This document shows, piece by piece, positions 1-64,000 of a stretch of DNA of 64,000 nt. Location of the stretch: assembly GCA_043228905.1 (NCBI GenBank), contig JBHGNT010000020.1:14322001-14386000 (forward strand). Direction: 5' to 3'. A model generated the notes under the pieces. That model did no database searches. It saw only the letters and a program-made list of their open reading frames with translations, and had not been told where the DNA came from. Numbering within the stretch: position 1 is the stretch's first letter; every line of letters starts with the position of its first letter. The DNA is from Azolla caroliniana. Lineage: Eukaryota > Plantae > Polypodiophyta. The translations under genes and the position numbers were made by a program.

Positions 1-3000
1 ATCCTTTAATGGGTATATCATCAAGAAAGGCATGGTTATGTGAGGAATAAAATCTCGGAGAACTTTGTGCATACTATTCATCATGTGAGCGACTGAGTTG
101 GTCGCACCTTAAGGTAGGGTACACATTCGAAGTAATCCAATAGGAGCCCTAATGGAGGTGATATCCCAACTACGAACCGCAAGCTGGAACTGGTCATAGC
201 CGGAGTAGAGATCACCCATAGAGTAGATCGCCCTTCCAGCGAACATCTCTGCAAACTCATCTACTATTGGCCCTACTCCTGAATTCCGGATAGTAACTTG
301 ATTCATAGGTTGCATGTCTTGAATGAATCGAAGCCGCCCATCCTTGCTCGAGTATGGAGCGTTTGATGGTTCCAAGATGCCCATGTTCATTTTCTCTTTC
401 AGAAGCTCGATTAATTGCGGTATCCTTGCTCTTGGCACTGGGATTGGCGTCAGATTCCACGGAATGTGTGGGATCATGAAGATGACCATTGGTTCAACTA
501 CTTTCGGATTCACACATCCAATTTCTTCAGGGTTGAAGGAGAATGCTTTCCCATGCCGCCCTAGCATTTTTCTGAATTCTGCTTCTTCTATAGGTGTTAG
601 GAAGTCCTCCCCTCCAATTCTTAGTTCTTTAATTGTTTCTTCCGTGAACTTGTGCCCAATTCTCTTTGGATCCCGAAGAATTGGCTCAGTCGACACCTCC
701 TTCATTATCTTTTCATTGTCTTTTGGAAGTGGTGTTGCTGCTGGCCGGACCTTCTTCACCACCGTTTTGTACTTTGTGTTTATTTGAGCTTCTTCATTTT
801 GAACATACTCCTTGATGGTTTTGAATAGCTCGATGGAATTTACCACAACTTCAACTTCATCATCTTCCGTCATTAGAGACTCCAACTCTCCTACTGTATC
901 TTTAAAACAATATTCTTCAAATATATTCACTAATTTTTATTATGAATCAATCATACCTCCACCTTGTAATTCTTTTTCTATTTTTCGGAATTTCTTTCCT
1001 TTGAAATCTTCTATTATAGTTGTGCCATCTACCGACGCAACATATAATTTACCTTTATCTTCAATGCTATGAATGGGGCTTCTTACCTCCCTCGGGCCAT
1101 CACAACCCCTTTTTTGTAAGGGCCCGCTCTAGAAATCCTATACGAAATCCCCCACATCTCGTAGATTCTCCTTATTCCTCTCATGATTTGGTTTAACAGT
1201 AAGGAACTGTACCGACCTCTTCCCATCCTGGCTTCGAATCCTAGTAAACGCCGCTCCATTATCAATCACTTTAGTCTCCATCCACACTGTTGTGATGTAC
1301 GGTTGCCCTAGAATTATTGGTTAAAATGACTTCTCTTGGACGAAGAAGTTTTGATCTACTGACACGTCCCCAATTATAACTTTAATATTTGGGCATGCGC
1401 CACATAAATCCTCCACGACCTCAGTCATTGCTCTCACCTTCCAACCGTGGTTCCTTTCTATTGGCAATCTCTTGCGATTGTAAATATCAGACGATATGAT
1501 ATTGATCTCGGAGCCATGGTCGATGAGTGCCACACATGGTTCCATCTGATCTCCAATTCTGACTGGAACCTCGGTTGTCGCCCAAGCCTAGTGTGTGCGG
1601 GTGTAATGGGTTCGTTCCTCTTCATGACGACATTGTGTGTCAACACTCCGTACCCCGACTAACAATGCAGTCTCCATATCTTCATCTTCGTCCCGCATCA
1701 TGACGATATTTACTCCTCCAGTTTCTTCAACCACTTGTCTTTTCCTCTGAATCACATCAATGATCACTTCTCGGAGTGTTAACTCAACTTTACTATCGAG
1801 AATCCTTGATTCTAGCACTGCTTTAGGTCGGTGGATGTTTCGATGTTGGAGGCGAGTTTGAATGACGGGGCTATCTTTTGCTTACCTTTGTCTTCTTTCA
1901 TCGCCTCCACAACAACTCGTTTAGTTTCTCGTCTCTTTTGTTCTCGAGTCTCGGGTTTTCTAGAAGGTCCCGCTTCTTCAGTTCTCCTTCGTTTTTCTTC
2001 GACTGTCACCTCGTGGGCATTCACCCCTGCTATCTTGGCGATCCCAGTGAGTGAATCTATTGGGTCATTCCACCCAGTACTACTCCTTATCTCGTCACCA
2101 GCCTTTCGTAAGTCCTGTGGCTAGACTCTTTTGTCAGTAACAGACTTTATCACTTTTCCCCAAAATCCTGATCCAATAAGGGGATCATTGAACTTCAATC
2201 CGGAAGTAGTCGAAAAGTACATTGCTTGAACATTCTTCGACTCTTCGTCGTCCATCACTTTCTTCATCCCACCTTTGCCAAAGTTGGTTTTTAGGGGTTG
2301 TCGGGTCTTCGAGGAGTGGATTCTCCCATTTTGATATAAGATAACATTTCTTTCTAATGCTTCCTTATGGCTCTACCAATCCCTTTTTTGGTGCTCCTCG
2401 CTATCACACCATATGCATTGGTGGACGAATTCACCCTTTTCTCCTTCATTGGGCTTTTGTCGAACACCCGAGCTTTCACCCTTCTCAAGTTTTGTGAACT
2501 TGAGTTGTAGATCCTGCATTCCCTTTATCAGTTCATCAATTGCAGATTCTGGCTCCTTTCCTTTGCTATCATCCGTTCGAGTTCCTAATTCTTGTTTTGG
2601 ATGTTCTCTGGCTGTTGTCTTATTCTATTGTCATAGCCATCCTCCATCCTTAGTGCTCTCCTTCTTAGTACTTAACAAGCCTCGAGTACTTCCACCTAAT
2701 TGGACACCAAACCGGTTGTGCTTGTCCGGTCTTCAAGAAGGATGGTGATATCTTTCCTAAAAGATTTATCTGCCGCTCAGACGATTAAATCCACCTTCTT
2801 TGATTGTAGTAGTTCTCAGTCTCTTATCGAGAGCTCATTATATCTTTTCTCAAACTCTCTCAGCAATTCTGAGACTGAGAGTCCTTTACCCCCTTTCTCG
2901 GTCCATTCGAGAAAGTTTTTCTTTGACATTCTCGTCTGGTCGTCTAGTATATATTCATCAAGCAATGCTTGACGGAGCCCAGCCCAATCTTCACGGAATT

Positions 3001-3405
3001 TCTCTAATAATTATGTTACCCTTGCTCGGACATCAAGTGTGCAAACCCGGTTGATATGCGACACCATTTGTGCCCCAGTTGCCCCTCTAATGGCCATCTC
3101 GTATTCGTAGATCTCAAGGAACCGAGTGATGTCCTCGCCATTAAATTTGCTTATCCTTTCGATGACCGTTTGTACGACAAGCATTAACTCACTTTCCATC
3201 TGGTTCATTGCACTTTGCTCTTGAAGCATCCGATTCATTATCTTCATCATGAAACTTGTCATTTCTTCATTGAAGCCCTTATTTGCCATCTCTGTGTTGG
3301 CACCTTTATCCGCCATTTTCTTTGATTTTCTGACCTTCTCTTTGGAAAACTTTTAACTCTGAAACTCCCCTTGTCAACAACACTTCACGTCGGGTTCACC
3401 AATTT
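1..3405 (-). mobile_element. Ty3/Gypsy element A, internal region (gag-protease-RT), decayed; continues beyond the left window edge
   Basis: Gag fragment 3011-3316 (FNGEDITRFLEIYE), protease 1321-1545 (ALIDHGSEINII), RT 109-930 (DLYSGYDQF) and the FLDD motif near position 20. Multiple stops and frameshifts. Confidence 0.93.
3384..3401 (-). promoter_or_regulatory. Primer-binding site (PBS) complementary to the 3' end of tRNA-Trp (element A)
   Basis: TTCACGTCGGGTTCACCA on + matches the 3' 18 nt of plant tRNA-Trp(CCA). It lies 4 bp from the LTR start TG at 3406. The same motif occurs at 11042, 15716 and 35051. Confidence 0.85.
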
Positions 3406-4299
3406 TGTGATGATTGGGGTGAAAACACGTTGTTGTGTTGTTCCGCTTTCACGTAGGAAATAAGGCGGGACCGCGGGGGCCCTGAACTGAGGAGCAAGAG
3501 AGAGAAGAAGGCAGAGTGGGAGAAGACCGCAAGCGCAAGCCGGTTAGGCCCGTTTGCCACTGATAGCTCTTGTCGGCCAAATGAACCACTAATGCGTAAC
3601 TGAACAAGATGCACATTCGCGTAAAGAGAGACTCACAAAAACACAGAGAGAGGGAACACAAGAGTTTCGATTCCTATAACAGCAAAGGTTACACTGTTTG
3701 CAAGATTACAGCCAGATAGCCGGCCACAAACCCAACCCAGGCAATCACACACCTGCGCACACACCCAGTAGAGCCCTTGCCAGAAGCACACGGCTTTCCT
3801 TGAAGCAGAGGCAACCAACTCAGAAAGTTGTAGAAAACAACGGTAGAGGAGGAGAGAGCTCGGTTCCCAATCCGACAACACCTCATCCTTGCCAAAACGC
3901 GATATCTTTTCATCCATCTCCCCTTCCCTTTTATAGGACGTTGAGGAAGGACTGTTACATCCGGTCACATTACTTTTATTCTCTGTCCCTTCGGACAGAG
4001 ATCCGCTTCGATTCACTAGCCTATTAATTTATACTCCCTAGGATATACACATCACACTGGCCAATTCCTAGTTATGTACAACGTGTTGGTTTGAGTGCAC
4101 ACACGTAAGTGCCGTTTCAAGCGCCGAATTCCATGATTCCACATAAGGCCGGTTTTCTCCATGACATCCACCCTCACCAAACTACGCATCCTCCGGTATG
4201 TGCCAGAGAGGGACAAGTGTTGGAGAAACCCGACTTGTATTCACCCGTTGCTCTCCGAAACTTCACCTGCTCCGAACCGGTTGTCATCATCGTCCTCGC

Positions 4300-7200
4300 T
4301 TCCCGGGTCCGGCTCGTCTTCATGCCGCTTCTTGAAAGCCTTGATCCTCTTCCCGGCTACCGGCACCGCTATCCACGTCCTGTTGAACTCCACAAGGTGG
4401 TAAGTACCATTGTCATTTGCGCTCGTTACAATGTAGGGCCCGAACCACCTCCTCGCAAACTTTTGCGTCGCCTTGTGCTAATTGTCAAGGCTGCTGTCGT
4501 AAACCAACACCCAGTCACCTTCCTCAATCTTCTTCGGCCGTAGCCGGTGCGTTCGGTCGAACCGGCCTTTTTCCTTATCCTTGCTCCATGCAGCTTCGCC
4601 TTTGCCTGCTCCACGTCCTCCGGTCTTCGCTCAAGCTGACAAATCTGCACTGCCAGAAGCTCTTCCCGACTCATCTCGTCTCTCCAGTTCACCGCGTCCC
4701 ATGAGGAGATTGTCCGTTCAATCGGCATGACCGGCTTCTGCCCGTATATTAGCTCCGCTGGCATGAACCCGATTACCGAACTATGCATAGTTCGGTCTGC
4801 CCATAACGCATAAGGTAGAAGCCATGCCCAGTTCCCAACTTGTCCTCCGCATGCCCGCACCAACGCTTTTACGATCGTCCCGTGCCCGCGCTCCACCTTC
4901 CCGTTCGCCTTTGGATTGTACGCCGTAGTGAGGGATTGCTTAACCCCTAATCGGTCGAACAACTCTTTGGCTTCCTGCGCATCCAGCTCTCCCCGGTCAA
5001 CTACTATCTTTCCTACGCAACCGTACCGGCATACCACCTCTTCGATCAGGAACCGGCACACTGCCGCGGTCGTCTTGTTGTGTAGGGTGCGGCCCTCCAC
5101 CTGATTCGTCAAGTCCTCCTGCGCAAGCACCAGGTACTGCATCTGCCCTACCCCCATCAGCATCGTCACTAAGTCCACCATCCACTTGAAATGGACGGGT
5201 GGCGGGTAGGTCGGGTGTAGCTCGTCTCGATGTCGGATCGCGGAGTGCATTTGGCAGCTCTCGCACGTTCTTACGAACTGGTACACGTCTCGGTATAGCC
5301 CTAACAACCAATACTTCTCCTTTAGCTTTTTGAATGTGGCCCATGTCCCGCAGTGTCCTGCCCAAGGACTCTCGTGATGCGGCATCAACAACGCCTCTTG
5401 CTCTTCCTTCCCCCCCACTACGTGGAGTGGAATGCCGCCTCTCTTTTTTGGGAGCTTCCATATGTCCGCATCCCGTAGGAAGAATCGGTACGACTTCTTC
5501 CGGATTCAGTTAGCCTCTTCCTTCGTCCACGCTGTGTCCGACGCCAGTGTCCTCAAGAACCGGCCGATCTGGAGCCACTCCCCATCGTACTCCCCCTTGT
5601 TGAACTCGTTAAGCGTTGGAGTGATCCCTGCCTTCGTTGTCACGTAAGCGGACTTGAAGAAGTCCACGCCGACTTCTTTGTCCTCCGAAACCATGCCGTC
5701 CTCATCGTCATAGCATGCTTTAGAAAGCATGTCCGCCATGGTGTTGTCTTTCCCGGAAATGTGCTATATTTCCGGATTCAAGGACTTAATGTACACGATC
5801 CACCTGAGCATTGCCAGGTCCGGCGTCGTGCATCAGGAAACCATACCAAGGATCGACAGGCAGTCTGTCTCGATTATCACCTCTGTCCCGATCAAGTAGT
5901 CTTTATCGGCCTTGACTGCCGAAACGATACCCCAGAGTTCGCGTTTAACTTGGGTGTATCCTCGCTATCCCTCACTCAGCACCTTCGCTCCGAACTGGAA
6001 GGGCAACCTCGTGCTGCTTTCGTCCTCTTGGTTGACCACCCATCCTATGTCAGTCGGGCTCGTGTCTATCGTTATGTAGATTGGGACGTCATTGCCGTAA
6101 ACCGCTTTCCGGAGCGCCGATGCCACGGTTAGCGCCTCCTTCAGTCTACAAACCAACTCCGCATGCTCCTCGCCCACTCAAATTTACGCCTCTTCTTCAG
6201 CAACCCGTAGAGCGGGTCCGCGACGTGCGCGTAATGCGGAATCTAGATATGGTAGAACGTGCACGCACCCAAGAACCTCCGCACCTCCATAACCGACTTG
6301 CATTCTTCCTTCATTACGGAGATGGCCTCTACCTTCGTGAGAGACGGTTTCCAGCAGTAAGGCCCGCACAAGTGTTCGACCACTAGGATCTCCGGTTGCC
6401 CGAAATCCGACTTCTCTCCGGAGAAGGTGAGCCGCGCATCCTCTAGCCTTTGCAGCACCTTCTCGCAGTCGCCGATGTGGTGCACTATGAATCTTTGGCA
6501 TCCGTCCAACCCAATCGTTTCGTCCTTCTCTCCCACCAGACACCCCTTTATCAGTATTTCGTCCAAGAATGACATGGTGATGTCCGGGATGCAGTCCCTC
6601 AACACCTTGTTCATTGCGTTCACCATGTGCGCCACCGAGTTGGTCCCTCCTTGCAGCAGGGTACACATTCGTACTAGCCCGAGAGGAGTCTGCATCGTCG
6701 TAATGTCCCTACTTTCCACGACTAGTTGGAACTGATCGTACCCTGAGTACAGATCCCCAACCGAATAGATCGAGCTTCCAGTGAGGGCCTCTGTGAACTC
6801 GTCAATGGTCGGTCTGATACTTGTGTTTCGGATGGTCACCTTGTTGACCGGCTACAGGTCCTGAATGAAGTGCAGCGTGCCATTCTTCTTTGGCACAGTA
6901 AACTAGCGATTCAAATATGGGGCACTCGATGGCTCGAGAATCTGCCCATCTCCACCTTCTGCTTCAACAGCTCCATCAACTTCGGGATGTGAGCCCTGGG
7001 CACCGGAATCGGCTTGAGATTCCATGGCACATGCGGTACCGTGAAGATCACCATTGGTTCCACGATCTTTGGGTCTGCGCACTCGATCTCCCCCGGCGTG
7101 AATGCGAAGGCCCTCTCGTGCCTTTCGAGCATTCTCTGAAACCGGTCCTCCTCTGTCGGCAGTAGAAAGCCACCCCCGCCGACCTTGATCTCCCGTAGCA

Positions 7201-10200
7201 TTATGTCGGTGAACCAGTGTCCTATGCCGGCCAAATTCCATAAACTTGGGTCCGACGCGACCCCCTTTTTCCTCTCCCCGCTGCCCTCCGGCAAGGGTGC
7301 CGCGACTGGCCTCACCTTTCGGTCCATAGTCTTGTATTTTATATCTACGCAGGCCGTCCGATCCGACCTAACCCTTTCCTCGAAGTCGGCAATGACTTCG
7401 TACATCTCCACTGAGTTGACCGGAATCACCCGGTCTTCACTAAGGCCCTCATCGACCACCTTTCCCATTTCCCCTAGGGCGTCGTCGAAAGAGACCGCCT
7501 CCATGGTGTCGTGAAGATCCTTGACTACGTGCAGATTGTGAGGCCGAACCGCCGGGGTTCTGGACTGGAAGGATTCGAAGTTTGCACAAGCTTTAGCGAG
7601 AAAGTATTTAAGATAGATTGAAAGAGAGAGATTAAGATAAGATAGAACACTTGACTTTAGATTGAGAGAGAATAAGATTGAATTCTTGACTTTAGATTTG
7701 AAGAACAAGATTGATACATCAATTGGATAATGAGTTTCTTACTTTTAATTTCTTGATTAATACATCGCTCCCCCCTTTGATCTTTTTCACCCAGTCTTTT
7801 ATAGATGCTCCCATGCATATGATGCATGTGGGGGTACAAGACATGCATAAAATGCATGATGCATGTTTGCCATTTGGTGCTCATGCATTACATGTGATGC
7901 ATGATAACCATGTCACTCGTTTAAGCTCTCATATGAGAATTTCCATGTAAAAATATAATCCCTAAAGAAATGATTTGGCTTAATGTTAAGCTTGTTGCTT
8001 CTTATCTCGGAGGTGTAAAGTTCGAGTCTTGCTTACATCTTTTTCTTTTATGCACAAAATACTATTAGGCCTTTGGACCAAATATCTTTAAGACACCATG
8101 CACCGCAATCAACTGACCCGACCGATTCGTCCAATTTGCATCTGTTTGGTTCGGCCCAATCCGCATCCTGATACGGTTCGGTCCGCATCCCGAGTCACTT
8201 GTCGGTCACCAGCCGGTCGCTGGTTCTACCAGATGTCAGTCCTGTCGCCGGATGTCGGTCACCGGTTGCTGCCGGTTTTGGTTGGCCAAAACATTTAAAA
8301 GTAGGTAGGCCACACCCACTCATCCAATTAGCTTATTTCAAGTCACCTTGGACTCTCTATGTTCCACATAGAGACACAAAGATAATAGCTTTTGCTCTGC
8401 CTTATATATGGTAAGATCCTTATTTGTCCTGTCTATGTGGGATATCTCACAGTTTTATCTTTCTCTTTTCGTTTGCAAACTTTTCTACCCACATAACTTG
8501 AGACTTAGATGTCCGTTTCTTATGTAGTAAAGTGCATTCGAAAACTCTTGAAGACCTCCATCTTTTTGTACTAAGATATTAAACTTATTTAAAATAGTAT
8601 TTTCACTATTATTGTTTTATATGATTCATACTCGATTTCGTATCTTTTATGTGACTTTCACACCATTGCCGAAAATCTTCACGACAACGACGCTGCTAAT
8701 TTCTTCGTCGAGTTTGAGGACTCCGCACTCTTTGAAACGTTCCTCGTCCCTCTTCTTCTCCCGGCCACCGACGCCGACTATCGTACAACCTCTATTGTCG
8801 GAGACCCAAAACTTCCTACCTATAGTACACTTGTGGGGTTCTGTTGGAGTGTCCGGACTATCACGGTCCCACGCCTTGATAGCCCGCTCTAAAAATCCCA
8901 TCGGCTGTCGCCGTCGAGGGTCTCGCGGTTATGCTTATGGTTCGGTTGCACTATCAGACATTGGACGGAGTGTCACCCATCTTGGCCTTTTACGTGTGTG
9001 TATGTCGCACCATTATCCAACACCTTTGTCTCCATGCGTGTCGTCGTAATGTACGGTTCACCGAGTATCACCGCGTGCGAGGATGTCTCTTGCACGAAGA
9101 AGTGCTGATCAATCTCTACATCACCGATTTTCACACGTACATTCGGGTAGGCCCTGTGTAGCTCCTCCGTGGCGCGTGTCGCCGTGTGTATCGTCCACCC
9201 ATGCTTGGTGTTGATCAACCATTTTCCCTTCTTATAGAAGTCCATAGACATCAAGTTGATCTCCGACCCGTGGTCGATCAACGCCACTACTGGCTCCTCG
9301 ATGTCCCCAACCCGAACGGGGGTTTCCGTAGTAGCCCTCGCTCAACACAACTTCGAATAGTGGCTCGCCGCCAAATCGTCTTTCATGGCCACGTCCTCCA
9401 GGTGCGTTGTTTGCACCTCCACCGTCTTCTCTAGCTCCGGCTCCGGCTCCGGCTCCGGCTCCGTTGAGTGTCGTTTACGCTTCACCAAGTCCACGATGGA
9501 ATCGTGGAACTCCTTCTTGGCGATCTCGAGCACCTCCCTTAGCGACAAATCCACCTTGCTATTGAGAATCTGCTCCTCGAGGACCTTCCGCAGGTCCGTC
9601 GTCCTTTCGATTTCGGTGCCCAGCGGGTAACCGGTCGGCCTTGTTTTGTCTGCCATGCCGGAATTGCCGGCTTCATTCCTCTTCGGCCCGAACCGGGTCT
9701 TGTACCGATTCGGGGCCGTGGTCCCACCGGGCTTCCCTGCCCTCTTATCATCCACCAGAACATCGTAGTTCTGGCACGCGGCTTCCACGAAGCTGGTCTT
9801 CTCCTCTACCGTGTTGTCCCACCCGGTGACCTCCCGGACCCGCTGCTCCGCGCGGTTCGCTTCTTCCCTCTTCAATCATGCGCCGGAGAGGCCTTCTAGC
9901 ACCAAGGGCCAGAAGCCAGAGTCTTTTGTTTTCCGGACTTCGTTACCTCCTACTCGAATTCCGGCAAATGCCGAATAATGGACCACCTCTGCATGGTGCG
10001 CCTCCGCTTCTTCCATTAATTGCTTCATCCCGCCATGCCCGAAATTTGTCTCCACGGATCTCCGGGTATTACCAGCGTGCACCCGTCCGTTCCACAGGTA
10101 CACCATATTACCCCTGAGGGCCTCAACAAACTCCACACAATCTCGCTAGCTGTGTCTGACCGCGTTGCACCACATACACTGTTGTAAAACCGGTGGCCTT

Positions 10201-11018
10201 CGGTCGCGTCGCTGCCCTCCACTGTCTCTCCAGGCCTGCACGATCTACAGGTCGTGCACCATTTATGTCAGCTCCTCAAGAGCCACTCCTCCGGATGGGC
10301 CCTTGACCACACTAGTCGAGGCCGAGCCCATCTCGAGCCAATCCCGAGTTTCCTCCTTTTGTGCCGGCGAAAGCTCATCAAACTTCCTTGCCAGGACGGG
10401 TCTCGCCGTCAACGATCCCTCATCGCCCCACTCACGTCGTTTGTCAAAACGGTCGCAGACTCTCTTCACCATGGCCCAGTCGGTCGTCAGCCTGTCATTT
10501 GTCTCCAGCAGGAGACCCACCTGATCTGATATCCCACGTGTCCACGACTTTGACAAACAACAAGACACGGCTCTGTCCAATGTCGAAAGGCGCGCGAAGT
10601 GTTCTTTAAACTCCCGGAGAAGCGTTGGCACATTCCTCCCGTTTCCGGGGGTCTCCACCCAATCCAGGAAATCTCTCTTTGATAGCCGAAGCGCGTCATC
10701 GAGCCCGTACCTTTTGAGGAGCCGCCCCTCGAACTCTTCCCAGGTCCGGCATCCGGCCTGCACCTCGAGCACCTCCGCGTGCATGCCGAGTGTTGCAAGC
10801 TGAGGGAATCCGGCCAGCCGCCTGTCCTCCGAAATGTCCCTCATCACCATCTCGGCTCGATATGACACCGGATAGCTCATGGCGTTCTTCCCACTGAACT
10901 GGCCTATTGTGCCGACAATTGCTTCAATGGCCCTATCGAGGGCGCCCGTGCCCTCGCGACCACTTACTATCCGATCCATTGCTGCCACCATGGCTTCGGC
11001 GAGCTCCGATCCCCTCAT
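4300..11018 (-). pseudogene. gag-pol of element B: gag (10263-11018, 9342-10136), protease (8973-9287), RT (6243-7506), RNase H (5506-6177), integrase (about 4300-5418)
   Basis: ALIDHGSEINLM protease, DLYSGYDQF RT, H-H-C-C integrase zinc finger (HHESPWAGH...CESCQ), D-D-E core and GPY motif. Order RT-RH-INT is Gypsy. No chromodomain seen. Frameshifts and stops. Confidence 0.92.
7507..8686 (-). mobile_element. Gypsy solo LTR inserted into pol of element B (same family as 33331-36101)
   Basis: 12-bp terminal inverted repeat TGTCGTGAAGAT...ATCTTCACGACA; homologous to 35076-36101. Host protein resumes across it (ISSVV|MEAVSF). TSD is degraded (ATGG/ACGA). Confidence 0.88.
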
Positions 11019-11438
11019 CTTCGACTCCTCTGCCTCCTTGTTTCACGTCGGGTTCACCAAATGATGTCGCGTTGTTCCGCTTTCGCGTAGGAAATAAGGC
11101 GGGACCGCAGTGTCGCGAAGATTCGTGTGTGCGTGTGCTACTCGAGCGACCACCGGGGTCTCGGACTGGAGAGGATGTTTGCAGAATTATCGAAGAGATG
11201 ACGATCAATGTAAGATTAGATGAAATTGGTTTACTTGAGAAGAAGAAAGATTGTACACTTGAGAAGTAGAAAAATATGAAGAAGATAAAGAAAAATATAA
11301 TTATATTGATGATAATGGTGTTGGTGATATCACAATTGAGCCCCCCTTACACAAGCCCAACTGGAGGCTTTTATAGCTCTTTCCAATGTTGTGACATGCA
11401 CAAAACCATGGGCTAAAACCATGGTTTTGTGCACACGG

Positions 11439-12071
11439 TGTCTTGAAGAATACCGTCCCTTAGCGCAATCGGTGCATAGAGCGCGAGAACCGGCTCTTCA
11501 CGCCTGCGCGGCCTTTAATGTATATAATAGAGAATTAGGTACAAAGGTATATCCTAGGTAGTTAGATTCGGTAGGTAGGAAGTTAATGAGGGAAAAGACT
11601 CCCTGCTTGAAGCTATAAAAGAGAGGGAGACGCGGGGAGAAAGGGATCGCGCATTGAGGAGGACGAAGTGCTGTCGGACAGAAACCGAACGCTTCTCCTC
11701 TGTTCGTGCTCCATCGCTCTTCTCTGCAGGTTTTCAGGAGGCTCGCGCTGCTTCGAGGAACGCCCGTGTGCTTCCGGAAGCACCTCCATCCTATCCCCTT
11801 TCGTGCGCAGACGAGCAGGCATCGACATCTGTTCGCCGGCCTGTTCGGTTGTAACCGCTCGCGTGCTCTGTTGTTTATTTGTCATTCGTTAATATACAAA
11901 CATTCATGTCTCTCTGTCTCTGTGTCCATTCGTGTCTTCCGCGTTGACAGGCCGTGTCCCTGTGTTTCTTTGCTCATAACCGGGCGTCTCTCTCTTTCTC
12001 TCCCCCCCTTCTATCACCTGCTCTTCGGTTCAAGACCCCGGTGGTCCCGCCTCATTTCTCCACGCACGTGC
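11439..12071 (+). mobile_element. Truncated LTR (resembles the B LTR, opposite orientation) nested in LTR X
   Basis: Begins TGTCTTGAAG after ACGG; has TATAAAA at ~11614. Its 3' end (GGTCCCGCCTCATTTC) resembles the reverse complement of the B LTR start. Confidence 0.55.
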
Positions 12072-12609
12072 TGTCGTGACGATTTTCGGCTATGGTGTGA
12101 AACCGAGTGAGACGAATAAACCAAGGATGTGCAACACATGCACTTAGCAAATAAACGTAAGGCCTAGTGGCACTTGAGTTCATACAGAGAGGTGCAAGCA
12201 AGGTTTGAACATTGCCTTACCATTAGGACAACTATCATATAGTGTAGATTTTATGTATTTCCTTTTTATCTACGAATTATAGATGAAACAACCATAGAAA
12301 ACCATGTGCACAAAACCATGGGTTTAGAACCATGGTTTTGTGCACATGGTTTTCTATGGTTGTTTCATCTATAATTCGTAGATAAAAAGGAAATACATAA
12401 AATCTACACTATATGATAGTTGTCCTAATGGTAAGGCAATCATCTTGTATCTTAGAGGTGCAAGGTTCAAACCTTGCTTGCACCCCTTTGTATGAACTCA
12501 AGTGCCACTATGCCTTAGGTTTATTTGCTAAGTGCATGTGCAATGTTTGCACATCCTTGGTTTATTCGTCTCACTCGGTTTCACACCGTAGCCGAAAATC
12601 GTCACAACA
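12072..12609. repeat. About 540-bp inverted repeat with a perfect 111-bp inner stem and 8-nt loop
   Basis: 12211-12321 is the exact reverse complement of 12330-12440. Outer arms 12072-12210 and 12465-12609 differ by about 6 substitutions and a 6-bp indel. Confidence 0.95.
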
Positions 12610-13100
12610 GCGGGGCCTTGAACTGAGGAGCAAGAGAGAGAAGAAGGCGGAGCGCGAGAAGACTGCAAGCACAAGCCGGTTAGGCCCGTTTGCCATTGAC
12701 AGCGCTTGCCAACCGAATGAACCACTAACACGTAACTGAACAAGATGCACACTCGCATAAAGAGAGAGACACAAAAACACAGAGAGAGGGAACACAAGAG
12801 GTTCGATTCCTATAACATCAAAGGTTACACTGTTTGCAAGATTACAACTGGATAGCCAGCAACAGACCCAACCCAGACAATCACACACCAACGCACACAC
12901 CCAGTAGAGCCCTTGCCGAAAGCACACGGCTTTCCTCGAAGCAGAGGCAACCAACTCAGAAAGCTGCAGAAAACAACGGTAGAGGAGGAGAGAGCTCGGT
13001 TCCCAGTCTGAGAACACCTTGTCCTTGCCAAAACGCGATATCTTTTCATCCATCTCCCCTTCCCTTTTACAGGCCACCGAGGAAGGACCGTTACATCCGG

Positions 13101-14451
13101 TGTCGTGAGAATCCGTCACTATGTGCGGATCGTGAGACAGAACCGTTGGGGTTATGGACCGGAAGGAATTAGTACACACACGCACAACACAAGCAATTTT
13201 CACATGTAAGACAAGTAGGTGAGAGGAAACATTCGTTTATTGCAAAAGAAATCGATTCTTTATAAACTTAGAATCATGTTACAATGGATTGGATATGAAT
13301 ATAAAAGATCATTCTTAAAAAAGAAAGGAGAGGTCGAATATGAATGAGAGATTATTCTTGAAAGGAAGGAGCCAACAACAATGTAAGGAGTGGTCCGATA
13401 TAAATAAGAGAGAGTTTTCTTCCCCAAGGCATGGGAGAGAGAAGAAGGGAAAAAAAAGTAGAGGGAAAAAATGGAACATATATCAAGCTCTTTGTTAATC
13501 CTCCTTCCCAATGTTACTTTGCATGTCCAGTTTTAGTTGCATGGCCTCTACTTTTAGTTGCATGCTTCCATTTTTAGTTGCATGCCTTTTACTTTTAGTT
13601 GCATGGCCTTGGCTTTAGTTGCATGCGATCGTCCGTATAATTCGGCTAAATGACCCAATCATCCATAAAGTTTAGCCCGTGCACAATCCGTACGTGCGTC
13701 GCAACCAAATCGTAGACGCGTTCGCGCGCAAAAGTCTTGACCGCGCAGTGTACACATCCATGCACGCGCGCGTCCCGATTGCGCCGTGTACGCATCCGCA
13801 CACGCGTGCCCCGACCGCGCCGTGTAAGCATCCGCACGCTCGTCCGCACACAAGCACCTGTCCGAGCGTCCCACAAGGCCGTGCACAACCACGTTTGTCC
13901 GAAACGTCCACGCGACCGTGCACGCGTACGCCCGAAACTTGCACACGCGCGTACGTCGATAACTTGCACACGCACATACGTCCGAAAACGTCCACACGGG
14001 CGTGCACACACGCACGTACGCCCGAAACGTCCACATGGTGGTGCATACACGCGTACGCCCAAAATGTCCACATGGTGGTGCATACACGCGTACGCCGAAA
14101 ACGTGCACACCACACCGTGTAGCCCAAGTCTCCTTGATATTCTATGCTCCACACATTAATAGAATAAATATATTTTGGTTTCCCTTATATATGTTGGGTT
14201 CCAATGTTGTTCTATCTATGTTGGGTTCCAATGTTGTTCTATCTATGTGGGATTTCTCACAGTTTTGTCTTTTTTTTTTTTTTCTTCAAACTTTACACTC
14301 ACATAACTTGGTACTTGTTTATTCGTTTCATGCGTAGTAAAATACGTTATAAAGCTCTTGAAGACATCTATTGTTCCATATCAATACATTAAGCTAATCT
14401 TAAATAATTATTTTACTAGTTTTCATATCGTGTGTGAAAAACCACACGACA
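13101..14451 (-). mobile_element. Gypsy solo LTR inside the 5' LTR of B
   Basis: TGTCGTG...CACGACA termini, TSD CCGG/TCGG. The B LTR is continuous across it (compare 3955-3975). End region is homologous to 40310-41250, inverted. Confidence 0.88.
13530..14120. repeat. Minisatellites within the solo LTR: ~21-bp TTTTAGTTGCATG repeats (13530-13626) and a CG-rich CACGCGTACG/CCGAAACGTCCAC array (13680-14120)
   Basis: Direct inspection of repeated units. Confidence 0.85.
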
Positions 14452-15522
14452 TCGGTCACATCACTTTTATTCTTTGTCCCTTCGGACAGAGATCCGCTTC
14501 GATTCACTAGCCTATTAATTTATACTCCCTAGGATATACACATAATGTCGGCCTATTCCTAGTTATGTACAGTGTGTTGGTTTGAGTGCACACGCGTAAC
14601 TGCCGTTTCACGCGCCGAATTCCATGATTCCACCTAAGGCCGGTTTTCTCCACGATAGCGTAATCGCAGATGGTGCAATGACAAGAAGCCGAGAAGACAA
14701 AATAAATGCGACATTGTCGCAAAAAGAATTTTATTTGTAAAACAACCACTTACAATATTTATTTGCCAAAAGTTACTTGGCAAGACTTGAACTCACAAAC
14801 TCTATTTGAGAAGAAGCGTTTGAGATAAACCATTCCAATCTCCTCGGTTTCTATTTATTTGTCTTTCTCTTTCACTTTATATATGCTAAATTTATATTAC
14901 AAAATTTCATTACCAAAACTCACGACCTTTTGTTTACAAAGAGGCATCTGAGGTACACCTCTTTAGCTTCTTCCTTTTCTTGTATTTTCTTTCTTTTCTT
15001 AACTCTTGTCTTGATTTATGCAAGCCACCATCTTCTTTTGCGAGCTCTCCATCCCACACCCATGCAAGCTTCTTCACTTGCTTTTCCTTCCTTTTCTTCT
15101 CCTTCTCCTCTTTACCCCCTTTAGCCACCATAGGTGTGGCTTATATAGGGTGGTAAACCGCCCTACCACCCTCTTGAAGCAGTTTGTCAACCGCCTCATG
15201 TAGGCAGTTATATTTATTATTTATTGTATATTATTTATGTATTTATTTTTATTTATGTATTCTACAAATTCGATTTTGTAGTTATACATTTAAGAAATTA
15301 AAAAAATTAACCCTTATTTAATTTTGACTCTCTCTTTTGACATAATTACATTTGTGTCCCTGAGTAAACTTAATCCTTCCGAAGCTTGTATCTTGGGCTC
15401 TTGAACTTCGATGCACAAACCAAAAATTTGCATATGCTCCTCGTCACAAGCTCCATATGGGAAATTTCATTTTATAGATTTTTGACATTGTTTTTACATC
15501 GTGAAGTGTCAACTTCACGACA

Positions 15523-15760
15523 CCGTAGCATCTCCGCCTTGTAGTTCCGCAAATAACGTGACACATCCTTCCCGTTGAATTGCCTGTTCCGTTGCACATC
15601 CCGCTCTACTACCGCCGCAATCTCCGACATCGCATGTTGTTCTTGTAGCATCCGCTCGAACATTGTCATCATATTGTTAGCTTCTTGTTGATTTTCCATC
15701 TCCTTGCCACCGGGTTTCATGTCGGGTTCACCAAATGTGTCGTGCCTTTCGGCGCCGGAT
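15523..15760 (-). mobile_element. 5' fragment of a further Gypsy element (gag N-terminus, tRNA-Trp PBS, start of LTR)
   Basis: FNGKDVSRYLRNYKAEM gag motif, PBS 15716-15733, LTR begins TGTCGTG at 15738. Gag is cut at 15522 by the end of another LTR (CTTCACGACA). Confidence 0.8.
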
Positions 15761-16490
15761 TGTTGTGTGAGTCGGGTGGGAACCAGTTTGATGGGATTTG
15801 ATCCCTGAGATTTGTGAGGAAGACCAATTGTGAAACTACACAATAACGTGGAAACGGGAAACGAAAAAAAAAAGACAGAGATATACATTGCACATAGTTT
15901 TACGTGGAATCCCTAAACGGGGAAAACCACGGGAGAACAGATCTACCAGTATACACAGAGAGTACAAAATCTTCTCTGATTGCTCAGAGGATAACTAGTT
16001 AGGGTTCTTGACAAGTTCACTCAAACTGTGCCATCGCTCCCTCTCACGCACTCCCCACACTCTAACTAACAACTACAGAAAAACTCTAATTTGTATCACA
16101 CCTGTTCTACATTTAAAGATTTGCCCTAATTGCATTTACACTTATACACCTTATGGGCTATTTACAAATGTAGTCCTTACTACTCTCACTTCTATTATTA
16201 TACTGATAATAATAACAGTTAATCAGCTGACTGATTGATTAGTCGATTCGACTAGCCGACTCCAGTGTCGACTGTCCAGTCGGCCTGACTAGTCGGTCGT
16301 GTCTTCGACTTGATCAAATTTGCAACACAATCGACTCACTGTGTCAACTCTTTCTAAGTCGACAATCGGCTCTCCATGACTTCGACAATCGGCTTTGAGC
16401 CCGACTAGTTGGTTACTCCTTGTCTTCGGTTGTAGGCTCTTACTCAACCGAATAGTCAGCTCCTCCCACATCAGGGACATATTCCTAACA
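15761..16490 (-). mobile_element. Copia-type LTR related to the LTRs of elements C and D
   Basis: TGTTG...CTAACA termini. Shares TACGTGGAA-CCCTAAACGGGGAAAACCACGGG and GGGACATATTCC-AACA motifs with 18944-19657. Confidence 0.7.
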
Positions 16491-16583
16491 TCTTCTCCCC
16501 CTCCTTCTTCTTGTTGGTCGGTTCCTTTTTACTCCTTGTTAATACAGTTTTATGTATACATTGCGTTCTCCCTCCCTCCCTCC

Positions 16584-16585
<2 letters not shown>

Positions 16586-16629
<44 letters not shown>
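16586..16629. repeat. (TC)n microsatellite
   Basis: About 20 TC units, in an LTR remnant ending GATTCTTTACA. Confidence 0.9.
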
Positions 16630-16633
<4 letters not shown>

Positions 16634-17535
16634 CATGCATAGAGAACCATATCCGATTCTTTACAAGGACGTTGGACGAGGCTATTACTGTTGGGAATTC
16701 GGTCCCTCCGGATGGGATCCAGATGAGAACTGCAGGAGCCAGATCGGACGAGCCGGATGAAGAAGCCGGATTCGGAAGGGTTCCAAAAACCGGAACTAGT
16801 GAATCCGGATGGATCCGGTGCGAACCGGATCCAAGGACATATTTGTAAATATGTTAGGATAAGCCCACTAAGGCTATATTTGTAAATAGCTCAAAATTCA
16901 TATAAGTATAAATATGACTTAGGGCAATCACAATGCCCGCCCAGTGTAGTTGTTGTATACTAAGAGTGAGTGAGAGAGAGAGAGAGAGAGAGATACAGAA
17001 CTCGTTTTCTGTTGTAACCGCCGGTTCGGCGAAGACATATAGCACAAGGTCATTGCCTCTGAGTCTCACATTGTATTCCTCCTCTCATAGTGATAGTTGG
17101 AGTCCGTGGGCTCCTATGGTTTTTCCCATTTAGGGTTTTCCACGTAAACATCATGTGTCATCTCGATTTCAGTTTGTTCTCTTCTATTCCTTGTTGAAGA
17201 CTCGGTTGTGGCTGAGCGTTATTTCCGTACAAGCTGGTATTAGAGCGAACAAAGGAAATGGAAGAATCATTCAGTGGCTTGTTCAAGCTCACCGGCTCAA
17301 ACTACCCAGTGTGGAAGTCGAAGATGAGGGATATGCTCGTGGTCAAAGATCTCTGGTTGCCGATACAGTTTGGGGACAAGAAACCAGACAAGATCGATGC
17401 CACGACATGGGAGGTGATGCACATAAAGATAACGGCGTACATCCGATACTTCATCGACATGAGCCTATACAACAACGTCAATGAAGAAAATAAAGCTCAT
17501 GTGCTCTGGGATAAAATTGGCACCAAGCTGGAGAG

Positions 17536-17996
17536 TGTCATGATAACACTCACATCATGCATCGAAAGGATCATGACACTCACATTATGACTCGAAAGGA
17601 TTTGAACCCACGACCTTGTTGTACACATGTCAAATCCTTAACCATTGTATTAACATTCTTATATGTATAGTTTTTAGAATATGAAATCTAATATCATAGG
17701 AATATTCTATATAACTCTACATTCTAGAATGACCTAGAATATTCTAGAGTGTTCTATACCACTAGAACCTTCTAGAATACTCTAGAGATCTTCTAGACTA
17801 CTCTACATTCTAGGATAACCTAGAATATTCTAGAGTGTTCTCTATTACTTATAAATAGGGATCTACCACCCATCCCAAACCTAAATTGGTTCAATGCCAT
17901 TTTGTAGCCTACTCTTTGTAATCCATTTTACTCTTCAATATAATAATTCTCTTTCAATTATCTCTCTATCTCTCTTTCTCTCTCTTCGTCTTGATA
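17536..17996 (+). mobile_element. 461-bp solo LTR in gag of Copia C, with a heat-shock-element array and a tRNA-like cassette
   Basis: Perfect 5-bp TSD GAGAG on both sides, termini TGTCATGA...TCTTGATA, TATAAATA at 17850. Gag frame resumes after it (KNAVNRVSIFQKLVRLRY). Confidence 0.85.
17698..17842 (+). promoter_or_regulatory. Cluster of heat-shock-element-like nGAAn inverted repeats upstream of a TATA box
   Basis: Perfect GAAccTTCtaGAA at 17765-17777; GAAtaTTCtaGAg at 17737 and 17823; TTCtaGAA at 17722. Confidence 0.65.
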
Positions 17997-18943
17997 GAGA
18001 GTAAAAATGCCGTAAATCGGGTTTCAATATTCCAGAAGTTAGTGAGACTCCGGTACCAGGACAGATCTTGCATGGTGGAGCACATGAACGATTTCAGGGG
18101 CTCATAAACCAAACAACTTTGCTTGAAGTCCCTCGTCGACGAGGTACTTGAATTGCTCCTGCTCGGCTCTCTCCTGGACAGTTAGGAAACGCTAGTTGTC
18201 ACTTTGGGCAACGCCGGGCCGGAAGGAAAGCAATTGTCCCTAGCAAGGGTAAAATCAAGCTTGCTATATGAAGAAGCTCGTCGGAAGGACCGGGAGTCCG
18301 AAACTTATCCGAAGGCCTTGGTCACGGAAGATGACCATTATCGGGGAAGAGGCCAGTATTGGAGTCCCCAAAACCGGGACAAATCGGGGACGAGGTCGAA
18401 GTCAAGGGGGAGGCCTACATGCTTCTATTGTGGGAAGCCAGGGCACTTCCAGAAAAACTGTCGGCATTTCCGGAAAGAGAAAGGAACCAACAATGCCGAT
18501 TCGAAGAAGGGTTTGGACTGGAAATTCTCGGATCACAAGGGAACGTCGGCAATCGCGACAAGTGAAGAAGAACTAATTCTCATTACCGAGGAGAATGAGT
18601 TAAAACTTGTCAGGGACGAGACAATGTGGATTGTTGATTCCGGAGCATCGTTCCACCTGACACCAGACCGGAGATGCTTCTCATCCTACATAGTCGGAGA
18701 TCACAGTTGTGTCCGGATGGGGAATGAAGGGACCTGCCGAATAATCGGCATAGGAGAGGTGTTGTTGATGACATCAACTGGATGCAAGTTGCTGTTGAAG
18801 GATGTCCGACACGTTCCGGAGGTTCGGTTGAACCTGATCAACCGATTGGCTAGATGATGAAGGCTACACGGGTAACATTCGGAACGGAGTCATGAAGTTC
18901 ACCAAGGGAAGCTTGATTGTGGCTCGAGCCCGGAAGATCAACA

Positions 18944-21900
18944 TGATGAGAAATCGTTGCGCAATTAATCACAATAATCAGACGAAGCTGAAATACGAAT
19001 CACACAAAAATGCGAGAAAAGACAAGATAGACGACTATACACAGAGATTTACGTGGAAACCCTAAAACGGGGAAAACCACGGGATCAAATTCTTCACTAT
19101 ACAAATAGTGGATATACAATAGCGAGAAGATTACAACACTCTCTCACGAGTGCATCAGCCGCACAGGGCTCTTCGCGTCTGTTGTTACACACACAACTAT
19201 GGCACGACTCTTCCTTCTCTCACACTCTCTGTCTTTCTCTCTCACGTTCTACAACTTCTATTTTTACACTCTGTTCTCGACTAAAAGTTTTCCCTAGTTG
19301 CATATATACTTACGCAACTTTCTGATTATTTACATACGTAGCCCTCATGGAGCGCACACTTAGATTACTTACAATTATAGTCTCCCGAGTTGGCTATATA
19401 CACGTTTCTGGTTTTGGCCTCGGCCGAGTCACTCATCAACTTGGCTCCATTGTCTTTCCCAACTAGAGGGACTTGTTTCCACACATCATCATCATTATTA
19501 TTACTATAATAATAATAGTCGAATATTCAAACAATCGACTCCTAGATTTCGACTCTTCGACTGTCGGCTTTCCGAACAGTCAGATCTTCCTTGTCATCGA
19601 CTGTCAGCTTTCCGATCAATCGGTTCCTCCTCCCAATGGAGGGACATATTCCCAACAAACTCCCCCTTCACTTCTATGGGAGGAAATCTGTTAGTCCTGT
19701 ATTTTGTCGACAGACTCTAAGTCTGTCCATAGGTAGGTTCTTCGTCAACATGTCAGATCCATTGTCGTCGGTATGGATCTTCACAAGGGAAAACTCTCCT
19801 TCTTTGACTCTCTCTCGCAACCAGTGATACCTTCTCTGTATGTGTTTGGTCCGGGAGTGGTATGCCACGTTCTTGGCTAGGGGTATGGAGTTTTGACTAT
19901 CACAATGAAGCAAGAACTCCTTTTGCTTCATGCCTAGTTCCGTGAGAAAATTTCTCATCCAGATCAGCTATTTTCCGGCTTCTACCGCTCCCATTTACTC
20001 TGCCTCTGTAGTCGACAAGGCTACAAACTTCTACAGTCGTGACTGCCACGACACTACTCCCCCTGCATAGGTCATCACGTACCCTGACGTGAATCGGCTC
20101 GAGTCGACATCTCTTGACATGTCCGAATCGGTAAAACCTTCCAGCACAGGTTTTCTGACAGCATACCTTAGGCACACCTCCAAGGTGCCTTTCAAGTACC
20201 TGAGTATCCACTTCACCGCTGCCCAGTGTTCTCTCCCTGGATTACTCATATGTCGGCTTACTGCTCCCACAACAAATGCTATGTCCGGTCTCATACAGAC
20301 CATAGCATACATTAGATTGCCAACGACTGAGGCATATGGTACCTTCTTCATCTCAACCTTTTCCTTTTGCCCTTTCGGACACTGCTTCACATTTAATCTG
20401 CAGTTTGTCGGCAACACGGAGCCGACTGACTTTGCATTTCACATGTTGAACCTCTCTAGGATCTTCGTCACAACTTTTGTTGTGACAACCATAACACCTT
20501 CCGAGCTCTGTCTCGGGTTATGTGAATTCCTAGCATTTGCTTTGTCGGTCCAAGATCTTTCATGGAAAATGACTTGCCGAGAGCTTTCTTCAAGCTTCCA
20601 ATCTTCCTTGTGTCTTGACCGACTATCAACATATAGCAAGAGAATCAAGAAATCTCCTTCCTCGTACCTTTTGACGAACACACAGTGATCGGCCTGTGTT
20701 TTTTGGAACCGATGTTCCATCATGAAGGACTCAAATTTCTTGTACCATTGGTGTGGAGCTTGTTTCAGTCCGTACAAGCTTTTCCTCAGTCGACACACCA
20801 GATTCTCTTTCCTTTCTCCTCAAAGCCTTCGGGTTCTGCATGTAGATTTCTTCGTCCAACTCCTCGTGCAGAAATGCGGTTTTGACATCCAACTGTTCGA
20901 TCTCTAGGTCCATGCTGGCCGCTATGCTCAGAACAGTTTGTATGGATGTCATCTTCACGACTGGTGCGAATTTTTCGTCAAAGTCGACGCCCTTCCTCTG
21001 TTGGAAACCCTTCACCACTATGCGGGCTTTATACCTGGGCTCGCTGTCGACTTCTCCAGTCTTCATCTTGTAGACCCATTTATTCCTGAGTGCTCTCTTA
21101 CCTTTCAGCAGCTCTACTAGGTCATAGGTGTAATTTGCGTGCAAGGATTCCATCTCCTCTTGCATCGCGTTCAACCATGTTTCTCTGCTCTCGTTGGAAA
21201 TGGCTTCTTCATAGCACTCCAGTTCACCATCATCAGTCAAGAGGACCTATTGACTGGCATATGTAATTGGTGCCTTCCTTTCTCTGAGTGGGTACCTTTG
21301 TCCACTCGTTGTTGGCTCTATTCCGGATGTCTCTGCCAACTCTTCTCTTTGCTCGGGATTCTACTCATCAATTGGCATCTCCAGGTTGGACAACTCCAAC
21401 TCATATTCCTCAATTGATTTTAGCAGCTCTACCGACTCTGACTCATAGTATGTCGGTCTTTCCGAGTCGAGTGACTCGGATTCGGCTCTGTCGGCCAACT
21501 GTCTCCTTACAGTTGCTGGTGACGACTCACTTGGCCTTAAGTCGATGGTAGTCGAGATTGACTGGGGAGTCGGCTCCGACTTCTATTGTTTCTAGTCTTC
21601 AATTGTCTTGTCTTCTAGAAAGACTACATCCCGACTTCTCACTACCTTCTTGTCGACTAAGTCCAACAACCTGTAACCAAACTCATCTTCCGAGTATCCC
21701 ATGAATATGCATGGTTTCGACTTGCTGTCGAGCTTTGACCTCTGATCCTTTGGTACATGCATATACGCCAAACATCCGAACACCCTCAGGTGTTGGTAGG
21801 AGACGTCCTTCCCTATCCACACCCTTTGTGGGACATCACCCTTTAATGGCACTAAGGGAGACATGTTGATCAGATAAACAGTTGTGTACATTGCCTCAGC

Positions 21901-24480
21901 CCAATAGGATTTCGGTAGTTTTGCATGGGAGAGCATGCTCCTTACTCTCTCCATGATTGTTCGATTCATCTTCTCTCCAAGCCCGTTCAACTCTGGGGTC
22001 TTTGGTATTGTGTATTCGATTTGAATACCTTGGCTCTTGCAGTATTCTTCGAACTGCCCTTTGTATTCGCCACCGTTGTCGGTTCGGACAACCTTCAGTT
22101 TCCGACCCGACTCTCTTTCGGTTCTTGCCTAGAACTCCTTGAAAACCGACAATACTTGATCCTTTTACTTCAGTACGAAGGCCCATGTCTTCGACTATAG
22201 TCATCAATAAACGTTACAAAGTATTGTCCTCCTCGATGCGATGGAGCATCCACATAGCACACATCCGTGTGTACTAGTTCCAGTGCAATTTCTCTTCTCC
22301 TCGGTGGTCTCGAGTGGAATGTCGTCCTGATCTGCTTTCCGGCTAAGCAATCGACACACTTCTCCAGGTGCACCCCCTTGACTTCTGGTAGAAGTTTCTA
22401 GTCGGCTAACAGGTGCATTCCCTTCTCACTCATGTGGCCTAGCCTCTTATGCCATATCTCCCATGTCGAGTCGGCTGCCATGTTTACTTCTGATTTGCAC
22501 AGTTGGGCATGCATTATGTACAATGTGCCTTCTTTCTGTGCTCGGGCCACTTTGAGATTTCCTCGACAGAACTTCGACTTGCCATTCCGAAAGTTACTAC
22601 TATAGCCTTCGTCGTCAAGCTTTCCAGTCGATATCAGATTCAATATGATATCAGGGACGTGTCGAACATCCTTCAACGTTAGTCGACACCCTGTTAGCGT
22701 CGTTAAGCACACACTTCTGACTCCGGTTATCTTGCATTCTCCACTATCACCCATCTTTACATAGCCATGATCCCCGGCTATGTAAGTCGAGAAATAGTCT
22801 CTCGACGGAGTAATATGGAAGGATGCGCCGTAATCAATCACCCAAGTGCACTCTTCGCTTGCAAGGTTTGCACTTGTCTGTTCACACATGAACACGAGTT
22901 CCTCATTGCTCGTAGCAATGGCCAAAGTGTTCTTTTCATCCGGAATTTTCCGGAGCTCGACATTATGTTCGACAGACTTATCTTTCCTCATGTGTCGGCA
23001 ATCCTTCTGGAAGTGTCCAGATTTTCCACAATAAAAGCATACAGGCTTACCTCTAGAATTCGATCTGGCATGGGATTTGTCTGTTTGCTATGGACTTCTT
23101 CTTCGCCGGTCCCTTCCTCTGTCCATATGTTGAGTCAGATTCGACCCCGTTTGGGACAAGAATCCTTTGTCTTTCCTCCTTGCCTCCTCATTTAGGATGC
23201 TTATCTTCACCGTCTATAAAGACAAGTTCTCTTCTTGACAGGAGGTGCTGAGAGTAACCACTAGGTTCTCCCAACTTTCCGGATGTGTGACATCAGCAGG
23301 ATGGCCTACATTGCATCATCCAGGGGAAACTTGGTCGCAACAAGTTGATTTACATACCCCATGAACGTGTTGATGTCTTCGACGATGCTCTCACCGTCTC
23401 TGTATTTCAGTTGTACGATTTTTCTCATTAGCAAGGTTCTATTTAGCGCGTTCTTCCTCTCGTATAGACCCGGGAGCTTCTGTCACATCTCGTGGGCATT
23501 AGTGTCGTTCGCCACATGTTGAAGGACACTTACATTGACACATTGTCAGATTGTGGCCACCATCTTCCTATTCAGAAGCTTCCAGTCTGACTCCAATACC
23601 CCCCTGGGTATTTCTGCTCTATCAACTAGCTCGTACAGGTCTTTAACTATGGGAAGGTCTTCTATCTTTATCTTCAAGTCTGCATAGTTCTGTGAGTTCA
23701 GAACTATCGTACCTGGGAAACTGCTAACACCTCCTTCCATGCTTGCACCTAAAGCTCTGATACTAGTTTGATGAGAAATTGTTGCGGAATTAATCACAAT
23801 AATCAGACGAAGCTGAAATACGAATCACACAAAAATGTGAGAAAAGACAAGATAGACGACTATACACAGAGATTTACGTGGAAACCCTAAAACGGGGAAA
23901 ACCACGGGATCAGATTCTTCACTATAGAAATAGTGGATATACAATAGTGAGAAGATTACAACACTCTCTCACGAGTGCATCAGCCGCACAGGGCTCTTCG
24001 CGTCTGTTGTTACACACACAACTATGGCACGACTCTTCCTTCTCTCACACACACACACACTCTCTCACGTTCTACAACTTCTATTTTTACATTTTGTTCT
24101 CAACTAAAAGTTTTCCCTAGTTGCATATATACTTATGCAAATTTCTGGTTATTTACATATGTAACCCTCATGGAGCGCACACTTAGACTATTTACAATTA
24201 TAGTCTCCTGAGTTGGCTATATACACGTTTCTGGTTTTGGCCTCGGCCGAGTCACTCATCAACTCGGGTCCTCTCTCTTTCCCATCTGGAGGGACTTGTT
24301 TCCACACATCATCATCATTATTATTACTATAATAATAATAGTCGAATCTTCAAACAGTCGACTCACTGTTTTCGACTCTTCAACTGTCGGCTTTCCGAAC
24401 AGTTGGACCTTCCCTGTCATCGACTGTCAGCTTTCCGATTAGTCGGTTCTTCCTCCCACTGGAGGGACATATTCCCAACA
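18944..24480 (-). mobile_element. Full-length decayed Ty1/Copia element D nested antisense in Copia C
   Basis: LTRs 18944-19657 and 23769-24480, perfect TSD CAACA, tRNA-iMet PBS 23754-23765, PPT ~19660-19670. Gag 23546-23740, protease/GAG-pre-integrase 22398-22991, integrase 21592-22373, RT 20031-21240, RNase H 19674-19958. Confidence 0.96.
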
Positions 24481-27400
24481 CAACACACTATACCTGATGC
24501 AGGCTCAGATATGCTGGGAAGAAGTGAACGTAGCATCCGACACTGCCAGTGAGCTGTCATATGAGATAGAAGGGGATGAGAAGATTGTCATATGAGATAG
24601 AAGGGGATGAGAAGACTTACCGAAAACAACCTCATTCTGGAGGTGAAGGATGTGCATCTTGAGAAGTGCATCAATTGCTTGGCCGGGAAGCAAAACCAAA
24701 CCTCCTTATGCTCAAGACCACTGATGAGACGAAATGCACTACTAAAGCTGGTGCATACCGATGTGTGTCAAGTGAAGACGAAGTTACATGCCAGATCGCA
24801 GTACTTTGTGACGTTCATAGATGACCACAACCAGAAGTTGTGGGTCTCACCGTTGAAGACAGAGGATTAAGTGTTGTCTGTCTTCAAGGAACTCCACATG
24901 AGAGTGGAAAGAGAAACCGGTCGGAAGCTGAAGTCGGTTGGAGCAGATAACGGAGGAGAATACCGGGGGTAGTTCGAGGAGTACTACCGGTCGAAGGGAA
25001 TCCGGCTCGAATTCACCATCCCGAAGACGCTGAAATTGAATGGTCTGGCCGAACGGATGAACCAGACTCTGATGGAGAGAGTCTGAAGCATGCTAGCACA
25101 TGCAAAGTTACCCAAGACGTTTTGGGCTGAGGTGTTGATGACGGGAACGTACGTGATTAACAGGTCACCCTCGGAACCCTTGGAAGGAGACACACCACAG
25201 AGAGTATGGACCAGTAAAGACGTGTCTTAATGGCATTTGAAGGTGTTCGGGTGTCTCACATATGTGCTTGTTGCAAAGGACAAGAGAGCAAAGTTGGATC
25301 CGAAATCCCAGCCCTGCATATTCCTTGGATACTGTGATGATGAGTTTGGTTATTGAGTGTGAGACATGGTCGACAAGAAGGTGTTCCAGAGTCGGGATAT
25401 AGTCTTCATGAAAGATAGGACCATTGCTGACTAGGAGTCGGAGAAGAAGGTGAAGAACTCTGGATCATCCAATGAAAACCTGTTTGAGGACACAAGAACC
25501 TACCCTGTTAAAAACCGAAGGTTAGCTGGTAATTGGATGACACTCGACGAACAGGCCAATTTCGGACAAGAAACCAAACTGACCGAAGAAGAAGAAAAAG
25601 GAGACACCGGAACCAGACAAGACACTGATTCAAATTTTGATGAAGAACAAACAGAGGAACCAGTTTCCGAAAACCAAGGTTGGATATATCCTCTCCAAGA
25701 GAGAAGAGCCCACCAGAGATTCCCGGATGCAGAGCACGTATTGCTAACCGATGAGGGAGACTCGGAAACCTTCGAAGAAGCAAAGAAAGACACCCACAGC
25801 CACAAGTGGTTGAGTGTCATGCAAGATGAGATGGATTCCCTACATGAGAACCACACATACGAACTGACGGTGTTGCCGAAAGGAAAGAGAGCACTTCGGA
25901 ACAAGTGGGTGTACAAGATGAAACAGGGAGACGCCGGAAATCCACCAAGGTATAAGGCCCGAATTGTAGTGAAGGGCTTCTAGTAGAAGAAAGGAGTGGA
26001 CTTCGATGAGATCTTTGCCCCTGTAGTAAAGATGACGTCCATCCGGACGGTATTGGGCCTCGAGGTAGATCAACTGGATGTCCAGACGACATTCCTACAT
26101 GGCGACATCAAAGAAGAGATTTACATGCATCAACTAGAAGGATTTGAAAAGAAAGGGAAGGAGCACTTGGTATGCCGGTTGAAGAAGAGCTTATACGGTT
26201 TGAAGAAGAGCCTACTAGAAGTTCGACCCCTTCATGACGGATCAAGGGCACCACAAGACGCAAGCCGATCATTGTGTGTTTGTGAAGAAATTTGACGGAG
26301 GAGATTTCCTGATATTTCTCCTGTATGTGGACAACATGTTGATCGTCGGACGAGACCAAGTCAAGATATGAATGCTGAAGAAGGCCCTAAACCGAACCTT
26401 CTCAATGAAAGACTTGGGTTCGGCAAGACAGATTTTGGGGATGCACATCATCCGGGACCGGTCGAAGAAGTTGTTGTGGTTGTGGTTGTCACAGGAGAAG
26501 TACGTGACAAAGGTGTTTCAACGGTTCAACATGTCAGAGGCAAAACCGGTCGGATATGTTATGATTTATGCAAGGGACCTATATCGTGCCAATCGAGGCT
26601 GTAGAAGTCCGTTGCACTGTCGACAATGGAAGAGGAGTACATGGCAACTGTGGAAGCCGGCAAGGAGATAATCTAGATGAAAGAATTCATCAGAGAGCAA
26701 GGGATCTGGCAGGAGAAATTCCGGCTCTACTGTGATAGTCAAAGTGCCATCCACCTTGCGAAGAATGCGGCCTATCATTCCCAGACCAAGCACATCTGGA
26801 GGAGATATCACTGGCTCCGGGGGAGAGTAGAAGATCAAGACTTTGTGCTGACGAAGATCCACACGAAGGAGAACGTATCAGATATGTTGACCAAGGTACT
26901 TTCAACCAACAAGTTGGATGCGTGCCCAAGACGGATTGGATTAACGAGAAATCCCATGCCAGAGTGAAGGGGGAGTTTGTTGGGAATTCGGTCCCTCCGG
27001 ATGAGAACCGGAGGAACCGGATCAGACGAACCGGATGGAGAAGCCGGATTCGGAAGGGTTCCGAATAAGATTCGGAAACCGGAATCAGTGAATCCGGATG
27101 GATCTGGTGCGAACCGAATCAGAGGACATATTTGTAAATATGTTAAAGGATAAGCTCATTGAGGCTATATTTGTAAATATCCCAAAAGTCATATAAGTAT
27201 AAATATGACTTAGGGCAATCACAGTGTCAGCCAGTGTAGTTGTTGTATACAGAGAGTGAGTGTGTGTGTGTGTGTGAGAGAGAGAGAGATACAGAACTAG
27301 TTTTTTGTTGTAACCGCCGGTTTGGCGAAGACATAGAGCATGAGGTCGTTGTCTCTAAGTCTCACATTGTATTCCTCCTCTCATAGTGATAATTGGAGTC

Positions 27401-28189
27401 TGTGGGCTCTAATGGTTTTTCCCGTTTAGGGTTTTCTACGTAAACATCATATGTCATCTCCAGTTCCATTTGTTCTCTTCTATTCCTTGTTGATGACTTG
27501 GTTGTGGCCGAGCGTTATTTCCGTACAATTATGTGGTGGTGAGTTTGTTGGCACTATATGTGTCTTTGTCGGCTATTGAGGTGTAAACTGATTGGTGCAG
27601 AAGCGTGTATGGATCTTTCGATGGAGTTAGCAAGCAATCACAAGATGGTCATGTGAAGTAGTGTACCTGTTCAAGAGAATATACACGAAGAGTGAGTGAG
27701 AGAGACTGTTACACTAAGACAATTTGGAGTTCAAGATGAATGTTATGTTATAATTCCCATTGAGCTAATGTTACAAGATACACTTATGTCTTATATAGTT
27801 AGGTTAACTAAGCCTTAACTTTGAGAGTATTCACACTAGGAATACAGTTGGGTGGAGTAGGACTTTTAGTCCAAAAAACTCCCCCATAAAAAGACTACTT
27901 TAATTGTTACAAGCGTGGGGGTAATCTCCCCCATGGACTTAAATACAATTTGAATTTTTAAGTTACAATTTGAATATAAAGAATACGAACTAGTTCTAGA
28001 ATCGGTAGTAGTTAAGTCGACTTGGTCGGCTCTTCTGCCAGTCGCCTTTTTCAGGCCTGATGCTAGACTCGAGTTCTTCTTCTGCTTCGTCCAATTCGGC
28101 TTTCTTGTTGTCTTTCACATGTTGTAGTTGCATATGTCTCCTTTCCCAATTCGGCTCTGAAGCATTTGTTTATGGGTGGGGGGGGGGGG

Positions 28190-28500
28190 GGGGGGTGGAG
28201 CCAAGAACAGCGCCACCCCTTTCCCAACGAGTTTACGTGTGAGAGAAGGAGAGAGAATTACGTGACAGAATAAGAGGGAAAATTCTATATCCCATTGTGC
28301 CCCATGGATGGGGTTTATATAGTACAAGAGGTAACCGTTACAAATAAAGAATGAGACAAGTAGGGAGTTACATTACTTACCCACTTTCTCATCTTTGTAC
28401 ACATGCACACAAATGTGCATGTGTTCATACACATACTTATCCTCACACACTCATATACATTACACATACACAACAACCACTTTATAATGTTCTACCCTTA
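28190..28500. repeat. Dispersed LTR-like repeat; inverted copy at about 42580-42920
   Basis: GTTACAAATAAAGAATGAGACAAGTAGGGAGTTACATTACTTACCCA and its flanks match the reverse complement of 42640-42790. Confidence 0.75.
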
Positions 28501-28959
28501 TACCGTCCCGTACACTCCTACGGTTAACAATGTTGACTTGGGAACGGCTTCGTCAAGCTATCGGCGATATTCACCTCTGTATCGACCTTCTATACTTCGA
28601 GCTTCTTCTCGATGACGAGCTCCCAGATATGGTGATACCTCACCTCTATATGTCTCGTCTTTGCGTGATGGAGAAGGTTTCGAATAAGGTGGGTTGTGTT
28701 ATGTGAGTCATAGTATAGAGTTGGAGCAAGGTGGTCGAATGGGCTCTTCGCCGAAAGGTCTACTGACAATCATTGCAGCCAAATTGCTTCATTTGCTACC
28801 TCTGACGCGACGATGTGTCAAATATAGGTGTATGATGGCCTTATTCACATTGTTCCACTTGGACAGACTAGGTTTAAGACAATTGTGTAAATATGTCGAA
28901 GGGCAGTTGCCCTAGCCCAATTAGTATATAACTGGCTTTGTAACCTAGTTGATGTTGAT

Positions 28960-29470
28960 GTTGATAGTGATGTGCATATGGAGCCGGCCACAACCGGCTA
29001 ACAAGAAAAAAAGAAAAGCAACAAGAAATAGAAAATAACAAAGACAAAGACAAAGAGTTTTAACTTGGAAACCCTAAATGGGAAAAACCATGGGAGCCCA
29101 CAAACTTCAAATATAATCACTATATGAGAGTTACAAGAACTCAAAGGCAACAACCTTGAGTTGATCTTCGTCACAGTGGATGGATGTACAACAAAGAGTA
29201 ACAACAACTTCTTGCTCTCACACACTTTCTCTCTCTCTTTGATTCTCTCTAATTATTCAACTCGAATAATCATCACTATATAGTTATGTTGCCCTAACTC
29301 TATCTATATATAGGTATTTACAAATATAGCCCTGTGTCGACTTCATGCCAACTTGCCTTTGGTCGGATTGGACGAGTCGGTTCGTAACTTAGCCGGCTCT
29401 TATACTGGTCCGGCTCATGATCAGATTAGCCAACATACATCCGGCTCTTGGTCGGATAGGCCCTCCTCCC
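28960..29470 (-). mobile_element. Degraded Copia-type LTR (C/D-related)
   Basis: GGAAACCCTAAATGGGAAAAACCATGGGAGCCCAC matches the reverse complement of the C LTR motif at 17105-17140. Ends are uncertain. Confidence 0.55.
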
Positions 29471-29479
29471 ATCAAGTGA

Positions 29480-31250
29480 AACCTCTGTCGAATACGGGTT
29501 TCTAATCGATGTATTCACATTGTCCCATTGGACACACTAGGTTTATGCTATTCTTGTAAATAGTGGAAAGGGTAGTTTCCCTAAGTCAGTTAGTATTTAA
29601 ACTGACTCTTGTAAACTAGTGTTAAGGTTGTTCATCCTTGTACATTGTGCCATTTTAACTTTAAGAGAGAATAATACAAGTTACACTTTGCTTGTGCTGA
29701 CTTTTTGTTTTCTCCTTTCCTTGTTTCATGTTGATCTTGCCCTATGATTCAGTTGTCTATTGTTCTTAAATTTGTTTCTCTCTATTCTCTGACGATCTTC
29801 AAAACAAAGAGTGTTGATATTGTTTCACACGTGACAGTCAATTACAACATCTGGTATCCGAGCTTGGTGTTTTTTCGATTCTAAATTCAGTCGCCTTCTT
29901 GTCTCCATCAGCAGCTCTTCTTTTGTCCCTTCTAAAGACCGTCATTATGACAACAGATTCCAAGATTTCGGCGAAGAGAGGCACCTAAAAAGTCTGCACT
30001 CCATAGTTCTAAATCACTCTTGAAGTAAGCCACTTGGCTATACTTTACTCCTGTGATTGTAGCCATTCGGAGTGAGACTTCATTTCGCAAGTTCTACCTC
30101 AATTATGCATCATCAGGTTAGATGGAAATTGAATAGGTCAGTTGATGTTATTCACTCGCTCGTCGTAACCACTCGTAGCAGATTCGGCTCCAAGGAACAA
30201 CACCTACTCTAGGGCTCCATGCTTCATTCGGCGATATGACATTGGGGAGGACCCATAGGTTCCGTCCCTCTCATCGTCGTAGTCATTCGAAGCAGGATCA
30301 GCCTGGATAATCATCACATAACCTATGATCGACATCTTGAAATCGACATTCGGAATCGAATCGGTAGTTAACTATGCTCATCTCGACCAAGCGATAATCG
30401 GGAAGACTAGTCGGCTCTGTCATTCCAATCATTGTAGACACTTCAAGCAAGTTTAGCACCCAACTGCTCCAAGAGTCCAAGTCGATTCGACTTGTGTCCA
30501 AATTCAACTAGAACGATATCGAGTGAGCATGTCAACTACATCCCACCATTGTTCATAGTCGACTCCGGACAGAGTCTAACAAGCCGACACAGATGACATC
30601 AACATCTAGCTCATCAGATATGAGTCTAAGGAAGTTCGATGGATCAAACTTCAACTTCTGGAAGGAGCAGATGCATGACTATCTAATAGTCAAGGGTTAG
30701 ATAGACCCAATTGAGACTGAAGACGCTCCTATAGGATACAAGTGGAATGAGTGGCAAAAGCTAGACAGAATCGTCCGCACCACATTCGGATGTACTTATC
30801 GGAGTCAGTGTACTTCACAGTGCAATCATGTTCGACTACCTTTCAACTATGGAAGACGCTCTCAAACACTTATTTGATTCAGCGCCTCTACAACCTTGAG
30901 ATGAAATAATCCGACTCGGTCCAGGTACACCTGAAATCGAGACCCAAATTTCAGCCTAGGGGATGACAATCAAAGACGAATTGAGAGCTATGTTGCTCAT
31001 GAGTAGTTTCCCCCCAGGTGCAATCCATCGATGAAAGTAGTAAAATACTCTGAAGTCACAAGCGCAATCCTCACTGAACCACCTCGGAGGAAATCATTTT
31101 CAAACAATTCGGCCAGTGACACCTATGTAGTACAAGGTTCGACCAATCGAACAATCGAGGAAGAAGTTCTTCCTAATCGCCGAACAATCAACGAAGTCGG
31201 AGCAAGTCTCAGGACAATCAAATCTACAACTATTGCAAGAAACCTGGACC
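29480..31250 (+). mobile_element. Truncated Copia element F: LTR end, PBS, leader and decayed gag
   Basis: LTR ends ACAACA at 29849, PBS TGGTATCCGAGC at 29852-29863. Gag motif KFDGSNFNFWKEQMHDYLIVKG at ~30630 and a zinc-knuckle remnant at ~31225. A related LTR segment lies at 28845-28950. Confidence 0.75.
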
Positions 31251-33330
31251 CCGTATGGAGGCGATGGAGGAGGCCTCCTACTACAATTGCGTTTCTAGGC
31301 CATGGCTGTGCTTCTTCTTCTTCTTCTAATTCTACTTTTGCTTTTACATTTGCATGCTCTTCTTTGACCCAAAATTAATTTTAAATGTTTTTGCTTTTGC
31401 TTTCACATTTGCATTTCTCTCCTCTTCTTTGACCCAAAACTAACTTAACGAGATGTCTTCTGGTAATCCAAATTCCAATGTCCATCTCTTGCATGTGCAT
31501 GTGTCAAGTTAAGATTGGCTAGGGAAGGCCCATCATTAGACCCCGGCCAGGAACCTCAACATATAACCACGTATCTTCATCAAAGTGAAAATGTATTGAC
31601 TGCACCAAGTGCCCAATTGGTCTCTTTGTTGACAACGGATGATCTTCATCCTAAACTCTTAGAGTTGACTACATATGTTCTTGGGTAATACTTGGAGCAA
31701 CCTTACCCTAACCACGTTTCTTCGCTCAAAGAAAGTGTGCTATAAGAAAATAGATGATCTCACCATGTGCTCAATTCATCTACTTATCAACAAAGCATTA
31801 TCGTCAACGTAAAATCTTCGTGCATTGCATATGCAATTGACAAGTCAAGAATGTGAGCACTCCCTTAATTCAACTCAAAAACATGGCATTCCCTCATCCA
31901 CCTCAATTGCTCTCATACATAGAAAGCAAACTATCGAGACTTCATTCTCAAGGGTTAGATTCAAGCACGAGATTTACACTTAGATTCAACCAGGGATTTC
32001 CGACTGTTGAGAATCAAGCTCAACTTGGTCTAGTGTGTGAACTCACCTTGAGAGTGAATAGACACTCCAACGGTCAAGAGTCACCATTATGTCACCACTT
32101 TGTATTCTAGCATTTAGTATGAGTCATAGAATCATATTCTATGACACATAACTTATGAGCTTTCACATTCCCCATGCTCCATGAGTCTTGTAGTTAATGA
32201 AGAGAGAGGGTGACTATATAAAGCACCCTCCTCCCACCATGTATAATGTTGTGTCTTTCTCCTTTGTGAATATTATCTACCTTGCGTATACTCTGTGTCT
32301 CACTCATTGTCTCTCTCACTCTCACTCTCATACACACACACACATAGTTCACACCTATTCCGCTACACAAGAATCACACCCGATTCTTTACATGGTATCA
32401 AAGAGATTTGGTAGCTCGATCTATAGCCCATTCGCCTCATCGTGATCGTGTGTTGTGCTCCACGCCAACGACCAAGAACCAGCACATCGCTATCGTAGCT
32501 TCGCTACATAGCTCGTATTCGAAGAGAGAATAAGAATCGACATAATGAATACTCAAATGGGGATGCATCAATACCTTGTCGGACAAGGCTATTGGAGCTA
32601 CATCAGAGGAGAGCACGAAGACCGACCCGCCAAAGCGGCTCCCGGATATGCGACATGGGGGCAAGCCGCAAGCCGTGTGATGTATTGCTTGGCGACATGT
32701 GTTCACAATCACATGCTCGGCTACATTCGCGAAGCCAGGACGCCGAAGGAGGCATGGGAAAATCTACGAAAGATTTTCGTGGCAAACACAACCACAAGAA
32801 GGCTTCAACTCCGCCAAGAGTTGAAAAACATTCAACAAAGGGACATGTCCATCACGACATACACCTTGAAGATCAAGGAGCTTTGTGTTCGTCTCGATAA
32901 GCGTAAGTATAGATGATGATGAGATGGTGCAAATATGCTTCGACGGCCTCGCACCATGGTTCGGCGCAATGCGAACCGCCATTCTAGAAAGGGAGAAATC
33001 TCCCTGCTTCTTCGAGCTTCAATCAATGCTATTGGTCAAAGAAAATCACGTGCGTACAAGGAGCAATGAGTCGGAAGGCCACATGCTCTACACGCACTCG
33101 AATGGAGGAAGAGGACGCGGACGAGCAAGAGGCCGATTCGGCCAAGGACAAGGCGGATGAGGTCCGACCTATGACAACAACTCCCAATTTCGGCCGTAAA
33201 ACGGAAGACAATGAGCAACCTTCGCAAGAAGGGGGAGCTTCCACTCCGGCCCGAGCCGTCAAAATGCAACCGAATGGGGATATTGCGGAAAGCTCGGCCA
33301 CCACGAAGAAGAGTGCCGAAAGAAGATCGT

Positions 33331-36101
33331 TGTCGTGAAGATCCGTGACTAGGCACGGATTGCGAGGCGGACCCGCCGGAAGGATTCGAAGTTGCACTTG
33401 CTTTAGCAAGAAAGGAATTAAGATAGATTGAAAGAGAGAGATTGAGATAAGATAGAACACTTGATTTTAGGTTGAGAGAGAGATTAAGATTGAACTTTTA
33501 TCTTTAGATTTAAGAAACAAGTTACACGATCAATTCGATAACGAATTTTCTTCTTCTTAATTTCATAACCAAAAGAGCCTAACCCTTCTTCTTTTTCATC
33601 CCTTCTTTTATAGATGCTCTCATGCATATGATGCATGAGAGGGTACAAGACATGCATAAAATGCATGTGTGCCATTTGGCACTCATGTACTACATGTGGT
33701 GCATGATAACCATGTCACTCATTTTAGCTCTCATGTATGTGAATTTACATGTAAAAGTACAATGATAGAAATATAAATTCAACTAAATGTCATGGCTTAG
33801 TGGTAAGCCTACTGACTCTTAACTAGGAGATGCAAGGTTTGAATCCTCACTTGCCCTCCTTGTATATATTTATTTATTTATTAATTTGGTCGCTGAATGT
33901 CGTTGCCTTTTCCCTTCTTCTCATATTCGAGAACGGAAGTCCAAAACTTTGCTCCCGCTCTAGTAGCTTCAGTCTTGTCTTTCCCTACTCGTATTCCGGT
34001 CGACGCAGCATAGTGCATCACATCCACATGAGTCGCATCGGCATCCTCCATAGATTTCTTCATTCCCCCTCTTTCGAAATTCACCCGTAGGGGTCTTCGA
34101 GTTTCAGTCGAGCAGATCATGTTGTCCTCTATGTATACGATATTTTTTCGGATCGCCTCTCGAAGGCTTGCACAATCCCTTCTCATGTGGTCCATGCTAT
34201 CACACCACACGCATCTAAAGGGTTCTTTTCCTTTAGGGACCCGATGATTCATGTTGGCTAGCATGACCTTCTCGAACTTCTTCGCTAGCTCTTCAATGAT
34301 GTCGTCATCAATCTTCTTTTCTTCCACGTTACTTTGTCTTGGTGGCTCAGCGGTCTTGCTTTCTCCGTGGTAGTTGATCCCATCAAGTCAGTGTCATCAA
34401 CCCATTGGCGACGCTTGTCGAGCCTATTGCATGACCGCTTCACTGCGATCCAGTCCGCTACAAGCCCATTTGCTTGGGTATCGTCTTCAAGAAGAGTCCC
34501 CAACTCCCGTCTATCCTTCATATCCACGGCCTTCAAGAAGTACAAAGTCTTGTCCTCTTCTGGGGAGATGACTAAACATCTGGTCGAATTCGTCGTACAC
34601 CCTCGAGGCGCTCATCTTCTTATTCTTCTTCTCTATCCACTTCATTAGGGCATGTCGAGTCATCCTCGTTGAGTCTTCAATCGCGAACTCCGCTAGTATC
34701 ATTTTCTCAAACTCGGACCATGTTGTCTTACCTTCTTGAAGTTCGATGACGCGTCTTTGGACATTGTTGGCGAAAACTCTCTTGAAGCTTGTGATTTGAC
34801 GTGCTTCAGACACGTCCCTCTGATTCATCTCCCTTCTATATGTATGAAGGAACTTCGTAACGTTCCTTCCATCAAATTGACCCTCGAGCTCTATGACACG
34901 GTCGACGGCCTTCTCCACACTCGCATCGTTGTCTCGAGATCTCATCATTTGTTCGACGATTAGCATCATCCTTTCCAGCTCTCCCGCTTGGTTGCTTGAG
35001 GACGCCATCTCCAAGTATTAATCTCGGCTTGATCCTTCCTACCGCCTCTCTCACGTCGGGTTCACCACTTAATGATGTCGTGAAGATCCGTCATTAGGCG
35101 CGGATTGCGAGGCGGAACCACCGGGGTTCTGGACCGGAAGGATTCGAAGTTGCACTAGCTTTAGCAAGAAAGGAATTAAGATAGATTGAAAGAGAGAGAT
35201 TGAGATAAGATAGAACATTTGATTTTAGGTTGAGAGAGAGATTAAGATTGAACTTTTATCTTTAGATTTAAGAAACAAGTTACACGATCAATTCGATAAC
35301 GAATTTTCTTCTTCTTAATTTCATAACCAAAAGAGCCTAACCCTTCTTCTTTTTCATCCCTTCTTTTATAGATGCTCTCATGCATATGATGCATGAGAGG
35401 GTACAAGACATGCATAAAATGCATGTTTGCCATTTGGCACTCATGTACTACATGTGGTGCATGATAACCATATCACTCATTTTAGCTCTCATGTATGTGA
35501 ATTTACATGTAAAAGTACAATGATAGAAATATAAATTCAACTAAATGTCATGGCTTAGTGGTAAGCCTACTGACTCTTAACTAGGAGATGCAAGGTTTGA
35601 ATCCTTACTTGACCTCCTTGTATATATATATGTGATATATATATATTTATTTATTAATTTGGCCGCCAGATATCGGATGCCACCTCGCCGGATCACCGGT
35701 TACCGTCCAGTTCCATTTTGGTTGGCCAAAACCTTTACGAGTGGCTAGGCCACCTCCACTCTTAGTCCAAGTTACCTTAAACTCTCTATGTTCCACACAT
35801 AGACACAAAGATAATAACTTTTGCTCTACCTTATATATGGTGAGAGCCTTATTCGTCCTATCTATGTGAGATATCTCACAATTTTCTCTTTTTCTTTCTC
35901 AATTTCTTACCCACATAAGTTGACACTTTGATGTTCGTTTCTTATGTAGTAAAGTGCATCTCTTCAAGATCTTCGTCTTTTGTACTAAGATATTAAACTT
36001 ACTTAGAATTAATATATTCACTATTATTGTTTTATATGATTGACACTTGATTTCGTACATCTTATGTGATTTTCACACCATTGCCGAAAATCTTCACAAC
36101 A
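33331..36101 (-). mobile_element. Internally deleted (gag-only) Gypsy element nested in Copia E
   Basis: TSD TCGT/TCGT, 5' LTR 35076-36101, tRNA-Trp PBS 35051-35067, gag 33895-35014 (CVWCDSMDHMRRDC knuckle). The 3' LTR 33331-~33894 is truncated and fused to gag. Confidence 0.93.
35545..35612 (+). ncRNA. tRNA-derived cassette with Pol III A and B boxes inside a Gypsy LTR (not a functional tRNA); homologues at 33787-33855, 7970-8035, 12418-12483, 40567-40635(-) and 17591-17655(-)
   Basis: A-box TGGCTTAGTGG (35551), anticodon-like loop CTCTTAA, B-box GGTTTGAATCC (35594) within a T-arm stem. No acceptor stem. Confidence 0.6.
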
Positions 36102-36141
36102 TCGTGAATCGGCTTCCACAAGCCGACAACTCACGAATTAC

Positions 36142-36285
36142 GCGCACAATTCCGACTACGAAGAGTATAGCGGAATGTACGGGCACAACTCCGACTACGA
36201 AGATCGTGGCGGAATGTATGGACACAACTCCGACTATGAAGATCGTGGCGGAATGTATGCACACAACTCCGACCGTGGTGGAATT
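36142..36285 (+). repeat. 39-bp in-frame tandem repeat (~3.5 copies, GHNSDYEDRGGMY) in the Copia E gag-protease linker
   Basis: Unit GCACAACTCCGACTACGAAGATCGTGGCGGAATGTATG is repeated. Confidence 0.9.
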
Positions 36286-39200
36286 TTCATGATGAAACAT
36301 AGAGCAAACTCTATGCTGGCCTCTACCTCAACTAATGCCTCTGGTCCGGAAGACGTATGGTTCATTGATTCCGGTGCCTCGAACCATATGACATCGCATC
36401 AAGAATGGTTCCTAGAACTTTGAGAGTTGGACCGACCCGGCGATGTCGAAACCGGAGACGACACTATGCACCCGATTCGGCACATCGACAATGTTCAGGT
36501 AAGCAAAATTACATTAAAAATGTCTTGCATGTACCAACCATTACGAAGAATTTGGTCTCCATCGGCCAAATTGTAGAGCAAGGGATACAAGTTCGATTTA
36601 ATCAAGGCGGTTGCTTCATCGAAAAAGAGGGCCGACTCATCGCTTGGGGATGAAGAGAGGGCCAAATGTTCATTCTCGACTCACACGAGATGAAATCGGC
36701 CATGTTCACAAAGGGCAGGAAAGCCGATTCCGACATAAAGTTATGGCACAAGTGGATTGGCCATATCAACCTCCAAAAGTTCAAGGCAATGCAATCGAAA
36801 GGAGTCGTCATCGGGCTCCCGACATTCACGGAGAAAGAGATTGAAGGCGTGTGTGTTGCTTGCCAATTTGGCAAGCCACATCAGCACCCATTTCCAAAGG
36901 AGCAGAATGTGAGCAAAGGCGTACTCGACGTAATTCATTCCGACGTATGGGGACCGGCGTAGACGGCTACATTCAGCGGATGCCAATATTACGTGCTCTT
37001 CATCGACGACTTCTCCAGGCACACTTGGATCTACCCGATGTGGCAAAAGAGCGAAGTGTTCAGACACTTCCAAACATTCAAGAATGAAATCGAGAAAGCC
37101 ACGGGCCGACATGTACGTTGTCTCCGATCGGATGGCGGCAAGGAGTACTTCTCGGACGATTTCACGGCGTATCTCCGAAAGGAAGGAATTCGTCGAGAAT
37201 TCACTTGCCAACACACTCCACAACAAAATGGAGTAGCGGAGCGCAAAAATCGGCACATCCTCGAAGTAGCGCGGGCCATGATGAATGAGAAGCAGATGCC
37301 CAAGTCATATTGGGCCAAAGCTGCAAATACGCTTGTCTACCTAATGAACCATTACACAACATCCGGCATGCACGAGGTCACTCTGCACGAAAAATACTTC
37401 GGAAAGAAGCCGGACTTATCGCACACCCGGATATTCGGCACGATAGCGTATGTGCACATCCCCAACGAGAAGCATCAAAAGCACGACCCGAAGTCCAAGA
37501 AATGTATCCTCGTAGGATACTCATTGGAGCAAAAGGGGTACAAGTGCTACAACCCCTCAACTCGAAAATCTCGAGTAAGTCAAGATGTTGTTTTTGATGA
37601 GTCCGCATCCTAGTACGCACCAGAGACAACTCCGACTCTGACTCCGCTTGACCCGGAATCCGCCGAACAAGAGATAGAGGATGAAGATCTCCTTATGCGC
37701 ATGTTCAAAGCAGACCACAAGAGCCTTTGAGCGATCAAAGCACATCACGGCCTAGCCTGAAGATGGACAAAGGCAAGGCGAAAATGTCCGACTACGAAGA
37801 CGATCGCTTCGACGATGATGAGTCGACTTACTCACTCGAGAGTGAGTTCGGCGGCTTCGATGTACCAATCGGAGCTAAGAAAGCCCTCATCTCTACAAAT
37901 GAAAAGCTCCTTCACTCCACCCGTGAAAAGAATCCGGTCAGCCGATTCGGCTACAACGACTACATGGCATATCACTATGCCTTTATGATGAAGGTGGCAA
38001 CAGTACGCGAGCCGGAAACATTTTCCGAATCAGCCAAGGATCCGCGATGGATCAAAGCCATGAACAAGGAGATGCAAGCACTACGCAAGAATAAGACGTG
38101 GGATCTCGTTCCCATCTCACCACACAAAAGGGTGATTGGATGCAGATGGATTTATAAAGTGAAGTACAACATCGATGGTTCCGTCAACCGCTACAAAGCG
38201 CGACTCGTAGCGAAAGGTTATGCCCAAACACACGGAGTTGACTACGAGGAGACCTTTGCCCCGGTGGCAAAGATGACAACGGTACGGACCATAATTGTGC
38301 TTGCCGCAGCGAAAGGGTGGCACCTCCATCAAATGGACGTCAAGAACGCCTTTCTACAAGGTGAATTAGAAGAGGAGGTGTACATGATACAACCACCAGG
38401 CTTCGAATCGCGCATTCATCCAAAAGCCGTATGCCAACTCAAGAAGCCACTCTACGGCCTCAAACAAGCACCGCGTGCTTGGCATTCGAAGATAACGCAA
38501 TATCTTCATCAAATTGGCTTCCGTGTGTCAAAATCGGACAACTCACTCTACATACGAAGCGATTCCGTAAGTCCGCTCGTCGTCATCTTATATGTGGATG
38601 ACCTAGTCATTGGAGGTGAGCATCTCGTCGAAATCAATAAAGTCAAATCCCTCGTGTCCGACAAGTTCGAGATGACGGACATGCAGGAGCTCCACTACTT
38701 CCTCAGCATCGAGGTAATTCGGACTCCAGCCAGAATCATGTTCTCTCAATGGCACTACATCCTCAACTTGTTATACAAGTTCGGGATGGCTGAGTGCAAA
38801 TCCGCAGCAACTCCGCTCGATCGCAATCTCAAACTAGATGCGAACTCCGGTACCAAAGTGTGTGAACCGACTTAGTATCGGTAACTCATCGGGAGTCTCA
38901 TCTACCTCACAATCACTCGACCCAATCTCAGTTATCCGGTCGGTCTCCTTAGTCAATTCATGCAAACACCGCGTGATACTCACTTGGATTGCGCTAAGCG
39001 AGTTCTACGATACGTGAGCGGCACAATGGATTGCGGCATCCTCTACAAGACCGTGATGCCAATACCCCTCAAGGGGTACACAAACGCCGATTGGGACGGC
39101 TACAAAGCTGATAGAAGATCAACCTCCGGATTTGTTTTCTCCCTCGGCAACGAAGCAATATCCTAAAGCAGCAAAAAGCAACAAACCGTCGCTCTTTTGA

Positions 39201-40438
39201 GCACAAAGGCAGAATACAGGGGCGTGGCAGTGGCCGCATGTGAAGCCGTATGGCTGAAAAGGATACTCAAGGATCTGGGCATACCCATCAAGGATCCGAC
39301 TTCCCTTTACTGCGACAACATGAGCAGTATCTATCTGGCTCAGAACCTGGTGTTGCACGCGCAGACAAAGTACATCGAAGTGCACTATCACTTCATCCGA
39401 GAGCGCATTCTAGCTGGTGATGTCGACCTACAACACATTAGCACAAATCTTCAAACGGCCGACATCTTCACTAAAGCCTTAGGAGCCGACAAGGTGTGGC
39501 AATTCATGACCGATCTCGGATTGACGATCCCTGATCTGCCAAGCTTGAGGGGGAGTACTGAAGACACTACGCAATAATGCGTAGATTCCGCACTACGCAA
39601 TAATGTGTGGATTCTGCAACCGCGCAACGAAGCCGCGAAGACGCGAAGAGCCGATCTACCACGCAAAGTTGTGAAGAATGACGCAAGCCGAAGCACTGAC
39701 TTTGCAACTCCGCACAATGCAAGCTGGAGCACGGATCCCGCAACTCCGCATAAATGCGAGTCGACGCGGACTTCGGAACACGAGTCGAAGCAGATTTTGG
39801 ATACCGTCTGAAATTGAGCCGACTTGGGCTTGAGGGGGCGTGGTGAGAATCAAGCTCAACTTGGTCTAGTGTGTGAACTCACCTTGAGAGTGAATAGACA
39901 CTCCACTAGTCAAGAGTCACCATTATGTCACCACTTTGTATTCTAGCATTTAGTATGAGTCATAGAATCATATTCTATGACACATAACTTATGAGCCTAA
40001 ACCCTTCCCCATGCTCCATGAGTCTTGTAGTTAATGAAGAGAGAGGGTGACTATATAAAACACCCTCCTCCCACCATGTATAATGTTGTGTCTTTCTCTT
40101 TTGTGAATATTATCTACCTTGCGTATACTCTGTGTATCACTCATTGTCTCTCTCTCTCACACACTCTCTCTCTCTCATACACACACAGTTCGCACCTATT
40201 CCGCTACACAATAATCACACTCGATTCTTTACACCGACTGTGAGAGAAAAGAAGACCGATGGAGTTTCGGTCAACAAGAGTTTTTGGCATGGGCTTGTGG
40301 GTTCAACGTTGTCGTGTGGTTTTTCACACACGATATGAAAACTAGTAAAATAATTATTTAAGATTAACTTAATGGTTTAATATGGAAAGATAGGTGTCTT
40401 CAAGAGCTTCATAACGCATTTTACTACACATGAAACGG

Positions 40439-41102
40439 TGTCGTGATGTGGCATGTCTAGTGCGAGAAAAAGTCAAAAATTGAGGATCCACACACATTTC
40501 ACGAATACTTGTAAAAATGAAAATAAATAAACCTAGGTCACAATGGCATTGAGTGCATGTAGAGGGTTGCAAGTAGGATTTGAACCTTGCACCTCTAAGA
40601 TAAGAGGCAATTACCTTACCACTAAAGCTACTACTAAGTGCTTTAGATGTTCTATATTTCTTTCTCATATTCAGTATTCCGTAGGAAACAAACGAACAAA
40701 ATTGTGTACACAAAACCACGGTTTTAAGCCCATGGTTTCCTGCATGTCACTAAGCAAAACTGTGTGCATAGAAACCATGGCTCCAAGCCCATGGTTTTGT
40801 GCATGGACAAACCTATAAAACCCCTAGTACCGCTTGTGTAAAGGGGGGGGCTCAATATGATATGACCATCATCATCACCATCAATAATATAAGCTTCTAT
40901 TTCTTCTTCTTTGCATCTATCTTGTAATTATTTATCTACTTCTCAAGTGTACAATCTTCAATCTTCTCAAGTCTAATAGGTCTTCCTCCAATCTTACATT
41001 TACATCTTCTTCTTCTCAATACCTTGACGGACATCCTCCTTGGTCCAAGACCCCAGTGGTCCCGCTCAAGCAAAGCACGCTCGCACGCGCATCTTCGCGA
41101 GA
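40439..41102 (+). mobile_element. Gypsy solo LTR (family X) nested in the 40310-42525 LTR
   Basis: Perfect TSD ACGG, termini TGTCGTGA...TCGCGAGA, homologous to 11111-11438 inverted, TATAAAA at 40814. Confidence 0.88.
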
Positions 41103-41304
41103 ACGGATAAATAAGTATCAAGTTATGTGAATATGAAGTTTGAGAAGATAAGGAAAATAGAATTGTGAAATATCCCACATAGATAGGAAACTTTAGGATC
41201 CATCTATATAAGCAAATTGAGAACTATTAGTTTTCATCTATATGTTGAGAGCACAAAAGGAATGGTTAGACTTGGACCAATTTGTCTACATGGACAAATG
41301 TGAC

Positions 41305-42090
41305 TAAGGAATCGGATATCGGAAACTAGAAACCAGATGCAGTCGGCAACCAGAAACCAGATGGAGTTGGCGACCGGATAGAACCGGCAGCAAAATCGGG
41401 AACCGGAAATCAGATGGAGCAGGCAATCGGAAACCAGAAACTAGAAACTGGACGGAGCCAGCAACGAAGTTGGGAACCGGAACCGGCAACCGGCGACCAA
41501 TCGGAAGGAGTTGGCAATCGGCAACCGGACGGCGATGGATTGGAAACCGGACAGAGCCAGCGACGAAGTTGGGAACCGGAACCGGATGATGACGGAACCG
41601 GCAACTAGTGACCAATCGGACGGAGCCAACAATCGGCAACCGGACGGGGATGGACTGGAAACCATACGAAGCTGGCGACAAAGTTGGGAACTGGAACCGG
41701 ATGACGACGGAACCGGCAACCGGTGACCAATTGGACGGAGCCAACAACCGGCAATTGGCAACTAGACGGCGATGGAACAGAAACTGGACGCGGACCTGAC
41801 GGATCGGATGGGCAACGGTTGAGATGGACGGATGATAGGATCATGTGGCGAATTAAAGTAAAGTAAAGGCGAAGTGGACGCATGCAACTGAAGTTGGAGG
41901 GCATGCATAAAGTAAAGGTCATGTGAAAGGCATGCAAAGAAAAGAGGGAGGCCATGCATAAAGTAAAGGTCATGTGGAAGGAAGCAACTTAAAAAGGAGG
42001 CCATGCAACTAAAAGTAAAGAGGAAGCAACTAAAAATAAAGGCCAAGCAACTAAAAATGGAGGCCATGCAACTAAAAGGGAATGCAAGAT
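41305..42090. repeat. AACCGG-rich ~100-115-bp tandem array (41305-41830) and ~21-bp GCAACTAAAA array (41880-42090)
   Basis: Three copies of GAAGTTGGGAACCGGAACCGG...GACCAATCGGA...GGATTGGAAACC are visible. Confidence 0.85.
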
Positions 42091-43585
42091 GCAAACTAGA
42101 GTTCCTCATGGAACTGTATCTTCGAGTGGGGGAAAAAAACTCTAAGCCTAATTATCTTAGAAAAAGAAAAACCTAATTATCTTATGGAATCCATCTCTCG
42201 AGGAAACCCTAATCCTAATTTCCTTATAGAAGCCGAAATGCCAAATTTTCTGAAGGGCCATAAACCCTAATTTTCCATACGGAAGCTATATCTCTCAAAA
42301 ACCCTAATTTCTTATCAAAGCAAAAACCCTAATTTTCCTATCGAATCCATATCTCCGTTTCTTCTAATCTATTATTCTATTAATCTTTGTAAGCTTAAAA
42401 TTTTGTAATCCCAATCTTGGGATAGATTGTAATCTTTCTTTCCCTTTGTTAATGAAATTTGTCAATCTTTCTCATTTCTATTAATTCTTTGAAAGGCCTC
42501 GGGGTCCTGCCTCAAGTTCACAACAACGTGCAACGCACTGTCCCACACGCGTGCCAAGTGTTACCCATATAGGTGTATGGGAGGGTTAAGGTGTAATGTG
42601 TATGGTGTTAAATGTGTAAGGTGTGTAATGTGTAATATGAATGAGTATGTGTATGAACACATGCACATTTGTGTGCATGTCTACAAAGGTGAGAAAATGG
42701 GTAAGTAATGTAACTCCCTACTTGTCTCATTCTTTATTTGTAACGGTTCCCTCTTGTACTATATAAGCCCCTGATGGGGCATGTAATGCAATATATCTTT
42801 TCTCCCTCTCAATTTTGTGTCATTTCCTATTTCTCTCTCTCTCTCTCTCTCTCACACACATGTAATTCCCCTTGGGAGGGGGGTGAGGTCATTTTAGCCT
42901 TCACCCCCCACCCATTAACAGTTTTTTCCTAGACACCATGTTGCCACATCCTTTCAATGTTGCAACAGTCATAGCCTAGCTCTTATATAAACGGGATTAA
43001 GTTGTTGAGTTTGGCTTGTGTCATACAAGTCATGGTGGAAAGCTTAACAAATACTTGAAAAGGATTTAACCTACATTTCAATATGCTAATAGTAGTTTTG
43101 TCCCAAACCGGCTTGGTTTGGTTTGGTTCGATTCAAGTTTGAGAACCCCAAAACGGTTTAGGCTTAACCGTTTTCGTTTGGATAAGACCAAACTGGTTAA
43201 GCCTAAACTGAACTGTTGAAGACTTACACATTGTGTAAATCATCTCACCAATATGGTATAATAACTGATTGATAATACCTACACAAGCTTGATAAATTAA
43301 TAAAACCAACGTAAAGAATATTAAGAAAACTACAATCTATTCATCACATACGCTCTCCTCCCAACAACTTGATCTCAAAATTATTCTTAATACATTAAAG
43401 GTGCTTAATGAATTGATGAAGTTAAGCACAACAATGTTTCGAAATGGATATTCACCCAATTGAGTATAATAAATATAATGAATTTTATGACTAAAGAATA
43501 TTTTACTTCGAAGTAAAAAACAACATATTTATGTATAGATTATGCATATACATGTAAGTTTCAATGTAAAAAACAACATTATTCA

Positions 43586-46500
43586 TCATCGAACTTGTAG
43601 AAGTGAATAGACTGATGAAACTTCGGTAGTGTTCCACGACAAGGATTCATGACTAGATTCCATTGCTATGGCTTCACTTAGGTCGTTACAAACAACATTC
43701 ATAGTAGGTCTCTTTGCCCCTTCAAATTGGACGCATGTCATGGCAACCTCTGCAACTTTCCATATAGATGATAAATTATATTTATTTTCAAGTCGTTCAT
43801 CAACAATGTTTTCTATAATCCCTCGCTCGTACGCCGGTCTTACCTATCCAACAATAAAATATGTACAAAGTTTCTTCAAAATTTCCTCAACTATCATGTA
43901 TTTGTTTGATGATTAGTTATATCATACCCATTCCACAATGTGGACATTGTCTCCATTTTCTATTTCTGTATCTTTCAAGATGGGTGGTTGTCCACATAAA
44001 GCTTCCAAAAGAACCACCCCAAAGCTATATATATCAATCTTCTCTGTCAATTGTAGTGTGGACGCGTACCTATGATATAAAAGTGAACATAGAAGAGCAT
44101 TGAAACATGAGGCGTTTTGGGGGGGATTTCTTTTATGAACTAAAAATATATAAAAAAGACCCCTATTAAAGACCAAATTTAAATTTAAATTATGATATGA
44201 GAATAAAATAGACAAGTAAAATAAACCATTGCTTCTTCTCTTTTCTTTTCCAGAAGTAAAGAACAATAAAGCCTAACTATAATATTCAAGTAATTCTTCA
44301 CCACAACGTTTACTTTCAAATCCTTTGTCTATAATATTAATGTTTTTTGCCTTCTCACGATTATAAGCTGAAAGACTTACTCTGGATCGAAGTACCCCAG
44401 AGTACCAATTATCCTTGTTGCAATGTTATCTGAATCAACGGACTTGAGTTTAGATATTCCAAAGTCAGACACCTTCCCTTCAAGATTTTTAGATAATAAA
44501 ATATTGCTACTCTTCACATCTCTATGAATGATGTTACATCCATGGTGTAGGTACGCAAGTCCTATATAAAAAAGACATCATTTCAACACAAAATATGCAA
44601 TTATGGTATAAAAATGGTAGAATATGAAAAATTCCTTACCTTGTGCGGCATGCGATAAAATTTGTAATCTCTCAAGCCATGTTAGAGTTTGTGCTGCTTT
44701 TCTTCCTTTTGTAATGAATAAAGAAACAAACATTTTTAAATGTAAAGTCACCCTTAAGTGAATAATGTTGTTACATCTTGACATAACTACATCATTATAG
44801 TTTCTTCAATACCACAAATCGAGTTCATTTTAGGAGATTCTAAAAACACCCCGAACTTAATCACTTGTGGAGACATTGTATAGGGGATCATTCTTTTTAA
44901 TGATGTTAAAATACTATCCTAAAGATTCCCAATATATTATATTGATCAAATCTATAATATGAGGTTTTTAGTGACAAAGGATTCTAAGCTTACAATTAGG
45001 GACCAATGTGGGCAAATGAAAATTAAGTGTAGATTATCTTACTCGATAGGGCATCGTACAATGAACCATTTGACATAAATTCATAAACCAACACTAGAGA
45101 TTCCTTGATACAATAGCCCTCAAATCCAACAAGGTTTTTGTGGTGCACACGAGAGAGAAGAGTGACCTAAAATTCAAAAGAAAAAGTTAGTGTTGCAAAA
45201 TTATGAGAAGAATAACATACAATTCCGAACAAGAAGTTAGCATACCAAAATTACAAACCTAACATAAAATGTAGTATATTGACATTATATTTATTTGGTG
45301 ATCACTCTATTGAATTAAGTTTCTCAATGTAGTGAATTACATTACTCACTAAAACTTGAAGAAAAGTACATGGATCTAAAGTAAATTTAATCACTCTATT
45401 GAATTACATTACTGACTAAAACTTGAATAGAAGTACATGGATCAGTTGCTTAAGTTTCCATCCACAAAACAAAGAAAATATTCCCTTTAAATGTACAGAA
45501 ATCAAATACCTCATTCAGAAATTCTTGTGGTCCTTGCGTTGAGGTGCTTGATAATATTTTAATGGCGACTTCTAAACCATTTGGAAGATTTCCCTTGTAT
45601 ACCGGACCAAAACCACCTTGACCAAGCACCTTTGAGAAGTTATTCGTTGCCATTTGGATATCTTCGAAAGTGAATTGCTGAGCGACTTTAGTAGCATTTT
45701 TTATATCTTCTGTATTAATATTGACTGCAGATGAAATAAAATGATATTATCTTCGGTCCAAAACTTGAATTGTACAATTCTTTGAAACGATTATTTCTAT
45801 ATTAAAGTGAAATGTAAATGAAGAGTCCATATCATGGATAAAACGTAAAAGAAAATAAAGCCTTTCATAACATTAAGGATAATTAAACAACATACCAGAA
45901 GGATCTCGGTGCTTATCATGTGCAGGATGTGTGGGAGTTTGAGGTTGCAGTAGTTTTATTTCATGTATATTGTGATTTGCTCGAGTGTTCCTCCGATTGA
46001 AGAAACATAGAATTGCTAATATGATGATGATCAATAATAGAACTCCACCAGTAATGAAACCGATCATACGTTTTTTGTATTTTCATGATGAAGGGGAACT
46101 TCCACAACATACAAAGCTATTCCCATCGTAACTAAAAATCGAAAAAACTTCAAACTACTTGTCACTGCATTCATTTTTAATTATGATGATTTCAATCTAA
46201 TATAATAAAACACATTTCAGAACAGAAATTCACAGTTTTCTTTACTGTGTTTATTAACCAAGGTATGCACATTTTATATGTAATCCACATTCTATGTTGA
46301 AATACCAAGGTAAGTATATTTTATAATATATTTTTCTAATGGAATGTCTCAGATGTACATGCTAATGGTAATGGTTAAACGCAATCTTGCATAAATAACG
46401 AGAAACTCAGCCATTTTACAATACTCTCCCAATTTCTGTGGTTCTCAATCATGTAACGACTCTTATCACTAGAAACCTAACAATCGCCATCAAATCCCAT

Positions 46501-49500
46501 ATAATTTTGGTAGTTCACTACATTACCAAAAACATGTCATATTACCATGCAGAATTAGATTGTCACAATTGTAGATTCAGTGGCATACTTCTGAATTAAT
46601 ATAGGCTCAAGTATATTTAAAAACAAGGTAGCCTACCTGAACTGGAGTACTCCTAATGATTGTCTTTGTAGGAGCATTTCTGGTATTGTCCCACTAAAGT
46701 TGTTGTTGGATAAGTTACTGAAAAATCAGATCAACATATTGAAGTATTTTGAAAATACGTCACCATAACAAAAATTTGAAGAAAGTTGTGACAAATTTGA
46801 AGAAAATAAATTGGATGTCGGGATACTTACAGATATGCTAATTTCGGCAAATTTGAAAGTGAGGCAGGGATTGGACCGCTCAAATTGTTATTGCTTAAAT
46901 CCCTACACATTTAATTATGTAAGATGTGATGATCAGATGCAAGTTAATACTTAAGTCATCTCTAGTTATGCAAACTTGTGTTAAAATATCTTCTGTTTAC
47001 GTTTACTTTATGTATACATACTAGTACTAATTACTTCGGATAGTCCATACATCATAAAAAAAGAATGTCCCTAAATATGAACAATTACTACAATAAATTG
47101 TAGTATATAAATTAACGGTACTGGGTCAAAAGAGATCTTCTTACAAGGTGACAAGCTGATCCAGGTTACTGATGCTCGATGAAAGATTCCCCACCAGACT
47201 ATAGTTTGATAACAATCTGCAGGAATATGAAACAATGCCACAATTAGCTTCACAGAAAGACAAGAAATTGTAAAATCACAATTAGCTTCAGACACACATC
47301 GATGTTACTCTAGCAGGTTTTTGTGGGTTTGAATAATCACAATCGATCCACGAATACTTATATTTTTTCGGTAGGCATGGGTCCCCGATAAAACTTCCCA
47401 AGGTTGCGAATAAATCTTGTAGCGCGGTAACTGTTTAGAAGTTGATCAAACAAACATGTAGAAGTTGAATAATGTAAATGAATGATCTGTCTGTGTGTGG
47501 AGTGCAATTGTACATACCATCGGAGGAGGAGGTGGGGGTGGTGGCATTCATGGGGTTGTCAAACAGCTCCAAGACTTCGAAGCCAGCAATCGAAGCAGGA
47601 TATGGTGAGTTCGATTCAGTGTTGACAACAATTATGATGTTATCGGAATATGGTGTGGGTGCATCACTGTTGTACTGAAACCCTTTATACAGGCCTGGAG
47701 CCTGGTTGTAGAGGTCTACATGTTTTGCAAACACATCCCCATTGACAGTGATATTGAACATTCGTTGTCCGGAAGCATTGACGCGTGGATCGATCTCAGC
47801 GAAGAAGAATATCATGTAGTACTCGTGGCTGTCTGTGATTGTAGCTGCAGTCAAGACATCCCCTAATTCTTTTAAGTTCACAATGAAATCAGTTTGAAAG
47901 AGACTGGTCCGCATTACGGCCATGGGAGGATAATCAAGCATGTCATTCACCCCCACATCCAGGTCAGTCTGTGTCACATTGTTCCGTACGTCCGAATATC
48001 TCCACCAGAACCTATCAAAGGCGTCATCTGGATACCTGCACAAACCTCCACACTAGCTAGCTTCCTTAGCATTCTAGTTCAAGTTTCTATAATCAAAAAA
48101 AAAGTAGCCGACCTTAGGATTCGTGGGTTATCCGACAGGGTGCCGTAGTCGTCTCGAAACAACATGCGCATCGCGTGGTTGGTGTTGTTGATCATGGCTG
48201 TTGACGACATTGTTGAAGGGAGCGGACGCAACTCCAGCGAGTTTATGAATGGCGCGTCGCTCGTGTCAGATGCCGCCGACAGACACACCGACACGAAAGA
48301 CGTTTGTGCACGAATGTGCATCTCTTCAAACCAAGGATGCTCCTGGGGTAGGCCAATTACGATCTTCACTCCTTCGTAGTTGTCCACAATCACGTGAAAG
48401 CTGATTTGATCCGTCACACGCTTCTGGTAGGTCGTTGATGCGAGGCCGGACCAGAACGTGGCACGGATCAAGTAGTAGTCTCCGGCTATGGCAGGCAGGG
48501 TGTAGCAGAACTTGCTCTGGTTCAGAATAGTGGTGGGGAAATAGCGCATACTGGCGTACTGACTCTCATTACTCATGCTGGAGTAGTACGGAATGGGGAG
48601 TGGGTTAACAGTCGTGCTGGCAGACCATTTCCCAATGTCCGGCCAAAGCGTGGTGTCTGGCGTCCAAATGACGTCCATCCCTGTCAATGGGTTGGTGTAG
48701 TTGGACACGGCGGATGATCCACAATCTATACTCAGGAACCCCGCTGCAGTATAAACATTAATGAATAAATCAGAAGAGAGTTACAAGTAAGTTGCATGAA
48801 TATAGGAAGGAATACCCACAGGCTCCTTGAGCCAGAAAAGAAAGAAAGAAAGAAAGAAAGAAAGGTGTATTAACGTCTTCTAAGGCCAAATTTGGCCCAT
48901 GAGACAATTGGTTTACAACAATAGAGTATTTATCCAGTCATCATAACTAAAAATAAAATTAAGTAAAAAAAAAATAGAACTTAAACTAAAAGAGTTCTAG
49001 TAGTGTACAATATGTAGTATACTCGAAAGTGACCATACACTAAGCCTAATTTTATTTCCACCCAAGCCTCTCGAAAAGAAGTGGGGGGTCAAAGGGTCTT
49101 GATGTGGGTTCCAATGTAGAGAGTGCCCTAGCCATGGCTTCTAGGCGGTGTAGCTCACGTTCCCTTATTTTCAATATTGCGTCCACATCACGTTGAGTTG
49201 TTTTGAAACCCGGCACCCGAGGACGTCTGGTTCTTCTCTGGTTTTCTGCCTCATCAATGGAAAGGCCGAGTGGTGCAAGTGTGTCGGCATTCGTTGTCTC
49301 CTCAGGTTCCTGAAAAACTGCATTTGTTACATGTTCGTGATCATTAGCAGCATTATTGTCAACATTTTGTAATTTATTCTCTCTGTGTTGTTTTAGTTCT
49401 AGAATGTATTTGCCTAATTTCTTTATATCTAGGGTATCTAATAGTTTGGGGAGGGTGGGAGACGGACCAAGTATGTCTTGGTATTTTGCCCTTATCTCGG

Positions 49501-50448
49501 CATAGGTTGGACACTTGCAAGTAAAGTGGTACTCATCCTCTATCTCTATGTGACATAACCTACATATCCTTTCCTCCCTAGGGACTCCACTAGTACGGCC
49601 ATTTTCAATCTCAAGTTGGTGAGATGATATTCTAAGTTGTCCAATGGCAACCCTTGCATGTGGTAAGAATACATCTAGATATTTTGGCCGTGTGATAAAA
49701 CCTAACTCAGAGAAGTGCATGAAGTGTTTCTTATAGTACGACATTTTAGATGGGAGTGGCTCTAGTGGGGTGATCCATTTACACCGAGTGTAAATTTGCC
49801 ATATTTCTTGGCGTATTACTTTATTGCGGTTCTCATGAGAGATTAAGGTGTTATCACTCGTGTGGTTGTACCTAAGGGGAGGTAGGTTATTAATGTCTAG
49901 ACCATTCGCAAGAAGCCAAGTCACCATCATGCCATACCATGAGCTAGTATAGCCGGACTCATACAATGATCGAGAGGCCTTAAAGGCTTGATGAGATATT
50001 CTATCATGTGGTTGGCTATGTATCCTATCAATAAAGACTACAAGTTGAAAAAGTGCCTCTACTAGCATTGGGGGTAACGTGAACTCGGCCCTAATAATGT
50101 CATGTGGTACAGTCGATTTGCTTCGGAGTTGGCGTGATAGCATCATCACCAATGGTCTCTCTAATTGCGTCCACATGAAGGATGGTAATCCTGGAGCCCA
50201 AACCGCAGATGCATACATGAGGGAGGGGGTCACTAATGAGTCAAAGAGCCACCCTTTAGTCCGTGGCTCTTGAAAGTGTGCTTGGTGGCATTGTCTCTCT
50301 AGGAGTGAGAGGGATGCATGTCCTCTCGTGAGTCTATCCTTCGCTGCCTGTGTCATCGAAACAGGGGGATGAGGTCGTAGCTGGTGCTCATTGCAATGAC
50401 ATTAATCAGCAAAACAGGGACATTAATCCATCCCGAAAGCACAGCCAT
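43586..50448 (-). pseudogene. Malectin-like domain LRR receptor-like kinase (LRR-I / IOS1-like), disrupted
   Basis: Exon 1 MAVLSGWINV..., exon 2 48113-48743 (GFLSIDCG...YLIRATF...PFINSLELRPL), exon 3 (RYPDDAFDRFW), LRR exons at 46637-46902, transmembrane exon ~45896-46131, kinase exons ([35 protein letters not shown]), stop at 43586. A LINE splits exon 1 and an in-frame TGA lies at 46083-46085. Confidence 0.92.
48839..50357 (-). mobile_element. 5'-truncated non-LTR retrotransposon (LINE, RTEX/RTE-like C-terminus) with a (TTTC)n tail
   Basis: Uninterrupted 434-aa ORF 49052-50356 with post-RT segment (LMYASAVW) and LRISSHQLEIENGR...CRLC...EDEYHF..CP.Y motif. 3' UTR ends in (TTTC)6; TTTC is present at both flanks. 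Confidence 0.88.
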
Positions 50449-51081
50449 TCCAATGGATGGTCGATGATTACATGAAGTACTGGATTATTCAAGCAAATCC
50501 GGTTATGCATTGGCCACTATAAGTAAACGGAAAGAAGATGCCATGCCACAAGTGGTTGGAAATAATGATGATCATGTCATTAAATAGAAGAGATGAACAT
50601 AATTTGCTCATTATTTTCTCTTTCTTTGGCTTATGACCGAGTCCTAAATCCCACATTGCTATTTCTATTTTTATTTACTGTGTATGTATGTCCCAATTCT
50701 TGAGACCAATGAATTCTGATTGTTTGGAAATAAAAAAAACGCCCTTCACAACGCCTCTTTGACTCATAAGTCTCTACACAGAACACGTAGTATGATGGCT
50801 ACCCGTTGGGAGTCCACCCATTGGAACTGGGTTGGGACAGACCATGGTGGCGTCCCCTTTGGGACTAGGACTAAGACTAGGATTGGGCCCCCTAGTGGGT
50901 CCCATTCATTTTTTGAGTTATCTGTCCTAGACTCTAGTTGGGGGAGAATAGGAACACGATAACATTTGTCCTAGGGTGAATGTTTGTGTGTGTATAAAAC
51001 GTAATATGTCAAGGTGGGTATCGACAAATAATCTAACCAAAACCATCATTGAGGGAGACGAGAATAATAGGCTCTGTCCCG

Positions 51082-51590
51082 TTCTCAAGCAAGTGGATAT
51101 CAAACCATGTCAAAATTTCTTGTGAATGTGTGGGTCATCTCAAAATCTACAATGCTACAGGGTTTCCTCATTGATCGATTCAAAAATACGGTCCCACAAA
51201 TCATTTACCATACCTCGTGACTCAAAGTGGAAGGAAGTTAAAGATGTTCTCAGGCAAATGGATATCAAACCATGTCCAAATTTCTTGTGAATGTGTTTGT
51301 CATCTCAAAAACTACAATGTTATAGCCTATGGGGTTTCCTCATTGAGCGATTCAAAAATATGTTCCCACAAATCATTTACCATACCTCGTGACTCAAAGT
51401 GGAAGGAAGTTAAAGATGTTCTCAAGCAAGTGGATATCAGACCATGTAAAAATTTCTTGTGAATGTGTGGGTCATCTCAAAAACTACAATGCTATATAGC
51501 CTATGGGGTTTCCTCATTGAGCGATTCAAAAATATGGTCCCACAAATCATTTACCATACCTCGTGACTCAAAGTGGAAGTTAAAGATGTT
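51082..51590. repeat. Three tandem copies of a ~170-bp unit upstream of the kinase gene
   Basis: TTCTCAAGCAAGTGGATATCAAACCATG...GGAAGTTAAAGATG occurs three times; one copy in the paralogous region 54540-54702. Confidence 0.92.
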
Positions 51591-52309
51591 TGCACTTTGT
51601 TGCATAGGATATAGGGGCATGTTAACTTCTTGTCCAATTTACATCTATTGTTAAGGTGCGAAGTGATTATGTTATTTGAATTGTGAACATCTATTTTATC
51701 AATTCTTTAATATTTCAATTAAGTTATCCATCTCTATAAGTGAGAATTTCTATCCAATTAATTGTTATAAACTCAATCATTGGTTCCTATCCAATGTTTG
51801 GTTTACATGCAACATGATCGAGCACTTTAGTTTCTATCTAATTAATTATTTTAGTTGCTATCTAAGAAATTCTTTTAATTCAATCCAATGACATTTATTC
51901 CTACCTACATAATTTAAATTTTAGTTTAATTTCTATGGTCATTCTTCTTGTTCCTTTACGGTCTCTTGGTGGAAATGCTAAGCTATTCAATCAGCACACG
52001 TATCTAAATTGATATAACGTAAAAAATAAAGTATCTTTCTCAGCGTTTATTCACTCAGTTTTATATTAGAAACAATATTTGTATTCATGAAAATACATAG
52101 TAAAAAAGAAAGTAACTTTTTGTGCATTTATGTACTAAGAAACAATAGTTTTTATTTATGAAATTATGATATTATATGATTGAACTTTGATGTAAGAAAG
52201 ACTATTATTATATCAAGCAAATTGCTAGATACATCTAAATTTTGGTACTTCCAAATTTTAGAGTTTAGGGTTTAGTGTTTAGGGTTTAGGGTTGCAAATT
52301 TGAATATAT

Positions 52310-53181
52310 TAATGACACTTCATGAGTGGCCATCGACATTGATTGGTAATTTGATTCCATTCTTATGGCCTCACATAGGTCATTACAATTTTCAAACACT
52401 AACCATTGTAGAACTCTTTATTCCTTCAAAACGGACACATGCCATGGCGATCTTTGCAACTTTCCATACAGAAGACAGATTATACTCATTTTCAAATCGT
52501 TTATCCACAACATTTTCTATCACTCCTGTTTTGTATGAAGGTTTTACTTGTCTAGCAACAAAAAAATTACAAGTTTACTGAAACGTTAATATTTAATAGG
52601 ACATAAAAATGTCTCAAGTGGTTTGTTATCATACCCATTCTCTGATGTAGATATCTTCAGTTTTTGTTTCTGGATCTTTAAGAATGGGCCGTTGTCCACA
52701 TAAAGCTTCAAGGAGAACCACCCCAAAACTATATATATCAACTTTCTCAGTCAATTGTATTTGGATGCATACCTATATCATAAAACAACTTTTGATGATA
52801 AGCATAATTGACTATGATCAAAGGAAGTTATACCAATCGTGAACTCAAATCTTACTCAGGATCTATGTATCCTAGAGTACTAACAAGCCTTGTGTTGGAT
52901 TATCTCCATTATTGGATGTAAGTTTCGATATTCCAAAATCAGACACCTTCCCTTCTAGATTTCCGAATAATAAAATATTACTATTGTTCACATCTCTATG
53001 AATGATATTGAATCTGTAGTGTAGATATGCAAAGCCTACACACATAAAAAAAAAACATTATTTCAACATAGATTATGAAAATAATTTATATGTTAATGAA
53101 TTTGTTTTTGTTACCCTATGCTGCATCAGATAAAATTTGTAATTCTCACACCATCGAAGAGTTTGTGATGCATTTCTTCCT
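52310..53181 (-). pseudogene. Kinase-domain fragment of a paralogous LRR-I receptor kinase
   Basis: Exons encode [59 protein letters not shown] and YSLSSVWKVAKIAMACV. Frameshifts; 5' part absent. Confidence 0.88.
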
Positions 53182-53329
53182 TTTCAATTGCGAACAAAAA
53201 TATATTATTAGATGGAAATGAACCTTTAATAATGATAAATCCATGAATCAGTTGAGAGTAAGTAGCCTATACATGAATTGGTTGTTGCATGAATATAAAG
53301 CTCATTTCTCTTTCAGATTTCTTTGACTA

Positions 53330-54970
53330 TGACTGAGTCATAAAGCCCACATTGCTATTTTTAATTTTATTTCCTGTGTAACATCAAAATTCCCTGATAA
53401 TTTCCCAATTCTAGAGACCAATGAAACGTCATTCTGAAAGCATTTTAGAACGCCTCTTTGACTCATAATGCCTCTCTAAGCACATTAAATTCTCATTGAA
53501 CATTTGAAATATGGAACACATAACTACAAAAAGGATCAATAAAAAGTAAGGGGCTATTTGTGCAATTTCAGCACCCCTTTTTTACTTCTAAGTTCTACTT
53601 ATTATGCCATCGTAGACGGATAGCATAGTAGTGGCAAAATAATCAGAGAAGTGACATAGAGAAGATAGAGAGAGATAAAGTGCCTAAATGAATGTAGCTC
53701 AGTTGGTAAGGTTCAAGAAGGTCTTGGATTCAACCCCTATATTCTATAGTGGCATCTAGTAAAGTAAAGACGGTATTGGATTCAACCCCTACATTCCACA
53801 ATAGCATCTAGTAAATTCAGAGATATGTATGGAGCAATATGTAGTGCTAGTAGTGCAATAACTAATCTTGTTAAAAAGAAAGAGACATAGAGTGAAAGAG
53901 GAAAGTCGAGCACCTTAACTTATGTGATAGAGAGTCAGAAGATCCTCTTTCCACCAATGTCACACACTGCTCACATACATGTCAAGAAAAGTATGTGTTG
54001 GTGGAAGGACAAGGAACTGTGATATCAAATGTGGTCTAATTCTAATGTAGTCTTAAGGAGATGCACGGATCAATGCCTAGCTTTTTTCTTCCACATGGGG
54101 ATCACCTATTTTCACTTGTCAATATTGACTACTCGTTGGGATTAGTAGTATGATGGCTACCCGTTGGGACTACCCATTGGAGCTAAGTTGGGACAAACCA
54201 TGGTGGTGTCCCCTTTGGGACTGGAACTAGGATTGGGGTCCATTCATTTTTGGGGTTGTGTCCTAGTTGGGGGAGAATAGGAACACCAAAGCCTTTGTCA
54301 TACCAGGGTGAATGTTTGTGTGCGTAAAACATGATATGTCAAGTTGGGTATAGACAAATAATCTAACCAAAACCATTATTGAGGGAAAGGAGAATAGTAG
54401 GGTTTTGGTCTCACGTAATATGTCAAGGTGGGTATCAACAAATAATCTAAACAAAAACATTAATGAGGGAGAGGAGAATAGTAGGCTTCTAAACAAAAAC
54501 ATTAATGAGAGAGAGGAGAATAGTAGGCTTTGTCCTAGTCTCAAGCAAGTGGATAGCTACCCATGTATAAATTTCTTGTGAATGTGTGGGTCATCTCAGA
54601 AACTACCATGCTATGGGGTTTCCTCGATGAGCGATCCAAAAATACGATCCCACAAATCATTTACCATACCTTATGACTCAAGGTGGAAGGAGGTTAAAGA
54701 TGTTTGCATTTTGTTGCTATAACTTATAGGAGATAGGGGCATGTTAGCTTATTGTCAAATTACTAATTTGTTTTTTAAAGTGCGAAGCTATTATGTTAAT
54801 TGAATTGTGAACATCAATTTTATTGCAATTAAGTTATCCATCTCTTTAAGTGAGAATTTCTATCCAATTAATTGTTATAAACTCAATCATTGGTTCCTGT
54901 CCAAAGTTTGGTTTACTTGCAACATAATGGAGCACTTTAGTTTCTATCTGCTTAATTATTTTAGTTGCTC
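53330..54970. repeat. Segmental duplicate of the kinase upstream region 50630-51860, with a ~0.7-kb insertion at ~53470-54140
   Basis: Long colinear matches, e.g. GTAGTATGATGGCTACCCGTTGGGA at 50788 and 54146, and AAGTTATCCATCTCT..GAGAATTTCTATCC at 51721 and 54831. Confidence 0.9.
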
Positions 54971-55009
54971 CCTTTTATTTCTATCCAATTGGCTTTCATT
55001 TCTACATGC

Positions 55010-55366
55010 GTCGTTTGGCTTAGCCAGCTTGAAAACGGCTTAGCTGGCTTGAGCCGGTTTGGCGAGGCTCAAGCCAAGCCGAGCCAAGCTCAAACCGTTA
55101 AGGCAAGTTCAAGCCTAAATGAGAGAGAGAAAGAGAGAGAGGGAGGGACACAATAGACAAGGGGAAAGAGAGAGAGGTTTCCAAACCGGTTTCCAAGCCG
55201 GTTTGGAAACCAGTTACCAAACCATTTCACAAACCAGTGTAGCCTAAACCAGTTTGTGAATCGGTTCGGTTCAAGTTTGAGATCCTCGAAATGGTTTAGG
55301 CTTAGCCGGTTTGGCTTGGATCAGGCCAAACCGGTTAAGCCTAAACCGAACTAGTGCCGATCCCTA
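55010..55366. mobile_element. Non-autonomous DNA transposon/MITE-like remnant with AAACCGG subterminal repeats; partial copy at 43105-43215
   Basis: TTCAAGTTTGAGA...GGTTTAGGCTTA...GGTTAAGCCTAAAC is shared with 43130-43210. Ends ATCCCTA, a hAT-like terminus. Confidence 0.5.
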
Positions 55367-55405
55367 GTTTCATCTGCAAACATAAAGGCCACTTAGCTAA
55401 GGAAT

Positions 55406-56134
55406 TGTTGGGATTTCGGTCCCTCCGAATGGGATATGAGTACCCGGCAAGGAAGACCCGGTGAGAACCGGATGACGTAGGCCCGGTCAGAACCTCTCAC
55501 TGAATGAAGAGACATATATGAAAATATGTTTCTGAGAGCCCATTGGGGCTATATCTGTAAATAGTCCTAATGTCATATTAGTATAAATATGACCTAGAGC
55601 AACTAGAATGTGTATCGTTGTATTGTCATTTTTGTTGTATAGAGTTATTGGTGTAACTGCTGTACAGAGCGTCGTAGAGAGAGAGAGAGATACAAAGTGA
55701 TTCTCTGTTGTAACCGCCGCCAGGTGAAGACTACGAGCACGAGGTCGTTGTCCTTGTGCTCCCTTGTTGTATTCTCCTTACATAGTGATAGTTTGGAGTC
55801 CGTGGGCTCCCGTGGTTTTTTCCCATTTTGGGTTTTCCACGTTAACATACTGTGTACACTCTCTCTTGCTCTATTGTTCGTGTGTATACGTGCATTTCTT
55901 CCTATTCCCATCTTTCTGTGGTTGATCCTAAGACTCGGTTGTGGCTGAGCAATATTCCGCATATTCTTGTCAAAGTGGTATCAGAGCGAAACGACACAGA
56001 AAATGGAAGATTCGTTGGGAGGCATATTCAAGCTCATCAGCTCCAACTACTCAGTATGGAAGTTGAAAATGAGGGACATGCTCGTGGTTAAAGATCTTTG
56101 GTTGCCGGTTCAGTTTGGGGACAAGAGACCAGAC
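55406..56134 (+). mobile_element. 5' end of a Copia element of the C family (LTR, PBS, gag start), truncated
   Basis: LTR 55406-55972 begins TGTTGGGATTTCGGTCCCTCCG like C; PBS TGGTATCAGAGC at 55976; gag MEDSLGGIFKL...KDLWLPVQFGDK. Cut at 56135 by a sequence starting with TG. Confidence 0.88.
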
Positions 56135-56940
56135 TGTTATTCCTTAGGGCCGGACAATGGCCTAACACAGGGTGCCTACGGAAGACACTTCACCAAATGG
56201 GTGCTACGGCGAGATAACTTAAGACTCAATGATTAATTAGACTTTAATTGGTTACTTAGCAGTATGGCATTAGACTTGATACACGCGTATGATAGAACAA
56301 TTAGCACAGAACGATAATCAACACTTAAAGATAAAACAAGAAGCTCTATTAATTATCCGTCCAAGTTTTACATTGTAACCGGGCCTTTATATAGGTCACC
56401 GGTGCTGAGTACAAAATGGTGCCAACCGGCACCTGTTCGGAACCGGTCCGGATCCAGATCGGCATACCGATTCCGATTCGTCCGTTCACGTCTCATAAAC
56501 TACTTAATTATAATAGATTCCGAATATACAATCCCTTTCACATTCTGGTCTTTAACTCCTTTGTCGGTCGGGTAACACATGGCACGCCCGTGGGACAGTA
56601 CCTTGTACGTCGAATCCCACTATCCGGCCCCTTAGTCTTCGTCCAAGATATCCAGAATACTCTGCTCCAGGGTGTCCAATGGTTCTTCGGGAATCTGTTG
56701 TTGCTGCTGTTGTGGCTGTTGTTGCTCCGGCTCTAGCTCCTTCGACTGTTGCTCCTTGGATGGCGTATGTTCGGCTCCCGGTACTGGCGATTGTGGCGGT
56801 GATTCCTCCGTCAGCTGCTCTGCCGGATTTGACTCCGGTTGACTCACCCCAGCCTTATCCCCGTCGGGTCCTTGCCCCGGTGATGGCTCCTCATCGTTGA
56901 GGTTGACGGTCGCCGCCATGCTTCTGTAGTGCACTCAAAC
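56135..56940 (-). mobile_element. Probable LTR plus 3' internal remnant of another retroelement, with a short acidic/Gln-rich ORF (56632-56934)
   Basis: Abrupt TG start inside the Copia gag, TATA-like TTTATATA at ~56386, low-complexity ORF. Confidence 0.4.
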
Positions 56941-59229
56941 ACTCATGACTGGAAATTGGTCCCAATGTATGTCAACAAAGACTTGAGTTATCCCAAAAGC
57001 AGTAGGGATAGTCCCAAACAACCCCAATCAAAGTTGGCTCGATAGTCCTAAGGAGTCATAAGCAAAGTTGGGTCAAGTTGTAGTCCCAAACAATGCTAGG
57101 AAAGTCTCGATCACCACGTAATCACAATCACAATCTAAGTTGGGACTCATTAAAAGGAACCAATCCAAGTTCCTACGACAAGAAAGGTGCCATCCTAGGT
57201 TGGGATAGTTAGTTCCAACGACTAGTCCAATGGCCATAGCTTGGCCTATATAAGGAAGAGCCCCTCCTCATATTTTCTTGATTGTTGCTATCTCGAAATT
57301 TTGGCGCCAAAAATCCAAAGTGGTAATAGTCATCAATTGGCAATAGAAGATGAAGAGCTATCATGAGATCATTAGAAGATTCAAGTTTTGTCAACAAGTG
57401 TATAATAATGGGATAGCGAATCAAAAGGTTGCGTAAAAGGCCATTGATCATAGACTCCTATATCTTCTTTTGTTTCTCAATGTCTCGTCATCTGATTTTC
57501 TGGATTTTCTTTCTTTCTAGATTCGAACCTCAAACGTATCTTGCTACAAATTTCTTGAAATTATTGTGAACCATTGTAAGGATGTTTTATTAAATTGTAT
57601 GTAATTGGGAACCTTTGTGTCTTGTGGTACATGAGGATTGTCACATATTTTTTGAACTCACTGGCATGAAATCTTCTAACAGCATATAGGACATGGTGCT
57701 GAATTTTGTATAGTTGATGGATTGATTTGCGAGCATCTAGAAAGTTCTAGGAGAATGTATACGAAATTTTAGATCATCACTGGGAATTTTTGAGAAGTTA
57801 CATGAATACTAACGTTTTGGACTAGTGCAAGGGAAACCGATGAGACCATCATATATGTACGTACATACGTAAACTAACTATCTATATATAAATACACCCT
57901 TAGTCCATACATATAGAAATATACATATAGTCCTTACAAGCAATGCACCTATGTGTATACTTACCCATACATACCGAGACACCTTATACACATACGAACC
58001 GAGATACATTTACACATATACATACGAATATACACTTACATATACATCGTGTGTTGGCATGGCAGGCCATCACAAATTCTCCAATATATATGTCGATGAA
58101 CACATCCTGAGTCTAACCCCTAAACCCTAAACCCTGTTTCCGACATGACTCGCAAGAGCTATTCTACAGGTAGACCTTCTCCTCGCCCACTTGTAGCTTC
58201 CCATCTAACGCCTTCTGTCAACCACAGTTCGCCAGCACCATCACGCACAAATCCTGCTTCTCCTCCTACTCCAGTACAACGATCTGGCGATGGAGTTACG
58301 CTTGGAAACATTGATGGAGCCATTGCTGAGAGAATGGCTTTTGAACGGAAAGTGCAAGTGCGCTCAGACTGGTTGATTCTGTAATGTGACCTCGTGTTGT
58401 TCAGCATGAACATATTACTGTAAATAATGCTGGATCAGTTGATTTGTCCACTTCAACTTAGGTGCAGAACTCTATTCCTGATTAGTGCACATCTCGGGCT
58501 ATTCTTTTAAAGATTGTGTTAACTCGAGTCGAAGTGGCATTGAAAAATGCCAATTCTACCTTGATATGCTTAACAAGTGCAGGAATGGTCCAAATGTGGG
58601 CCTCTGAGGTAAATACGACCATGGGCTTAAAACATGCTTTTAAAACTGGATTTATACGTTGAATCACAGTACTGGTGAAGCGAATTTTTAGCATACGAAT
58701 AATGGAATGTAATGGACAATGAATTGCAAAACTTGATTAGGAAATAACCAACTTCTGGAAGCAACAGACATTACATCAATAAAAAAGAAACAATCACACA
58801 TACAGCACATATATATACATACAAAAAGCTGTGCAACATGCGTATACATACCGATCTCTATATCAATATATATATGCACATGTGATGAATACAAATAGAG
58901 AATTGACTACAACCTACAATTATCTCTCTACAGTTCTGGAGATGCAAAATCCCTTGTTCAGTGAGTTGGGTTGTAATCATCTCTTTCATTGGGTTGTAAT
59001 CTTTGGTCCTTTAGTTTGGTCTATTGAATGGTGAGATGCATTTATTTCGCTTATTCATATCGGTAGTTGACACGGAAGAGTAGCTAAGGTTAAAAGCTCT
59101 CCCTCTCTTTTAGGACTTAATCTTAGCAGCTGCCCCATACAAAGACGTAATTGTGGCAAACTTAAGTAATTCTTCTTCTTCTCGTTTAGCTTTAGCGTGC
59201 CAACGGATAACTAACTATCGACCATCAGA

Positions 59230-61117
59230 ATGGCCGTGCTTTCTGGATGGATTAATGCCCCTGTTTTTCTCACTAATTTCATTACAATTAGCACCATCTA
59301 CGACCTCATCCTCCTCCGCACTCTGGCTCAAGAAACGTTCTATATTCATGCAGCCATTCATAGATTCACGAAGTCTGATTGATAGATTAAATCATCAATG
59401 TTTATAATATTTAAATTGCAGCGGAGTTCCTGAGTGTAGATTGTAGATCACCGGACAAGTTCAACTACACCAACTCATTGACAGGGATGAACCCCACATG
59501 GACGCCAGACACCGCGCTTTGGTCGAACATTGATCTGCCACCATTGATAATGTGAACCTGCCCACCAACATGACGGATGAGAAGCAGTACTCCCCTCTGC
59601 GCTATTTGCCCCGCCAAGTTCTGCTACACCCTGCGCGCCATTGCCGGCAACTACTACTTGATCCGTGCTGCATTCTGGTACGGCCCTCAGTCAGATTTCA
59701 CGTGATTGTGGACAACTACGAAGGTGTGGAGATCGTAATTGATGTACCGCAGAAATATCCATGGTTTGAAGAGATGTACATTGAAGCGATGCGCCATTCA
59801 TAAACTCGCTGGAGTTGTGTCCGCACCCTCAAGATATGTAATCAGTGGCCATGATCAGTGTATCCACAAGACTTAGGCACCTTGTTGAATGACCCATCCA
59901 TCCTAAGGTCGGTACTTCTTTTAATTCTAGAAACATGAACTAGAATCCTAATAACACTAGTGTGGAGGTTTGATGCTCTACAATTTATTTCATGGGTTGC
60001 AGGTATTCAGATGACTCATTTGATAGGTTCTGGTGGAGATATGTAAATGGCCACAGAATGTGATACAGACTACCTACCATGTGGATGTGGACGACATACA
60101 TGAGTATCCTTCCATGGCGGTAATGCAGACCAATTTCATTGCAACAGATATTGTCATCAATTTACCAGAAGATTTCAGAGATATCTTGACTACAAGTACA
60201 GCGACAGGCAGCCACGCGTACTTCGTGGCATTGTTCTTGGCGGCATTGTTCTTGGCTGAGATCGATCCCCGCGTCAACGCCTCTGGCCAACGAGTGTTCG
60301 ACGTAACTGTCAATGGGGATATGTTTGTAGAAGGCATGGACATTTACGACCAGACTCTAGGCCCAACACATTGGGTCCGTACCCGAGACAACATCAAAAT
60401 TGAGGCTAAAATCAGATCGAACTCATTATATCCTGTTTCGATTGCTGGAGCCGAGGTCTTGCAGCTGTTTCACAACCCCATGAATTTACTTGTCTATTTC
60501 TTCTAATTCATCATTTTTATTTTTATTTGCTCTTTTTTAGGGTTTGTTTTTACTATTTTTTAATGCATTGAAACTCAAGGAAAACACCCAAAACTCCTCA
60601 ACTTTTGATGGTCTTGCATGTTTATTTTTATATCATAGGTACGCATCCACATTACAATTGACAGAGAAGATTGATATATATATCTTTGGGGTGGTGCTAT
60701 TGGAAGTTTCATGTGGGCTACCGCCCATCTTGAAAGATTTAGAAACAAAAAATGGAGATATTCACATTGTGTAGTGGGTATGATAACTAATCATCTAGAA
60801 ATTACATGATAGTTGAGGAAATTTTGAAGAAACTTTGTATATGTTCTATTGTTGTGTAGGTAAGACCTATGTATGAGTGAGGGATTATAGAAAACATTGT
60901 TGATGAACGACTTCAAAATAATTATAATTTATCATCCATATGGAAAGTCGCAAAGATCGCCATGACATGTGTCTAGTTTGAAGGAGCAAAGAGACCTACA
61001 ATGAATGTTGTTTGTAACGAGCTAAGTGAAGCCATAGGAATGGAATCTAGTCATGAGTCCTCACCATGGACCACCACCGACGTTTTATCAATCTATTCAC
61101 ATGTACAAGTTCGTTGA
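59230..61117 (+). pseudogene. Internally deleted paralogue of the malectin-LRR receptor kinase
   Basis: Exon 1 MAVLSGWINAPV, decayed malectin exons (59421-59907, 60003-60484), then a direct jump to the intron before the last two kinase exons (60639-60777, 60860-61117). Several stops and frameshifts. Confidence 0.9.
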
Positions 61118-62989
61118 TGAATAAGGTTGTTGAGTAGTGAAGCTCACATGTATATATGCATAGCCTATACATAAATATGTTGTTTTTGTCTTCAAAGTAA
61201 AGTAATCTTTAGTCATAAAAATCATTACATTTACTATATTGGGTAAATATTTATTTCAAAACATTGTTGTGCTTGATTCTCTCAACTCATTAACCACATT
61301 AATCTATTGAGAGTAATTTGATATCGGGTTGTTGGAGAGGAGCGTATAGACTTCAGTTTACGTTGGTTTGATTAGTTTATCAAGCTTGTGCAGGTATTAG
61401 ATCATATTGGTGAGATTATTTACACAATGTATAAGAATTCCTTCCATATTGCTCTTTGGCATGTTATGTGTAATGTTTGGCAATGAAATATTGTGTCTAA
61501 TTATAAAGTTTCCACATAGTCTACTTTTTCTAGCGCTTTTAGTCCAACTCCATGAAGACAATTTTAATCTTCTGAATGAAGTTTCTAGTCCATTTTCTAG
61601 TCTTTATTGGATTCATTCATGTTTCATTAATCATGAGGGAAACTAGGAAGAGAAAACCTTCCGTCAATAGTTGTGGTGCTTAATTCGTCTGGAGTGCATG
61701 GAGAATGAAATAGATGAGATCCAAACTAATTCTCACCTTTAGAAAGGTTTTTCCTATCTTCCAGACTATCACATCATAGGCATGGATTGTGCACGAGAAT
61801 GATTCCATCCTATGCAACACAACCTCCCATTCCATCTTCATGTATCTCAAGTCTACATTCACATATATGGAGGTCATCGAGTGGATGAATACCTCATGAC
61901 ATAATCATTCGCTCTTTCTGAATACAAAGAGCCTATACAATGAGACAATGTTTTCTTCCTTCACATGTTTAGAAATTTTATACTAGGATTTCCTTCCAAA
62001 ATGTTACATTTTGAACTCCCATGCATTCTAGCCTCCCTTCCCACCTATGAAAGCTTCCCTTGGATCTCCCTTACATGTTTTTCGAGTTGGATCCTTCCAT
62101 TATAGTGAGATTGTGAGGAGACCCTTACCACTCATCACATTCTTAAGTCTTTAATATTGAGACCCAAGAAAGGTCCGTTGTCAATCCTTACTCTATCTTC
62201 TTAGATTCTCCTCATACATTCATGCACATCTGTCCATTCATCCCTTCCTTTAGTATTCCTTGCATTTGAGCCACTCTAAATGATTGCTTCATGTGTTCTT
62301 CAAGATTACTACTATATTGTCACTCGTAGTATGAAGTAATCAACCCTCCTAGATTGTATCTTAATGTTAACATTCATCAATTGAAGGTTGTCTGTCTTCT
62401 ACACTCACCAACCTTGGTATAAAACTCAAAAATATGAATGAATGTGCCATATAATGTGGGTGAATATTTTACCAATGCCCAAATTTCCCTTTAAAGGTCT
62501 ACGACAACTTATAGCATGACTTAAACGACACAAGAAACTACAACCAACAAACTAATTGGATTGAACCCATTCTGGATTGAGTACAGTTTTCATTCAGACA
62601 TTGTCATAGTTTCAATTTATTAATCTTAATTTCTACCTATATCTATATTATCTTAAGAAGCTCCCATATTTGTACTCATTCATTATTGTGATTGTTTTCT
62701 TTGATTTTAATATATTATATCTTTCAACATTTTTTTAGGGTTTATCAAAAAGTCTCCTAGATTGCATTTCTTTTCTCTCTTTTTATTTCTTCCTGATTTT
62801 GTTCAATCAAAGCTTCATAGCATCACAGATTAATAATGACTATGTGTTCTTTGTGTGTAAAACACAGAGAAACTAAACTATGGAATCAAATGGTTATTAA
62901 CCACATTTTTATCCAGAAAATGATTGTAGCAAATCATAGATATTTATAAGAAATAACATACTTGAAAACAAGACCTTGTTTTTGGAGGA

Positions 62990-63500
62990 GCGTTTGGAGT
63001 ATCATACCACTAAAGGTAATGTTTACTAAATTGCTGGAATATCATTTAAAATTATCAATCTCGTTTAGAGAATGTTTATGGTAAATCATTAGTGAGATGC
63101 TTACAATTATGTTGGCTTCGGAAGATCTGAAAGTGAATCTGGAATTGTTCCTCTCAAATTGTTATTGCTAAAATCTCTACAATACATTGAAGTTGTGATG
63201 ACAAGAAAGTAAATTAGCAAAACATAATTAACGAAACAAGAATATTCATCCATACACTATTTCTGCCATTGGAAAGCCCCTATATTTTGATGAGGATAAA
63301 TGATTTAGCTACGGAAGCGGTAATCCAGAAAATAGATATGAGCAGTGGCACTCAATCAATTATTAATGAGACTTTTGATTCTCTGGTTCGAGGTTATTGA
63401 GAGGCCGTCAGTGTCATCTCTTCATGTTCAACATGAGCCAAGCAGGAGTTGACATAATGATTAGAAGCAGGAATCTTAGCACAATCCATTCCAAAGGGAA
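62990..63500 (-). pseudogene. LRR exon remnants of a further receptor-kinase paralogue
   Basis: A 72-bp AG...GT-bounded exon at ~63105-63176 encodes DFSNNNLRGTIPDSLSDLPKPT*, with a stop. Confidence 0.6.
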
Positions 63501-64000
63501 CTAATTCATTAAAAAAATAAGAAATTTGAAACTGTGAAGAGGTCTACCCAAATAGCACATGACCACTTCATAATGCATCTGAGAAACTAAAGGAAACTTC
63601 TTGACATATTCGAGTCTAGTCTTCTTAATTCCAAAATGATGGGAAAAGTTTGTACTCCTAAACTTTGTAGCAGGTGGAAGTGGGTGAATAAGAGAAATTA
63701 TGACTAGCTCAAAAGCCACTTACCTGATGTGTTCAATCATAGATTAATAAATGTGATGGTGAGCATTCGTCTTATGTTATAAATATTACATGGAAACATG
63801 ATGATGCGGAGATAGATGTTTGACTGGACATACACAATGGAGAAAACATGGATATGAAATATATATCGGTTAGAGCAATACAACCTTGATTTTTGTACAT
63901 ATACTAAATATAACCTCTATGATTCAGTATAAAAAAAGAGACATACAATTGGAATGTTGAATACGATGAAGGTTCACACACCACACATATGATTTGAATG

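Follow-up and report, generated by a model that had tools for sequence, protein, structure and literature searches.

How LTR retrotransposons remain transcribable within heterochromatin is a standing question, and the known plant counter-silencing strategies depend on proteins or on stress-factor sites. The locus analysed here, a 64,000-nucleotide stretch of the Azolla caroliniana genome (contig JBHGNT010000020.1, positions 14,322,001 to 14,386,000; referred to below as the window), carries a candidate for something else: an initial annotation had reported six tRNA-like A-box/B-box cassettes within LTRs, and the question is whether these belong to the LTRs and what they might do there. All six are present, in position and in strand, and one more brings the count to seven:

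7976..8029, plus strand: decayed tRNA-derived A/B-box cassette with 3 mismatches, 172 bp from the TATA box at 7803 (minus strand)
12176..12235, minus strand: seventh cassette, with an internal 24-nt deletion, missed by the initial annotation and found by profile
12421..12474, plus strand: cassette of a rearranged family B LTR, found by A/B-box scan and by profile
17598..17652, minus strand: family E cassette, of a different tRNA origin (an independent capture), 197 bp from the TATA box
33793..33846, plus strand: cassette in the 3' LTR of a family A element, 180 bp from the TATA box at 33612 (minus strand), B box with C56T
35551..35604, plus strand: cassette in the 5' LTR of the same element, 180 bp from the TATA box at 35370 (minus strand), B box with C56T
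40576..40630, minus strand: cassette whose A and B boxes have 0 mismatches to the consensus, 183 bp from the TATA box

The window was scanned for an A box plus a B box, using consensus motifs, with 30 block shuffles as the null. At one mismatch or fewer there were four matches (33793, 35551, 40630 and 17652) versus none in the 30 shuffles, and at two mismatches six, five of them copies already cited and one inside a Copia LTR, versus a shuffle mean of 0.93. The 7976 cassette needs three mismatches, a stringency at which some nine matches are expected by chance; it is confirmed by BLAST matches to B-family cassettes and by a profile match (E 8e-14), from a profile whose own alignment contains this copy.

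At the cassettes ARAGORN made 0 tRNA calls and Rfam gave no RF00005 match, and the cloverleaf is lost. The acceptor and anticodon stems are gone, the acceptor stem as the initial annotation had claimed; its pairing averages 0.5–4 of 7 by family. The preserved GCAAGG/CCTTGC T-stem of the initial annotation is a narrower matter: canonical T-stem pairing is partly kept (mean ~3 of 5), and the perfect stem is confined to the 12.4-kb type, where it encloses a 6-nt loop instead of the canonical 7-nt loop. C56, a key base of the B box, is T in 16/62 copies and in 12/22 of those in families A, F and G, including both LTRs of the 33-kb element. An AT-rich tract lies 3' of the cassette in family A; at 35551..35604 a GC-rich hairpin arm comes first and then a (TA)n tract.

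The LTRs and elements that carry the cassettes are as follows:

7507..8686, minus strand: solo LTR of family A (Phygy-type Gypsy), TSD ATGG/ACGA, sitting in the pol of a host Gypsy
11111..12609, minus strand: nested, rearranged family B LTR within the host 5' LTR, broken at 11439 by another LTR
17536..17996, plus strand: solo LTR of family E (assigned to neither Copia nor Gypsy), 5-bp TSD GAGAG/GAGAG, sitting in a Copia gag, TATA box at 17850
33331..36101, minus strand: family A element, gag only and internally deleted, TSD TCGT/TCGT, sitting in a Copia
33331-33873, minus strand: truncated 3' LTR of that element
35051..35067, minus strand: family A primer-binding site (PBS), which fixes LTR polarity
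35076-36101, minus strand: 5' LTR of that element
40439..41102, plus strand: solo LTR of family B (Phygy-type), TSD ACGG/ACGG, TATA box at 40814

A further 4-bp TSD is GCAG/GCGG, and two of the window's 4-bp TSDs, both older, depart from identity by 1–2 transitions. The rearranged family B LTR folds back on itself over 12072-12609, where two U3 halves lie in opposite directions. LTR polarity can be set without use of the TATA box, with the PBS and gag on one side and the PPT on the other, and because this polarity is independent of the TATA box the cassettes can be placed antisense in U3; the claim that each points away from its LTR's own TATA box is thus upheld, with all copies antisense. The related Phygy LTRs of the window, at 13101-14451 and 3434-4165, have no cassette and neither do the Copia LTRs, so that the cassette is dispensable.

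A pattern search of metagenomes returned 74 matches, of which 63 lie antisense in Phygy-type LTRs and include two further families, F and G. These 63 loci were picked by a pattern that spans both boxes, and so favours intact ones, and come from one accession series; the other 11 (L020, L024, L048, L050, L052, L057, L058, L059, L062, L068 and L069) were dropped as having no relation to these LTRs. No free copy of the A/B-type cassette outside these LTR families occurs among the 63 matches, and public reads cover the cassette to a depth like that of the remainder of the LTR in both LTRs tested, A and E. The cassette is a component of U3 throughout its families, and the sporadic SINE insertions that the initial annotation had set against its own proposal did not appear. 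A free tRNA-derived SINE was likewise rejected for the A/B-type cassette, there being no dispersed copies among the 63. A rescan of 115,523 bases of these loci for further cassettes gave six matches, all in the family B palindrome and judged spurious. Viral contigs had 0 matches to the cassette pattern and 0 to a TATA-region pattern, and prokaryote genome contigs had 0 to the family E pattern.

When the complete LTRs of A, B, F and G are compared, they align mainly over the cassette and over short terminal blocks, and U3/U5 modules have been swapped among families (L010, L071). Families A, B and F adjoin gag, an integrase lies beside L037, element A measures 2.8 kb, and the TSD of L029 is ACGT/ACGT. 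The same PBS type, which we take to be that of tRNA-Trp, occurs in families A, B, F and G and in the host element. The 4-bp NCGN TSD and tRNA-Trp-type PBS are shared with Phygy, a non-chromovirus Ty3/gypsy lineage (Neumann et al. 2019, PMC6317226) for which the passages on it mention no tRNA-like LTR module. The host element is not of a cassette-bearing family; the closest named relatives of its integrase are from Riccia, and the integrase ORF had no chromodomain match. The carriers are indeed two Gypsy families with 4-bp TSDs and an LTR with a 5-bp TSD, as first described, but they do not make three independent cases: because A, B, F and G have one homologous cassette and shared terminal blocks, sequence comparison gives two origins, one for the Phygy-type families A, B, F and G and one for family E. 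Two origins are few, and their agreement in orientation and position says little for convergence.

The five A-box-to-TATA gaps first quoted were measured here as 172, 180, 180, 183 and 197 bases, each one base less than before. The spacing is not fixed at ~175–200 bp as had been proposed: it spans 142–221 bp (SD 19.5) in 43 A and B copies and 260–267 bp in family F, a range of 142–267 bp, and there is no helical phasing (Rayleigh p 0.19–0.42, 26 distinct values). Across five families the distance to the TATA box is the least variable, with a rough CV of 0.15; for the distance to the U5 end the CV is 0.26, and for that to the U3 end 0.88 (all from family values entered by hand). The interval itself carries motif arrays:

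17653..17849, unstranded: family E spacer, 6 GAAnnTTC/TTCnnGAA units
35372..35550, unstranded: TATA-to-cassette spacer of family A, 5 CATGCA/TGCATG motifs

The 7805-7975 spacer holds seven CATGCA/TGCATG motifs, which are of the RY type. GAAnnTTC/TTCnnGAA, of the heat-shock-element type, reaches a density of 30 per kb in the family E spacer versus 1 per kb in the window. The layout of the LTR is then cassette, transcription-factor motif array and TATA box, in that order.

What has been conserved bears on function. At the six A-box positions that the search pattern left free (T8, R9, G10, Y11, A14 and R15), all 63 distinct cassettes have 5–6 matches and 40 have all six, versus 3.8% (5–6 of 6) and 0.18% (6 of 6) in shifted controls. 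Between families, agreement is close to chance at the degenerate A-box positions and over much of the A-to-B spacer, and the A-box consensus positions are kept across families whose remaining U3 no longer aligns. Promoter positions are kept, in constant antisense orientation, while tRNA folding is gone and spacer and flanks have diverged between families. It should be noted that T8, A14, T33 and A37 are also invariants of tRNA structure, and that A/T bases resist deamination. An unbiased test on family E contigs was not significant (0/22 box positions variable versus 19/387 others, p 0.61).

On this evidence we tentatively favour the reading that selection keeps the cassette as a Pol III-type promoter with an effect in cis on its LTR, to which we would give somewhat less than an even chance. 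The cassette likely still attracts tRNA-transcription factors, and it may aid the element in escaping silencing. No universal Pol III terminator was found across the families, which suits a DNA-binding role more than it does a defined RNA. On this reading a Phygy-type Gypsy LTR of ancestral age and, in a separate event, an LTR with a 5-bp TSD would each have gained a reversed tRNA-derived segment in U3, perhaps from a tRNA gene or a SINE head, which selection likely retains as a type-2 Pol III promoter. TFIIIC would bind the cassette, with TFIIIB on the TATA-facing side, and this likely helps the Pol II promoter of the LTR itself to stay open; a nucleosome-poor or barrier effect would be to the benefit of elements that land at CG sites within other transposons (Phygy inserts at NCGN, according to the passages on it in PMC6317226). 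The antisense direction may be kept because any Pol III transcript would be directed away from the Pol II promoter. In its fullest form, which we consider possible rather than probable, the proposal is that these LTR retrotransposons captured the promoter of a tRNA gene on two occasions and carry it back-to-back with their Pol II promoter. It would be a TFIIIC barrier that travels with the element, an anti-silencing device within the LTR, and stress-responsive elements could thereby remain active after landing in methylated transposon nests.

There are precedents for the parts, as far as the portions of the sources used here describe them. The tDNA and TFIIIC barriers of Schizosaccharomyces pombe cen1 require TFIIIC and Pol III (PMC2040200), and in Leishmania a tRNA-like A/B unit drives an adjoining gene (PMC4950102, on trypanosomatid tRNA-like promoters); both place A/B boxes in cis on a neighbouring locus, as the candidate here would. 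They differ in being host loci with tested function that are not transposon-borne, and as the fission-yeast barrier works in either orientation (PMC2040200), it does not predict a constant antisense direction. We note that the hairpin around the B box has been kept though TFIIIC binding needs none, and that the frequent C56T, the loose and unphased spacing and the cassette-free sister LTRs also stand against a TFIIIC reading.

That hairpin is the starting point for a rather doubtful alternative, in which the cassette would be transcribed by Pol III into a short RNA of two hairpins (~70–110 nt) and selection would act on that RNA, which might serve as a decoy or give rise to small RNAs. The arm before the B box has a perfect 5-bp partner, and the predicted hairpin is thus retained, in 57/62 copies, as compared with 3.6% of the 418 windows that served as control. 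For A, B, F and G, folding predicts a 3' hairpin around the B box (it is out of register in the MAFFT cassette alignment), and the mean folding z is −2.4 in A and −2.5 in F. The folding z is equally strong on the opposite strand, and it is weak at −1.05 in B and +0.6 in E. T4 runs occur at +23 in 6/6 F, at +14 in G (1/1) and at +45 to +58 in 19/40 B, but 11/40 B have none within 200 bp (29/40 do) and positions in A are scattered. G-U versus A-C counts in B (29 versus 9 overall, 14 versus 9 off the pattern-fixed positions) show no clear strand bias, and loss of one stem partner is seen without preferential retention of the other (Fisher p 1.0). The precedent would be the U3 miRNA cassettes of foamy viruses, which, in the portion of PMC3993851 used here, are likewise A/B-box Pol III units with double hairpins (predicted in our case) in a U3 with its own Pol II promoter. 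Those have terminators, miRNA-length stems and proven expression, whereas the stems here, at ~10 bp, are too short for miRNA precursors, the terminators are inconsistent and the origin is tRNA-like.

It is unlikely, though worth weighing, that the cassette is a passenger under no selection: a SINE head or a fragment of a tRNA, long since fixed in an ancestral LTR, that reached the related families through descent and through exchange of modules. A single origin accounts for A, B, F and G, and the swaps in L010 and L071, the cassette-free sister LTRs, the frequency of C56T and the bias of the search pattern toward intact boxes are all in keeping with it, as is the statement that 'not a few' Repbase LTRs contain tRNA-like pieces (Kojima, in the portion of PMC10886601 used here). 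Recent neutral transfer would, however, keep the spacer no less than the boxes, and between families the spacer is instead near random, whereas identity is 0.84–1.0 at the A-box positions left free by the search pattern and in the GAGGT that precedes the B box; the 0 free copies among 63 matches also argue against it.

We think it improbable that selection acts on the opposite strand, either on a hairpin that U3 forms in the genomic RNA or in the single-stranded cDNA, or else on a second A/B-like arrangement that family B has in LTR sense. The antisense folding z is −3.1 in A and −3.4 in F, and family B has an inverted copy of the A-box core ~76 bp downstream which gives a reverse-strand profile match, but the inverted A box is seen in B only, position 56 of its sense-strand B box is T, and the A-box consensus fit on the cassette strand is left unexplained. 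Least probable is a self-limiting brake in which the cassette damps the LTR promoter, as in yeast tRNA-gene-mediated silencing: its geometry and conservation would be those of the Pol III promoter reading, the sign of the effect not being readable from sequence alone, but all four read runs show A and E as high-copy families (by depth, which is not copy number).

The initial annotation knew of no description of this arrangement in plant LTRs, which holds only for its antisense, divergent form. LTRs with conserved tRNA-derived A and B boxes and no functional tRNA have already been reported for Helenus/TRIMp3, alongside Cassandra and Ajax, with several independent origins and a proposed origin by SINE insertion into the LTR (PMC10886601, in the portion used here). 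Those elements are 311–1263 bp and non-coding, whereas families A, B and F flank gag and element A is 2.8 kb; their tRNA-like part, the proposed element promoter, is on the sense strand in the LTR records drawn from the supplement (judged by eye), whereas here it is antisense in the U3 of LTRs of 460–1180 bp with their own TATA box. In the same portion of the source the sole plant Helenus is from Selaginella, and 'Physcomit' has 0 matches in the supplement. No description of an antisense, divergent tRNA-like cassette in coding LTR elements was found in the open-access literature (Repbase reports and subscription journals lie outside it). Were the cassette a mere passenger, it would still widen the range of tRNA-bearing LTRs, both to plant elements that code for proteins and to an antisense placement. 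If the Pol III promoter reading is true, a Pol III module working in cis from U3 would differ from the known counter-silencing strategies, and thousands of solo LTRs would strew TFIIIC sites across host genomes.

All six tRNA-like cassettes proposed in the initial annotation were found in the window, together with a seventh copy, and the carriers and this additional copy are as follows:

7507-8686, family A solo LTR
11111-12609, family B rearranged copy
12176-12235, seventh cassette copy, internally deleted
17536-17996, family E solo LTR, 5-bp TSD
33331-36101, family A gag-only element
40439-41102, family B solo LTR

Our scan used consensus A-box and B-box motifs with 30 shuffles as background, and the cassettes exceed chance, with four matches at no more than one mismatch versus none in the 30 shuffles (six versus 0.93 at no more than two mismatches). 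Neither ARAGORN nor Rfam called a tRNA on any cassette, and the acceptor stem is indeed lost, with 0.5 to 4 of 7 pairs left by family in the canonical register. The T-stem, said to be preserved, keeps about 3/5 pairs in that register; the perfect stem described does exist and characterises families B, F and G, but it closes a 6-nt loop. An isolated tRNA- or SINE-like remnant at 53692-53737 (+), internally deleted, combines a perfect A box with a B-box-like segment that is repeated, and has no match among the retrieved metagenome loci.

In a domain search the window proved to consist of nested LTR retrotransposons that carry Gypsy and Copia domains. The closest named relatives of the host Gypsy integrase are from Riccia (about 60% identity), and it shares 75–83% identity with metagenome proteins. 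The 4-bp TSDs in the window agree with NCGN, a likeness to Phygy, for which the available part of Neumann et al. (PMC6317226) gives a 4 bp NCGN TSD and priming mostly by tRNA-Trp. On these likenesses the sequence would be taken for bryophyte, probably moss, DNA. LTR polarity is fixed, with no need of the TATA box, by the PBS and gag at one flank of the LTR and the PPT at its opposite flank (13 loci), and in family E by a purine tract preceding the LTR start (at loose contig ends) and by joints where empty host sites are visible; the cassette thus lies within U3 in antisense orientation, pointing away from the LTR's own TATA box as stated in the initial annotation. A 540-bp fold-back at 12072-12609 joins two opposite family B U3 halves at a spacer palindrome, with arms 100% identical across 111 bp. 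Gene segments at 43223-44220, 47435-48780, 52301-52785 and 59405-61435 are duplicated and partly inverted, with malectin-like domains in those at 47.4-48.8 kb and 60.0-60.5 kb.

Contigs from four public runs, which carry three organism labels, were placed on the family A and E LTRs (depth here does not give copy number, and the run with the best coverage may come from the source sample itself). On LTR A in run X1 the two cassette bins reached 38,846 and 17,773, other LTR bins 13,032–207,166, and the AT tract beyond the cassette dropped to 331 and 122, while contigs bridged the spacer–cassette junction in X1, X4 and X11; on LTR E the cassette bins were 28,000–43,000 versus 9,000–50,000 elsewhere (3'-end repeat excluded). 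A metagenome scan with the A/B-type pattern gave 74 loci, of which 11 were unrelated and excluded and 63 lay in Phygy-type LTRs (12 A, 44 B, 6 F and 1 G, the last two being new families found in these loci), with identical relative cassette orientation in 63/63. All 63 come from one accession series and the sampling is therefore narrow. With cassettes covered like the rest of LTRs A and E, and no free copy of the A/B-type cassette seen in the metagenome scan, the cassettes are family-wide and not sporadic SINE insertions.

The A-box-to-TATA gaps in the window measured 172, 180, 180, 183 and 197 bases, in line with the initial annotation, though the fixed distance it proposed gives way to a loose one. 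With the A-box TGG and the TATA motif as end points, which adds about 14 to the measure of the initial annotation, spacing in 43 A and B copies was 142–221 (median 195, SD 19.5), with values of 209, 260 and 267 in F, 183 in G and 212 in E; these were entered by hand, excluding locus L017 and any copy that had fewer than 150 upstream bases or lacked a homologous TATA. No helical phasing of the spacing was found. In A, B, F and G the spacers hold motifs of CATGCA type, and in E they hold heat-shock-type GAAnnTTC/TTCnnGAA units. The LTR layout is thus cassette, putative factor-binding array and then TATA, at a loose distance. The heat-shock-element-type array of family E spans 17653-17849, and this motif type suggests that E may be heat-responsive. 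Family B LTRs also have an inverted A-box core about 76 bp downstream (e.g. window 12460-12514 (-), and metagenome loci L008, L016, L019 and L029), which with the near-palindromic B box gives the LTR-sense strand an A/B-like arrangement of its own, the second in these LTRs.

The initial annotation named three carrier LTR families; their cassettes have two origins, one in Phygy and one in E, because the A, B, F and G cassettes are readily alignable with one another and their profile scores 47–79 bits on its own families and only 2.8 bits on E. Families A and B swap modules. With only two events, the shared orientation is a coin toss, and the short U3 of E leaves little room for other spacings. 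The window scan found no cassette in the related Phygy LTRs at 13101-14451 and 3434-4165, nor in Copia LTRs. Among the metagenome loci, L010:310-665 is a short TATA-less LTR (~356 bp) joining an F-type U5 end to a cassette-bearing B-type U3, followed by a PPT; L038 has a ~260 bp unit with TG..CA ends in which nothing of a B LTR is left but its cassette part (80 bp upstream to ~180 bp downstream of the cassette); in L001:1-40, a single case, a Copia LTR like that at window 32005 ends ~31 bp upstream of the TGG in the A box, close to the position expected for a Pol III start; and a tRNA-like head at L024:1415-1500 (36 bits on the profile), within unrelated DNA, resembles the head of an ordinary SINE.

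For the cassette, its position, its orientation and its presence throughout the families are established, as are the conservation of its A box and the loss of tRNA folding. We tentatively favour, at somewhat below an even chance, the reading that selection maintains it as a Pol III type-2 promoter with a cis effect on the promoter of the LTR. TFIIIC would bind the cassette, which may affect chromatin. The fission-yeast barrier functions in either orientation (PMC2040200, available part), so the antisense direction must be due to something else or reflect simple descent. It is rather doubtful that the cassette encodes a short Pol III RNA, a reading that can be true together with the cis-acting promoter. 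T4 runs occur consistently in F and G; in B they lie near +50 in 19/40 copies and are absent in 11/40, and in A they are scattered.

A neutral passenger is unlikely. In 63 distinct cassettes (deduplicated from 69, the 63 loci plus six window copies), six A-box positions unfixed by the search pattern matched at five or more in 63/63 and at all six in 40/63, versus 3.8% and 0.18% in shifted controls. Between families, identity is 0.97–1.0 at T8 and A14 and 0.84–1.0 in the GAGGT preceding the B box, the two degenerate A-box positions are variable and much of the spacer is near random; what aligns in full-length LTRs is mainly the cassette together with short blocks at the termini. Because the copies are related to one another, the effective sample amounts to four or five lineages. 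C56 is T in 16/62 copies (12/22 in A, F and G, where G57A occurs in 3, and in the 33-kb element at both of its LTRs), a frequency that counts against strict B-box selection, and the one unbiased conservation test, in family E, was not significant (p 0.61). The cassette is real and family-wide and is probably under selection; it arose twice, and its distance from the TATA is loose.

Families A, B, F and G each have a predicted hairpin around the B box, with a perfect 5-bp partner retained in 57/62 copies versus 3.6% of controls. Folding scores favour neither strand, nor do wobble counts show a clear bias. That a structure on the opposite strand is what matters is improbable, and a brake dampening the LTR promoter is very improbable.

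Comparable systems, each from the available part of its source, include Helenus, TRIMs with tRNA-derived A/B boxes inside their LTRs, and tRNA-like pieces in "not a few" Repbase LTRs (Kojima, PMC10886601); the cassette is not Helenus, because in the records examined that segment has the sense orientation and belongs to short elements that do not code for protein, whereas ours is antisense. Foamy viruses have Pol III units in U3 (PMC3993851), a likeness to the unit predicted here, and a tRNA-like A/B unit drives the Leishmania U2 gene (PMC4950102). The antisense U3 arrangement is unmentioned in the available parts of a Physcomitrium transposon study (PMC7466625), a sugar beet preprint (10.64898/2026.03.01.708851) and a plant tRNA review (PMC13578239), and our searches of open-access literature found no published description. 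Capture of tRNA promoters by LTR elements is known, and the antisense U3 cassette, a putative promoter, would be a further form of it.
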